Assembly: GCA_051362555.1 (NCBI GenBank)
Contig: CM120648.1
Span: 18,286,587-18,350,586, forward strand
Reading direction: 5' to 3'
Source: Lingula anatina
Lineage: Eukaryota > Animalia > Brachiopoda
Length of the DNA: 64,000 nt
Shown: in pieces, positions 1-64,000 of the stretch
Layout of the letters: each line of letters opens with the position of its first letter
How positions within the stretch are numbered: the stretch's first letter is position 1
The notes under the pieces: model-generated
The model's database searches: none
Told to the model about the DNA's origin: nothing
Seen by the model: only the letters and a program-made list of their open reading frames with translations
Translations under genes and position numbers: made by a program

Positions 1-190
1 GAGGTTTGTATTCAGTACAATGATATAACACACTGAGCAGTAGACTTCCCATAGGGAAAGAGGTTTGTATTCAGTACAATGATATAACACACTGAGCAGT
101 AGACTTCCCATAGGGAAAGAGGTTTGTATTCAGTACAATGATATAACACACTGAGCAGTAGACTTCATAGGGAAAGAGGTTTGTATTCCG
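1..190 (+). repeat. 59-bp tandem repeat containing the end of the upstream ClC exon (LSSRLPIGKE) plus its GT donor
   Basis: Unit CTGAGCAGTAGACTTCCCATAGGGAAAGAG|gtttgtattcagtacaatgatataacaca, at least 3 copies, running off the window start. GKE joins GPF of exon 888. Confidence 0.85.
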
Positions 191-887
191 TAAAGTTCCA
201 TTGTTTGTATTCCTTAGTGGGCAGTCAGTTGGATGTGTCTCACCTGAAATCTTATGAAGATTTCATCAGATTTAGGCTGTCTTCTGGAAGGCGGTCAGAT
301 TTTCAAATTTACATTGACGGGTATTTATTTTTTTTCTGTCGGAAGATGGTCTTAAATGGAGGATGGATCTACAAAGAAAATTTGGAAGGCTGTCAGAAAT
401 ATATCTGGATCTGCCTATCCTGTAGAAGCCTGCTTTTACTACATACATTCAGTAATTAATACCATGATGCATGTTCATTGTTAAACAGATGCCTGAAACT
501 GTAGGTCCGATTGGTCATGACCGACAAAATTTGTCTGGACAGGTAAAAAATTGTACATGGTTAGTCCAAAGGACCGGCAAGAGTTTTAAGAACTGCAATT
601 TTGAATTTACAGTTATCATTCTACATACTTCACTAATAAAATTATATAAAACCCAAAGCATTTTTCCCTTCCATTTCTAACCGATCACATTCACAAATAA
701 GTTACTTAATCATAGTATTTATCTCAAACGAGTCCGGCAAAAATGCATACGGTCAGGCAAATTTTTCATTACTTTCGGCCCAAATGTCCTGCCATTTTGA
801 ATAGTTTTCAGCATGTCTGGTTAAAATTCCATATAATGCTGTACGTCACTGTTATGATATGTAAGTGGGTTGATTATCCCTTTTCAG

Positions 888-3800
888 GGCCCCTTTGTCC
901 ATGTAGCCAGTATTGTGGCCACTTTGTTATCCAAGTTAATGGCCGTCAGAAGGATTTATGATGTAAGTATAGTGTGCTAACATAAATATTTATGTCAAAC
1001 GTACAGTCAGTATCATGTTTTTTTTTTCCTTTTTTTGAGGGGGAAGGCATTTGTAGTGTACTGTCAGTTTGTTGAAATTGTTTAGATGCACAGGTAATAA
1101 ACTGAAAGATTATGTTACAACTTTACAGCATTATGACAATTTATTTTATATTATAAAGATATTATTGTTACATTAGACACATACTTCCAGAATGAATCCC
1201 GTAACTATGAGATGCTGGCTGCTGCCTGTGCTGTGGGAGTGGCATGTACTTTTGCTGCTCCTATTGGAGGTATGCTGCTATCTACTGCGGTAACATAAAG
1301 AAACAAGAAAGAGACATAAAGAACAAGGAAGAGATTTTTCTGATAATTGACAGATTTAGAACTTTTGGGGAGCTAAAAATATCACTGGCCTAGGGGGCCC
1401 CTAGGTCCCATGCCTTATTTTCTGACTTTTTCACTGTATGGCAGTCTTATCCCTGTATAAAACTTAATGTTCAGGACAGATATAGGGCAGGGCTGTAACA
1501 CTAAAAAAAATTCTTATATTTAGAAATCTGGACACATCTTAATTTGAAATATGTCCTATTAAAAAAAAGTATTTCAGTCAACTTTGACCTTGGTTAATGA
1601 GTTGCTGTATGCTTCAGTAACTTCATGAAATTGTTAATTTGTCTTTTTTTCTCTTCAGGAGTGTTATTCAGTATATATGTCACGTCAGTGTAATATTTTA
1701 CTACCTTGTTTCTCTTCAGGAGTATTATTCAGTATAGAAGTCACATCAGTATATTTTGCTGTCAAGAACTACTGGAGAGGATTCTTCTCTGCCGTGTGTG
1801 GGGCTGCGGTATTTCGCTTACTGGCAATATGGGTGCAGGAAGAAGGTATCTAAAGAAGAGAATTCCAATTTTTTCCATCAATCATCATATTTAAGTTTAT
1901 GAAAAATTGATTTGTCAGATTTCAATTAATTTTGCTTGTTTTAACTGATTACAATAATTGGTTAAGAGCTCAATTTTACCAGAGTTAATCATTGGTTTAG
2001 AGCTAAGTTAGAACTAGGGGCCGGCTTTGACCAGCTGGAGTACCAGAGACCCTCATTTGACCACTTCAGCTGGTTGTCATACAGGCTTGTCATAGGGATC
2101 TTGGAGGAAATGCAAATTATTGTGATACTGTGTTGCTTTTTATTGAATTATGTTAACCATCCATCTTTCTTTGCCTCCATAGAAACCATCACTGCCCTGT
2201 TTAAGACTAGTCTAAGACAAGAGTTTCCATTTGATGCTGTGGAGCTGTTGGCATTTGGTACCATAGGGTAAGTCACCAGTGGGGTATAAGGTTTAAGACT
2301 AGTCTAAGACAAGAGTTTCCATTTGATGCTGTGGAGCTGTTGGCATTTGGCACCATAGGGTGAGTGGCTGGGGAAGGTGGAGCCAATTTGAAGGCTTGTC
2401 ACTGGGAGGGTTATGTACTGGGAGGGTGATTTAGTAAAAGGGCAAGTCACTGGGAAATGGGTCAGTCACTTAAATAAGCAATTCACAGGAAGGATAAGGT
2501 GATTGCACATTTAGTTTTCATCATTTGTCTGTTTTATTATTGTGACATTCATTTTAGCTGAGCCTACAGTGCCTGAGTTGTAGAACATGTCATTTGCTTG
2601 ATATGTTAATATCTGTGTCACTGTGATTGAATTATATGAGGAATCACAAGTTTTGAATAATTTCAAAGCAGTTCTTAACAAATAAGAACTATGCTTGCAG
2701 TGCAGTTTATATAAAAGGGAGTATGTTTTCTATCGGTAAATGATGCATCAGGTTAAAATTATTGTCAGATGGTACCTTTTTTTTCCTTTTACAGATTGGT
2801 GTGTGGGTTTGGAGGTGCTCTGTTCATTTATTTCCACAGGAAAATTATCCACTTTATACGAAAACAGAGGAAATTGTCCTCCTTTCTCCAGAAGAAGTAA
2901 GTACCAGTTACAGCAGGAGTCATCCACTGCGCGTATGGTACAGGTGAGTACCAGTTACAGCAGGAGTCATCCACTGCGCGTATGGTACAGGTGAGTACCA
3001 GTTACAGCAGGAGTCATCCACTGTATGTGACTTACAAGAGGGTAATTATATGGAGGTGCAAATGATTTGTTGATGTATGTCATATACAGTAGACCTCAGG
3101 TAGTTGTAGCCACTTCAAACATTCATAAAATGATTACACTTGTATTTTGCTCACAACACTGTGAAGCGTACTAAAAGAGTGAGCATGCAATTATCCTTTT
3201 GTTGCTAAAAGTAAATGTTTTTATGATTGTTATCACATAGGGAAATGTTTGGGATAATTATGTAAAAAGGACATAGTGAAGATACCTTATATAAGTGTTC
3301 AGTTCATTTCCATTGTATGTGTAGATATAGGGTGTAGTAAATATGAAATGTTTTATTTATTTCAGTTGATTCATCTATCCAACTGTGATAACATTTTATG
3401 TGTAGATATGTGTAGTAAATATGATGTGTTTTATTTATTTCAGTCGATTCATCTATCCAACTGTGATAACATTTTTGATATCCACTCTATCCTTTCCCCT
3501 GGGGCTGGGGCAGTATACAGCTGGAATGGTACATATCATGGGGGGTGGGGGTGTTATCCTTCCCCCTGGGGCTGGGGCAGTATACAGCTGGAATGGTAGG
3601 TATCATGGGGGGTGGGGGTGTTATCCTTCCCCCTGGGGCTAGGGCAGTATACAGCTGGAATGGTAGGTATCATGGGGGGTGGGGGTGTTATCCTTCCCCC
3701 TGGGGCTGGGGCAGTATACAGCTGGAATGGTAGGTATCATGGGGGGTGGGGGTGTTATCCTTCCCCCTGGGGCTGGGGCAGTATACAGCTGGAATGGTAG

Positions 3801-6800
3801 GTATCATGGGGGGTGGGGGTGTTATCCTTCCCCCTGGGGCTGGGGCAGTATACAGCTGGAATGGTAGGTATCATGGGGGGTGGGGGTGTTATCCTTCCCC
3901 CTGGGGCTGGGGCAGTATACAGCTGGAATGGTAGGTATCATGGGGGGTGGGGGTGTTATCCTTTCCTCTGGGGCTAGGGCAGTATACAGCTGGAATGGTA
4001 CGTATCATGGGGGGTGGGGGTGTTATCCTTTCCTCTGGGGCTGGGGCAGTATACAGCTGGAATGGTAGGTATCATGGGGGTGGGGGTGTTATCCTTTCCT
4101 CTGGGGCTGGGGCAGTATACAGCTGGAATGGTAGGTATCATGGGGGTGGGGGTGTTATCCTTTCCTCTGGGGCTGGGGCAGTATACAGCTGGAATGGTAG
4201 GTATCATGGGGGTGGGGGTGTTATCCTTTCCTCTGGGGCTGGGGCAGTATACAGCTGGAATGGTAGGTATCATGGGGGGTGGGGGTGTTATCCTTTCCTC
4301 TGGGGCTAGGGCAGTATACAGCTGGAATGGTAGGTATCATGGGGGGTGGGGGTGTTATCCTTTCCTCTGGGGCTGGGGCAGTATACAGCTGGAATGGTAT
4401 GTTTTCTAGAAACATTTTTCACAAGACTAGGAAGCAAACATATGATTAGTTTGTCTGATTTACCAACACAACTTACCAAACACCTCTTTCCTGCATTAGT
4501 AATAGATACCTCAAAATGTACAGAGATTATACTGCTGTGGGCATAAGTCACTTTCCACAACTCATGACAGTCCATCTGTCCTTTCAGTTCTCATGGAGAA
4601 ATTTAATGTACTTTCAGTTAACTCACCGAGCAGCTGTGAATGAGTTGTTTAGTAACTTCACATGGTCCACGGGGGAAGCAGAGAACTTAGATCTGGACCA
4701 ACTAGAGGTCCTCAGTCACTGGAATCACCCGGACACCAGCGTCTACGTCACACTGACTTTGTTTATTATTATACAGGTGAGATTTACTCTTTGTATGAGA
4801 AGACCAAATATCAACCCCAGTCTAATTGTATGAAGATTTTAAGAGTTCCAAATTGGAAAATATATCAGTTTTAACTTAACTTTAAAATATGCCGTGTGTC
4901 AATGTAAGGCTTAAATATAAATATGGATATTTTAGATATATATAATTTTAAATCTTTGTGCACTGATTTTTATGGTGTGGTATGATCTTTCAGGTTCAGT
5001 AAGGTACAGTGTAATAATGGAGTGTTGTACAGAGTGATCTCACACAAACAGTTTACTTATAATAATAATGGATTACATTTGTTTCTAGTTTATGTGATCT
5101 TTCAGGTTCAGTAAGGTACAGTGTAATAATGGAGTGTTGTACAGAGTGATCTCACACAAACAGTTTACTTATAATAATAATGGATTACATTTGTTTCTAG
5201 TTTATGTGATCTTTCAGGTTCAGTAAGGTACAGTGTAATAATGGAGTGTTGTACAGAGTGATCTCACACAAACAGTTTACTTATAATAATAATGGATTAC
5301 ATTTGTTTCTAGTTTATGTGATCTTTCAGGTTCAGTAAGGTACAGTGTAATAATGGAGTGTTGTACAGAGTGATCTCACACAAACAGTTTACTTATAATA
5401 ATAATGGATTACATTTGTTTCTAGTTTATGTGATCTTTCAGGTTCAGTAAGGTACAGTGTAATAATGGAGTGTTGTACAGAGTGATCTCACACAAACAGT
5501 TTACTTATAATAATAATGGATTACATTTGTTTCTAGTTTATGTGATCTTTCAGGTTCAGTAAGGTACAGTGTAATAATGGAGTGTTGTACAGAGTGATCT
5601 CACACAAACAGTTTACTTATAATAATAATGGATTACATTTGTTTCTAGTTTATGTGATCTTTCAGGTTCAGTAAGGTACAGTGTAATAATGGAGTGTTGT
5701 ACAGAGTGATCTCACACAAACAGTTTACTTATAATAATAATGGATTACATTTGTTTCTAGTTTATGTGATCTTTCAGGTTCAGTAAGGTACAGTGTAATA
5801 ATGGAGTGTTGTACAGAGTGATCTCACACAAACAGTTTACTTATAATAATAATGGATTACATTTGTTTCTAGTTTATGTGATCTTTCAGGTTCAGTAAGG
5901 TACAGTGTAATAATGGAATGTTGTATAGAGTGATCTCACACAAACAGTTTACTTATAATAATAATGGATTACATTTGTTTCTAGTTTATGTGATCTTTCA
6001 GGTTCAGTAAGGTACAGTGTAATAATGGAGTGTTGTACAGAGTGATCTCACACAAACAGTTTACTTATAATAATAATGGATTACATTTGTTTTCAGTTTG
6101 TGTGATCTTTCAGGTTCAGTAAGGTACAGTGTAATAATGGAGTGTTGTACAGAGTGATCTCACACAAACAGTTAACTTGTGATAATAATGGATTACATTT
6201 GTTTCCAGTTTGTGACAGCTGCTTTGGCTGGTTCTCTCCCCATTCCTGCTGGAGTGTTCATTCCTGTCTTCACTATAGGTAAGTTGTGTCATCATTTCAC
6301 CACTTACTGTTGCCTTGTCAACTATTCCCCATGCTGCGGACTGCGCAATTACATATTAAAGGAAAGCTTTTTTAATAACATTTCATTTTGTTTTGTTGTG
6401 TTTGTTAAAATTGATAACATGACTGTTCAGCAGTAGGTATGAGCAGTTTGAGTTCAGGTACATTGATAATTCTTTATTAATTTGAATAATTTTCATCATC
6501 CTTGGATAATCTACTAATTAATTATATATGGGTGGAAAATGAATTGAAAAATGATGCAAATGAAAGAGAATTTTAATAATTATGCTGTTCCGTGAAAAGT
6601 TGAACTTGAAAAGCACTGACCTTGACCTACAGTGACCTTGACCTACAGTGACCTGTCCACTCTGGTCTCACAGTGTCACACCTGAAGATCGTGACAGCTG
6701 TTGTTGTGGCTGAATGCCCATTTTCCTTCACTATGCTGCCATCTTCAGGTTAAAATTAGCTAAGAGAATGTTCTTAATTATTCCCAGGTGCTGCCTTTGG

Positions 6801-9800
6801 TCGTCTTGTAGGAGAGTGTTTGGCTACGTGGTTCCCCAGTGGAGTGAGGATGGGGGATCAGGTGTCTCCTATAGTACCTGGAGGATATGCTGTAGTAGGT
6901 AAGTGTATGACTACATGATATCCCAGTGAAGTCAAGATGGGAGAGCAGGTGTCTCCTATAGTACCTGGAGGATATGCTGTAGTAGGTAAGTGTATGACTA
7001 CATAGTACCCCAGTGAAGTCAGGATGGGAGAGCAGGTGTCTCCTATAGTACCTGGAGGATATGCTGTAGTAGGTAAGTGTATGACTACATGGTATCCCAG
7101 TGAAGTCAGGATGGGAGAGCTGGTGTCTCCTATAGTACCTGGAGGATATGCTGTAGTAGGTGAGTGTATGACTACATGGTATCCCAGTGAAGTCAGGATG
7201 GGAGAGCAGGTGTCTCCTATAGTACCTGGAGGATATGCTGTAGTAGGTAATATCATGTAACTCAGCAGTACTCTCTATCACTGTTAAGATTCATATTAGA
7301 GTCCTCTACAAACCCATGATAGTAACTACAGGTATGAAAGTTGATCACTTATCACTTCAATTATACTTGGTCTAGTGTGTCAGTTATTTTAAATATTGAA
7401 AAAAAATGAATATTATTATTCCAAACTGAGTTGTTCAGTACATTATTTATTAATAAGCCAGCTGTACATGTATCTTAATGCAGCAGCTATTGCTCTTAAA
7501 GCTGGCTGATATCGCATTGGAAAAAAATGTCAGTGGCATGTTCGTTTCAGTGTTTTTTTTTTTTGTTTTCATAATCATAAAGTGTGTGTTTATCACTGTG
7601 TAGGAGCTGCTGCTTTGGCAGGAAGCGTAACCCACACCATTTCCACCTCTGTGATAGTGTTTGAGCTAACGGGACAGATATCCCACATTCTACCTGCTGT
7701 GGTAAGACAACTGATTGTTTGATAAATGTGATAGTTTTAGAGCTAACGGGACAGATATCCCACATTCTACCTGCTGTGGTAAGACAACTGATTGTTTGAT
7801 AAATGTGATAGTTTTAGAGCTAACGGGACAGATATCCCACATTCTACCTGCTGTGGTAAGAAAACTGATTGTTTGATAAATGTGATAGTGTTTGAATTAA
7901 TGGGACAGATATCCATATTCTATTGGCTGACAGCATTGTTGGTCTTTGTAAAATTTAAATATATTAAATAAATTTTATAAAACCAACACTTATTTTTCAT
8001 TATCTGTATATCATTTGTATACTCAAGATAGCAGTGTTGATAGCCAATGCAGTCGCCCACAGCCTTCAGCCGTCCATTTATGACAGCATCATCCAGATCA
8101 AGAGGCTACCTTACCTGCCTGATATCATCCCCACCAAGTCCAGGTAATAAGTGATATCATCCCCACCAAGTCCAGGTAATGTGTGATATCATCCCCACCA
8201 AGTCCAGGTAATAAGTGATATAATCCCCACCAAGTCCAGGTAATATGTGATATCATCCCCACCATGTCCAGGTAATATGTGATATCATCCCCACCAAGTC
8301 CAGGTAATATGTGATGTCATCCCCACCAAGTCTAGGTAATATGTGATATCATCCCCACCAAGTCCAGGTAATATGTCATATCATCCCCACCATGTCCAGG
8401 TAATATGTGATATCATCCCCACCAAGTCTAGGTAATATGTGATATCATCCCCTCCAAGTCCAGGTAATATGTGATATCATCCCCACCAAGTTCAGGTAAT
8501 ATGTCATATCATCCCCACCATGTCCAGGTAATATGTGATATCATCCCCACCAAGTCTAGGTAATATGTGATATCATCCCCTCCAAGTCCAGGTAATATGT
8601 GATGTCATCCCCACCAAGTCCAGGTAATGTGTGATATCATCCCCACCAAGTCCAGGTAATATGTGATATCATCCCCACCAAGTCCAGGTAATATGTGATA
8701 TCACGCCCACCAAGTCCAGGTAATAAGTGATATCATCCCCACCAAGTGCAGGTAATATGTGATATCATCCCCACCAAGTCCAGGTAATAAGTGATATCAT
8801 CCCCACCAAGTCCAGGTAATATGTGATGTCATCCCCACCAAGTCTAGGTAATATGTGATATCATCCCCACCAAGTCCAGGTAATATGTCATATCATCCCC
8901 ACCATGTCCAGGTAATATGTGATATCATCCCCACCAAGTCTAGGTAATATGTGATATCATCCCCTCCAAGTCCAGGTAATATGTGATATCATCCCCACCA
9001 AGTCCAGGTAATATGTGATATCACGCCCACCAAGTCCAGGTAATAAGTGATATCATCCCCACCAAGTGCAGGTAATATGTGATATCATCCCCACAAGTCC
9101 AGGTAATAAGTGATATCATCCCCACCAAGTCCAGGTAATATGTGATGTCATCCCCACCAAGTCTAGGTAATATGTGATATCATCCCCACCAAGTCCAGGT
9201 AATATGTCATATCATCCCCACCATGTCCAGGTAATATGTGATATCATCCCCACCAAGTCTAGGTAATATGTGATATCATCCCCTCCAAGTCCAGGTAATA
9301 TGTGATATCATCCCCACCATGTCCAGGTAATATGTGATGTCATCCCCACCAAGTCCAGGTAATATGTGATATCACGCCGACCAAGTCTAGGTAATATGTG
9401 ATATCACCCCCACCAAGTCCAGGTAATATGTGATATCATCCCCACCAAGTCCAGGTAATATGTGATATCATCCCCACCAAGTCCAGGTAATATGTGATAT
9501 CATCCCCACCAAGTCCAGGTAATATGTGATATCACCATAACTAAGTCAAGGTAATATGTGATATCACCCCCACCAAGTCCAGGTAATATGTGATGTCATC
9601 CCCACCAAGTCCAGGTAATATGTGATATCATCCCTACTAAGTCAAGGTAATATGTGATATCATCCCCACCAAGTCTAGGTAATATGTGATATCACCCCCA
9701 CCAAGTCTAGGTAATATGTGATATCACCCCCACCAAGTCCAGGTAATATGTCATATCATCCCTACCAAGTCTAGGTAATATGTGACATCATCCCTACCAA

Positions 9801-12705
9801 GTCCAGGTAATATGTGACATCATCCCTATCAAGTCCAGGTAATATGTCATATCATCCCTACCAAGTCCAGGTAATATGTGACATCATCCCTACCAAGTCC
9901 AGGTAATATGTGATATCATCCCTACCAAGTCCAGGTAATATGTGATATCATCCCTACCAAGTCCAGGTAATGTGACATCATCCCTACCAAGTCCAGGTAA
10001 TATGTCATATCATCCCTACCAAGTCCAGGTAATATGTCATATCATCCCTACCAAGTCCAGGTAATATGTGACATCATCCCCACCAAGTCCAGGTAATATG
10101 TGATATCATCCCTACCAAGTCCAGGTAATATGTGATATCATCCCTACCAAGTCCAGGTAATATGTGACATCATCCCCACCAAGTCCAGGTAATATGTGAT
10201 ATCATCCCTACCAAGTCCAGGTAATATGTGACATCATCCCTACCAAGTCCAGGTAATATGTGACATCATCCCTACCAAGTCCAGGTAATATGTGACATCA
10301 TCCCTACCAAGTCCAGGTAATATGTGACATCATCCCTACCAAGTCCAGGTAATATGTGACATCATCCCTACCAAGTCCAGGTAATATGTGATATCATCCC
10401 CACCAAGTCCAGGTAATATGTGATATCATCCCCTCCAAGTCCAGGTAATACTTTCAGTACAAAACATTTTTCTGTACGTGAAATATTCCATGTCAGATGT
10501 GTTATCATATCCTTCTTGCAGCCCATATTATGTACATATATATATAATGTCTGGTGTCTTTGCAGCACTTACAATGTGTTTGTGGAGGACTTCATGATCC
10601 GTGACATCAGGTTTATCAGCTATATCGCCACATACCAGGATGTGAAGAATCTGTTGGAGACATCCAAGTTAAGAACATTCCCATTGGTGGATGCCCCAGG
10701 TAGGGTAAACACACATGTGTAATGGCACTGGAGAAAGTTTGATTTTCTTCCTACAAATCAAACAGAGGCATGTCTGAAATCCCAATCAGGATGTGTTTTT
10801 ATCCAGGGATGGAACCATGGTTCGTGGAAGCAGTGTTGAACCAGTCAGATTTTTTAAAATCAAAATATATGTGTGAAAGCTCCTCCTTTAACCCTTATTT
10901 TGTCCTGTCTGCTATACCTTGAACATAGCACTGGCATATCAGGATCTCTGTGGGATTCCAAGACATGGGATTTATTAACTGAACATTGTACACTGTTCTG
11001 TAGTCTTCTTACTTAGTGTTATATTCTAGTATGTCAGTTTTACATGGTATTATCAGGTTTGAAAGCACCTTTCCTCTGATATTCTGATAGGCTTTTTCAC
11101 CAAACAGTTTATAACAGGTATACATAAGACATTTATTTTTAGTATTTAGACCACTAACATATTGTTATATGTATACAATATAATGATATGCCATTCAGAA
11201 GACAATCATATCCATTATGTTGTGTATATTTCCAGAGTCCATGATTCTCCTTGGGTCTGTACAGAGACTGGAGCTGGAACTGCTACTGGAGGCTCAGCTT
11301 GGATGACAGCGCCGTCTGGCAGCAGTTGAAGAGGCATTACATAAACGGCAACAGGAAGAGAGCCAAGGAACAGCTGGAGAAGAGGACGTCCCAAGGCGAT
11401 ACCGAGGGGACGCGACCAATGGCGGCCTGCAGTGGAGATATGTTGAACGCTGTGAAGGTCCACCGTCAGCCGTCAGCCAGGTTTACGGTGACCCCTGCCG
11501 CCAGCAAGGTGGACAGTGGTGGACAGGTCCAGTTGAAGCTGGACTCCACGGTAAACAATGTGTGTGTTTGTGGATTTGAATGATAATCACAAGGACCATT
11601 CCCACAGATATTTGGATTGATCTATCTCCCTGGGTAGTCTCACTACATTACTATCCCCTTAACTGGCTTGAATGCCTGTCATGCCTAGTAAAGCTGATAG
11701 GGTGTAATTAAGCCAGTTATTTCATAGCAATTTATTGAGACTTCCCTGGGAGTTAGACCGATCCAGATGGTGTGATAATATATGTGAAATGATATTACTA
11801 CATTATCTCTGCCATCATTCCAGCTACCAGAACAAACAGCTAATGGAGACACGCTGAAACCGCACAAGTACACCAAGGCACCACAGAGAGGGATATTAAA
11901 GAAGAGTCCCCGTCCCAGCCCCCGGGCTAGTCCCAGGGCCAGTCCTAAAGGAAGTCCTCAGTCTTCACCTCGCTCTAGTCCACCAGGGTCTGCCAAGACA
12001 AGCCCCACACCCAGTCCACAGTTAGGTTAGCCAGCTCTGGGCTACTACACTGGTCTGAAAGTTAACTTTTGATGTATTAAGAATATGGCTAAGTTAAAGG
12101 ACTGTCTAGAAAATATTCCAGTTTTTATTAAAATCACACTGCAGTTTCTCAAAAAAAAAAAAAAAAAAAAAGAAGGGTATAGTGTATATAATTTGGTATA
12201 AAAAAAACGAATGATCATGAATAATTATTTAAAATTACTGAATTAGAGTAATGTGATTTTTAAGTAATCTTTACATTAGCTTGATGCAAGATGAGGTTAA
12301 AAATTGCTTACATTTAAAAAGATAATTTTAACCCTCTATAACAGGTACCTATATAGTATATACACCCTTAGGTTTATTTACCATCACACTATTGTTTTCC
12401 ATGTACCTTTCTCTGTTTATTTTGATAATGAAGTTTGATTAATTTTGATTTTACAGAAAAGAAATTCAGCATTGGGCTGGCAAAGATTTTCAAATCTCGA
12501 AGTAAAGAAAGTATCGCGGACAGTACGGCTTCCGAAGATGATGAAGCTCAGGTAACTATGGCAACAAACTGATAAACAGCATGGAATATTTTAGTTTAAA
12601 AGTCAATATTTACAGGGTTCTGTATTCTACTTATGAAGGATTAGCAGTGTGAGGACTCAAGTATATCTAATTATATTATATATAGCATCGTGAATATCAT
12701 AAGAG

Positions 12706-12768
<63 letters not shown>

Positions 12769-15700
12769 TATATATATAGCATCGTGAGGGTAGTGGCTAA
12801 GTTTACATTTATCTATTCATCTGTGTTTAATGTTATTATTTTTTATTTATTTATATCTTTTGCATGTGCTGTAAGTCTCTGCATACATGAAGTACCAGTT
12901 TGAAGTGAATAGTTCATAATTGAAGATGTATAATATATATTGTAATAGAGTGACCATGATGTAAGGTTTCAGAGTGTGGTACTGATATTTGGGTCATCCA
13001 GACACCATTAAACTACCTGAAGGTCAACATACCTGTATCTACCCAGGTTTGTCAACTGTTTGCCCTCTGAGTCAGTACAACAGTTAATGTGTGGTATTAC
13101 ACCATTAAAACTACCTGAAGGTCAACATACCTGTATCTACCCAGGTTTGTCAACTGTTTGCACTCTGAGTCAGTACAACAGTTAATGTGTGGTATTACAC
13201 CATTAAAACTACCTGAAGGTCAACATACCAGTATCTACCCAGGCTTGTCAACTGTTTGCCCTCTGAGTCAGTACAACAGTTAGTGTGTGGTATTACACCA
13301 TTAAAACTACCTGAAGGTCAATTCCATAAAAGCATTCTAACTTAGCATGGTACTAGGCCTTAGAATAATTCTAAATCCCTAGTTGTATACTTGTGAGCAA
13401 TCAACTACTATTCCATAAAGCCATACTTAGAAACATTCTTACTAGTTGCTTGCTAAGATTTGGCTAGAATGGTGTCTTCATAGGAAAACCACAAAACCAC
13501 AGGGTCAGTTTCGCCAAACAATAGGCAGTGACAGGGTGAAAGTTGAACTGAGTGCAGGCTGAGGGAAGTACTGATCAAGGCATTCCCATGTATTCTATAA
13601 AAGCCCTATACAGAAAGATGTCAAAATGGCAACTTCAGAAAAATAAAGCTTGGGGAAAGCATATTGTATCAACACAAGGCAAGGTTTCCTAATGTGTTGA
13701 GATCTTTGGAAGACTTGAAGACAAAACTCTCCAAACTAAAAATTGAATCTTTTGCAAATTAATTAAGCAAGAGAATCTGAAGTTAAAACAAAAAAATTGA
13801 AATTGGAAATTGAACTTTTGGTCTATAAACTTAATGCAAACACACCATTAAACTACCTGAAGGTCAACATACCTGTATCTACCCAGGTTTGCCAACTGTT
13901 TGTCCTCTGAGTCAGTACAACAGTTAGTGTGTGGTATTACACCATTAAACTACCTGAAGGTCAACATACCTGTATCTACCCAGGTTTGTCAACTGTTTGT
14001 CCTCTGAGTCAGTACAACAGTTAGTGTGTGGTATTACACCATTAAACTACCTGAAGGTCAACATACCAGTATCTACCCAGGCTTGTCAACTGTTTGTCCT
14101 CTGAGTCAGTACAATAGTTAGTGTGTGGTATTACACCATTAAACTACCTGAAGGTCAACATACCTGTATCTACCCAGGTTTGTCAACTGTTTGTCCTCTG
14201 AGTCAGTACAACAGTTAGTGTGTGGTATTACACCATTAAACTACCTGAAGGTCAACATACCTGTATCTACCCAGGCTTGTCAACTGTTTGTCCTCTGAGT
14301 CAGTACAACAGTTAGTGTGTGGTATTACACCATTAAACTACCTGAAGGTCAACATACCTGTATCTACCCAGGCTTGTCAACTGTTTGTCCTCTGAGCCAG
14401 TACAACAGTTAGTGTGGTATTAAGCCTGGGCTAACAGCCAGCTGCTGTATGCACTGTACACTTGGTGTTATATTCAGCATATAGTTTCATTCTCATGGTC
14501 TGTCTGATTTGGTGAAATGTAGATATTAACTGTAAGTGAAATGGTCTGGGTATTATTTGAATGTCTGCTTTTATATTATATTTCACTATTGACAGGATTC
14601 CTCCCTGTATGAGTTGTATGTATGCTATCATATTATATTTCACTATTGACAGGATTCCTCCCTATATGAGTTGTATGTATGCTATCATATTATATTTCAC
14701 TATTGACAGGATTCCTCCCTGTATGAGTTGTATGTATGTTATCATATTATATTTCACTATTGACAGGATTCCTCCCTGTATGAGTTGTATGTATGCTATC
14801 ATATTATATTTCACTGTTGACAGGATTCCTCCCTATATGAGTTGTATGTATGCTATCATATTATATTTCACTGTTGACAGGATTCCTCCCTGTATGAGTT
14901 GTATGTATGTTATCATATTATATTTCACTGTTGACAGGATTCCTCCTTGTATGAGTTGTATGTATGCTATCATATTATATTTCACTGTTGACAGGATTCC
15001 TCCCTGTATGAGTTGTATGTATGCTATCATATTATATTTCACTGTTGACAGGATTCCTCCCTGTATGAGTTGTATGTATGCTATCATATTATATTTCACT
15101 ATTGACAGGATTCCTCCCTGTATGAGTTGTATGTATGCTATCATATTATATTTCACTATTGACAGGATTCCTCCCTGTATGAGTTGTATGTATGCTATCA
15201 TATTATATTTCACTGTTGACAGGATTCCTCCCTATATGAGTTGTATGTATGCTATCATATTATATTTCACTGTTGACAGGATTCCTCCCTGTATGAGTTG
15301 TATGTATGCTATCATATTATATTTCACTATTGACAGGATTCCTCCCTGTATGAGTTGTATGTATGCTATCATATTATATTTCACTATTGACAGGATTCCT
15401 CCCTGTATGAGTTGTATGTATGCTATCATATTATATTTCACTATTGACAGGATTCCTCCCTGTATGAGTTGTATGTATGCTATCATATTATATTTCACTA
15501 TTGACAGGATACCTCCCTGTATGAGTTGTATGTATGTTATCATATTATATTTCACTATTGACAGGATTCCTCCCTGTATGAGTTGTATGTATGCTATCAT
15601 ATTATATTTCACTATTGACAGGATTCCTCCCTATATGAGTTGGACCCTGAGTCTGACAGGTTCTTACACAGGCGTGGCAAACATGCCCATGTAAAGCTGG

Positions 15701-18700
15701 TAAGAAGATGGCTGCTGCTTTACAAACCACGTTTTATTTGATCATGTGACTTGTTATCTAGTCATGTGACCACAGCTTTTGACCACATGTTTTGCCATTG
15801 TTTCACAACTTTTGACTGCAGTGTGTAGGTGATTTAATTTTTGTAGCAGATTGCTGTGATTGTGTTTTATCATAACCCATTTTTGTTAGTAGTTCCTAGC
15901 AAGATTGTTAGTTGCCATTGTGTGGCTTAGTTTTAGTTTTCTTATATGGTAAAATATTCAGAGCTGTCCTTGTGTCTGTAAGTATAGCTTGATGATTGCA
16001 GTTGTCAAAGTGAGAAGATTTTTACTTATTTTCTGTTTGGATTTTGCTAAGAATACTATCTGAATGCTGTTAGTTTGCTGTGGTCATTTTTGAGGATGAG
16101 ACAAAGGCATGACTGCAAGTAATGTTATTATAAATAGACTTAGGAAACTATAGAGAAATAAACTTATATTGCTGATTGAAAAGAACACAAACCGATTGTC
16201 AAAATGTAATGAAAAGTAGATTTTGATCATTTTGTAACGGTTTTCTAACAAACATAGCATCTGCACCAAAAGCTGCTTCTGTTTTGATATTTTTTTCTGC
16301 TCGCAGTGAAAACCAATTAACATATGTTTTGTCTACAAAATCATTTTCATTTGTATTGAAGCATATATTCTTGAGACTCTGACTGCTTGGATTGATGTAA
16401 AGTTTTATTTTATAAAAAAATTTATTATTATTTTCTTTCTTGTAATCAATTAATAGTCTTCACATCCAAAAGAACTTCAGAGCAACCCAAGATGAGACAC
16501 TATAAAAACCTGGACTGGTTTTCTAACTGTTCATGTAGTTCGAATCCCATAAATATGTCTGGCATTTTAATAAACGACACATGCAGATATCAAAGAATCA
16601 TCACAAGTTGGAGCACATTTACTCTCCCTAAAGGTTGCCGCCTTAGTGCAGAGTATCAATTTGTGAAATTGTCCTCTCTTGTTGTTCACTGGCTGTGGTA
16701 ATTGAGTTGTGTTATCTTGTAAACTGTTATGAGGGGAATTATGCAATGGCTGCTGCCCAGAAACCTATTAAATATATAGATAAACACTGATTTATAACAT
16801 TCTCAACAGATGATATTGTGCAAACAATTCTGTTGGGAAGTATAAATTGGCATATGAACAAAAACCAGTTGAAAATCAAGATGAACATGCACTGATGTTG
16901 ACAGGGGTCAGCTGCTTTCTGCTTTCTCTGTGCACCAGCTTATAATTACTAGTTGTACATATTTGGGGAAGTTCCTTAACTGACTGCCACTCCCCCCCCC
17001 CCCCCCACCACTCCTTCACAATGGTGATCTTCATCTGAAATCTACTAATGAGACTATCATGTTTCTTACTACTATCTATACTTTCCTGTGTACATCATTA
17101 ATACCTTGCATGTTGAGGCCTGGTGGCCTAAAATATCTTATGATTTATGGTGGTTCATCCATTGGCATGCTTTAATAATATGTCTTTATGTTTACTAACA
17201 CCTTTATTATTTGATTTCAGTTGTCAAGAAATACCCTTCCTCCTTACATTCTCTTTAAATTTTATAGTACAGGGATGGGAGCATCCTCCTTCAAATTTTG
17301 AATTACAGGGATGGAAATTTCCCAAGGTTTTAGCAGAAAAGACAACTACATTTTGTTAGAAATGCTACAAGAGTAGGAGACGTCAGTGTTGAAAAGTAGG
17401 TGCAGGTTCCTTTCTCTCCAAACATTGTTTGTTCCCATCCCTGTACATGATATGTAGCAGTTAAAACACCATTAAACCAGCACTTTGATGTGCAGCATAT
17501 TTAAGACACCATTCCCAGAGCCTATCGCACTAACTTTGGATCGGTCCAGGGGGATTCCCACTAAATTGCTATCAAATTAAACAGCTTAGATGTCTCGCAC
17601 ACCCACTGAAGCTGTTAGGGGGTAATTAACTCATTAAGCAGCTTTAGCAGATGTGCCAGACATCTAAGCTGCTTAAGCTGAAAGCAATTTAGGGAGAAAC
17701 CCCTTGGAGGTAAATAGATCCTCTAAGATCAATCTAGGCATGGTAACCCAGTCAACCTTATTAGTCAACTCTGTTATGTGCATGTGCAGCATATTTAATA
17801 TCCTATCAGTCAACAATGTACCTTGTACCTTGATAGCATGTGCATGATATCCATACCCTTATATTTGCAGATCACATTATTGTCAAATACAGAATTTTCC
17901 AAATATTTATTTTAAAGCAAGGCTTCAAGTGATGGATTGTCATATGCACATATTTATTGTTGATGTTTAAGGATGCCCAGTATGTAGAACATTATTATTA
18001 ACAGTGGATTTCTATTAATATTGGGTTGAAAGTTACATTGCACTTGCTGTTTCTTAGATAGTTTAATTTGCAGTCAACAATTTTAGATATTACACTCTCA
18101 TAGATGTAATCAACATTGATACAACTTATCTGTTCGCCAGAATTTTTTTTTCTCAAGAAGTTAGGTTTCTTGGCTACTGAAATGAGAGTGTAAACCTAGT
18201 ATTTGTTGTCATGGTAATTCTTTCTGTTGCATGTTTTTCTTCATTTTCCTTTCCCTGCATTTTCTCCACTAGAGGTCTCTTCTAGACGATTTCCCCGAGC
18301 AATATACTGACTCTGTGCGAAGTGGCAAAAGTGTTCAATTTAATGTCTTGGACTTACAAGAGGTAAGTTTAATGTCATAGGTTTACTAGAGAAAATGTTA
18401 AAGTGATGAACATGCAGGTGAGTCCTGAACCATGCTTTCATAAACAAAGTAAACAGAGGCTGGCAGATCTGCTGCACTGTGGAAATTATACTTTTGAAAT
18501 ACTGCCACTACCCATGTCAGTAATTATCAGTGATGTTTTTAAAAGTAATAAATATTGTTATATACTTATTCGTTTCACTTAATCGCATATAAATCATTTA
18601 TTGTCTAATAACTCGCAACGAAAACACCAACCACCGTTTCCAATACAAATCATTTATTTCGTTAACCCTTGCTATGAGCTGTTGTTTGCTTGGCTGCGTT

Positions 18701-21700
18701 ACAGAATGCGTACACACCACGCACTGACTGTCCTTCACAAACTCTCCGACTATAACCATTTACAAACTTCTCTTATTTCCTCTACTTCTGCTATTTTCTT
18801 TTCAACCACCTTTTATATATTTCAATAAATTCTTTCGTTCCATATTTGAACTATTTCATTTTTATAGATATATTACCGAATGTGTAAATGCCCAGAATTT
18901 ACTGTACCTCAGGAACCATTATTTCTAATGTCTTATCCCAACTACTATCTCTTCTTTGTTACCAATTTTGTACATTTTACACTGATCTATGTTTTCTTCA
19001 TTAATCATAATTATTTCTAAGCACATACCCTTTAATACTCCAATTAACTTATTACAACTGTTCCATTTTGTGCCTTCTCTGATGTATTACTTTCTTGACC
19101 AAACTTCTATATCATTTAAAATATTCTTTGTTTTATATTTGCGATTTACTTGGACCTGACGCAGCAAGCTGAAAACAGCCTCGAATGAAATCTGCTCATC
19201 TCACATTTCCTTTTATACTATTGTGCAATGCACAATCTGCGCATGTCAAACTCCCCGCCCTATGAACTCATTTCCTCACCTGAATTGCTTCTCTAACACA
19301 TTTTGCGTTGACTCGTTAAACGACAATAAATTCATTTATATACTTATTCGTTTCACTTAATCGCATATAAATCATTTATTGTCTAATAACTCGCAACGAA
19401 AACACCAACCACCGTTTCCAATCCTAATCATTTATTTCGTTAACCCTTGCTATGAGCTGTTGTTTGCTTGGCTGCGTCGACCACAAAGAACGGGCAATTT
19501 TCATTTATTCTTATTCTTTAAAAAACAACCATAAAATTATTTTATTATTAAGACATATATGTATACTTACCAGCTGAAAACAAATATATATTTATATATT
19601 TACCTTTATAACAAATTTAAAAATGAACACGTATTATTTATCTTAATATTTCTTTTTATATTCCAATATTTAGAGACACTTGAATCCTTTTTGACAAACT
19701 ATCTTTTATATATCCGTCTTTCGCTTTATCAGAAATCCAACGTCCATGTTTTTTAAACAAACGGTCTTTTACTCCAAAATTTGCTGCCGCTGTAGCTCCT
19801 CCCACACGCATACTATGTAAACCAAACTTTTGTCTGTCAAATCCTAATATTTCTAGCTTTTGTAAAATAACTTCTCTAATTCTTGTATACGACATTTTTC
19901 CGTTTTTACGTAAAATGTGCTTTTTGGATTTCTTTAAATAACTAACTGGTCTAAATATAAAATTATCTGAATGTTCTTCAATGTTAGCTGCTTCCAAATA
20001 TCTTTGTAAAAAAGCATATGGACATGTAGATTTCCCAGTTTTAGCAATCAAAACCGTAGATCCGTCCCTGTAAATGTCAGTTTTACTTTTTTCTATAAAT
20101 ATCTCAAAATATTGTTCTGTAAAAGAAATATCCGATCTTTTAATATTGCATACCTCGCTATATCTCAAAAAACCTGCAAATGATAAAAGGAATATACAAA
20201 CATCTCGTAAATCTGCTAAACTAGCATTTGTATTAGCGAAATTGTTAATCATCATTTCTAACATTTTCGGAGTAACTATTTCCTTTTTTACTGTTTTCTT
20301 GCGTGACGTTCTCTTTGACGCTTCAACAATATTATTTATCATAGGATTATCACACGGATTTGGATTTATACCTGCTATTTCATGTGTCCATTTTAAACCA
20401 TATTTAACGTCTTGAATCGTTCCTGGTTTACACGAATGCTGTATCAAACTCAACATGTAAAGTGCAATGTGATGCGTTTGAGCTGGAAAAACTTTTACTT
20501 CTTCAAAATTACTCGCCCATTTTTTCCATCTCTGAAATACGGATGAGTACTTGCGTACAGTATTTTCTGCTCTTGAATGTTCCAAAACCTGTGGTAAATC
20601 TGCAGCCAAACTCTTTAGTGTTGTGTCCTGTACCTCTCTCATCTTTGTCCAAATCCCTGTTCTGAAAATCTGTAATAGAAAATGTCCTTTCGCATCAATA
20701 CCACAAATGCAATTTCTATGCTACTTGTCTTTAATCTTTCTCTCTGATCTTTATTTATTTCATTATGTTAACTTCACTATTCAACATTCACCTTACAATT
20801 CCTCTTTTATATGACATATTTTCATTCTATAATTTGCATTTTTTTTTTTTTTTACTTCAACCTGCAAACATGTAACAAATTTTTCTTTTAACCATTACCA
20901 TGTCATTACTTTTTATAATTTATCAATATGTATTAATTTTACATGTAAAACTGAATTTATATCCCATTTATCTTTTCAAATCCAATTTTGATTCCTATTA
21001 AATCTCATCTTGATTCATTTCTAATCACATCTCGATTTATATCCAATCACATCTTGATTCATATTCATATCGAACCACACCTCGGTTCATATCAAACCAT
21101 ATCTTGGTTTCATCAAATGACATCTCAATTTATATCTAACCACATTTCGATTCTCATCGAACCACATCTCTATTTGTATCAAACCAAATTTCTGTTCGCA
21201 TCGAACCAAATTTCTGTTCGCATCGAACCACATATCTGTTCGCATCGAACCAAATCTCTGTTCGCATCGAACCACACCTCTGTTCGCATCGAACCCCATA
21301 TCTGTTCGCATCGAACCAAATTTCTGTTCGCATCGAACCACACCTCTGTTCGCATCGAACCCCATATCTGTTCGCATCGAACCGCATCTCTGTTCGCATC
21401 GAACCACACCTCTGTTCGCATCGAACCAAATTTCTGTTCGCATCGAACCACATATCTGTTCGCATCGAACCGCATCTCTGTTCGCATCAAATCAAATCTG
21501 TTCGCATCAAACCATATCTCGGTTCATATCGAATCACATCTCGATTCAATTATCCAACATATCCATCTCTATCTTATTTTTGTTTCTTCATAAATGAATA
21601 TACTACATAAAATCTTGTGTAACGAATGTCATGATCCATTATAAATCCTTCAAATCACTTCTAGATTTTATCATGTTCCATTGCATTTTATAATTTTCAA

Positions 21701-24700
21701 CCTTTCACCTACTTTAAATCTAATCTTGATCTAACCTTTTTATTCAGAACAATCTATCCTTATTGCCAGAATTTGATGCTTGAAGTTTTTTGATCCTATA
21801 TAAGAATTTTTGTTTTTCCCTTGTTTGCAAATATCACATCCGTTCTTAAACTTTATTATATCCTTAATATACCATTTCCATTTTGAATTTTCATCTTGTA
21901 ACAATGGCCAAAATGTTGCTGATTTCCAGTCTGGTACTACCAAAGTACCCTTTGCTTTGCAACATAGTAAATGATTTATAACTTTTGGCACTAATGCTAC
22001 TGGAGGTACTAACCAATTATTTTCGTTTGACCAATCCTGTAAAAATGCATCAACCGCCTCTGTATTTGGATTCCAAAATTTTGAATTAAAACGAGTTACT
22101 TTTGTATTTTCATAATTAGCAAATCTATCTATTGTATACGATCCCCATTTTTTATTCATAAAATTAAAGAAATTTTCCGTGACTTCCCAATCATCTGTGT
22201 CTATAATTTTACTTATAAAATCTGCTTTTGCATTTTGTGTCCTTGGAATCCATTTTATTTGCAAAATAATATCATTTTCTACACAAAAATTGAAAATATT
22301 TAATGCCAATGTTTGCAAATGCACCTTCATTGATCCAGTCTGTACTATTCTAACAACATTTTTATTATCTGTAAACCATCCGATTTTTCGATTTTTAATA
22401 AATTTCGTAAATGACTGTAATGAAATAAATAGCGCCTTTAATTCTCTCCATGTTGAGCTCTGTTTTTTCTCACTATCAGACCACATTTTGTGACAAATCT
22501 CAGAATTGCATCTAATCAAATATCCTCCGCATGCATGTTCGCTTGCATCTGAAAACCCCAGTATTTTTGGTACATCTTCCACAAACATGACTCTGCGATT
22601 TAGTCTGTCAATGTTCGACAACCAAAATTTTAATTCATTTCGCAAATCTGACTTGTCCTTCAAATCCTCGATACCATCCCAATTTCTCCTGTCATTTATG
22701 ACCTGATGCATATTTCTAGTCATCAGTCTCGTTACATCTCCGAACACTATATATAAAGATATAATTTTTCCCGTAATTCTAGCTAAACTTCTAGCAGATG
22801 TGTTTGATATATTTTCCATTATTTCCATTATATCAATTTTTAAATCTGCCACTCTTTTATCAATTATTGAAAGAATCCCTTTTTTCAAATCCCATTGTAA
22901 GCCCAACCAGTTTAATGTTTGTGTTGGTTTCCACATACTTTTGACTTCGTTTACTACGAAACCAGATTTCAATAAATCGTGTCTGATCAAATTCGCAAAT
23001 CTTTCGCAAGTCTCAAAATTTTCGCTAAATCCCAAACCATCATCTAGGTACATAACAATTGGTATATGTTTTGATCTCCAATGTTTTACTAAACATCTCA
23101 AAACTTTCGTGAATATGTAACCTGCTGACGAAATTCCAAAAGGGAGCACTGTATAAACATAATATTTAATTTGACCATTCATACGCCAAGAAAACCCCAA
23201 AAAATCTTGTTGTGATTCCTTAATATCTATGTGATGATAACCATCTTTCAAATCAAACTGAAACATATACCCTCCCAATTTAACATATTGTAGAGCCTCG
23301 TTTGCGTCTTCAAATTTTACTTTCTCTTTCCAAATGTATGGATTCACATGTCTTAAATCAAGTACTAAACGTTTCTTTTTGCCGTTAGATGTAACCGTTA
23401 ATGGATTTACCACCTTTGGAATTTCCTTAACTTCTCGAATTCTGCCAGATTTTAATAAATCTTTAATGGTATTTATAACAAATTCTGTGTTTTCAAGCGA
23501 TGATTTGTTATTCTTGATAAATGAATTTGGTGGTGTCTCAATAAATGGAATAACATATCCATTTTTTAATACGTCTAAAATATATTTATTAGCCTGTATG
23601 CTTTCCCAGAATTGATAGTTTCTCTTAAGTCTTCCTTTAACATTTACATTTTGATGATAATCTAACAACCCATCTGAATTTCTCAAATTATTATCTATCA
23701 TATACTTATCTTTCATTTTTGATTTGCTCATCTTGCTTTTATTTGTTTTGTTGCCACCCGCTGTATGTAGCTTCGCTTCCTCTGAATTTCTGTCCGTATG
23801 TTCTTTCTCGTGGATGCACTGTACTCTGTGCTTGGTCTTTGTATGGACAGCTTTCCCTCCAATGGCCATATTGTCCACAGGCGAAGCACTGGTCGTTTGG
23901 GTTTGGGAATCTTTTTCTTCGAAAAAGAAAGCTTCCTCGATCAGATATACCTGCAAAATTGACTGATGCAGTATAATTCTTTTTATTGTAATTAAACTCG
24001 TTTTTGTTACGCCTGTTTTGATTTCGTATTCGCATTTTTCTACTGGCTCTCATTTGTGCAGACCGTATTTTCTTTTTATCATCACTATCTTCTGCTAGGT
24101 CATCTGATTCGTATTCTTTTACTGCTTCCCAACCTGCTTCTGACTTATCTGCTATTCTTATAAGTTTATTTCTCTTTTGTAAAATGTCAGTGCCTTCCTT
24201 TATTGCCTTACGAGCCTCTTTTACATGTCCGTCCTTAATCAACATATCAGCTTTCTGCATATTTTCGATTACTTCAGTATTTATTTCGAACTGCTTTTGA
24301 TTTCCCGCAAATTTTAATTTTTTCTGTACTGTCTTGGCTTTTTTGTTCTGACTTTGACTTTCTTCGACTAGCTCCCTTTTCAGTGATATAAACTGTTTGT
24401 CCATATAAGACTTGAACACAGAAAATGTGTCCGTCATTTGTCCAGCTGAGCTGTTATCATTTACATCACCTTTCTCATTGAAAGTTCCTTCATTGCCCTC
24501 TTCTTTATCTTCTACTGCCAAATTTAAAAATTCTCTGCTCTCACTCTCGGTATCTTCACTCTCCGAGGTTGACTCCCTTCTTCTCTTCGACATACCAGCG
24601 ATTTACTTGGACCTGACGCAGCAAGCTGAAAACAGCCTCGAATGAAATCTGCTCATCTCACATTTCCTTTTATACTATTGTGCAATGCACAATCTGCGCA

Positions 24701-27700
24701 TGTCAAACTCCCCGCCCTATGAACTCATTTCCTCACCTGAATTGCTTCTCTAACACATTTTGCGTTGACTCGTTAAACGACAATAAATTCATTTATGTGT
24801 CAGTTACTGCATCCCAGAGCTAATAATATGATATCATGGAGGATACTGGGGTCTAGTCAGGGTCAGGGGGAGATCAGAGGTGAAGTGAAGGTCAGGGCAA
24901 GGTCAGAGGTGAAGTAAAGATCAGGGAGAGGTCAGAGGTAAAGGTCAAGAAATTGTCATTTGTCCATCACAAGATCAGTCTTGGGTCAAGAGACCCAGAA
25001 ATGTGCCAAAAGAAGTTATATTGAAACAGTCATTTGACAACTGGGATGTAAAGCAGTTGTTTCTTTATGTATAATATTATTTATTAATTATGATTTTATC
25101 GATATGAATATTATTTCTTTAATTTTTTGGAATTTTATAGGCTTACCAAATATTTCATAGTTGAAGGCTAATTTTAAGGTTGCTTTTTAGAAGTGACTTA
25201 GTAGACATGCTTTTCTTGCTAGTTTATACATGTATATATTTTAGATGTCTAGCTTTCCTATGGAATATTGTATCACTTGTGGTGATACTCTAGTAGTATT
25301 TACTATTATACCCCAGACACTGGTTTAGGGGTGTATGGACTACAGGTTGGCTGTCTGTTAAGTTTGTTCATTAAAATTGCTTGACTTGGTGAAAACATCA
25401 CATAACAGGTCAGCAGATTGTATAACTGAAATTTTCAGACTTTTTTAAGATGAAGAAAAGGTAAATGATGTTAGTGAATTTTATGGATATTTCTTTGTAT
25501 TACGGTAAGTTGATTTCTGGAATGCATCTAGTAAGGTGTGATGTGTGGTATATTTGATCTGTTTATCATGTGTGTGTTGTGTTTAGAATTTATTTTGTCA
25601 TGATTGTAGAACTTGCAGTGATGAGAGCCTTAGTGTCTTCACTAGAGCAGCTTGCAGTGAACTGACACATGGTTTTATACTATATTGACTTTAGAGAGTA
25701 TCTAGAACCAGTTTCAGAAAATGACTTAAAAGTTTGCTTTTCTTTAAAGTCTTTATTGCATTCAACATAAATTCTGAATTAAAGACGAGACTTTTAACTT
25801 AGCTGAAATCACCCTACCTGGTTAACAATAGAATGTTATTTTAAAACCCGATATTTTATTTGAAAGGTATAGGTGATGAGATCAATAACCTTTATAAAGA
25901 TGTTGCGTAGTTTATGTATTAAAATGGCACATTTCTATACTTCAAAAATAACTGATTTCAAAAAGTTATCATTCTGTCATTGGATTATTTCTCTTCATTT
26001 GCAAGCCTCCACAGAGAGTGATAGATTTGAGTGAAGAAGAGGTAAAGTACCAGTAGCATGATGTGTGCTGTGTTCATTTATAAACTGACATCAGAGAAGA
26101 CTTACATCCGCTGTGTTATGTTAGAACAATTAAGTAGTTTTTCTTCAATCAACAGCTAATATTTGGCAGCGAATATTGCCTCATTCCATGATGTAGATAC
26201 TCTTGAGAGACAGTGAAATATTGGAGGTAATTATTAGCTGCCAGTATTCACTGGTCATTGAAGAAAAATGTCTTTATTCTTAAACTGACATATTGTTAAT
26301 GTTGTTTAGTTCAGTCATACCCAGCCAAAGAATTTTAAACCAAGTTCAGAAGAAGGCAGATGAAGGCGGTTGTTTTGACAGAAGCTTCAAAACCAGAAAG
26401 AAAGTGACCAAGTGTATAATAGGCCAATTTATCTGCTGCTTCTTTAAAAATATATGTTACATTTTGTTTACTTATTGATGTCAGGGGCAGATAATAAGGG
26501 TTGAAATGTCAAATAATTGACATAAAGTGTGACCTATACCATCCCATCCCCAGGTACTCATAGTAGTTAAGATGTGAATTATGGTTTTGTCCTAGATATT
26601 CAATATTAGTACTTGAACCTAACTCACACTGCTTCATTTTGACAGCCTTAAGTCATGCCAAAAACTATAAGTATAATAGTATAAATATTTCACAACTGTC
26701 ACTATGAATGAAAATCATAATATTTAATCAATAACAAAAATAAAAAAATAAGTCTTGAGATTCAATTTTTTAAAAAACTTACATAAAAGTGTATCACATT
26801 CTATTGAATTACAACTTTATAGGCTAAGAATTGGTTAAATTCCTTCTTGGATCACTATAAGGCTTTTGCAGTTAAGATGGAAGGCTTTATTATATGAAGC
26901 AGGGTCTGGCTCTGTAGATATTAATGACAACCTGTTTTATTGCTCTCTGTAGATGTAAAATGACACAGTTGTTATTACACTGGGTCTGGGTCTGTAAATT
27001 CCATTGCTGGTCAGTTTTATTTCTTCCAGTAGTCATAAAATAGCACAGCTCTCAGTGGCAGATATTAAGAGGGGTGTTAGGGGGGTCCTGACCCCTCCCC
27101 TCCCCTTCGATTACTGAGAAAAAAATCACATCTATAATTCCTCTTGAAATTAGAATTGTGTGTAGCTTAATCATAGTTTTAAACTATACCAGATGTCACC
27201 GTTCACCAAATAAAATACCAAAATATCAGCGGGCCCCGAACCCCACGTCAGCAGGGGAAGGGGAGACTTCAATTCCATGGACCACCCCCTTCAAATAATT
27301 CTGGCTTCGCCCTTGGCTCTTATTGCACAGTAATGCACTGCTTGTAGTGCTCTAGATATGGTTAGTCTCTTCCTCCATGTAGTGTTGCCATTTTGTATAG
27401 CCTGATTAAAGCTCATCTTATATGACAATGGCAATGAACAGTTTCCTAATTTTGAATGATTCTTGATAAGTTTAGTCTTGTTCTGCTTACTGCTAACATT
27501 AGATTGGATTGCTGTCCTAATTTTGGAGAGCACTGTAGATAGTCATGATAGTGTCATTGTTTTGACATGGTGTGACATTTGTTTGACAGTGTTGTGACAT
27601 TGTATTGATGATAGTGTGATGTTGTTTGGGTGTAGTGAAACATCTTTACAAGGTTTTTATGTACAGACACAGATGTGTCTGTACATATTGCCATCACCTG

Positions 27701-30700
27701 CGTCTGTCGTCGCCGTCGCCGTTCATGTCGCCGTCGATGTCGCCGTCGCCGTGCACTTTCAGCGTTAACACCATAAGTGGAAGACAGTTTTACTTTTTGG
27801 CTTTATATTTACAGAGCTGATGAATATTCATAAAATGCAGGTCAAGTTCGAAAATCGGCATGATCGGGCCACCATTTTAGTAGTTATGCTGTTTTTTCAC
27901 TTTTCGGCATATATGCAACACTGTTAACACATTTCAAAGAAAACTGATAGGCCTGTTGTCATGAAACTCACAGGAGTAATCAATCTTACTGAAACGCAGG
28001 TCAAGTTCGAAAATCGGCATGATCGGGCCACCATTTTAGTAGTTATGCTGTTTTTTCACTTTTCAGCATATATGCAACACTTAACACATTTCAAAGAAAA
28101 CTGATAGGCCTGTTGTCATGAAACTCACAGGAGTAATCAATCTTACTAAAACGCAGGTCAAGTTCGAAAATCAGCATAATCGGGCCATTATTTTATGCTG
28201 TTTTTTCACATTTTACATTTTTCACATTTCTTCAGATTCAATTCTTAGGCATGTTAACAGTCTCATTATTTAATTAATAAGATACGTAAAAGTGTTTGTT
28301 TGACATTTCCTGCATCTTTACAACATTGTTAGTTGATTATGTAAAAATGATGGTAAACTTGTTATCGTGTATTGTGTAATAAAGTGTCAAAAATGGAAAT
28401 AAACTCATATTATTGCAGTTTGTAAGATTCAATCATTCATTATGTTCAGAAACTCAGAATGGAGGAAATTGGACATTTGACACTGTTCTATTGATATTTT
28501 TCACATCTCATCAACTTTCTTAGTTGATCATATAAAAATGGCAGTAAACTGTTAATTTTGTTTTATGTTAAAAAAGTGTTAAAAATGGAAATAAACGCAT
28601 TTCATAACTGTACTGTCTTGTTTCACATTTCCTCAGATTCAATTCTTAGGCATGTTAACAGTCTCATTATTTAACTAATAAGATACGTAAAAGTCTTTGT
28701 TAAACATTTCCTGCATCTTTACAACATTGTTAGTTGATTATGTAAAAATGATGGTAAGCTTGTTATCATGTATTGTATAATAGAGTTTCAAAAATGGAAA
28801 TAAACTCTTATCATTGCAGTTTGTCAGATTCATCCATTCATTCACTATGTTCAGAAACTCAGAATGGAGGAAATTGGACATTAAACACTGTTCTATTGAT
28901 ATTTTTCCCATCTCATCAATTTTCTTAGTTGATCATATAAAAATGGCAATAAAGTGTTAATTTTGTTATATGTTAAAAAATTGTTAATAATGGAAAAAAA
29001 TGCATTTCAGGACAGTACTGTCTTGTCTACATTTTGGCATTTTCAAGTTGTGACTTTGAAGTTCCATGGGCCTGAAGACCTCTGCTAGTCACATTTTCTG
29101 AATATCCATGATACTAATATTTTATTATTAAAAATTGATGGTTATTATCCTGTTAAACATTATGTAATATTGCATCAAAATTTGAAGAAACCCCTATTTT
29201 GGACACTGCTCCCTTGATGACCATTTAAGGAAAACTATGTCACTTACTGTTCTCAAACTTACAGGAAAGAAACATGGGACTAAAATACAGTTTCATTAGG
29301 CAGTGCAGTCTATTTGGTAAATTTTTCTGGCAGTTAATCAGTTTTTTGTGAAAATTTAATTTTTCACATATTGGCAATATCAAGGTGTGACTTAGAATCA
29401 CCTTGGGCTTGAAGACCCATGCTAGTCACATTTTCTGAAAATCCACGATACGTATATTTTATTATTAAAAACTGATGGTCTTTATGCTGTTAAGCATTAT
29501 GAAATATTGCATCAAAATAGAAGAAAACACAATTTTGGGTATTGCTGCCATGATGACCATCATGGGAAAACCATATTACTTATGATTGTCAAACTTTTAA
29601 AAAAGAAACACAGGACTAAAATGCAGCTCGAGTTGGAAAAGCAGTCTAATTGACTTCTTTTTCTGGAAGTTTTACATTTTCAAAGTGTGAACTTGAACTC
29701 CCATGGGCCTGAAGCCTTATGCTTGTTACACATTTTACTTACATTGGTATTACCTGTTGAGCATAATTAAAATTTGATGTTGAATTTGCAGTTTAACATA
29801 ATGTACTTTTACATCAGAATTGACAGTAGCCTATTTTGTTATTTCCTGCTTTTTGTCTGTACATTTGACAGCTTTGCTGCCTTGTTTTTTAAAAACATGG
29901 TGTGACATTGTTTTGACAGTGGTGTGGTATATTTGGACCTAGTGTGACATTGTTTTGATGTTAGTGTGATGTTGTTTGGATGTTTTGACATTTTTACAGT
30001 TTTTTTTTTTCTCGGACATGGTGTGACATTTTTTGACAGTGGTGTAATATTTTTGACAGTAGCATGACATTGTTTTGACACTGATGTTTATTCTGTAGCA
30101 AAGACAGTGGGAGGAAGAGCAGTTGAAATGTCAGGTGAAGTTTGAAGAGGCTCAGATAGACCCCGCCCCCTTCCAGCTAGTGGAGAGGACTTCCTTACAG
30201 AAAGTAAGATGAAAAAAAAAACAGAACATTTAGAAAATGCATGGCTGGTTTTCAAGAATGTTCATTTTATCCGCATCTCTGTCTTTTACATAAATAAAAC
30301 TTTCCAAAATTCAATAATGACTGGGGAATTGAAAAAAGAGAGGATCATTTAATCAAAAAAAAATTTAGCATCAATGCAGAGGAATCTTTCGAAGTGTTTC
30401 AGCTTATTCTTGGAAGAAATGGATCCATCATAATGGCATGGGAGAACTGAATTGTACATGCATTCTTTACAGTACCTAAGTAGTTAAGACTTCACCATTT
30501 CACTTCTTTCTCACTATGTGGTTGTGGCTATGTTTCAGGTTCACTCTCTGTTCTCACTGCTAGGCCTGAACCATGCCTATGTCACCAATACAGGGAGGTT
30601 GGTAGGAGTGGTTGCACTTAAAGAGGTAAACACACATCAACTTGTTACTATCATAACTATATAACACTGTAAACTTGAACCATGCCTATGTCACCAATAC

Positions 30701-31221
30701 AGGGAGGTTGGTAGAAGTGGTTACACTTAAAGAGGTAAACACACATCAACTTGTTACTATCATAACTATATAATACTGTAAACTTGAACCATGTCTATGT
30801 CACCAATACAGGGAGGTTGGTAGAAGTGGTTACACTTAAAGAGGTAAACACACATCAACTTGTTACTATCATAACTATTTAACACTGTAAACATCAGAAT
30901 TGCTGCTATTTGGCACTAGAAAAGTAAATGCTTAATGTGTTTAAAAGTTGTTACAGTATTACTCAGCCTTTGTTAAATCTTGTGTGACCCAAGTCTTGTG
31001 TAAGGTGTTACACTCTCAAAGTATAGGTCAGAGAATGATGGAACAAGTTTAACAAATCACAGCATGGGGTAATGCAATCAGCCTGCATTTTGTGCTTGCA
31101 GGTAAGGAGGGCCATTGAGGGCCAGGTAGAAGAAGACCATGAACTGATGCGGACACACAAGCATGGCAATACTGTGGAACTGGAGATGGAAGTGAGGGAA
31201 CGGTCGGATAGTGAGGCTTGA
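888..31221 (+). CDS. CLCN2: ClC-2-type voltage-gated chloride channel, 3' portion (5' exons lie upstream of the window); disrupted in exon 11236-11550
   Basis: GT-AG exons, phase-consistent except as noted: 888-962 (GPFVHVAS, follows GKE), 1191-1269 ([17 protein letters not shown]), 1720-1845 ([16 protein letters not shown]), 2183-2267, 2795-2896, 3444-3528, 4618-4776, 6209-6278 ([11 protein letters not shown]), 6788-6898 ([18 protein letters not shown]), 7604-7701 ([17 protein letters not shown]), 8028-8143 ([17 protein letters not shown]), 10566-10699 (CBS1), 11236-11550, 11824-12025, 12457-12551, 13002-13046 (tentative), 15622-15699, 18273-18362 (possibly alternative), 26006-26041, 30099-30203 ([14 protein letters not shown]), 30539-30625 (CBS2, [15 protein letters not shown]), 31102-31221 (stop). 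The motifs are those of the ClC-1/ClC-2 branch. An in-frame TGA at 11304-11306 and a 2-nt deficit near 11357-11362 may make this a pseudogene or null allele. Confidence 0.93.
1645..1752 (+). repeat. Duplicated 3' splice site (61-bp spacing)
   Basis: tttctcttcag|GAGTGTTATTCAGTATA with AG ending at 1658, and tttctcttcag|GAGTATTATTCAGTATA with AG ending at 1719 (the frame-correct one). Confidence 0.85.
2199..2365 (+). repeat. Duplicated exon 3' end plus donor (92-bp spacing)
   Basis: 2199-2267 and 2291-2359 match at 68 of 69 nt; donors GTAAGT at 2268 and GTGAGT at 2360. Confidence 0.9.
2897..3023 (+). repeat. 47-bp tandem repeat, each unit GT...CAG, starting exactly at the donor
   Basis: gt(a/g)agtaccagttacagcaggagtcatccactgcgcgtatggtacag at 2897, 2944 and (partial) 2991. 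Confidence 0.9.
3316..3475 (+). repeat. Duplicated 3' splice site plus exon start (78-bp spacing)
   Basis: ttttatttatttcag|T(T/C)GATTCATCTATCCAACTGTGATAACATTTT with AG ending at 3365 and at 3443 (frame-correct). Confidence 0.9.
3488..4400 (+). repeat. 66-67-bp G-rich minisatellite of exon end plus donor, 14 donor copies
   Basis: Unit TATCCTT(T/C)CC(C/T)CTGGGGCTGGGGCAGTATACAGCTGGAATG|gtaggtatcatggggggtgggggtgt; donors run from 3529 to 4397. Confidence 0.95.
4980..6215 (+). repeat. 112-bp tandem repeat (about 11 copies) ending on the acceptor of exon 6209
   Basis: Each unit ends ggattacatttgtttctag|tttatgtga; the last copy reads tttgtttccag|TTTGTGA (frame-correct acceptor, AG ending at 6208). 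Confidence 0.95.
6808..7250 (+). repeat. 87-bp tandem repeat of exon 3' part plus donor, 5 donors
   Basis: Donors at 6899, 6986, 7073, 7160 and 7247; the unit translates as [29 protein letters not shown]. Confidence 0.95.
7650..7922 (+). repeat. 77-bp tandem repeat of exon end plus donor, about 3.5 copies
   Basis: ...GGGACAGATATCCCACATTCTACCTGCTGTG|gtaag with donors at 7702, 7779 and 7856. Confidence 0.93.
8120..10450 (+). repeat. 32-bp minisatellite of exon end plus donor, about 73 copies
   Basis: Unit TGATATCATCCCCACCAAGTCCAG|gtaatatg; the first copy is the true exon end (DIIPTKS), donor at 8144. Confidence 0.97.
13002..14422 (+). repeat. About 97-bp tandem repeat carrying a whole 45-nt putative exon plus donor; interrupted by about 520 bp of unrelated sequence (about 13321-13841)
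   Basis: Unit ACACCATTAAACTACCTGAAGGTCAACATACCTGTATCTACCCAG|gtttgtcaactg...ggtatt; about 3.3 + 6 copies; only the first is preceded by CAG. Confidence 0.9.
14568..15642 (+). repeat. 57-bp tandem repeat of acceptor plus exon start, 19 copies
   Basis: tatatttcactattgacag|GATTCCTCCCT(G/A)TATGAGTTG; AG ends run from 14595 to 15621 (frame-correct, last). Confidence 0.97.
17507..17752. mobile_element. Internally palindromic short interspersed element (MITE-like); related copies at about 41387-41595 (inverted) and about 11597-11768 (diverged)
   Basis: The reverse complement of 17550-17752 aligns with 41387-41595 (gactgggtt.ccat.cctaga.tgatct...ctaaattgct...gcttagatgtctgg...gttaattacccccta.cagcttcagt). 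Internal inverted arms cagcttagatgtct / agacatctaagctg. Confidence 0.6.
19656..20642 (-). CDS. Tyrosine recombinase (phage integrase family)
   Basis: 328-aa ORF with FAGFLRYSE (R), KSKTD (K), HSMR (HxxR), HGRW and the catalytic Y in AKDGY. Confidence 0.93.
   Translation of the reverse strand: MREVQDTTLKSLAADLPQVLEHSRAENTVRKYSSVFQRWKKWASNFEEVKVFPAQTHHIALYMLSLIQHSCKPGTIQDVKYGLKWTHEIAGINPNPCDNPMINNIVEASKRTSRKKTVKKEIVTPKMLEMMINNFANTNASLADLRDVCIFLLSFAGFLRYSEVCNIKRSDISFTEQYFEIFIEKSKTDIYRDGSTVLIAKTGKSTCPYAFLQRYLEAANIEEHSDNFIFRPVSYLKKSKKHILRKNGKMSYTRIREVILQKLEILGFDRQKFGLHSMRVGGATAAANFGVKDRLFKKHGRWISDKAKDGYIKDSLSKRIQVSLNIGI
21000..21550. repeat. 22-bp tandem repeat between the pol and YR ORFs
   Basis: Unit tctgttcgcatcgaacc(a/c/g)(a/c)(a)N3; homogeneous core at about 21190-21510 with degenerate flanks. 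Confidence 0.85.
21740..23956 (-). CDS. Pol: reverse transcriptase, RNase H and DAM-methyltransferase-like domain
   Basis: 738-aa ORF overlapping gag. RT: [28 protein letters not shown]. RNase H: [28 protein letters not shown]-terminal MT-like region: [23 protein letters not shown]. Confidence 0.93.
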   Translation of the reverse strand: MQVYLIEEAFFFEEKDSQTQTTSASPVDNMAIGGKAVHTKTKHRVQCIHEKEHTDRNSEEAKLHTAGGNKTNKSKMSKSKMKDKYMIDNNLRNSDGLLDYHQNVNVKGRLKRNYQFWESIQANKYILDVLKNGYVIPFIETPPNSFIKNNKSSLENTEFVINTIKDLLKSGRIREVKEIPKVVNPLTVTSNGKKKRLVLDLRHVNPYIWKEKVKFEDANEALQYVKLGGYMFQFDLKDGYHHIDIKESQQDFLGFSWRMNGQIKYYVYTVLPFGISSAGYIFTKVLRCLVKHWRSKHIPIVMYLDDGLGFSENFETCERFANLIRHDLLKSGFVVNEVKSMWKPTQTLNWLGLQWDLKKGILSIIDKRVADLKIDIMEIMENISNTSARSLARITGKIISLYIVFGDVTRLMTRNMHQVINDRRNWDGIEDLKDKSDLRNELKFWLSNIDRLNRRVMFVEDVPKILGFSDASEHACGGYLIRCNSEICHKMWSDSEKKQSSTWRELKALFISLQSFTKFIKNRKIGWFTDNKNVVRIVQTGSMKVHLQTLALNIFNFCVENDIILQIKWIPRTQNAKADFISKIIDTDDWEVTENFFNFMNKKWGSYTIDRFANYENTKVTRFNSKFWNPNTEAVDAFLQDWSNENNWLVPPVALVPKVINHLLCCKAKGTLVVPDWKSATFWPLLQDENSKWKWYIKDIIKFKNGCDICKQGKNKNSYIGSKNFKHQILAIRIDCSE
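23739..24593 (-). CDS. Gag-like protein of the PAT/DIRS element
   Basis: 284-aa ORF with [32 protein letters not shown] and a CCHC knuckle ([14 protein letters not shown]). Confidence 0.88.
   Translation of the reverse strand: MSKRRRESTSESEDTESESREFLNLAVEDKEEGNEGTFNEKGDVNDNSSAGQMTDTFSVFKSYMDKQFISLKRELVEESQSQNKKAKTVQKKLKFAGNQKQFEINTEVIENMQKADMLIKDGHVKEARKAIKEGTDILQKRNKLIRIADKSEAGWEAVKEYESDDLAEDSDDKKKIRSAQMRASRKMRIRNQNRRNKNEFNYNKKNYTASVNFAGISDRGSFLFRRKRFPNPNDQCFACGQYGHWRESCPYKDQAQSTVHPRERTYGQKFRGSEATYSGWQQNK
27654..29886 (+). mobile_element. Non-autonomous Helentron-type (DINE-1/HINE-like) element with internal tandem repeats
   Basis: 5' T-run, palindrome atgtacagacaca-ga-tgtgtctgtacat (27659-27686) and a gtcgcc microsatellite; internal duplications of about 160 bp and about 400 bp; 3' subTIR tgtctgtacat (29854-29864), hairpin cagc-ttt-gctg, and CTTGT followed by a T-run. 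Confidence 0.7.
30567..30892 (+). repeat. 109-bp tandem repeat of exon end plus donor, 3 copies
   Basis: TGAACCATGCCTATGTCACCAATACAGGGAGGTTGGTAG(G/A)AGTGGTT(G/A)CACTTAAAGAG|gtaaac with donors at 30626, 30735 and 30844. Confidence 0.93.
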
Positions 31222-31514
31222 ACTACATCAACTCATCAGATAGTGAGGCGTAAATAATAATTGCTCATGGTCAGTTTGGGACAGAAAGGAAAGTGAAGCA
31301 CATGGAAACTGAAATATTTTATCAGGACATGAAATATGCCAGAAGACAGTGAAGAGAACATTACTAGGAGCTGTGTACCAGTAGAGAGAGAGGAGAGTAT
31401 GAACTCTTAACATTGGTGCTGTGGTCAGAATACTTGGTGTTTACCATGTACCCCCCTCTCACTGCTGACATACTGCATTTAGAGAGTTATCAAAATAAAG
31501 AACAAAGAGATATG

Positions 31515-31795
31515 GCATGTCATGATAGTCCATGACTTGACAGTCAGTGTCATGGTAACCATTGCCATGACAATATGCCATGACAGTCCATGACCTGACA
31601 TTCAGTACCATGGTAACCATTGCCGTGACAATATGGCATGACAGTCCATGGCCAGACATTCAGTATCATGGTAACCGTTGCCATGACAACATGGTATGAC
31701 AGTCCATGACCTGACATTCAGTACCATGGTAACTGTTGCCATGACAACATGCCATGACAGACCCCGCTTCATATACAGTGACATGGTAACCATTG
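31515..31795. repeat. About 58-bp degenerate tandem repeat in the presumed ClC 3' UTR
   Basis: Recurring catgacagtccatgacctgacattcagtaccatggtaaccattgc units. Two further two-copy duplications of about 80 bp lie at about 31942-32110 and 32424-32583. Confidence 0.7.
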
Positions 31796-33440
31796 TTTCA
31801 GTTCATAATAATGCCAATATCATTTTATCCATGTTAAATTTATTTGGGTGCTTAAGTAAATAAATACATTGTAACTACTGGTGTATGGGGGGGGGGGGGG
31901 GGTTCATGCCAAGGCAGTCCTTTTGTACCCAGAGTTTAAGAGTTTACTGTAGACTGACCTGTGTAATCATCATGTCTTCCAGAAAGGGAGGGGAGACATG
32001 ATGATAATACAGCTTACTGGCAGTTTACTGTAGACTGACCTGTGTAATCATAATGTCTTCCAGAAAGGGAGGGGAGACATGATGATAATACAGCTTACTG
32101 GTAGTCTACTGGAAACTCCAAAACTCTGGATGCCATTTTAGTCATATATTTGTATATATATATTAACATTACCATATTTTTTATATCTCTTTTTGTACAG
32201 ACTGCATTATGATTTAAATTAGCTTTTTGAATGGTCAAATGATCCCTTGTTTTCCTTGTTCTGTTTATTTCAGTCATTGGCATATTATCATTATTCATAA
32301 ATTTCAATTATCACAAAACAGATACAACTGTAACAGTGAATTTCCCTCTGGGGTTTAACTGTTGTTTATATTTAACAAAAAGAAACAGCACTATGCTGTC
32401 AAGTGCAAGGAGCCAAGTTGTTTTAAAATAGGTTGTTCTATTAAAATAGACTGAACTGTTTTTATACACTGTGGTGTACAGTGTTTGTCCTCATAAATAG
32501 AATTAAAATAGGTTGTTCTATTAAAATAGACAGAACTGTTTTTATACGCTGTGGTGTACAGTGTTTGTCCACATAAATAGAATTCCTCTCTCTTCTTTAG
32601 AATGTCAATTTAATACTTTTGATTTACTGAACAGCTGTGGCCAACAAACATATATTATCTCTATCTTATAAAGTATAAGGGTGTGTGTATGTGTGTGATC
32701 ATTTGTGGGTGTGTAACAGTATAAGAAACGTTGTGCAGCATAAGATTTCTTAAAACTACAAAGCATCTCTGTGCGTCTTGATAGCCTTATGTATAAAGTT
32801 GGAGCCATGATATGTAAAAAATGAAGTCATCTTTTTCAGATATTCTAGTCTTACATACAGTATGTAGTATTGGGCCAGAATATCACTTGGTTGTTGCGGG
32901 ATTTTGTACTTTTTACTATTCAGTCAGAAAAATTTCATTAGCATGGTGGGCCTCATATAATATGCTTACAAACTTGAGCATTGGTTGATCAAAATTTATA
33001 TTGTTTATGCATCAATTATGTGCATATGTTATTGTTTATACAGAATGAAGTTAATCCAAGCCTGATATGCGTATATATTAGTGTTATGCAAGGTGTATTT
33101 AATAATAACGAACAGCAGTATTAACTACAGACTTCAGTGCAGTGATTTAGCTGGCATCATACCAGGAAGTTTATCAACAATTCTGTCTTCTCTGTAATGC
33201 TGAGATTTGAGACACAACTGTTGACCTTTGCAATTAATGAAAAATAAATATATTTTTCTTGAAATACAAGCTATTGTCTGTCTTGATTGACAGTAGACAA
33301 AGTTGTACATATATTCTGTAAAGAAGTTGGATGAAAATGACCACTACTGGTAAGATCCTTAAAACATTACTTTCCATTTGCAATTGAAAAACGATTCCGT
33401 ATAAACTTTTGTAGTTCTAAGGTATAAGCTAGGGTGATAT

Positions 33441-36400
33441 TTACAAGACTGAAAAGCTTTTAAGCATCAATTTATCAGCAAAATTTGGAAAAAGTAACCT
33501 TAAAGATATAAATATTTTGGATGGTATATCTGTGCTAGTGTATACTTCATATTGCCTAGTAACAGTTGCCTTGGTGATCTCCAAGGCAACAAGTTCTGAT
33601 TGTACTGGCTGTATGGAGTTGTGCCAGTCACTGCCAAACATGCCTACGAATGATTTCACCGCTCTCTCCGTCCCTGAAAAGATAAGGTCGGATTTATGAA
33701 ACGTAGGTAGAAAGACCAAGGAAATATTTAGTTGTAACTACTTATTATTTTGAAATAAAAAATAATGGATTAAAGTTGGAAATTAGGATTACTGGAAGAG
33801 GGCACTGAATAGGTGAAAATACAACCTCTTTCATCTCAAATTCACATGATAGACGTAATTATAAAGGCCGGTACATATGAACCAAGCATCGGTGGAGTGT
33901 GGATTCCCAGTAACACATGTAAACCACTTCAAATAGTTTCTTATACGGCTAAACAAAAATCAACATGTCAAGGGATAAACTGAATAAATCACTCGTTCTG
34001 CCATAAAACAGCTTTAGACTGCTTTCTTTAAATTTTTGGTCAGAAATTTTACCTACTTTCGTGACCTAGTTTTCTGCCACATTGATATACAGCATACAAC
34101 TCTTGCAGAAAATCCATTCAAATATCATTTTTCGGGTAAAACTAAAAAGTGCCTTTTGGTTTTTCTCTTAGTTATACTACTAAAAACTATATGCTGGCAT
34201 TTGGTTAGCTTTTATGGCAAAATGTGCCAGAATTTAAGACTAAAAGACTTCTTCACTCCTTCATTCCATATGCACCTTTCAATCGTGGAACGTAACTTAT
34301 TGTACCACCAGCGTTAGCGCTGGCGGTACACATGGTTTTAGTCCCGTCAGGTCCGTTCCGCCGGCTCCGCCGCCATGTTACCGTTACCGCTTCTCCTCCT
34401 AGACGGTAAGGGCCTCCATACCCACCTCTTGGATTTAGGTCACCTATAATCTCAACTCGTTCCACGTAAAATTTGGGCTTTGTCGGTATTGGGGTCTAGG
34501 TGTGACACTCATTGCAATGCACCCTTGTCCAAAAATGGCAAAATTAAATGCTAATTATCTACCCTACGGAAGGAATTATGGGAAAAATTTCTACAGACGG
34601 CTTTCCAAAAGTTATATGTGGAGATTTCAAATATACCCTTGGATTTGACCTTTGACCCTTATTTCAAGGTCAAACAGGCCAAAATTTTCAAAAAAAACGA
34701 AATTTTTTACGAAAAAAAATTATTTGCGCTGTTATTCAGACACCACACAGACTTAACCAATAATATTATTGGCAAGTGTTACCCTTCAGGTCACCTTTCA
34801 TCTCCGTGAATTTGGGGTCATTCGTTGCATTTTCACGGTAGTAGCGGCCATAAGATACCGAAAATGAAAACTATCTCTAATTCAGGAACCGTTAATGCTA
34901 GAGACCCATTCTTTTTTGCGTTTTGTAGAGCATGGAAAGCCCAACACTGAAGGTGATCTCCGTTTTTTTTTGTATTCCATACGGTTTTCGAGTTACGCTG
35001 TATCAAAAAGTACATATTGGTGGTGAAAGCAAAATGTGCAGTACGGTAATGGATAATAAATTTTGAACTCCGGAAAAATAAAACATCAGGCTTGGCAAAG
35101 CAGACAACTTGTGGTCAAAAATGACATTATTTCATCAAATTTGAACATCTGGAACTTCAGATCAGCTCCCATTTCAAGAATTTTGATCAAAATGACATTT
35201 TCTTTATTTTAATTAATTTTTTGTGTACGAAATTTATGGCATATTATGGTAACTCCAAAATTATAACATTTAGTCCCTTATATCTCCAAAACTGGCAGAG
35301 ATAGGTCCATAGTTACTATTGAAGTTGAATAGGAAGTCATATACTGGCAATCTTACTGTGACCTTGAAATTGACCTTTGACCTACTTTTCACCATGAATT
35401 GAACTTTGCAAATTTTGCTACCCTTTTATCTCCAAAACTGGCAGAGATAGGTCCATAGTTACTATTGAACTTGAATAGGAAGTCATATACTGGCAATCTA
35501 AATGTGACCTTGATATTGACCTTTGACCTACTTTTCACCATGAATTGAACTTTTGCAAATTTTGCTTCTCTTTTATCTCCAAAACTGGCAAAGATAGGTC
35601 CATAGTTTCTATTGAACTTGAATAGGAAGTCATATACTGGCAATCTAAATGTGATCTTAAAATTGACCTTTGACCTACTTTTCACCATGAATTGAACTTT
35701 GCAAATTTTGCTTCTCTTTTATCTCCAAAACTGGCAGAGATAGGTCCATAGTTTCTATTGAACTTGAATAGGAAGTCATATACTGGCAATCTAAATGTGA
35801 TCTTAAAATTGACCTTTGACCTACATTTCACCATGAACTAACTTTTGTAAATTTTGCTTCTCATTTATCTCCAAAACTGGCAGAGATAGGTCCATAGTTA
35901 CTATTGAAGTTGAATAGAAAGTCATATACTGGCAATCTTACTGTGACCTTGAAATTGACCTTTGACCTACTTTTCATCATGAATTGAACTTTGCAAATTT
36001 TGCTTCCCTTTTATCTCCAAAGTTACACTGTATCCGAAAGTACATATTGGTGGTGAAAGCAAAATGTGCAGTACGGTAATGGATAATAAATTTTGAACTC
36101 CGGAAATATAAAGCATAAGGCTTGGCAAAGCAGACAACGTGTGGTCAAAAATGACATTATTTCATCAAATTTGAACATCTGGAACTTCTGAGCACGTCCC
36201 ATTTCAAGAATTTTGATCAAAATGACCTTTTCTTTCTTTTAATTAATTTTTTCTGTAGGAAATTTATGGCATATTATGGTAACTCCAAAATTATAACATT
36301 TAGTCCTTTATATCTCCAAAACTGGCAGAGATAGGTCCATAGAAGTTGAATAGGAAGTCATATACTGGCAATCTTACTGTGACCTTGAAATTGACCTTTG

Positions 36401-39400
36401 ACCTACTTTTCACCATGAACTGAACTTTGCAAATTTTGCTTCCCTTTTATCTCCAAAACTGGCAGAGACAGGTCCATAGTTACTATTGAAGGTGAATAGG
36501 AAGTCATATACTGGCAATCGTACTGTGACCTTGAAATTGACCTTTGACATACCTTACGATGAACCAAACCTTGATTGTACCATTTTTAGTTATATATATT
36601 TTTTGCATATTTTGAAAATTCTTGTTGATTGCATTTTACAGCTTGTCAAGCACAAGACTGGTGGCTGTGTCCCTTATTTTGCATATTTGGGGGTCTATAG
36701 GAATGCGCTTACTCCAGCTGGTGGTACAATATTCGGAGGCGGTATCGCCTCTCTGATCCTCTAGTTTTGTTCTACGTTCAGTAGTTTCAAAGCTCCAGTA
36801 GGAAACATTAAGTATTTTATTATTACGTATATTATATTGTAATTCTATCTGCATATTTTGTACAACTTCAAAACAAACTGGAAATTTAGCAATAAAATAA
36901 AATTAGTGTCATTATTATAATTTTTATCAACATTCTTTGGTACCATCAGCATTCCAATCACATGCAAGCACTGGTAAATAGGCACTTTGTACGTGTGGAA
37001 TGAAATTTACAATAATAAATACGATAACATTAACAAATACAAATCACGCTGGACTATCAAAAATTACATAAATTTACTTGTACTTACGTGTATCGCCAAC
37101 CATACACAAGGTAACAGACACCCCAGAGTTATAGAGAGCCAGTTCCTGTACTTACGTGTATCGCCTACCATACACAAGGTAACAGACACCCCAGAGTTAT
37201 AGAGAGCCAGTTCTTGTACTTACGTGTAGCTCCTACCATACACAAGGTGACAGACATTCCAGAGTTATAGAGAGCCAGTTCCTGCCTGAGGACGCCAAAG
37301 AACCCCTGGAGAGCGTACTTAGTGGCGGTGTACACGGCTGTATATGGAGTGGCGGTAACTCCTGAAATAACAGCGTGGTCTGAATTTGTACATACGCTGT
37401 AGTGGCTTATTACTTATTATTATTATATATACAGTCATCTAATGGAAACGGTTCAAGTCTTATGATGTTTACTGCTATGAAATACGCACACTGGTCTAGA
37501 AGAAATACAACATTGGTCAAAAAGGTTGTCCCACCCCCGGTTTCATGTGCTTTTATTTATAAATGATCACATCACAGGAGTTAATTGCCATAAATTGTGT
37601 TTTTCATTCCAGATACCATAACTAACATGATTAGTGGTAAAGAAAATACAAACTAGCGGTGAAGATATCAACATTTAATACCATTTATTCACAGTTATTA
37701 CGTGTACCCCCTCAAATCTGACGTTTCACTGTGATTTTCACAGAGGTTAAGAAATGTCCATTAAATTGAAATTTCACCAAATTTCACCAAATTTACACAC
37801 ATTTAGCATGAGTGCGTGCTATGTGTCTAATAGCGTTCATGTTAACCGCGTACTGTAATTACCTCCTGTAGGTGGCGCAGCCCGCCTTCAACAAGGGTAA
37901 CAATCCTTTTTTGGGGATATTGTCCCATTCTTCCGAAAGAGCTTGGAAGAGTTGGTCCAGATTTATTAAGAGTTACGTTTTCCTTTGCACTGCACACTTC
38001 AAACCACGTCACAGATGTTTAGCAAGGTTAATAACATGGCTCAAAGATGGTTGCTCCATTGGGTTTCTGCAACAAATCACTCATCAGACGAGAGTTGTGA
38101 GCAAGTGCATCTCCACGATGACGCCCACAGTATCCCTGGAGTCACCTCTTGCAAATGAAATGAATTCAGTGAATTGCCCCAGTATCGTTCTTTTCCGGAA
38201 AGAACAATGCTCTTAAACCATGGGCTTGGAATTCTCTCCAAACGTGGACTGACCTGACACCTCAGGCTATATCATCCTGCACAAACCTATCAAAAGGCAT
38301 TCTGCAACATGTGTACAGACCCTAGTTTGACCATCGAAATCATTCATGAAATACCTTGATTCTTCAGCAAAACCAATTGTTTCTAGTGATGGTTGACCAA
38401 GCTTTGGTAGTTCTGGGATCACTGAACCTAGCATTCTTAACTGATACCTCATTCCATCTGCAAGAGGGGACTTCGGGGGTGATTCAGGCATCATCATGAC
38501 AGCACACTTGCACACAGTTCTCATGTGGTGAGTGATTTGTTGCAGAAACCCAATGTTCTGAGGCTGGAGACACCATCTCTGAATCCAGATAATAAACCTA
38601 TTGAGCACACGTGGCATGAATTGAAGTGTGCAATCCAGAGGAGAACCAAACTCCAAACAGTCCGGACCAATTCCGTCAAGTTTTTTAGGAAACATGGGGC
38701 AATATCCCACTTGAAGGTAATGGCGCCGTCTACAGGAGATAATTACAGAACGAGGTAAACACACACGCTAATAGACAAGTGACCTTTAACAAGAACACCT
38801 TAATGCTAAATGTGTGTAAATTTGGTGACATTTGGTGGTGTTAATTCAATTTAATGGACATTTCTTTGCCTCCGTGGAAATGACAGTGGAACATAGGATT
38901 TGAGGGGGTACATGTAATAAATGTGAATAAATGGTATTTAATGGTATTAAATATGGGTATATAGTTTGTATTTTCTGTGCCATGAATCATGTTAGTTATA
39001 CTATCTGGAATGAAAATCACCATTTATAGCAATTAACTCCTGTGATGTGATCATTTATAAATAAAAGCACATGAAACTGGGGGTGGGACAACCTTTTGAC
39101 CAATCTTGTATATACCATAAAACTAAGAAGAGTGATTATTTCAAATGATTCCAATATTAAATCAAAACACTCAACCTGTCAGAAAAGGTCTTCTGCAAGA
39201 GTGTTGTTCGATACTGAACAAACGGTAATTTTTTTTTTCATCTTCTTCTTATTTGAGACGTTTTATTTCAAGTGATTGACAGGCAGACGATATACCCACC
39301 CGCAGTAGAGGAGACCACAGAAATGTGACCACGACTATTGGTCAAAAGAGGTAGTGCATGGGACGCCAGATGAACATATGACCGGAAGTTAACGTCCATA

Positions 39401-41227
39401 CTGGTGGTCAGTCTCGTGAAGTTATCCCCTGTCCCCAGCCACGGCTGGACGTTAGGCGATATAGCATGGTTCAAAATCAGTATGTCCAGCCCGCCGAGTT
39501 TGTTTTCCGTAAACTTGGTTTATGAAAAAAACAACGTTTTTATAATATTTAACCAATCGTTTTTTGCAATTCTAGAGACATTTTGCAGTTGTGCACACTT
39601 TAACTGCTATACTGTTTTCACTGTTCGTTTAAAATTGCTTTCATTTAGGTCACAAAGGTCGTCACGCCTGTTTCCATGAATATTATACTAATGATAAAAA
39701 GCTAAACTTGGCATCCAATTGCTCATTATTCAGACATCTTGTATATTTGACAATACTGTACGTAATTCACAACGTTCACATTGTTCAGGACCCATATACT
39801 GTAACCCCTCTACCCATGATGACTGCCGAAATTGATAATGCCAAAAGTTTAGCTGGGTCCCCGATCTTATTTACCCTGAGTGTCAGCGTCACTGTGAAGC
39901 CAGTTTTGCTGATATGGGTTATATATGAAATCAAGATCGAGCTGGCAAAACTGAAATCTAGACCCTAGGGTAGATCTTAGCGTCCTTCTGTGGAAAATCC
40001 TTCTGTGGAAAATCCTTCTGTGTGTGTGTGTGCTCTGTACCTTGATAACCCTAGCTGTCTCCTCCATGTCTCCCAGATCAATGTCTGTGTGTTGGTGTGT
40101 GTGCGTGTGTACTGTATACCTTTATAACTCTAGCTGTCTCCTCCATGTCTCCCAGATCAGCTACTGTGTACATATGGTTAGACTCAGGTGCCGGAGATAA
40201 CTTTTTACACTCTGCGATGACCTGAAATCGTTATTATGGAAAGATGCAACTGACACTCAACTGATTGTTCAAATAGCTAAATTATAGAGCAGCTTTTGTA
40301 AAGGAAAATAAAATCGTTAATAAAGCATATTGTCTAAGTCACGAAGTTCGAAGCTGTTATTTGAAGGTTGACCCTCCCTCACTTCTCTTAATTTATTACC
40401 GGCAACTGACCTTTTTTAAGAGGTTTTCTCTGCGCGCCGTTAAAACAAGATTTGCTCCCATCTTGGCGAAATGGTACGCCACCTGTTCTCCAATTCCAGA
40501 GGACGCCCCGGTAATGAGCACTCTCTTGCCTCTCACCATGGCTGTGATAAAACCGATATGCTTATATCAGCCTATTATCATTTTGATTTCTGTTATAAAT
40601 TTGGCAATTTAATAACACACCGGTAGGCCTGATTTAATCCATATGTAATGACAAATATGTGGCTTTATCTTACGCAGACAACGTAGATATTGTGGTTATG
40701 GCAATTTCATACATGTAGATATTAAAAAAATCATATGCCATAACAAAGTTCTATGTGGCTTTATCTTGGGCAGACGTCGTAAATATTATTTTGGAGACTA
40801 GGAGAGAAATAGCACGAAATCCATGCGTTATCTCTCTTCTTTTTGGATACTGATATCCAATGGTTGTGTTAGCAGGTTACAGCCAACACGTAGGCCATTA
40901 AAATGGAATGCTAACGCATGGATTTCATACTTAAGGAGAGAAAGAGAGAGTGGTACACAAAAATATGATCGACTGGCGTATTTTCAGCCTCACCAAACTA
41001 AGTTGGTCTGCCCTAAGTCTTTAATCGTTTACTCACATACTGATCACAAGTGTCAGTCCCGTTGAGTACAGTAGACTATACGAACATGTAGCACATCAGA
41101 CTTAGATAGAGATCGGCAAAGACCGTTCATGCTCACCGGGATCGAAATCATCCACGTAGAGGCTGGCGATGTAGACGGCAGTCACAGTGAGGAGCACAGC
41201 AACCAGGGTTTTTGTCTTGGAACCCAT
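33441..41227 (-). CDS. HSD11B1L: Hydroxysteroid 11-beta-dehydrogenase 1-like short-chain dehydrogenase/reductase, 302 aa, 6 exons
   Basis: Exons 41227-41137 (MGSKTKTLVAVLLTVTAVYIASLYVDDFDP, signal/anchor), 40541-40411 (VLITGASSGIGEQVAY..TARRE), 40221-40120, 39513-39300 (LGGLDILILNH..VNFRSYV..VVSS), 37361-37224 (YTATK catalytic YxxxK, GFF..LRQEL), 33673-33441 (stop). Total 909 nt with all phases consistent. The symbol is a family-level assignment. Confidence 0.88.
34297..36766 (+). mobile_element. Non-autonomous Helentron-type (HINE) element with about 148-bp internal satellite units, in the last SDR intron
   Basis: 5' subTIR attgtaccaccagc with adjacent inverted gctggcggtaca; 3' subTIR gctggtggtacaat, hairpin ggaggcg-gtat-cgcctct and terminal CTAGT. 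Tandem units tatctccaaaactggcagagataggtccatag... at 35280-36550. Confidence 0.8.
37078..37284 (-). repeat. 68-bp tandem repeat of SDR exon 5 end plus donor, 3 donors
   Basis: Minus-strand unit CAGGAACTGGCTCTCTATAACTCTGG..CCTTGTGTATGGT(A/T)GG...TACAC|gtaagta; GT at 37223, 37155 and 37087. Confidence 0.92.
37508..39108. mobile_element. Tc1/mariner-derived fold-back element
   Basis: TA flanks (37506-37507 and 39109-39110); termini CAA(C/G)ATTGGTCAAAA...; long inverted arms. Decayed transposase C-terminus (PSLNPDNKPIEHTWHELK, resembling SPDLNPIEHxW) on + at about 38525-38760, with a homologous segment on - at about 37870-38160. Confidence 0.8.
39872..39972. mobile_element. Short MITE-like element (TACCCT...AGGGTA); longer relative at about 45138-45294
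   Basis: Both copies begin taccctgagtgtcag and share atatatgaaatcaagatcgagctggcaa...tctaga.cctagggta. Confidence 0.55.
40036..40160 (-). repeat. Duplicated SDR exon 3 end plus donor (79-bp spacing)
   Basis: TGATCTGGGAGACATGGAGGAGACAGCTAG(A/G)GTTAT(A/C)AAG|gta with GT at 40119 (true) and 40040. Confidence 0.9.
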
Positions 41228-43989
41228 ACTGAATTTTTTTTTTTATTTCTGAGACGCGACGACCTCTGCAAACCCCACTGACCTTTTAATGCCCCCACTG
41301 CACACACTGCTGGCAGCATTAAGTGTAATACCAGTACATAAGGTCTGCATTAGCATCCCTGCTTTGGCCAGGTCAGTACATATAAGACTGGGTTCCCATA
41401 CCTAGACTGATCTAACAGGATCGATCCATTTCCACGGGGTTTCTCGCTAAATTGCTTACAGCTTAAACGGCTTAGATGTCTGGGACCCCTCCAAAGCTTC
41501 TAAACGATAGTTAATTACCCCCTATCAGCTTCAGTAGGCGTGACAGACATTTAAGCCACTTAAGTTAATTGCAATTGAGTGAAAATCCCCATGGCCCATA
41601 GCAGCCTACGCGTGCGTCTTTTAGACGCCCCTTTACATGCGAAAACGACAAGGCCTATATGCCGAGTTCATCTTTTACTACAGAGCTTTGAGAGCCGAAA
41701 AAGACATGGCTGTGTCTCTTTCGCCACTTACTGAACTCTGTTCGCGGGATTTTATGCAGTATTTTTTATAGATTTTTTTTTCTGAAAATTGCATTTAGAA
41801 GTAAAACGTATATTAGGTGGGCGGGTGGGTCAGGCACAGTGCTGTCGTTGGCGTGCACGGGTGCAGGAAAAAACAGTCCGTTACAGCAACGACCTGGCCC
41901 TGCAATCGAGAAGTCACGAGAAAAAAGCCGATGGTTTAGAATAAGTGATCGATTTGACAACAAAATTATTACTGGTCATTATCTTAAAGTATTCCTTTCT
42001 TTTCAAATTTTGCTTTAGAATATTAAACTTTACTATTTAGATTGATTTAGATTCTTTGGAATGGTGCCTGATGACATCGGTATTATAGTTTCACAAGTTT
42101 ATTCCTTTCTCTTCAGTTTTAAAGTCTTTAAAATGATGTTCAGGCGGGGATGGTCATAGTTCTCTATCCTTTACCAGCTACGCCACAGATCAAACTTGAA
42201 AGGAGTCAATAGCTAATCCTGCATGGAGGCATGCATATGTCATAGGCCTACTGCACACATAAAGATGACAAAAGCAAGAAGAGTTTTCTTTTCAAAAGTC
42301 ACGTCGCCACTATTGTTTAACCCAAATATGTTCTTGCTTTTTTCATGCCCACCCCCTTTCGTAAGGAATAGTTCTTTCGCGTTCTTTAAAAAATACAAGT
42401 TTTCGTTTTAATTTAAAAATTCGTCACCCTACCAAACTGCAATGTTGCCATTGCGCGATCGACGAAACGCGATCTAAACGAATTATTCTCATCTAAATCG
42501 TTAACTTTAGGCAACTAACATGAAATATCCGAAAGGCTAACCCTTCTCGCTGATAACAATACATCCATGGTTTAATCATTTTACTTGCTGTCAAAAATAT
42601 CCAACAATTAACACGAGCATAAAAATCCCGCAGACTACATTCTCTCCCCGAATACGCATGCATGCGTACATCTTTTCGTAGCGACTTACAACAAGTCGGA
42701 GGCAGTTGTAAATTTACGTGCATATTTACAAGAGTTTGTAACTTACAAAACTTCGAGAATACCAACTGACAAGAACGATCGGACTTACGTGAAAAGTTAC
42801 AAGAATTTGTAAGTTACAACCTTTCGAGAATACGGCCCCAGTTGTTAATAGATGGCGCAGAGAGTAGTTTTTAGAGGACATTGTGTTTTCGGTGCAAAGA
42901 TGAAAAAACCACCTTCGTCAGGGTTTACAATTGTATTTTTTATGGATTATGCGATATATTTCTATTTTTTCTTTTTACCTACACAGTTTCAATGAATCCT
43001 GGATCCGCGGGAAAGGGGGGCATGAATCCCTGTCAACTCCTGCCTTCGCTTTCTATATAGGCCTAATGATAATAATAATGATAATAATTTATTGAGCACT
43101 AAATTGTTTCAGCACATTTTGTAGGCCCTCTAAACTACTTGTGTTATACATGCATGTAATATATATCTAGACCTATTATCACACTTATGTGATATCAGGC
43201 ATACAAGCATAAATGTAATTATACGTTTCTTAATTACGTTATATACGTAATCTACAGTAACAAGTGGAAATAATGATCTCTTCACCCATCTGGAATCAGC
43301 TACATTTAGGAGAAAACGGCACAGCAGGCCAAGACATCTTTTGCGTTAATATTTTGATACTGTCCTTTTTCATTCTTACAAAGATTTGTAAAAATACTGT
43401 CTCCTAGACCTATCTGTTAAATATATCCCGACTTTTCTTTTCTTTTTTAAATCATATAATCTTATATAGAAAAGAAAAAATGAGTTAAGGAACTAAAGCC
43501 GAAAAGCTATTGAATGATCAGAGAGAGAGAGAGAGAGAGAGAGAAAGAAAGAGAAAACGTGTGTGTATTTTGCCTTATAACTCCTACCTCCGCTTTCAAA
43601 AATAAACTCTCCAGCCGTGTGGTATACATTTGGGAGAAAAGGACACTACAGGTCAGGACATCTGTTACATTAATATTTTTGATACTTTTTTTTTTTGCTT
43701 TTACAAAAATTTGTAAAAAGTGTGTCTCCTCGACGTACATGTATCTGTTAAATAGCCCACTACAATATCTCCATATTTCCACATATAAGATAAGAGAGAG
43801 AGAGGCGGGCCGAAATTTTGCTGGAATTTTTGGTGAACTTGACCTGGCTGTGGTGTAAAAAAATGGACATCGGACTCAGGTCGGACTTGAAGAACAAAAC
43901 AAACAAGCACAAAACAAGCACGAACGTAATCTCCTCTCAACTCATCTAACACCCTCACGTGGTCAAATGCACCCCAGGTCAGCCTCCAG

Positions 43990-44189
43990 CGGTCATGTAG
44001 ATACTCCCCCGCACCGATAATCCCCCTTAGTAATTTTTTGTATAGGCCTAATGCGCATCGATGCGACTCCACACCGATAGATCCCCGCAACGGTACATCC
44101 CCTCAGTAGGCCTATATCTGTAATTGTGGGGATATAGGCCTACCGGTGCGGGGGAGTATCGGTGCGGGGACGTATCGACAAGTAACCCG
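43990..44189. mobile_element. MITE with ccgatactcccccgca subterminal repeats (same motif family as 59425-60809)
   Basis: Inverted arrays gatactcccccgcaccgata and tatcggtgcgggga; imperfect flanking duplication cct-ccag / cctgccag. Confidence 0.5.
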
Positions 44190-45714
44190 CCTGCCAGATA
44201 ACATGCCACCAGTGGGTCACCTGCGGCTATAAACAGCAAACAGCCACTGGTGGACCACTGGTGTAGGGTCTACTGCTCGTGGTTAGCTGGTGGCAGATTG
44301 CCGTTGGTAATGTAGCTGGTGACCGGTCCACTGGTGACCCATTCGCGATTTTCTCATCGTAAGTGTTAAGTGTAGCTTTTTTTTTCAAATACGCGTATGC
44401 GTATTGTAATAACGTCACCTCACTTCGGCGGAAGTGTTTTTTTACCTTTGTTCACTCATTTGGGAGTGCGCAATTTCCTAGCATTTCATTGGCCTATAAA
44501 ATTTACGTGACGTAGACTTACTGCACGCGACGGCTGCACGTGACGTCTGCGTCGATCACTCTACTCCGCCTGACTGCTGCCACTGGGCTTTGATTTCACT
44601 ATATTTCATGCAAAATAGGTAAGCCTAATAATATTTAAATACACTGATTGCCAGATCTTTTCAATGTAGGCCTACATGTAGGAAAAATGTTGATTTATAA
44701 AACAGCTTTTTAAAAAATAAATTCTGGAAATTAGTACATTGTTATTGAGTGGAAGAAACAAATCGCGAAAGCTCCACCTAGGCCTACTATAGCCCTATGA
44801 GATATAGGTATGAAAAAAATTGATTATAAGATTCGTCTTTTGTATTTGAAAGTTTGGTATTTTTGCCACTTGAAAAGATCGAGTCAATTAAAAGGTATAC
44901 ATTTTCAAAGTGTATATATTTTTAAAAAATAAAAATGTAGTTAATCAATGTGTTATGAAGGGTTTTCTGTGGCTTTTATTTACGTAAATTTCATTTTGAT
45001 AACAATTAAAATGGAAAAGACCCATAATAGATTTATGAATTACATTGATAACAATTGGAAAAAGTAAAGTTTGCATGCATCTTAAAATAAACCTTGGAAT
45101 ATTACCAGTGAACATTGGCCCTTTTTCTTATGTGGTCTACCCTGAGTGTCAGAGCAACGTAAAAAATAGCTTGCTAAATATCCCTACCTTGTAGTGGAGT
45201 CGCTTTTACTAGTACCTGGTATTACTACTATGGGTTAGGCCTATATATGAAATCAAGATCGAGCTGGCAATACCGGAATCTAGAACCTAGGGTAATGTGG
45301 TCCCACCTAGCGGAATATTATTATTAAAATATCGGCAAAACGTCTGACATATGTAGGCCTACAATGACTTGAAAACTGCGCTGCACTCCAACGAGACAGA
45401 TGCGGCTAATTGCTCATTCAATTTGGTAGTTGTGCCGCCACCTTTATTTCTTATTTCAATTTATTAAACCCTTGACCCCAACGGCTCATCAGAATGGAAT
45501 ACAGTGACAATATAAAGTCACATCAACGAACTACCACAACAACAAAAACTACTACTGATACAAATAATAATAATAATAACAATAATTCATTATACTGACG
45601 CTAATCTTAGCTCCGATGCACATTGTAGGTATTTCCCGAAGTTGTTTAATTGTGAGACATTGTTAAGTGATAATAATTTAATTAGTTTGAAGACTGCGAG
45701 CTTTTTGACCTTTT

Positions 45715-45717
<3 letters not shown>

Positions 45718-45783
<66 letters not shown>
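45718..45783. repeat. (TA)n microsatellite (another at about 12712-12762)
   Basis: Uninterrupted TA run. Confidence 0.95.
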
Positions 45784-45786
<3 letters not shown>

Positions 45787-46779
45787 GCCAGGGATCTTCT
45801 CTTGAAATAGTATTTATTTCAAAACATTTACACATCACGGTCTCCTCTGCATTCACAGCAGCGAGGCGGTCCGGCTTGCTAAAATTCTCAAGAGACTTGC
45901 TTAAATTTGTAAAAATAAATAAATAAATAACTCTCGCTGAGATAAATTACTACTAACAGTATTTTTTTATTCAGGTTAGCTAAAAATTATAAAGATGGTG
46001 AAGTAGCCATTCCTACGGATCATGTAGAAAGGTGATGAATAAGAAAATATATGGAAAAATTGGTCGTTTATAAATGACCAATATCTGAAGAAATAATACA
46101 GTTTACATTCAAGTTGTTTTGTGTTCTGACCACCAATATCTGGCATATGCATATTTGTCATATTAAGATTTTTCATGTTTTTTAAAAGGCAATTCGGTGT
46201 TAATTAAATTAAGACTAGCCATAAGGAAGTGCACATGGTGCATTTTGTGCGTTTTGGTAGTCATTTTAAGGTATTTTCATTAATTCCAATCAGATTTCTT
46301 TACCGATAAATTATTCGTGTTATGGTTTTCAGAGATCGTTTCATCTTCACCACCCTCCTGCAGATAAAAGCTATGCTGAAGAATAACATTATTGTTCTTA
46401 CAAGGTTAGAGCAAAGATTGAAACAGAACAGAAGTCCTGATGACAATATTGTCTCAACTGACGAGTTTGCATTTCCTATGGAGACTAGAGAAGATGTGGC
46501 AAGGGTTGAAAACATACTTAAAGATAAGCATAATGAAATTACTGGTAAGTTAAAAAAAATAATAGTGTGATTAAAATTAATGTAGTGATTGTTGTGCTGA
46601 AGCTACATATGGAAAAATAATAAGTTGATTTTTAAAATAGTGGTTATTTGATAAATGATTAATATGACATTTTAATCTGAACACGTATCATTTGTTGTAT
46701 GAATAGGGCCTATATATAAATGTGCTTTATGCGGTGGCCCACAAGTGCACTCCAAATTCCAAACGACACTCCCAATTCT

Positions 46780-47150
46780 AAACCTCACACCGAATACTTA
46801 AACTTCATTCCGAATTCGTAAACCTCACTCCGAATTCAAAAAGCTCACTCCGAATTCGCAAACCTCACTCCGAATTCGTAAACCTCACTCCGAATTCAAA
46901 AAGCTCACTCCGAATTCGTAAACCTCACTCCGAATTCAAAAAGCTCACTCCGAATTCGCAAACCTCACTCCGAATTCGTAAACCTCACTCCGAATTCAAA
47001 AAGCTCACTCCGAATTCGTAAACCTCACTCCGAATTCAAAAAGCTCACTCCGAATTCAAAAAGCTCACTTCAAAAAGCTCACTCCGAATTCAAAAAGCTC
47101 ACTCCGAATTCGCAAACCTCACTCCGAATTCAAAAAGCTCACTCCCAATT
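46780..47150 (+). repeat. 20-bp subterminal tandem repeat (left arm); mirror array at about 63279-63560
   Basis: aa(c/g)ctcactccgaattc(gta/gca/aaa) units; the right arm reads gaattcggagtgagg. Confidence 0.9.
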
Positions 47151-47627
47151 CCACTATGCCCATTCTCATCAAAGTTCTCTTCGAGAAATCTTATGAAACA
47201 GTAATTCGTCTGGGACAAATATTTTTTTTTTAGCTGGGCGCTTCCAGTGAAAGGTTCGAGAGAGTTTTAGCAAACAGTGCGAATTGTGTTACATTTTGGT
47301 TTGCGTGATACATACGGTACCTTACGAAAATAAACCAACAGTTTACGTCACAAGGTCAATTGACTTCTCCAGCTATTTTCAGTATTTTTCACAATTACAC
47401 ACACACACATACAGTTTTGTGCAGAGAAGGTGACATTACGGATACGCTTACTCCAAAAACGATTAAGTTGTCTGTCGTACAGTACACACACTCTCTCTCG
47501 CCAGGGACACAAATTGGGGGCAAGAAGCAATTTACAGGTTTACCATTATAAATAAAAGGACAAATTAAGTGACACTGCTCCCAATTTTCTCAACATAGGA
47601 TTGATACTACTAATAATCCATACATGT

Positions 47628-47885
47628 CAGGGGTGGATCCAGGATTATTTGAAGGGGGATCTGTTTTTTTTTTTTTTTTTTTTTTTGTTTTTTTTTTTTT
47701 TGGAATGACAGGCTGCACATGCATAGCTGCCCCCCCCCCCCCCTTATAGGGCGAACAGTGCTATTTGGTACGTTTTAGAACTATTATTCAAAATTCTAAT
47801 TTTAACATTGGTGTGATTTTTTTTTTACAGAATTCAAAAGGGGGGTCAAGACCCCCCTCACACGCCCCCCCCCCATCCACCACTG
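47628..47885. mobile_element. CAGGGG(C/T)GGATCC-type MITE; relative at about 56566-56866
   Basis: Both start caggggYggatccaggattatttga and end atcc(a/g)cc(a/g)ctg, sharing internal tttggtacg.tttagaacta...aaattctaattt. Confidence 0.55.
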
Positions 47886-48921
47886 CATGTTATTCATTCG
47901 AAATCGATTAATAAAGTGTAATTAATCTGATTAATTTCAATTATTAGATTATCTATGATCTTAGATGAATATTTCAGCTGCAAAAGAGTGAGGGGCTACT
48001 AATTACTATTATCAAGTATACTCGGTTATATAACAGGTACATGTGTAGGCCTACAGTATATGATAATACGGATTGTTTTGCCCATTTATAAATAATATAA
48101 GCCAATGTCGACACCCTGAAACATGTTATCTGTATTAAACATTCATTTCAAAATAATCATGTGAAAATGCTTGAAGTTGTAAATAATAAATAACGCACGT
48201 TTATTTACATACATGTACATGTAGTGCATAAATCTGTTCCTTCCAACGCTGTTTCAACTCGTAATTCTGTTCTCATATTCATAATACATGTATAATTCCT
48301 TAAAACGACACACACAAGAAAACACGTAAACATAATATATTTTAATTGTGACTTGCTGTTAAGTACATGTATGTTTATCCCTATTTTCTTCATTTCTTCT
48401 ATTTCCTTGAGCTTAAAAGGGTCATACGTCTACGGTCCGTGTATGGGGGGGCAAAGTGATTTCCATTTCGTCAGAAAATGAAAAAACGGCCGTTTTTCAT
48501 TTTCATTTTATGGAAATGGCCCAAATGTAATGGAAAATGAAGCTCAATTTTCGTTTTTCCATTTAAAATGAAAAATGGAAAAACGGAAATTGCCCTCGTT
48601 TTTTCATTTTTTCCAGATAATGCAAAATAAAAGATCGACCGATCCCTGACGTATTAGAAAATATAAATATCGACCGTTTTCGTGTTTTCCAATGATGAAA
48701 AGGTGGAATAGATTACAAAATACCTTTTTTTCACTGTCTGTGCAGAAATGAGAGAATCGAAAAGTGCTAGTTTTTCCGTTTTCGATTCAAATGGAAAAAC
48801 GAAAGTCAGTTCGTTTTTCTGATTTTCATTTTAGGGATGAAATGGAAAAACGGAAGTCAGTCCGTTTTTCTGATTTTCATTTAAGGGATGAAATGGAGAA
48901 AACGGAAGTATAGGCAGAAAA

Positions 48922-50591
48922 ATGGCTGCCATTGAAGGTTTTGTAGATATTATTAGAGATTTAGTTAAGAATTTCAAGACAAATGAGGAAATTTCGAGCA
49001 TTCTAAAGACCCAATACGGAGTCTTGAGAGGCGCATCTGTAAGGAGCATAAAGACAATATGTTCGAAGTACAATATTCGGAGGTCTTATGTAACTCCCAC
49101 AGAGGTCGTGGCAAATGAAGTCGCAAAAGCTATTGGGGAGGTAAGTAGCTATCTGTAAACGGTATTTGGCTGTGCGCATATTGCAATATCAATAAAACCC
49201 TTCCCAAACTGAAATTAGACAGCTGAAAACGGAGCTGCTGCTATAAAAGTACAGACAAATTCTATCTTATAAAGCTTATAAAGATGTAATGAGCTGACAT
49301 AAAGTTTCCCTTTAAGTCATAACAGAAACGGAGATGCATAACTAGTGCTTGCTTATTTTTTTTGCGCCCATGGGAATTCCACGCCGATTCAAAAATTCAA
49401 TTATTGCATCTGAAAAATCAAACTCACACTGGTCCTCTACCCACTGCTAATATTGGCCAATCAGTCTCCTTCATAGCGTTAATTCATATTTTAAGTTTAT
49501 TTAAAACATGCTGTTTTTTAAATGATATAATAGCGACGAACGTGTTTTATTTAAAGGTAGGAACTACCTATGGGCGTAAGATGATGACCGGTTATCTTCG
49601 GTCAAAGGGCATCAAAGCAGGGGAGACGCGAGTCGGGAAAGTCTTAAGAGAGGAAAACCCGAATCACCAAAGGCGACAGGTTCATCTCATGATTAAAAAT
49701 ATTCTGACTGATTCATATTGCATATCAATATAAGCGGTTACGCAAAATAAAGATTTCCAATTCATTTCACGCACTATATAGTGAAAAAATATTATCATTC
49801 ATTGGCACTAACTTGAAACTGCAATTAACATATGACATGAATAGCGTGATGTGCTCATTAGCTTTGTGATTCATATTTCAGGTCTCAAAAAACCTAAACC
49901 CAATACCATATCAGGCGGCTTATTTCAGACATAAAATGCATATAGACCAGAACGAAAAGCTGGTCATGTTTGGAGTGACCCATGTACTAGCGCGGGATGG
50001 CTTTAGTGGAAAAATCGTGTCCCACGCAACCATGGCCGTCAAAAACAATTTGACAATTTATGAAGAAGTTTACAAGTAAGTAGTGTTATATATTAAAGGT
50101 AAGATGATAACTCACTCTTATCAGTTTCCGTTACAAATGTCTCAATATTGTATTTCAAAAATTGATCACGAGACTTTTGTCCTACGTTTAAGTGATTGTT
50201 ACGCTTATGTTTGGTATGAATGCAATATTGAACTTTATATTACAGGCCTGCCGTTAAAATTTACGGAATATTTGACCAAGTCCGTGTGGACCATGGTAAA
50301 GAATTTTACTTAACCCTGTTCATGCAAGAAGAAAATGCTGATATTCGCATTAACCAAGAAAGGACGCCATATCTCCAAACGTCGTCTAAATATGTACGTT
50401 AAGTTAACGTTGTCTGCAACCCCTTCTTCCACTAGCAATACTAATTTCATTTAATTATTTATTTATTTTATTGAGAAGAATTGTTCGCTCAAGTGGAATT
50501 CAGCTGCCATAATTCTACAACTTAAAAAATAAAAGTAATGATTACCAGGTTTATCTGCTCTCTCTCTCACACACACAGACACACACACGCA

Positions 50592-50622
<31 letters not shown>

Positions 50623-51519
50623 CGGGTAAACGGACTAAAATTTAAACCGTTGTTACTGTCGCTGGCGGCGCAATCTCACGTTCTCTAAATCTCATGCCGC
50701 AGATTCCCGTCAAATCGGCCTTCTCTGAAATGCATTATATGCGACGAAAAGCTCTCATGTTGTGCTGTATTTTTTAAAATTTCAGAACCACACCATTGAG
50801 AGAATTTGGCCTGAGGTTAACAAAAGGGTAAATTACCCTTTTAAAAACGCCATGATTGAACTTGTCGAAACAGAAAAGATTTCTTTAGACAACAACGTAC
50901 ACAGATATTGCATGTCAACATTATTGGTCAGCTTGTGCAGCATCGGTGTGCAGCGAGTCGTCGATGCATGGAATGAGCACAGAATACCAGGTACATTGAA
51001 ATGGATCTTGATTTCTTCATATATTGTTAGTTTTGAGTTCAGTGGCGTCATTCAGGTCACATTTTTCAGCCAAATGTTTTGTTCTTAAAAAATAATTATT
51101 TCAATTGACACGTTTCGATTCAACATTTATCCTAATCGACACATTCACTGCGACAGATTTTTACTTCTATTATTGTACGGATTTATTTGTATATTTCCTT
51201 GTGTACTGCAGGTAAAGGCGTTCCCAATGAAATCGCTTCAAGGGAGGCATGGGCCCCTGTAGCTGACCCGCAGAGATTTCCGTCCAAGGAGGTTGCAGCG
51301 GAGAGATACCGTGCCAGCACTGGGACGACACTTAAAGAATTTTCCCACTTCGCAAGAGACCCATTTCCTTCTCCAACTGAGCGCGATGCAGTGCAGACTG
51401 CGTTCAATTCCTCTTTTCCAGACCTAAATCAACTATGTAACTCTGTCTGTTCCGGGCATTTCGTCCCGTTTCAGGATGCGCTATTGAAATTCATAGAGCT
51501 GACGGAACAACACAGTTAG
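48922..51519 (+). CDS. DDE integrase-core transposase (IS3EU type), 6 exons, 398 aa, ORF intact
   Basis: Exons 48922-49140, 49557-49679 (YGRKMMTGYL), 49882-50075 (HKMHIDQNEKL..DGFSGKI), 50246-50393 (DQVRVDHGKEF), 50786-50990 (NHTIERIWPEVN..WNEHRIP), 51212-51519; 1197 nt, phases consistent. Confidence 0.88.
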
Positions 51520-52333
51520 AGCTGTTTATGGCTATGAGGTTTTGTAGCTGTAATTACCTCTGAAAAAATCTTTTTTTGACCTGCTCTTTTTTGTGTGTGA
51601 GTGGTCAAATGTTGTCTTTCGGTAGCGGCCGGCCACAGAGAATCATGTGCTGGGATTATGTGGTCTGCAACGGTGACTCTTGGTACAGCCAATACTTACC
51701 CCAACTTCTGCAATGGACAGTTTTTATTGCGCGCATATGTGATAGATGCGTCCCCTTTGTCTTAGCATGCAGCTACCTAGGTTTGGAGTTGCTTTCTGTC
51801 TGGCGTTGCTTCCACTTCTCTTCCCGTCAGTTCCACCTCTGAGTTTCAGCTCACAATTCCCCTCATGCTTGTATATAGTCCACAATCTTTTCTTTTTGAG
51901 TCCAATGATTATACATCTATTTTTATAGCAATCATTAAGATGGCAGGTGGCTCACATCTCACGTGATGAATAGAGTTTTTAATGTTTACCTTTATTCAGG
52001 TTGGTGAGCCAGTTGACCGGTGTGAAGGGAATGGATGTCCGCCGTAATTCATGTCCGTAGGACATGTATTCTTAGGAATGGGAATGCATGTCCTGGCTCT
52101 CTTCCTTTCCTAGGAACACATGTCCTAGGACATAATTTCCTGGGATTTAACGTCCAGTGGACACCCATTATTTAGTATTCTAAGTCCTGCAGACAGGTAT
52201 CGATGTCCAAGTCGGACATATTTTACATTTATTGTTAGCCTAGACGTTTGGCACCACCGGTATATTTCAATCATCTGATCGTATGTAATTCGTTTTTAGC
52301 AAATCAAGCTAATGCTCATGTCATTATCAATGT

Positions 52334-52920
52334 ATGATTTTTGAGCTTCGTTTAAAACTTGCGTTCAATCTTATAAAATCGGGCATAATTGACAATGATT
52401 GGCAGGGAGCTTTCTTGATACCATTTGAGTCTGTCGAAGAAACTAAACTACAAGCAATGCAATACAGAATAATTCACAATGTGCTGTACACCAACTCCAA
52501 ACTGTTCGAAATGAAAATAGTTACTCGCCCAGGATGTATAAACTGCAATATGAAAGAAACAATAATACATCGTTTTGTGGAATGTGTACGCGCAAGAAAC
52601 TTTTGGATTGCATTTGAAAACTGGTGGAACACTCCGAATAATACCATTCAATTCAGAAAAAATGAAAAAAAAACTATAATGTTCGGGTGTTTGTCTAGCG
52701 ACCAGTGCGCAACTGAGCTTTAAATTTCTGTATTATTGTGGCTAAACAATTAATAAACAAAAATTCAGAAAATCCATTAGTATTTGATTTTGAACTCTTT
52801 CTGTATTTCCTCAGTCAGAAGAAGAAAATAGAAAAATACAGTGCTATAAAGACAGGAAAAGAAGATACATTTAATACAAAATGGAAACGCATTCCATTGC
52901 CCCCCAAAAAATTGATTTAG
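52334..52920 (+). mobile_element. 3' fragment of an L1/Tx1-like non-LTR retrotransposon (zf-RVT region)
   Basis: ETKLQAMQYRIIHNVLYTN..CINC..ETIIHRFVEC..FW, broken by a stop, ending ..F..KW. Confidence 0.7.
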
Positions 52921-53149
52921 TGATCTCTTTGTTGATGTTGTGTAGTCGACATATTTGGCGGTTTCATATGACTCAAGAACTTATAAGAGATAACTGAAGT
53001 GTGTAATATTTTATTGTAATTTTGTTCTCTTGCAAATGAATGCACTTCTTTCAAAATACCGAGTGTACTAAACAACGTATGGATTATACATGAAAATTCT
53101 CAAACACAAGCCTAAAAATTTCTGTACCGTTAGCTTACACCCAGTTCTT

Positions 53150-53419
53150 TAAGTAGCAAAATTGGACTTTGTGAGTAAAGTGAAGGATATCATTCTGGGA
53201 CCACAGGAAGCCCTAGACCTCGTCAGGACAAGACAGCAACCAACTTTGAGTCAACAGATACAGTCAGAAAACAACAGTTAGTGGGGGGGGGGGGGGGGGG
53301 GGATCTACCTGACATTTATAAGAAGGTCCTGGCCGCTGTACCACCTAGCGGTCAGTGAGTGTGAGCAACTACTCACATCAGTCTGATGAAGGCCTTCGAC
53401 CAGGTTGGCCGTAAGCTAA
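53150..53419 (+). mobile_element. Possible decayed Penelope-like element 3' end with a degenerate hammerhead core
   Basis: Fragmentary EAL..PTL..G..DLPDIY peptide resembling the GIY-YIG tail, followed by CTGATGA-aggcc..ggcc-GTAA at 53383-53414. Confidence 0.35.
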
Positions 53420-53751
53420 AGCCTAGGTCCCAACTACGTTTTGGACGCACGGTTTTTAGGTTCCTTGCGTCCGTCTAGGACGTAGCTATATCGCAGGGAG
53501 GGAATCAAGTAAAGCTTAGGTCCCAACCCGAACGTACGGGCTGCTACGTGTGGTCTACGGCCAAATAAATGGGGAAAACGTGGGAGTTCGTGCGTGAGGA
53601 GCACGTCCATCGTGAGACTTTTGGAGGACGCAAACAGCACGTAGAAACTTTTCGACATGCTCAACAGCCGCTACGTGCGATCTTGCTACGTCCTAGCCGG
53701 ACGCAAGGAACCTAAAAACCGTGCGTGGAAAACGTGGTTGGGACCTAGGCT
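53420..53751. mobile_element. PIF/Harbinger-type MITE
   Basis: TAA TSD (53417-53419 and 53752-53754); TIRs of about 65 bp, agcctaggtcccaac.acgttt....gcacggtttttaggttccttgcgtccg.ctaggacgtagc. Confidence 0.85.
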
Positions 53752-53842
53752 TAACGGTACAAAAATTTTAAGCTTGCGTTTGAGAATATTCATGTATGAA
53801 TGTCGTGGTAATTCAATTCTGGAACTAATAAATCTTGGAGAT

Positions 53843-56800
53843 TCAGTCTTCGAATATGGGCTTGAGTGCCTCGAGTATCGGCTCAAGGCCCCTGACCGGT
53901 ACAAAACTAGGGCTCGAAGCCCTACACTTCGGGCAGGCGTTCCTCTGATGGGTTGTTTGCCATCTTTCAATGCAGGCCTGGCAGGTTAATATGGTATTAC
54001 AACAGCTGCTGAAAACAGGAGTCCGGAGTACGCCTGAATTAAACAAAGTATAGGAAATGGTTAAGTGAAAAAAAAATTATTGGGAAAGCAGGTGCTGTAA
54101 CATAAAATAAAAGATCTTTAATCAAAAATTTATCTGAATCAATTATACTCAGCATCTTTGCTCTGAAGTTTCTCTATAAAATAGACTGCCCATTAAATAA
54201 TTAAACAATTGACTTTGTGCCTAGATTAAAAAGAGTTCACTTAGTTGTGCTAAAAGAGAGATATGTTTATACAAAAGTGTGTTGTCACGAATATTTAATT
54301 GTGTTGCCGAAATATAACCTACCCATGCAAATACTGCAGTCGAAAATGTCTCTGAAGTTATCGATCTGGGTGGGTGACAAGACCAGGATTTGTCTCCGTT
54401 TGGCGGTTAATTCTTCTATCAGAGTTTCAATATTGCGAAGTTTTCTAACTGGGTCTGTGTCCTCAAACCTTTCAAAGGCGGCGGTATGAGAGCGCCTAAA
54501 ATTAACATTATTTCAGTAACATTTACAGAGTTTCTCTGTCAGATGTGCCTTTGGCCTTAAAACAATCTTTCCACTTTTTTTCTTAGATCTCTATGTGTTT
54601 TTTGTGTTCCTAGTAAAATCTTTCAGTTTTTGGTACTGATATTGTGGCATTTTTCATTCCCTATTGTGTGCCTGTTGTTGTTTTAATGTTAAACGAGATA
54701 AATATATATAGTTCAATATATGTAGTTAAAGAAAATTAATCAAATCGACCACATATTCATATATGAGAAAAGCTTATACCTCCGCCCACTGGTTCGCGCT
54801 GCATTTAAAGCCAGGGCATCGCTCTTTGCTAAAATGTATATTTTTCTGGAGTTACACTTCCAGAATTCACTTGCTGGAAATAAAGATGAAAGTCTTACAA
54901 TCATGAACGTCACTTTTGAAGCGATTTATTTTACTTGTATTGTTATCGGTATTAAAAACTGACAAAAACTGACCGAAAATATTTGCTCAGAAAAGCTGAC
55001 TTTCATTTCATAACAAAGACGTGGGAAAGCATGGAAGACGGACGGCTAGAATTAAATTGATAGAATAAGAATTAGAGATAGAATGAGAGTGAAAATCTGT
55101 TTAAGTTTTTTGAATTTGGGCATTTTTTTCGCCCCTTATGCCTTTTCATGAGTTGCTTCATCTCATTAGGGTCGGACCGGCCTACCTCTTGTGGCTTCTG
55201 TATCAGTCAATTCGAACCCTGCCGAATCAGTGAGGACGTATTCTCCGGGTAAGTGACCCGTTTCTATCACCATCCTTAACACATCAGGTACGTTGCATGT
55301 ATCGGGCGTCATATTTATAGTAATCAGTGCCCCAGGGCTTAAAGATTTGCCGAAAACCACCCCCTGATAAATCTTCCTGTAAAGAGAAATCAGCTCTATT
55401 GATTTTTACTTTCAGAAAAGGGCTATGTCTATTATTTTATTATTTTAATGGAAGGCAATTGCAGTACATTCTTTTGTAAATCAATAAAGAAACACTTAAA
55501 GGGATAATAACTCTTCGTATGATATCTATATTTCACAGTAAAAACCTTGTGAATAACTCATAGAAATATAATATATTCTGTTTTACCAAAAAACAGCAGT
55601 TATAGCTTTTATTCTGATATCTGAACTTGTCTTTAGACCACGTGACCTCCATTGATGTCTATACTCTGTTAAAATCTCTTAAGAGATTTTAACAAAAAAC
55701 CAAACTTTTTAGAAAAAAACCAGGGACTAACTTTGAATGTAAAAATGGATTCATTAACCATTGGTAAGTATGGGAAAATTGTTGTTTACTCCAGGAAAAT
55801 TCATTTTTTGGCCGAAACGAAGAGTTATTATTGCTTTAATGAAATAGGAATGCAATTCATGCTGTCACCTGGCAAATGATGCACCCCCTACTCCTAAAGG
55901 AGAGTACGGGGGGTGTAGGAGTTGGTAAAATCAAACTACCGGCATTGCTGTTTACGGACTCCGGGGCATACCCCTGCAGGTTGAAGATAAAACCATTTAA
56001 ATTTTCCTCCGAAAATACCCCCTCTTCCGAAGGGAAGATTGCTTCATTGTCTGCATTTGTAACGTATAGGTCACTTTGTTGTTCGGGTGGAATCTGAAAA
56101 TATGTTGATGCATCATTTAATAAAAATAAACGAACAAACAGACAGACAGGGACGGACGGACGGACGGACGGACGAATGGATAGGTAGATAGATAGACTTA
56201 AATTATTAACACACTGTAATGATATTCTTTGTTTGATTTAGAGTGGAAATGTTTATTTTACATATCCATTTTTTACTCAGAATTAACAGGACAGACTCAC
56301 ACACGCACACGATACAACTTAACGTCCTTCTTTTTCTTTAACTCCGGTGTGGCTTGGAGATAGTGATCGCGGGAAATAAAAACAATGAAAAGTGAATAAA
56401 ACAGTGAATAAAACTTTATTTCATATTTCACTGATGCTGCAAGCTGAACGTCCGTAAAATCAATCTGTTTTATGTAAAAGAGAAAAAAAGTCGCCTTAGT
56501 GAGTCACGGGCATGGATCATGTTACTTTCCCCACCTTAAAATGATTTTTGTGCCCGATCAAAACCCAGGGGCGGATCCAGGATTATTTGAGGGGAAGGGA
56601 GAGGGTCCGGAACGACAGGTTTTGGATGCGAAGCTGACCATCGGCCCCTTGGTGTTAGGTTCGAGGCATGCTCAAGGGCCCCAAAATTATTTGGTGATTT
56701 CGAGAGCAAACAGTTCTCTTTGGTACGGTTTAGAACTATGATATAGCTATTACAAATTCTAATTTCGGAATATTGGTGTGAAATATTTTTCAGAAACCGA

Positions 56801-59800
56801 AGAAGGGGGGGGGGCCGGATCCCCTGCCCCCCCCCCCCCCCCCCCCCCCCCCCAAATCCGCCGCTGGTTTAAACCCGTTAGAAAAGGGCAATTCCCGTCA
56901 ACGCCTACGCAAAAATTCATGCGTTATCACTCCTATTGACGATTCTGATTTGTACTGTCTGTGCACAAACCCGCTTTTAAAGTTTTCAGTTACATTTCGG
57001 TCATCATTTTTACTCGTCTTAAAGTTTTATTGCAAATTTATTTTTTTAGTTATTACTAAAACCACCTTAAAAGATGAGTAAAAGAATTAATATATGTGTA
57101 AAATAATGCAATAAAAACAGTAATTAAAACGATTTTAAGAGCAGTCCCGCCAACACGTATTCTTTTGAGAGTCTGTTCTGATAGCTGGGGCTGTTTAACA
57201 AAAATAACAGCGTATCAACCAGTCCTGCCGGTGCATGCAGGCCCGGACCAGCATTCCGGATTCCCGACCCACTCAGACATAAAATCGGGTTCGTACCGTA
57301 AGAAACAATCCTCTGAAGCAACGACCCCTGGACTATGGAACGATTAAGCATAAAATGAGACAGCTGATGAGTTAAAAGGTTAAGATATGGTGTGTCAATG
57401 CTCATTACCCTGCGGTATAGTGATTCCACATTTCTAGATATAGTGTAACTAATTTTCGGAACATGCAAGGCTTCTAGGAGAGCAGAGGTATGAGATCCCG
57501 AAGATAAACCCATGAATCTTGTGACCTGTTTGTTTTATAATGTATTCAGGTCTTTTATATTTTTACGAGACATACAGATGGAGTTAGTTCCATAGGTTAT
57601 GACGGGGGAGACCAGTGCACCCCATATATACGATTTGGGTTTTGTGTCAAGACCCTTATAGCACACCCCATGCGACATTGCTCCATAATACGCCTTGGTT
57701 GCAGAACAAATTCTAGCAGCCGTGTGGTCATCCGCCGTGCAGTTGCTATTAAAGGTCATACCCAGAATATTTAAAGAGTCCGTCGTTTCCACAGGATATC
57801 GACCTAAGAACCACGAAGGGGGTGTTTTTAATAATACTTTTCCTACCGTCATACATTGTGATTTTTTGAGACTAAATTTCATTCTCCAGCGCAGGGAGAA
57901 GTCATAACAGATATTAATCAGCTCTTGAAGTCCAGTCACAGTTGTAGAAAAAATTGTTAAGTCATCAGCTTAAGTTATATTATTGTATAAGTTGTTTCTG
58001 ATTAAAACACCAGCTTTTGTAGAGGATAATTTCTTAAGCAGCTCGTCAATAAAAATGTTAAAAAGGATCGGGGATAAAATACTACCCTGCCTTGTTCCCC
58101 ACCTTACTGAAGCACTTAAACATTTATACAATTTATAAAGATATAACCAATGTGAATCGGGGAGGACATCAAACAGTTTATAGAATAGCCCGTTGTGCCA
58201 AATCATATCGAAGCATTTTTCGGCGTCGAGGCTGCACATATACAAAGGCGAGTCACCGTCTTTCACAGTGCACATAATATCATTTAAGGAGCTGCAAGCG
58301 ACACCCGTTCCTCTTCTTTCCTTAAACCCAAACTGGATGCCAGCAGTGGTATAGGCCACACTGGACTCGATAAGTTTCGAGTATGTAGTGCTGATAGTGA
58401 TTGGCCGGTAGTTCTCCGGATGGTTTGGGTTTAGACCAGGCTTTTTGAGTATGGGGATTAACACCCCCTCCGCAAAGGTGACTGGGACGATATTGTAACG
58501 AAGAATAGCAGTAAAAATACAAGCGAAAAGATCGCATAGCACGTCGCTTTTAGCAAAAGCAATATGTTCGGCAGTTACACTATCGATGCCTGGAGAACAA
58601 TTTCTTTTCAGGCGACTTATGCTTTCCATAACTTGTTTAGTAGTGACTCTTATTTTAGTTTGAGAACCAATTTACGATTTGTAGCTGAGGAAATATGAGC
58701 TTGCTCTGAGGTCAGGTCCTCACTGTCCGTCATAATCCTTTTGGCAAATTGAGCAGCAGTTAAGTTTGAGTTTGGCTTTATAGAGTTCCTTCTCCACAGC
58801 CTATTTTTATTCCTGGTATAAAATAGATTATTCATTTCATTAATTTCAGAATTAATTGTGTTTTGGGAATACGAACGACAGAAGTTTCTGAACAAATGTT
58901 TAGCGTTTTTATAGCAGTTATAAATTATGCCTTTCCGAGGGCGGCCATTTGACGTCCAGATATGCCACCAGAGCTTTTTCTTTTCTCGCAATTGACTCAG
59001 GTGTGGGCACCACCAATGCTTGAATGAGGATTTATTTTGTACTGAGCATCCAGCCTCTCTAGCTGCTTCATGGAAAATGTTGCTTAGGCCGGTCAGTGCA
59101 CCGTTGATCTCGTTTTCTATTTCATCGGGCTGTAGCGATTCAAACGTCTGCAACTTTACTGGCAACTTTACTAGTTTTTCATTTACTATCTTACAATATG
59201 CTGCATTATTAGAGCCATTGTTCCAGTTGAGGGTATGTTGTTTGAACGCACCAGTCCCGGGGGTTGTGGATCCATTAATTATCATTTTAATACACAGACG
59301 GAGGGGTAGGTGGTCAGATAAATTCCCCTGATCGGGGCCTATGATTTTACACGAGGCCACGTCTTCCATGCCTGACGCTGATACTAGAATGTGGTCTATC
59401 CATGAGTAAACATCTCTCGGGGTAGGGGTCATGCCGATACTCCCCCGCACCGTTACTCCCCCGCACCGTTACTCCCCCGCACTGTTACTCCCCCGCACCG
59501 ATACCCCCGGCATAATTACTCCCCCTATGCAATTTTGACGGAACTGAGGATCGAGTAACACAGTCATCCCTCCATTTAATTATACAGGTTAGGGTCAGTC
59601 TATGTAAGTGGATCAAAATCGATGACCCGTTTAAGTCCAAATTTTGCGGAGAATCTCATGTAGCCTACCACGCAAGTCCTTTATGCGAAATTTATAGTTC
59701 GCACGTATGTAAGCACGTACGGAGGATATTGAACATTTCCAATAGATTCTACGAATAATCTGCGAACAGCGAGACCGCAAGCGTGATTTGCTCCCTTTCT

Positions 59801-62668
59801 AAGGAGTTTGCGATTGGTTTGCAAGTGAGAGACTCTGAGTTGCCTAGTCCAAGATGCACGTCGCAAGAAATGAAGGAGAAAGTGCCCTTTGCGTGTCGAG
59901 TACGGCGCACGCCCTCACATCTGTAACGAACAAAATCGAAAACACGACGGGACTGCGAGAATAAAGGGCGAGCTCACGACGCATGCTCGTGTCTCGACAA
60001 TTTCCTTGAGCAACAATTTTCAAAAATTTTGAATTTTGCTCAATTCAGATTCTAATCTAATTCAGATTCAAAAGACAAGGGAAAGAAGCTTAAAGAACAG
60101 AAAAGAAGGTTGGAGAAAAAAGACAGAAAATAAAGCGGTTTAGCACTTCTTTTTTATTACTTAATAATTTAACGAATTCATCGTTGCCTGAAAAAAAGAC
60201 ATAGCTGCGTTATCTTAGATTAAAACTAACTTTGCCTTAAGTTGATAAATAAATGAATAAATAGAAGGCCGTACAATATATATACGGTACTACTGAGAAC
60301 AGTAGGAGAACGAATTAATTTTGTAAAAACATTTCTCAAAAATCACAAGGAAGAGCTGTAGGCCTACGTACTGTCAAGCTGCACACAAAGTCTGAGATCG
60401 CCTTCGTGTAACGTTCTTTATTTTCCCCAATATATTTCGAATAAAATGTGTCAATTCTGGGTCTCAAGAGATGGTGCATCTTGAAAAAAGGCATTATAGA
60501 AAGTGTTGTGAATTACGAATGGGGTTTACAAAGCCAAGGGAATCTATGCCTTGGGGGGGGGGGGGGGGGTAGTGTTTTTGCGGAGCATCGGTACGCGGGA
60601 GTATCAGTGCGGGGGAGTATCGGTGCGGGGATGTAAAGAAGCGGGGGAGTATCGGTGCGAGGGAGTAACGGTGCGTGGGAGTATCGGTGAGGGGATGTAA
60701 AGAAGCGGGGGAATATCGGTGCGGGGGAGTATCGGTGCGGGGATGTAAAGAAGCGGGGGAGTATCGGTGCGGGGGAGTATCGGTGCGGGGGCGTATAGGT
60801 ACGTAGCCGTGGGCGCAGACGATGCATATTTTTCTATTAGAGAATGAAGGCAGGCGATAGTATCTATATAAATAAAATCTAAAAGAAAGACCTGTAATCA
60901 CAGCGGGTTAAAATTGTTTTGTTGTTACCGTACGTTGTCGCTCAAGGACAGAGGAAAATTTCCCTACATTTTACACCAAGTGGGCGACATACTACCTTTT
61001 TATACTCAATATAATATTTTATTACTCAATAATTGTTATAGTGAGGAATGACGACAGCAGTTTGGAGCTTTCGTACGTTTATTCACCGACTCCTTTTTCA
61101 CAGAATGTACAAGTATTGTTTATATTCTATTTTCCATTCTCAAATTTCCCATTCTCATATGACAAAACTCTATTCAACATTTCCTAATTTGGTAATTTTA
61201 ATAAGACTTGTTTATGATTTAAAATATTTAAAATTTTTCCCAAATTACTCATCTTGGATCTTGTCCAACTCTAGTATGCATGAGTTCTACACGTGTTAAA
61301 CACGCGCAAATCGATAGAAAAATCAACCAATCAGATCCAACTATATCGGACTTTGAAACGTTCCATCTTTTCTTACTTCGAGAACAAAATCTGCACTTAC
61401 TGACTCTTAAAGAAATTAACTTGCACTCAATAACTTCTTACACATTTGATTCAGTTTTAAATGTTTTGTAATTGCCGAAAGTGTATGTCATTTGCTTTGC
61501 AACATAATTAAACTGATCGACAACTGAAGAAATGCATATTTGCGTAATTTTCTACACAAACTAACATTAGAATAAAGGACGCACGGGTGATTATTATTCA
61601 CAAAATTTAAGTCTTATTTATTTACATTCCTCATTTTCGAGGTGTTTGAGGGATTTATTTGTCAACCCTTTCTCCGCTAGCCTTATCGGTAAAATGCGAC
61701 ACTGCACAGCTTACGTACGATTGTTTCAGATGATAATGTCACACTACTAGTGCAAGGGAAACATACTTCAGATGCAATATAGCGAAGATAATAGGAAGTT
61801 TTATTTTTTTAAATGTGTTTTAACGCATTATATTTTAAACATCATTGTGTTATTATATTGTGATCGTATTACTGTTATTGTATTATTATATTGCAAGTCA
61901 ACAACAAATTCCATTTTTTGGGCGTATAAAATGATGCCATCTTAATTTTATCTCTTAACTCATTTAAAACAAGTGTGCTAAAAATTTGTTTTCGTGGCGT
62001 CTGGGGTCATGGGGTGTACTCGACTTCCTGTAAGTATTTAAGTCTGTAACAATTCATTTTTATTTTGTTAGATTGTATAAACATCTTTATTTACCAGTAC
62101 TAGTATTGGTAAACAAGGATTTCAAGTGATGGAATTATGGCCTTTATTTCATGAATATATATTAATCATAGCGTTATTTTTAACGTTTCCGTGAACAGAT
62201 TAGAGGAACAAACTTTAAAAACAAATGAAAGTACGATGCAGGAAAACCCTGGCTATATAGGCCTATAGTGCCATTGAATTGTAACAATCTGCAGTTAAGG
62301 AAGGTAGGCCTACATGAACATACGTACATGTAGATCCGATATTTAAAGAAAAATAAATTTTACAGTCAAAAAGCTAATAAATTAATAAAACGATTATGAA
62401 AAGAAATTGAAAATAATATCAGAAATCTTTAATGTGCAGAGATAACAGAAAAAAAAAAAAAAAAAAAACAGAAAAAAAGGGGGGGGGCGAGTCGCACTGA
62501 AAATTTAAGGCATATATTGAAGCTTATGCATTAATTTTTTTTTAATGTGCTAATGAATAAACTTTATTTACTTACTCTGAACACCTGCGCTAACCTCCTA
62601 ACATTGAGGTCATTGAGTCGAAGGTTAAAGGTTCCCTTCACAGGATGTGTAATGGAATACGTAGCCAT
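53843..62668 (-). CDS. Transposon-borne protein with C-terminal RING finger (second IS3EU gene); possible 1-nt frameshift
   Basis: Exons 62668-62576 (MATYSITHPVKG..RRLAQVFR), 56093-55869, 55376-55186 (VLTDSAGFELTDTEATR), 54873-54780 (SEFWKCNSRKIY), 54495-54323 (..FDCSICM), 54033-53843 (SSCCNTILTCQAC..CPKCR, stop). The exon 2/3 phase needs either one less G in a G5 run or the AG 4 nt downstream. Confidence 0.72.
57124..59410 (-). mobile_element. Degenerate non-LTR retrotransposon (APE-RT LINE) in intron 1 of the RING gene
   Basis: EN end (SWIDH..NLSDHLP); RT motifs SPGIDSVTAEH, NYRPITI, QFGFK, LDAEKCFD, RQGSILSPILFN; YADD reads *ADD (TAA at about 57970); several frameshifts. Clade not determined. 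Confidence 0.88.
59425..60809. mobile_element. Non-autonomous DNA element with inverted 17-bp subterminal repeat arrays
   Basis: ccg(a/t)tactcccccgca x4-5 at 59434-59525 and the inverted tgcgggggagtatcgg array at 60585-60800; no TSD identified. Confidence 0.55.
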
Positions 62669-64000
62669 GATGACTGTGGTGATTTGCCGCCAGATCTCTA
62701 TATATAATATATCACCAAGCCGACTGCACTTCCGTTTTCTCGTTTTTCAGTTTTCATTTTAAAATTGAAAAATGAAAAACGACCCATTATTCAAAATTCG
62801 TTTTGCCACGTTGTTGTAAATTCTAACTCATTTTTTCAACATTAAAGATTGAAGCACAGTAGTGAAAAATGATTTAGAACGAAATCAATTTTAGTAATAA
62901 ATCAATATATATATAAATACATGTATTATTTCATATTTCCATTTTTAAGCATTTTTAAGATCATAGAAAATCGAACCATTTCTCGTTTTTTCATTTTGAA
63001 TGAAAAAACGAATTTCCAACCCGTTTTCATCGCATTTCCGCTGTTTTCTTGAAATGAAAATGAAAAACGGCCGTTTTTTCATTTTCTGACAAAATGGAAA
63101 TCACTTTGCCCCCCCATACACGGACCGTCTACGTCATCATTTTGTGAATGGGAATACAGCGCACCAAGTAGTATGAAAAATAACTAGTTTTCACACGAAG
63201 CCCTCTTTTGGCAAAATCCCCTAGCCCATCTTAGAATATTACTTCCGACTTTATACGGCAGTGAACGGGGTTAAAATATGAATTCGGAGTGAGGTTTACG
63301 AATTCGGAGTGAGCTTTTTCAATTCGGAGTGAGGTTTACGAATTCGGAGTGAGCTTTTTCAATTCGGAGTGAGGTTTACGAATTCGGAGTGGGGTTTACG
63401 AATTCGGAGTGGGGTTTACGAATTCGGAGTGAGGTTTAAGAATTGAGAGTGAAGTTTAAATATTCGGAGTGACGTTTAAGAATTGAGAGTGAAGTTTAAA
63501 TATTCGGAGTGAGGTTTAAGAATTGAGAGTGAAGTTTAAATATTCAGAGTGAGGTTTAGAATTGGGAGTGTCGTTTGGAATTTGGAGTGCACTTGTGGGC
63601 CACTGTAGCTTTACTTATTAAGAATATTTTATATTTATTTCAAAGGTCAAACCACCTTGCCACACTGGGAGGGTTTTCCTCCAAGGAAATGGTACAGTGT
63701 AGATAGAATCATGTCTACTATTTTTAAAACTAACATATTGCATGCCAGTGTAACTGGATTGGGAAGTGCGGAAAGGTTGCACTAAAAAACCTGGCCTTTA
63801 CAAAAGCAATGGAATGTTTGCATTTCGTAATGATCAAATAATGTTTGCTTAGATATATTTTTACATATTAATTGTATTATAATGATCCTGAAGTAAAGTT
63901 ACAGTTCAAAATGTAAAGGTTGTTTCTTCTGAACAACTTTGCCTTTTTATGCTTTTTACATATATTCTCTTAAGGATAAACGCATATCAACCGATTTCTG

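What the first reader, a model, noticed from the sequence alone, without database searches (positions are those of the whole stretch)
1..40160. Splice-junction-anchored tandem repeats across two host genes
Seen: at least 15 unrelated tandem duplications sit on exon-intron boundaries. In ClC there are 9 donors (window start, 2268, 2897, 3529, 6899, 7702, 8144, 13047, 30626) and 4 acceptors (1719, 3443, 6208, 15621); in the SDR gene there are 2 donors (37223, 40119). Units are 32-112 bp in 2 to about 73 copies and share no sequence with each other, yet each contains the splice dinucleotide, and all but the 47-bp array include exon sequence. The frame-correct site is always the first copy for donors and the last copy for acceptors, so the coding sequence is untouched. 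About half of the ClC introns are affected. The other large intronic arrays are mostly inside transposons, and I saw none at the 10 introns of the two IS3EU genes. Inference: either a mutational process is focused on splice junctions (for example co-transcriptional R-loops, spliceosome- or chromatin-boundary-linked breaks, or RNA-templated repair), or conserved exon ends anchor arrays against decay. Either way splicing must ignore many near-perfect decoy sites. Tandem duplication of AG/GT-containing sequence is an established model of intron gain, but I do not know of a description at this density and cannot check the literature.
Basis: partly seen in the sequence, partly recalled or inferred. 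Interest (0 to 1): 0.9.

Follow-up and report, generated by a model that had tools for sequence, protein, structure and literature searches.

The report
Dense "mirage" repeats in brachiopod genes
Two neighbouring genes of the brachiopod Lingula carry about a dozen short repeats made from copies of their own exon edges and splice signals; RNA reads used the genuine signal at the sites tested, so these are likely harmless examples of the "mirage" repeats already described in lancelets.

Summary
The arrays are real. The genes are a ClC-2 chloride channel and a short-chain dehydrogenase; the ClC exon matches Lingula anatina proteins at 96%.

Of 15 claimed arrays, 12 span a supported splice junction and one more runs off the window start. 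The 47-bp array holds no exon. The 98-bp array sits on an exon I could not verify. Junction arrays exceed chance locally (12 of 21, 4.1 expected, P=1.5e-4), but the window was chosen for this pattern.

RNA reads from other animals use the first donor or last acceptor at the tested sites, at low depth. DNA from another animal holds the 67-bp array, probably the 92-bp one, and lacks the 61-bp one.

This is a known kind: amphioxus 'mirage' minisatellites (PMC3087553) and the human F7 intron-7 VNTR (PMC1557585). The scan noted the pattern before on other DNA (25 notes, at least 8 genomes); my searches found none for Lingula.

One correction: the window's ClC copy has a stop codon and a 14-bp gap in exon 11236-11550, unrelated to the arrays.

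The parts
1..192 (+). 59-bp donor mirage, about 3.3 copies in the window; the true exon lies upstream of or at the window edge
   Evidence: RNA loose end before 886 matches the unit's exon part
888..31221 (+). ClC-2 chloride channel gene, 3' part; 21 modelled coding exons, some probably alternative
   Evidence: RNA joints
1645..1760 (+). 61-bp acceptor duplication, 2 copies 84% alike; true exon starts at 1720
   Evidence: absent from a contig of DNA run X8 (skip of 63); no RNA joint listed for this acceptor
2199..2365 (+). 92-bp donor duplication (69 exon bases); true donor at 2268
   Evidence: 10 RNA reads join 2267 to 2795; X8 contig 2240-2320 with no differences, 29 letters on the short side, just under the tool's 31-letter bar
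2897..3023 (+). 47-bp array abutting donor 2897; no exon bases; resembles a dispersed repeat; not a strict mirage
3311..3475 (+). 78-bp acceptor duplication; true exon starts at 3444
   Evidence: 18 RNA reads join 2896 to 3444
3488..4402 (+). 67-bp donor mirage, 14 GT sites; true donor at 3529
   Evidence: 21 RNA reads leave at 3528 into exon 4618; X8 contig bridges a unit joint; unit peptide in NCBI model P0002
4983..6214 (+). 112-bp acceptor array, 11 sites, about 6 exon bases; true exon starts at 6209
   Evidence: exon matches P0002
6808..7250 (+). 87-bp donor mirage, 5 sites; the unit is almost all exon plus the donor hexamer
7650..7922 (+). 77-bp donor mirage, 3 sites; true donor at 7702
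   Evidence: exon matches Pfam Voltage_CLC below the curated cut-off
8120..10450 (+). 32-bp donor mirage, 73 GT sites; true donor at 8144
   Evidence: unit-like peptides in both NCBI models
11236..11550 (+). ClC exon broken in this assembly: TGA at 11304 and 14 bases missing after 11352
   Evidence: DNA run X1 and models P0001/P0002 are intact; 4 of 4 RNA reads lack the stop
13002..14422 (+). 97/98-bp array on an unverified exon (possible donor at 13047), split by a 520-bp insertion at 13322-13841
14550..15642 (+). 57-bp acceptor array, 19 AG sites; probable exon starts at 15622
   Evidence: no RNA laid here; exon absent from NCBI models
30567..30892 (+). 109-bp donor mirage, 3 sites; true donor at 30626
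   Evidence: exon matches P0002
31516..32584 (.). three non-junction arrays (58, 81 and 80 bp) downstream of the ClC stop codon
33441..41227 (-). short-chain dehydrogenase gene, 6 exons; exons 2-6 read open
   Evidence: Pfam adh_short
37077..37284 (-). 68-bp donor mirage of the SDR gene, 3 sites; true donor at 37223
40019..40169 (-). 79-bp donor duplication of the SDR gene; true donor at 40119

Best explanation
These are mirage-type minisatellites: tandem copies of a gene's own exon edge and splice signal lying in the adjoining intron, likely started by ordinary local duplication and likely kept because they leave the mRNA unchanged. Inferred steps: (1) 30-110 bp duplications arise often in this genome by slippage or break repair at short shared words. 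(2) Those wholly inside coding exons are removed by selection, while those across one junction put their extra copies in the intron by geometry and survive. (3) Unequal exchange or slippage then expands, homogenises or collapses them. (4) They are over-represented at exon edges mainly because conserved exon-edge sequence keeps a master copy while deep-intron arrays decay, perhaps with some excess of origin in exon-like sequence. (5) Splicing keeps the genuine site because the first donor met is used and because decoys lack a full exon with a partner site; rare decoy use would give a stop or frameshift and likely be degraded. Shown: the anatomy, local enrichment, genuine-site use at three tested joints, and presence or absence between animals.
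For: Anatomy matches the published definition. The 15 units are unrelated at the unit level as inspected and breakpoints are not fixed. Same-size arrays lie away from junctions: 3.2 per kb of opportunity at junctions, 1.6 downstream of the stop codon, 0.46 in other intron DNA. RNA: 10, 18 and 21 reads use the genuine sites at 2268, 2897/3444 and 3529, with no decoy joint listed. All 14 nearest decoys that were translated give a stop or a frameshift. Turnover: X8 lacks the 61-bp copy and holds the 67-bp array; the 98-bp array is split by an insertion. First-site use in an identical-copy donor VNTR was shown experimentally for human F7 (abstract of PMC1557585).
Against: Enrichment was tested in one window picked for the pattern; a P of 1.5e-4 would be expected about once among 6,640 such windows. 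The RNA comes from other animals, 90-99% alike, that may lack some arrays; depth is low and the tool hides joints under 3 reads. Origin bias and retention bias cannot be told apart here. In the 67-, 87- and 92-bp arrays the intron part of the unit does not recur after the last copy (31%, 52% and 46% alike), which plain duplication explains only with later decay or an inserted filler. The comparison with the 3' region rests on 3 arrays, and that region was not shown to be transcribed.
Confidence: 0.7

Rival explanations
1. A mutational process tied to exons or splice junctions (transcription-, chromatin- or methylation-linked breaks repaired with duplication) creates these duplications preferentially at exon edges, rather than retention explaining the excess.
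For: About 7-fold higher rate at junctions than in other intron DNA (12 vs 6 arrays, P=8e-5). Several arrays end within a few bases of a donor, and the 26-bp intron part of the 67-bp unit has no other match in the window.
Against: Breakpoints are uniform across the junction (P=0.14). The region downstream of the stop has a similar rate (P=0.41). The window was selected after the fact. No methylation or germline data were available.
Confidence: 0.2
2. The density reflects relaxed selection on a dead ClC copy: the window's haplotype or duplicate lost function and then gathered arrays.
For: Stop codon and 14-bp gap in exon 11236-11550. Among displayed differences that set the window apart from the other animals, 6 change the protein and 9 are silent, against 1 and 8 for differences that vary among them (P=0.19). 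The 61-bp duplication is missing in X8.
Against: X8, which carries the common letters, has the 67-bp array and probably the 92-bp one. NCBI models with an intact exon contain peptides from the 67- and 32-bp units. The SDR gene reads open through exons 2-6 and has two arrays.
Confidence: 0.05
3. The arrays are functional: they tune splicing or expression by acting as decoys or by sending some transcripts to decay.
For: Nearly all decoys keep GT or AG. Human VNTRs with splicing effects are reported (search listing only, PMC10078293).
Against: No decoy joint among 49 informative reads. One duplication is absent in another animal. Retention of GT/AG follows from recent copying and homogenisation.
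Confidence: 0.04
4. The arrays are assembly artefacts.
For: No raw long reads were available. The broken exon was seen in none of the runs that cover it.
Against: Copies differ from each other in patterned ways (84-99% alike). Independent short-read contigs and NCBI models hold unit joints. Copy numbers themselves are unchecked.
Confidence: 0.01

Closest known systems
Amphioxus 'mirage' minisatellites (Adh3; globins BflGb6 and BflGb9; troponin C; PGBD5). Read: passages of PMC3087553 and PMC3902484. The original Adh3 paper (Canestro 2002) was not held and is known here only through those citations.
   Same: The unit spans an exon-intron boundary; both donor and acceptor types occur; units are locus-specific (10-160 bp there, 32-112 bp here); splice signals are kept; normal splicing appears intact; copy number or presence varies; intron gain was already proposed.
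   Different: Host is a brachiopod, not a cephalochordate. Up to 73 copies. About 10 or 11 arrays in one gene. Somatic instability was not tested here.
Human F7 intron-7 37-bp VNTR (PMC1557585, abstract read)
   Same: The first element spans the exon-intron boundary; identical downstream donors stay silent; the most upstream site is used.
   Different: One locus in one gene, studied with constructs. It covers donors only and does not address acceptor arrays or density.
Intron gain by tandem genomic duplication at AGGT (PMC3443670, passages read)
   Same: Duplication of sequence holding a splice signal. The 87-bp unit is nearly all exon, with a shared GTAGG word at both ends.
   Different: All these arrays sit at existing introns; no new intron was shown here.

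Membership tests
mirage minisatellite | Tandem repeat whose unit spans an exon-intron boundary | tested here: met
   12 arrays on supported junctions plus the window-start array; not met for the 47-bp array; inconclusive for the 98-bp array
mirage minisatellite | Duplicated splice dinucleotides in the copies | tested here: met
   GT or AG at all scored sites, except 4 GC of 9 in the 98-bp array
mirage minisatellite | Normal splicing not disturbed | tested here: inconclusive
   Genuine sites used in 10, 18 and 21 reads and no decoy joint listed; low depth, other animals, only 4 of 15 arrays touched by these joints
mirage minisatellite | Length or presence varies between haplotypes | tested here: met
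   61-bp duplication absent in an X8 contig; copy numbers of long arrays not measured
mirage minisatellite | Somatic instability | not testable with these tools
   Needs small-pool PCR or tissue long reads
intron gain by tandem genomic duplication | Duplicated exon segment is spliced out as a new intron at a position lacking one in relatives | not tested
   Intron positions were not compared across species; arrays adjoin introns that have unique sequence beyond the array
transposon-derived tandem array | Unit derives from a dispersed element | tested here: inconclusive
   Likely for the 47-bp array and possibly the intron part of the 78-bp unit (high X8 depth); the tested units had no other match inside the window

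The most novel reading that the evidence does not exclude
Lingula, and many marine invertebrates, have a genome-wide mutational bias that makes 30-110 bp tandem duplications in and next to exons, so that in some genes up to half of the introns carry polymorphic decoy splice-site arrays. That would be a large natural experiment in splice-site choice and a standing source of new introns and exon extensions, so far described only gene by gene in amphioxus.
Probability: 0.25. Interest if true: 0.55.

Novelty: new member of a known kind. Interest (0 to 1): 0.22.

Why it matters
As it stands this is a dense example of a known repeat class in a phylum where my searches found no report. It matters for annotation: both NCBI Lingula ClC-2 models appear to have taken decoy copies as exons. 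If exon-edge enrichment holds genome-wide, it would turn an amphioxus anecdote into a measurable process and allow tests of splice-site choice and intron gain with natural alleles.

Tried and rejected
Genome-wide enrichment: no genome is held, so the test stayed within the window. No RNA holder was listed for 30000-33300; this is no evidence either way, and raw RNA runs with the same species label were laid instead. One search was meant to show which exon follows 12551, but that loose end was among the 135 rows not shown, so exons 12973/13002-13046 and 15622-15699 have no RNA test. A candidate exon at 25439-25504 was dropped: it has stops in two frames and no convincing homology in the third. 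Fixed breakpoints, as expected of an RNA-templated origin, were not seen. Donor excess (9 of 26 vs 4 of 26) is not significant (P=0.20). The original mirage paper was not held under three identifiers. The Lingula genome paper's main text has no passage on such repeats under four search words; its supplements were not read and could mention them. The IS3EU-like genes were not mapped; searches list no array of 30 bp or more between 48950 and 56000.

Full report
Observation. I read the whole window and ran TRF and a self-BLAST. Site-by-site listing shows GT or AG in every scored copy, except four GC sites in the 98-bp array. The in-frame site is first for donors and last for acceptors in all 14 arrays where it can be placed.

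Host genes. Exon 4618-4776 hits two Lingula anatina ClC-2 proteins at 96% (2 hits of 8 candidates), so the window is from a brachiopod. My exon model (corrected) matches those proteins exon by exon wherever they contain the exon. The minus-strand gene is a short-chain dehydrogenase (Pfam adh_short); exons 2-6 read open, and exon 1 was misplaced by one base in that script.

Corrections to the count. The 47-bp array has no exon bases and looks like a dispersed repeat. Exon 15622-15699 is probable, because its join to exon 26006 forms a motif like one in 40 of 117 homologues, though alone it scores no better than shuffles. That leaves 12 arrays on supported junctions, plus the window-start array, whose exon part is confirmed by RNA loose ends.

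Chance. I collapsed arrays to one unit and placed each unit at random among positions that selection could tolerate. Then 12 of 24 arrays span a junction against 3.1 expected (P=1e-5), or 12 of 21 against 4.1 (P=1.5e-4) when five transposon-like stretches and their three arrays are removed (the window-start array was left out; transposon limits were set by eye). The window was chosen for this pattern, and a 425-Mb genome (size from PMC4595640) has about 6,640 such windows, so the stricter P could occur once by chance. Rates per kb of opportunity are 3.2 at junctions, 1.6 downstream of the ClC stop (3 arrays) and 0.46 elsewhere in introns (6 arrays). The junction and downstream rates are not distinguishable (P=0.41).

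Splicing. Three RNA runs of three studies were laid on 850-3600. Joints listed were 962-1191, 1845-2183, 2267-2795 (10 reads) and 2896-3444 (18 reads); 21 reads leave at 3528 into the next exon. These are the first donor or last acceptor. No decoy joint was listed, and no joint was listed for the 1720 acceptor. Limits: the reads are 90-99% alike, so they come from other animals that may lack some arrays; joints under 3 reads are hidden; 25 loose-end rows were not shown. Use of the nearest decoy would give a stop in 13 of 14 cases and a frameshift in the other.

Reality and variation. One DNA run (X8) has a contig across a 67-bp unit joint, a contig across the 92-bp joint (just under the tool's bridging bar), and a contig that lacks the 61-bp copy. 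The NCBI model P0002 contains a peptide that is the 67-bp unit read through its intron part, and both models contain 32-bp-unit-like peptides. So the arrays exist outside this assembly and turn over. Long-array copy numbers were not checked.

A broken ClC copy. Exon 11236-11550 has TGA at 11304 and lacks 14 bases after 11352. DNA run X1 and both NCBI models are intact there, 4 of 4 RNA reads lack the stop, and run X3 has no depth over the stop. Other differences that set the window apart include several amino-acid changes (displayed rows only, 57 and 122 rows hidden). This suggests a null haplotype or decaying duplicate, but an assembly error is not excluded. It does not explain the arrays, since animals and models with intact alleles have them and the SDR gene has two.

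Mechanism. The exon share of the unit runs from 0.05 to 0.93 and fits a uniform spread (P=0.14, 14 arrays; shares estimated; test), so breakpoints are not set by the splice site. The simplest account is frequent local duplication, loss of copies that damage coding sequence, survival of those that straddle one junction, and later expansion or collapse. The excess at exon edges may come from better retention next to conserved sequence or from biased origin; these data cannot separate the two. One oddity remains: in three donor arrays the unit's intron part does not recur after the last copy.

What is known. PMC3087553 (passages) describes minisatellite-like duplications of intron-exon boundaries in amphioxus globins and Adh3, calls them mirages, and reports both boundary types, length instability, normal splicing and a model of intron gain. 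PMC3902484 (passage) adds troponin C and PGBD5. PMC1557585 (abstract) shows first-site use in the human F7 VNTR. PMC3443670 (passages) reviews intron gain by tandem duplication. Searches showed no report for brachiopods and no genome-wide survey in the listings displayed; the library lacks most subscription journals. The scan's own notes list 25 similar findings in at least 8 other genomes, among them abalone, sea urchin and annelid (unchecked AI notes, 8 shown), and none for Lingula. I had reached the mirage reading before consulting them.

Verdict. Real, locally enriched, probably silent, and a new member of a known kind. Interest 0.22. The open question worth a genome-wide test is whether exon edges attract or merely keep such duplications.

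Noticed in passing
window 11236-11550: ClC-2 exon with an in-frame stop and a 14-bp gap between short direct repeats; intact in X1 and the NCBI models. Null haplotype, decaying duplicate or assembly error.
   Followed up: partly
window 18560-24780, minus strand: DIRS-like retrotransposon inside a ClC intron: an ORF with reverse transcriptase, RNase H and Dam methylase matches (21743-24049) and a tyrosine recombinase ORF (19659-20720), with split direct repeats seen by eye.
   Followed up: partly
window 13322-13841: A 520-bp insertion splits the 98-bp array, with about 25 bp of the unit start on both sides; it has no other match in the window.
   Followed up: partly
P0001 and P0002: Both NCBI Lingula ClC-2 models miss real exons and appear to use decoy copies of the 67-bp or 32-bp arrays as exons; P0002 also repeats three exons.
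   Followed up: partly
window 15622-26041: Probable alternative paths in the ClC C-terminal linker: exon 18273-18362 (in the NCBI models) versus exons 15622-15699 plus 26006-26041.
   Followed up: partly
window 14561-15691: The 57-bp array is open for 377 codons in one frame because the unit is 19 codons; likely a by-product.
   Followed up: no
window 11585-11810: A very high-copy short element in a ClC intron, with great depth in DNA runs and many RNA reads.
   Followed up: no
window 57430-59470, minus strand: LINE-like open frames (57973-58671 and 58653-59468), not scanned further.
   Followed up: no
window 46748-47151 and 63280-63589: The same 20-bp array in opposite orientations; 48420-48910 and 62730-63130 also look like an inverted pair, suggesting nested elements with long terminal inverted repeats.
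   Followed up: no

What the first reader, a model, noticed from the sequence alone, without database searches (positions are those of the whole stretch)
6808..7250. 87-bp array: a donor apparently created at a duplication junction, with stops in the first two in-frame copies
Seen: the 'intronic' start GTAG|gtaagtgtatgactacatg aligns, exactly 87 nt upstream, with exon-internal GTAGGAGAGTGTTTGGCTACGTGG (6808 onward), so the whole unit is exon-derived. Only the last copy (7247, gtaatatcatg) continues into unique intron. The unit is 29 codons and frame-preserving, but the Trp codon is TGA in copy 1 (6916-6918) and TAG in copy 2 (7003-7005), while copies 3-4 keep TGG. Inference: the duplication used GTAGG microhomology, the ancestral donor is 7247, the present donor (6899) is a junction product, and use of any downstream donor would now trigger NMD.
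Basis: partly seen in the sequence, partly recalled or inferred. Interest (0 to 1): 0.7.

Follow-up and report, generated by a model that had tools for sequence, protein, structure and literature searches.

The report
Repeated splice donors in brachiopod gene
In a chloride-channel gene of a lamp shell (Lingula), the end of one exon and its splice signal are copied four more times into the next intron; the few RNA reads use the first signal, and the copies are likely drifting repeat DNA of a kind already known from lancelets and humans, here at unusually many exon ends.

Summary
In detail: an 87-bp array (6808-7250) repeats the tail of a 111-nt ClC-2 exon, with five GT donors, TGA at 6916 and TAG at 7003. 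The gene is Lingula ClC-2-like. RNA from three runs shows only the 6898>7604 joint (8 reads), with zero depth over 6921-7184 (shallow). It is a 'mirage' (exon-intron boundary minisatellite), one of 13 on the 46 splice sites annotated in this window; 9 of 9 arrays in the compact part of the gene sit on splice sites against 3.1 expected. But pure GTAGG microhomology gives no GT, so the GT was probably copied with the unit. The array is old (copies keep an ancestral Met), and its last 41 nt match the exon, which suggests continuing exchange. Downstream donors would hit a stop, but selection for the stops is unshown, and this allele has a separate nonsense codon and frameshift. This scan reported the same class in other genomes. 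Low to moderate interest.

The parts
6788..6898 (+). Authentic 111-nt coding exon of a ClC-2-like chloride channel (AAFGRLVGE...PGGYAVV)
   Evidence: AG/GT and open frame; ungapped match to ClC-2 467-502 and ClC-1 492-527; RNA joints on both sides
6808..6894 (+). Exon-resident repeat unit (unit 0)
6859..6899 (+). 41-nt tract identical between exon and copy consensus; the 9 informative differences all lie in 6820-6858
   Evidence: P about 0.015 for a tract this long anywhere in the unit
6899..6904 (+). Used 5' splice site TAG|GTAAGT, chimeric (GT or GTAA as in the old donor, rest from exon)
   Evidence: joint 6898>7604 in 8 reads from 3 of 4 RNA runs
6895..6981 (+). Intronic copy 1, TGA at 6916-6918
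6982..7068 (+). Intronic copy 2, decoy donor at 6986, TAG at 7003-7005
7069..7155 (+). Intronic copy 3, decoy donor at 7073, no stop
7156..7242 (+). Intronic copy 4, decoy donor GTGAGT at 7160, no stop; probably the older junction type
   Evidence: contig end in run X10 (inference)
7243..7250 (+). Terminal partial unit with weak donor TAG|GTAATA at 7247, joined to unique intron
   Evidence: same junction without differences in contigs of X1 and X4
7251..7603 (+). Unique intron remainder
7604..7701 (+). Next coding exon ([11 protein letters not shown]...), itself followed by a 77-bp donor-straddling array

Best explanation
This is a minisatellite made of the tail of a ClC-2 exon plus its splice donor, in which the RNA reads seen use the first donor, and the four intronic copies are likely neutral decoys whose two stop codons likely arose by drift. 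Steps: (1, inferred) an old tandem duplication took the last 83-85 exon nt plus the first 2-4 intron nt, so the exon kept a GT in place and gained GAGT/AAGT-type letters from exon sequence, giving at once a donor stronger than the original. (2, shown at low depth) splicing runs 6898>7604, so the protein is unchanged. (3, shown) the copies changed residues that are near-invariant in homologues, so they are not under protein constraint. (4, inferred) unequal exchange or conversion expanded the array and keeps its last 41 nt equal to the exon end. (5, predicted) any leak to a downstream donor would meet TGA 6916 and be an NMD substrate in this haplotype; that is a consequence, not shown to be the cause of the stops.
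For: RNA: joint 6898>7604 in 3+4+1 reads (X15, X18, X16; none in X12, which does not cover the exon); depth 0 over 6921-7184 in 4 of 4 runs against summed depth 14.8 on 6789-6854. Donor 6899 pairs with U1 best of the 19 real donors scored; 7247 is about 6 kcal/mol weaker. Among 50 homologues with the same spacing (of 58 proteins held), A, F and G are kept in 50, 49 and 50 while the copies have T, Y, E; 48 have M, as the copies do, where the exon and P0002 have L. Expressed allele X18 has the copies' letters at 6828 and 6846. Array present in 4 of 4 DNA runs, one of them with 43 other letters in a 534-nt intronic piece. 13 of 46 splice sites in the window are straddled; 9 of 9 arrays in 888-12551, 3.1 expected, P 5e-5; 0.002 to 0.011 under harsher counting. 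Same anatomy and first-site use in PMC3087553 (section 16 read), PMC3902484 (passage) and PMC1557585 (abstract, introduction).
Against: RNA is thin: zero downstream use in 8 to 15 informative molecules only bounds it below about 18-31%, NMD would hide such RNA, and the animals are not the assembled one. X16 has about 24 letters laid in 7185-7250; these fit the exon end equally well but cannot be assigned. Two of the 4 novel private changes are nonsense at the same Trp codon in the two most proximal copies, P 0.007-0.03 if random (post hoc; two further private letters equal to the exon's were left out). The one-step breakpoint cannot be told from microhomology plus a later A>T. Human 6-16 and CBS arrays do use pseudo-sites (PMC1557585 introduction).
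Confidence: 0.78

Rival explanations
1. Selected NMD safeguard: downstream donors leak, a 29-aa in-frame insertion in the membrane domain would poison the ClC dimer, and selection fixed stops in the proximal copies.
For: Two independent nonsense changes at one codon in copies 1 and 2 (P 0.007-0.03); this is the one donor array of 7 in the gene whose unit is a multiple of three, and its copy-4 type unit is stop-free; identical strong donors at 6986 and 7073.
Against: The second stop is redundant behind the first; 3 of the 4 novel changes are G>A, as are 4 of 9 exon-copy differences, and TGG is one G>A from a stop at two sites; no leak seen; this allele has a nonsense codon and a frameshift further on, so it probably makes no full channel anyway.
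Confidence: 0.12
2. Two-step rescue (closest to the first reader): microhomology at GTAGG first lengthened the exon by 87 nt to the old donor; a silent A>T then created a new donor that restored the exon.
For: Copy 4 differs from the exon at the junction by this one letter; X10's contig starts at 7219, 30 nt before the first letter that separates a GTGAGT copy from the last donor, which suggests GTGAGT is the older type (inference).
Against: Needs an intermediate with 29 extra residues; none of 58 proteins held has the PGxYA motif twice; a breakpoint two letters further needs no mutation; the other exon-containing donor arrays of the gene carry their intron starts inside the unit. X18's exon has G at 6810, so GTAGG is not fixed.
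Confidence: 0.2
3. Assembly artefact: the array or its stops are consensus errors.
For: The stops are single letters in near-identical copies and could not be confirmed in an independent sample.
Against: Array contigs and the last-copy junction occur in 4 of 4 DNA runs; copies differ from the exon at 9 shared sites, some matching other alleles or homologues.
Confidence: 0.04

Closest known systems
Amphioxus 'mirage' minisatellites (Adh3, globins BflGb6/9, TnC, PGBD5); PMC3087553 section 16 read, PMC3902484 one passage read; the original Adh3 paper was not held
   Same: Tandem duplication of an exon-intron boundary, unit size in the reported 10-160 bp range, both donor and acceptor types in one genome, normal splicing, concerted turnover with divergent edge units, length variation.
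   Different: Brachiopod, not cephalochordate; 11 arrays in one gene part; this unit is about 97% exonic and frame-preserving, and its used donor is chimeric.
Human F7 IVS7 37-bp VNTR, and 6-16, CBS IVS13, lamin B2, PDGF arrays (PMC1557585, abstract and introduction read)
   Same: Authentic donor followed by identical pseudo-donors; the most upstream one is used.
   Different: F7 unit is 4 exon + 33 intron nt, the reverse of this unit; there the rule was tested by mutants, here only 8 reads.
Intron gain by tandem duplication of AG/GT proto-splice sites (Rogers model, as summarised in PMC3087553)
   Same: Duplication of exon sequence holding an AGGT-like motif.
   Different: No new intron: no joint into the array is seen and the intron position after VVG appears old.

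Membership tests
Exon-intron boundary minisatellite ('mirage') | Head-to-tail array of minisatellite-sized units | tested here: met
   87 bp x 5.1, 93%
Exon-intron boundary minisatellite ('mirage') | First unit spans a real exon-intron boundary and the splice signal is reiterated | tested here: met
   Boundary 6898/6899 proven by RNA joint; five GT donors
Exon-intron boundary minisatellite ('mirage') | Authentic exon-proximal site is used; mRNA normal | tested here: met
   8 reads, 3 of 4 runs; no depth over 6921-7184; low depth
Exon-intron boundary minisatellite ('mirage') | Copy-number polymorphism | tested here: inconclusive
   Summed contig depth over 6789-7250 is 8, 16, 21 and 84 flank units in 4 runs, but this is no copy number; the neighbouring 77-bp array lacks two units (154 nt) in an X3 contig
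Exon-intron boundary minisatellite ('mirage') | Concerted turnover with edge units excluded | tested here: met
   Copies 2-4 letters apart, exon-side edge 10-13 apart, 41-nt identical tract
Exon-intron boundary minisatellite ('mirage') | Somatic length instability (reported for Adh3) | not testable with these tools
   Needs single-animal long reads
Intron gain by tandem duplication | A new intron position using a duplicated AG as acceptor | tested here: not met
   Only joints 6278>6788, 6898>7604 and 7701>8028 are listed as skips; four homologous ORFs lose similarity right after GYAVVG, as expected for read-through into an intron at the same place (inference); upstream boundary matches CLCN1 c.1471+1
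Regulated AS-NMD (poison) splice event | Measurable use of the stop-bearing isoform and a conserved stop | tested here: inconclusive
   No use seen but depth is low and no NMD-blocked RNA exists here; conservation of the stops not established

The most novel reading that the evidence does not exclude
Lingula has a mutational process aimed at splice junctions that re-copies exon ends at a quarter or more of splice sites, exchanges sequence between exon and intronic copies, and, where a unit keeps the frame, is policed by selection for a stop in the first copy; the 87-bp array would be a natural record of donor strengthening plus an evolved NMD guard.
Probability: 0.15. Interest if true: 0.62.

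Novelty: new member of a known kind. Interest (0 to 1): 0.3.

Why it matters
As a single locus it is ordinary: the class is described and first-donor use is the known outcome. What adds value is density and history. 13 of 46 splice sites in two neighbouring genes carry such arrays, more than random placement gives, and my searches (Lingula or brachiopod with repeat and splice terms, listings only) showed no report for brachiopods. How these arrays arise is stated as unclear in PMC3087553; Lingula would be a rich test bed. The copies also act as an archive of old exon states and may exchange sequence with the coding exon. Practically, both public Lingula ClC-2 models break at these arrays (P0001 lacks the four exons between the 112- and 32-bp arrays; P0002 translates a decoy unit), so annotation of this genome is likely affected widely.

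Tried and rejected
No whole genome is held, so no genome-wide count. The look-up of sequencing runs listed no RNA holder; raw RNA runs of the same species label were laid instead. No contig of the 4 DNA runs was placed on 6921-6986, where a TGA-bearing contig would lie, and 111 rows of differences were not shown: a blank, so not used as evidence that the stops are private. No array-free allele was seen; the X1 joint 7693>7924 is better read as an allele of the last degenerate 77-bp unit than as loss of that array. Coding constraint on the copies was considered (6 of 11 exon-consensus differences are at third positions) and rejected, because the exon lineage adds silent changes and near-invariant A, F, G were lost. 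The E at 6858 in P0002 may be conversion or assembly collapse; not used as support. A paper for the CLCN1 boundary equivalent to 6898 was not found; only the upstream boundary is cited. The Adh3 mirage paper and Zhuo 2007 were not held; no supplements were read. The search of earlier findings had nothing on this genome or on Lingula. No structure prediction was run.

Full report
Setting. The window holds 20 exons (one a presumed cassette exon) of a + strand ClC chloride channel gene between 888 and 31221. Exon 4618-4776 is 96% identical to two Lingula anatina 'chloride channel protein 2' records, so the organism is Lingula or very close. The exon at issue, 6788-6898, matches ClC-2 467-502 without gaps.

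Observation. The 87-bp array, its five donors and the two stops are as described. The exon unit differs from the copy consensus at 11 positions: two at the junction (intron +2, +3) and nine in 6820-6858; the following 41 nt are identical (P about 0.015). Private changes: copy 1 6918 and 6935 (G>A), copy 2 7004 (G>A) and 7008 (exon letter), copy 3 7121, copy 4 7162 (exon letter).

Which donor is used. Four raw RNA runs (3 studies; 6-25% of each run read) were laid on 6195-8150. The joint 6898>7604 has 3, 4 and 1 reads in X15, X18 and X16; X12 does not cover the exon. No joint from another donor is listed (listing needs 3 reads), and depth over 6921-7184 is zero in 4 of 4 runs against 14.8 summed on the exon's first bin. 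This bounds downstream use only below about 18-31%, and NMD could hide it. About 24 letters in X16 lie on 7185-7250; they fit the exon end equally and are unassigned. By U1 duplex energy 6899, 6986, 7073 and 7160 are equal (-12.4 to -12.5) and 7247 is weak (-6.5); 6899 is the strongest of 19 real donors scored. Use of the first of identical donors is the behaviour shown by mutants for human F7 IVS7 (PMC1557585, abstract and introduction).

Origin of the donor. Exon: GTAGGAGAGTGT; copies 1-3: GTAGGTAAGTGT; copy 4: GTAGGTGAGTGT; last: GTAGGTAATATC. A junction inside GTAGG would continue with A and give no donor. The simplest path is a breakpoint after intron +2 (or +4), so the GT travels with the unit and exon letters supply the rest of a near-consensus donor. 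Microhomology plus a later A>T is possible but needs an intermediate with 29 extra residues. Contig ends fit a 30-nt rule in X4 (6888), X1 (7221) and X10 (7219), the last pointing to GTGAGT copies in the most divergent sample; one X4 end (7225) does not fit (inference).

Age and turnover. The copies encode M where the exon has L; 48 of 50 equally spaced homologues have M (57 of 58 proteins had the motif, 7 had other spacing), while P0002 has L and no RNA difference is listed at 6820. X18's expressed exon has the copies' letters at 6828 and 6846, but its own letter at 6867, where this exon and all four copies agree. The array is in 4 of 4 DNA runs. This fits an old duplication with recent homogenisation of the exon-end tract and recent expansion. 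The copies lost A, F and G that 49-50 of 50 homologues keep, so they are not protein-coding. The neighbouring 77-bp array shows the same pattern: letters of other animals' exons at 7665 and 7692 match its last unit, while this exon matches units 1-2.

The stops. All four downstream isoforms stop at 6916, far upstream of later junctions, so NMD is predicted from established knowledge. Two nonsense changes among four novel ones is unlikely by chance (P 0.007-0.03, post hoc), which keeps the guard idea alive. Against it: redundancy of the second stop, G>A bias, no leak seen, and this allele has TGA at 11304-11306 (R in P0001 and P0002) and a frameshift near 11350, so it is probably a null or decaying copy. 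Whether the stops exist in other animals is open.

Context. A lag scan of the window (periods 20-200) gave 34 repeat regions; 13 overlap one of 46 annotated splice sites: 11 of 39 in the ClC gene and 2 of 7 in a minus-strand short-chain dehydrogenase gene. In 888-12551 all 9 arrays found by that scan straddle or start at a splice site, 3.1 expected (P 5e-5); over the whole gene part 11 of 15. Dropping the flagged array gives P 1e-4; also counting the 47-bp array (no exonic letters) as a miss 0.002; adding three short TRF arrays as misses 0.011. The null is simple and covers one gene. First-decoy use shifts the frame or meets a stop in all 11 ClC arrays, mostly through unit length or intron letters.

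Comparison. The anatomy is that of amphioxus 'mirages' (PMC3087553 section 16; PMC3902484 passage) and of human boundary VNTRs (PMC1557585). Earlier reports of this scan describe the class in annelid, shark, ray and other genomes; these are unchecked notes and gave me the F7 lead. Searches for a Lingula or brachiopod report gave none in the listings. Subscription papers are not covered.

Verdict. Real, ordinary in kind, new member of a known class; first reading partly supported. Interest 0.3; the part worth following is the genome-wide density and origin of such arrays in Lingula.

Noticed in passing
window 11304-11306 and about 11350: The ClC-2 allele has TGA where P0001/P0002 have R, and a frameshift a few codons later; also R>K in the AVRNYW motif and G>R near the end of exon 888-962. 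Probably a null allele or decaying copy. Not checked in reads.
   Followed up: partly
window 1641-1755, 2193-2369, 2890-3030, 3329-3482, 3484-4409, 4976-6221, 7647-7914, 8113-10455, 14555-15647, 30559-30897: Ten further splice-site arrays in the same gene (units 61, 92, 47, 78, 67, 112, 77, 32, 57, 109 bp; four acceptor-side, six donor-side), up to 73 copies.
   Followed up: yes
window 37073-37289 and 40019-40170, minus strand: Two donor-straddling arrays (68 and 79 bp) in a short-chain dehydrogenase gene; some of its middle exons were not located.
   Followed up: partly
window 18547-24796, minus strand: Tyrosine-recombinase retrotransposon in a ClC intron: open ORFs with RT, RNase H-like, Dam-like methyltransferase (below cut-off) and phage-integrase domains, and split direct repeats of 199 nt (100%) and 153 nt (96%); PAT/Ngaro-like layout (label recalled). 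Looks recent.
   Followed up: partly
window 7713-7910: X15 and X16 RNA have depth 0.15-1.6 over the 77-bp array but none over 7911-7976: misplaced exon reads, unspliced RNA or decoy-donor use; unresolved.
   Followed up: no
window 15622-15699: Presumed 78-nt in-frame cassette exon, absent from P0001/P0002, preceded by 19 copies of a 57-bp acceptor unit.
   Followed up: no
window 13003-13326 and 13834-14421: Two separate intronic arrays of the same 97-98 bp unit, not on any annotated splice site.
   Followed up: no
P0001, P0002: Public Lingula ClC-2 models break at the arrays: P0001 skips four exons; P0002 translates part of a 67-bp decoy unit and repeats C-terminal exons.
   Followed up: partly
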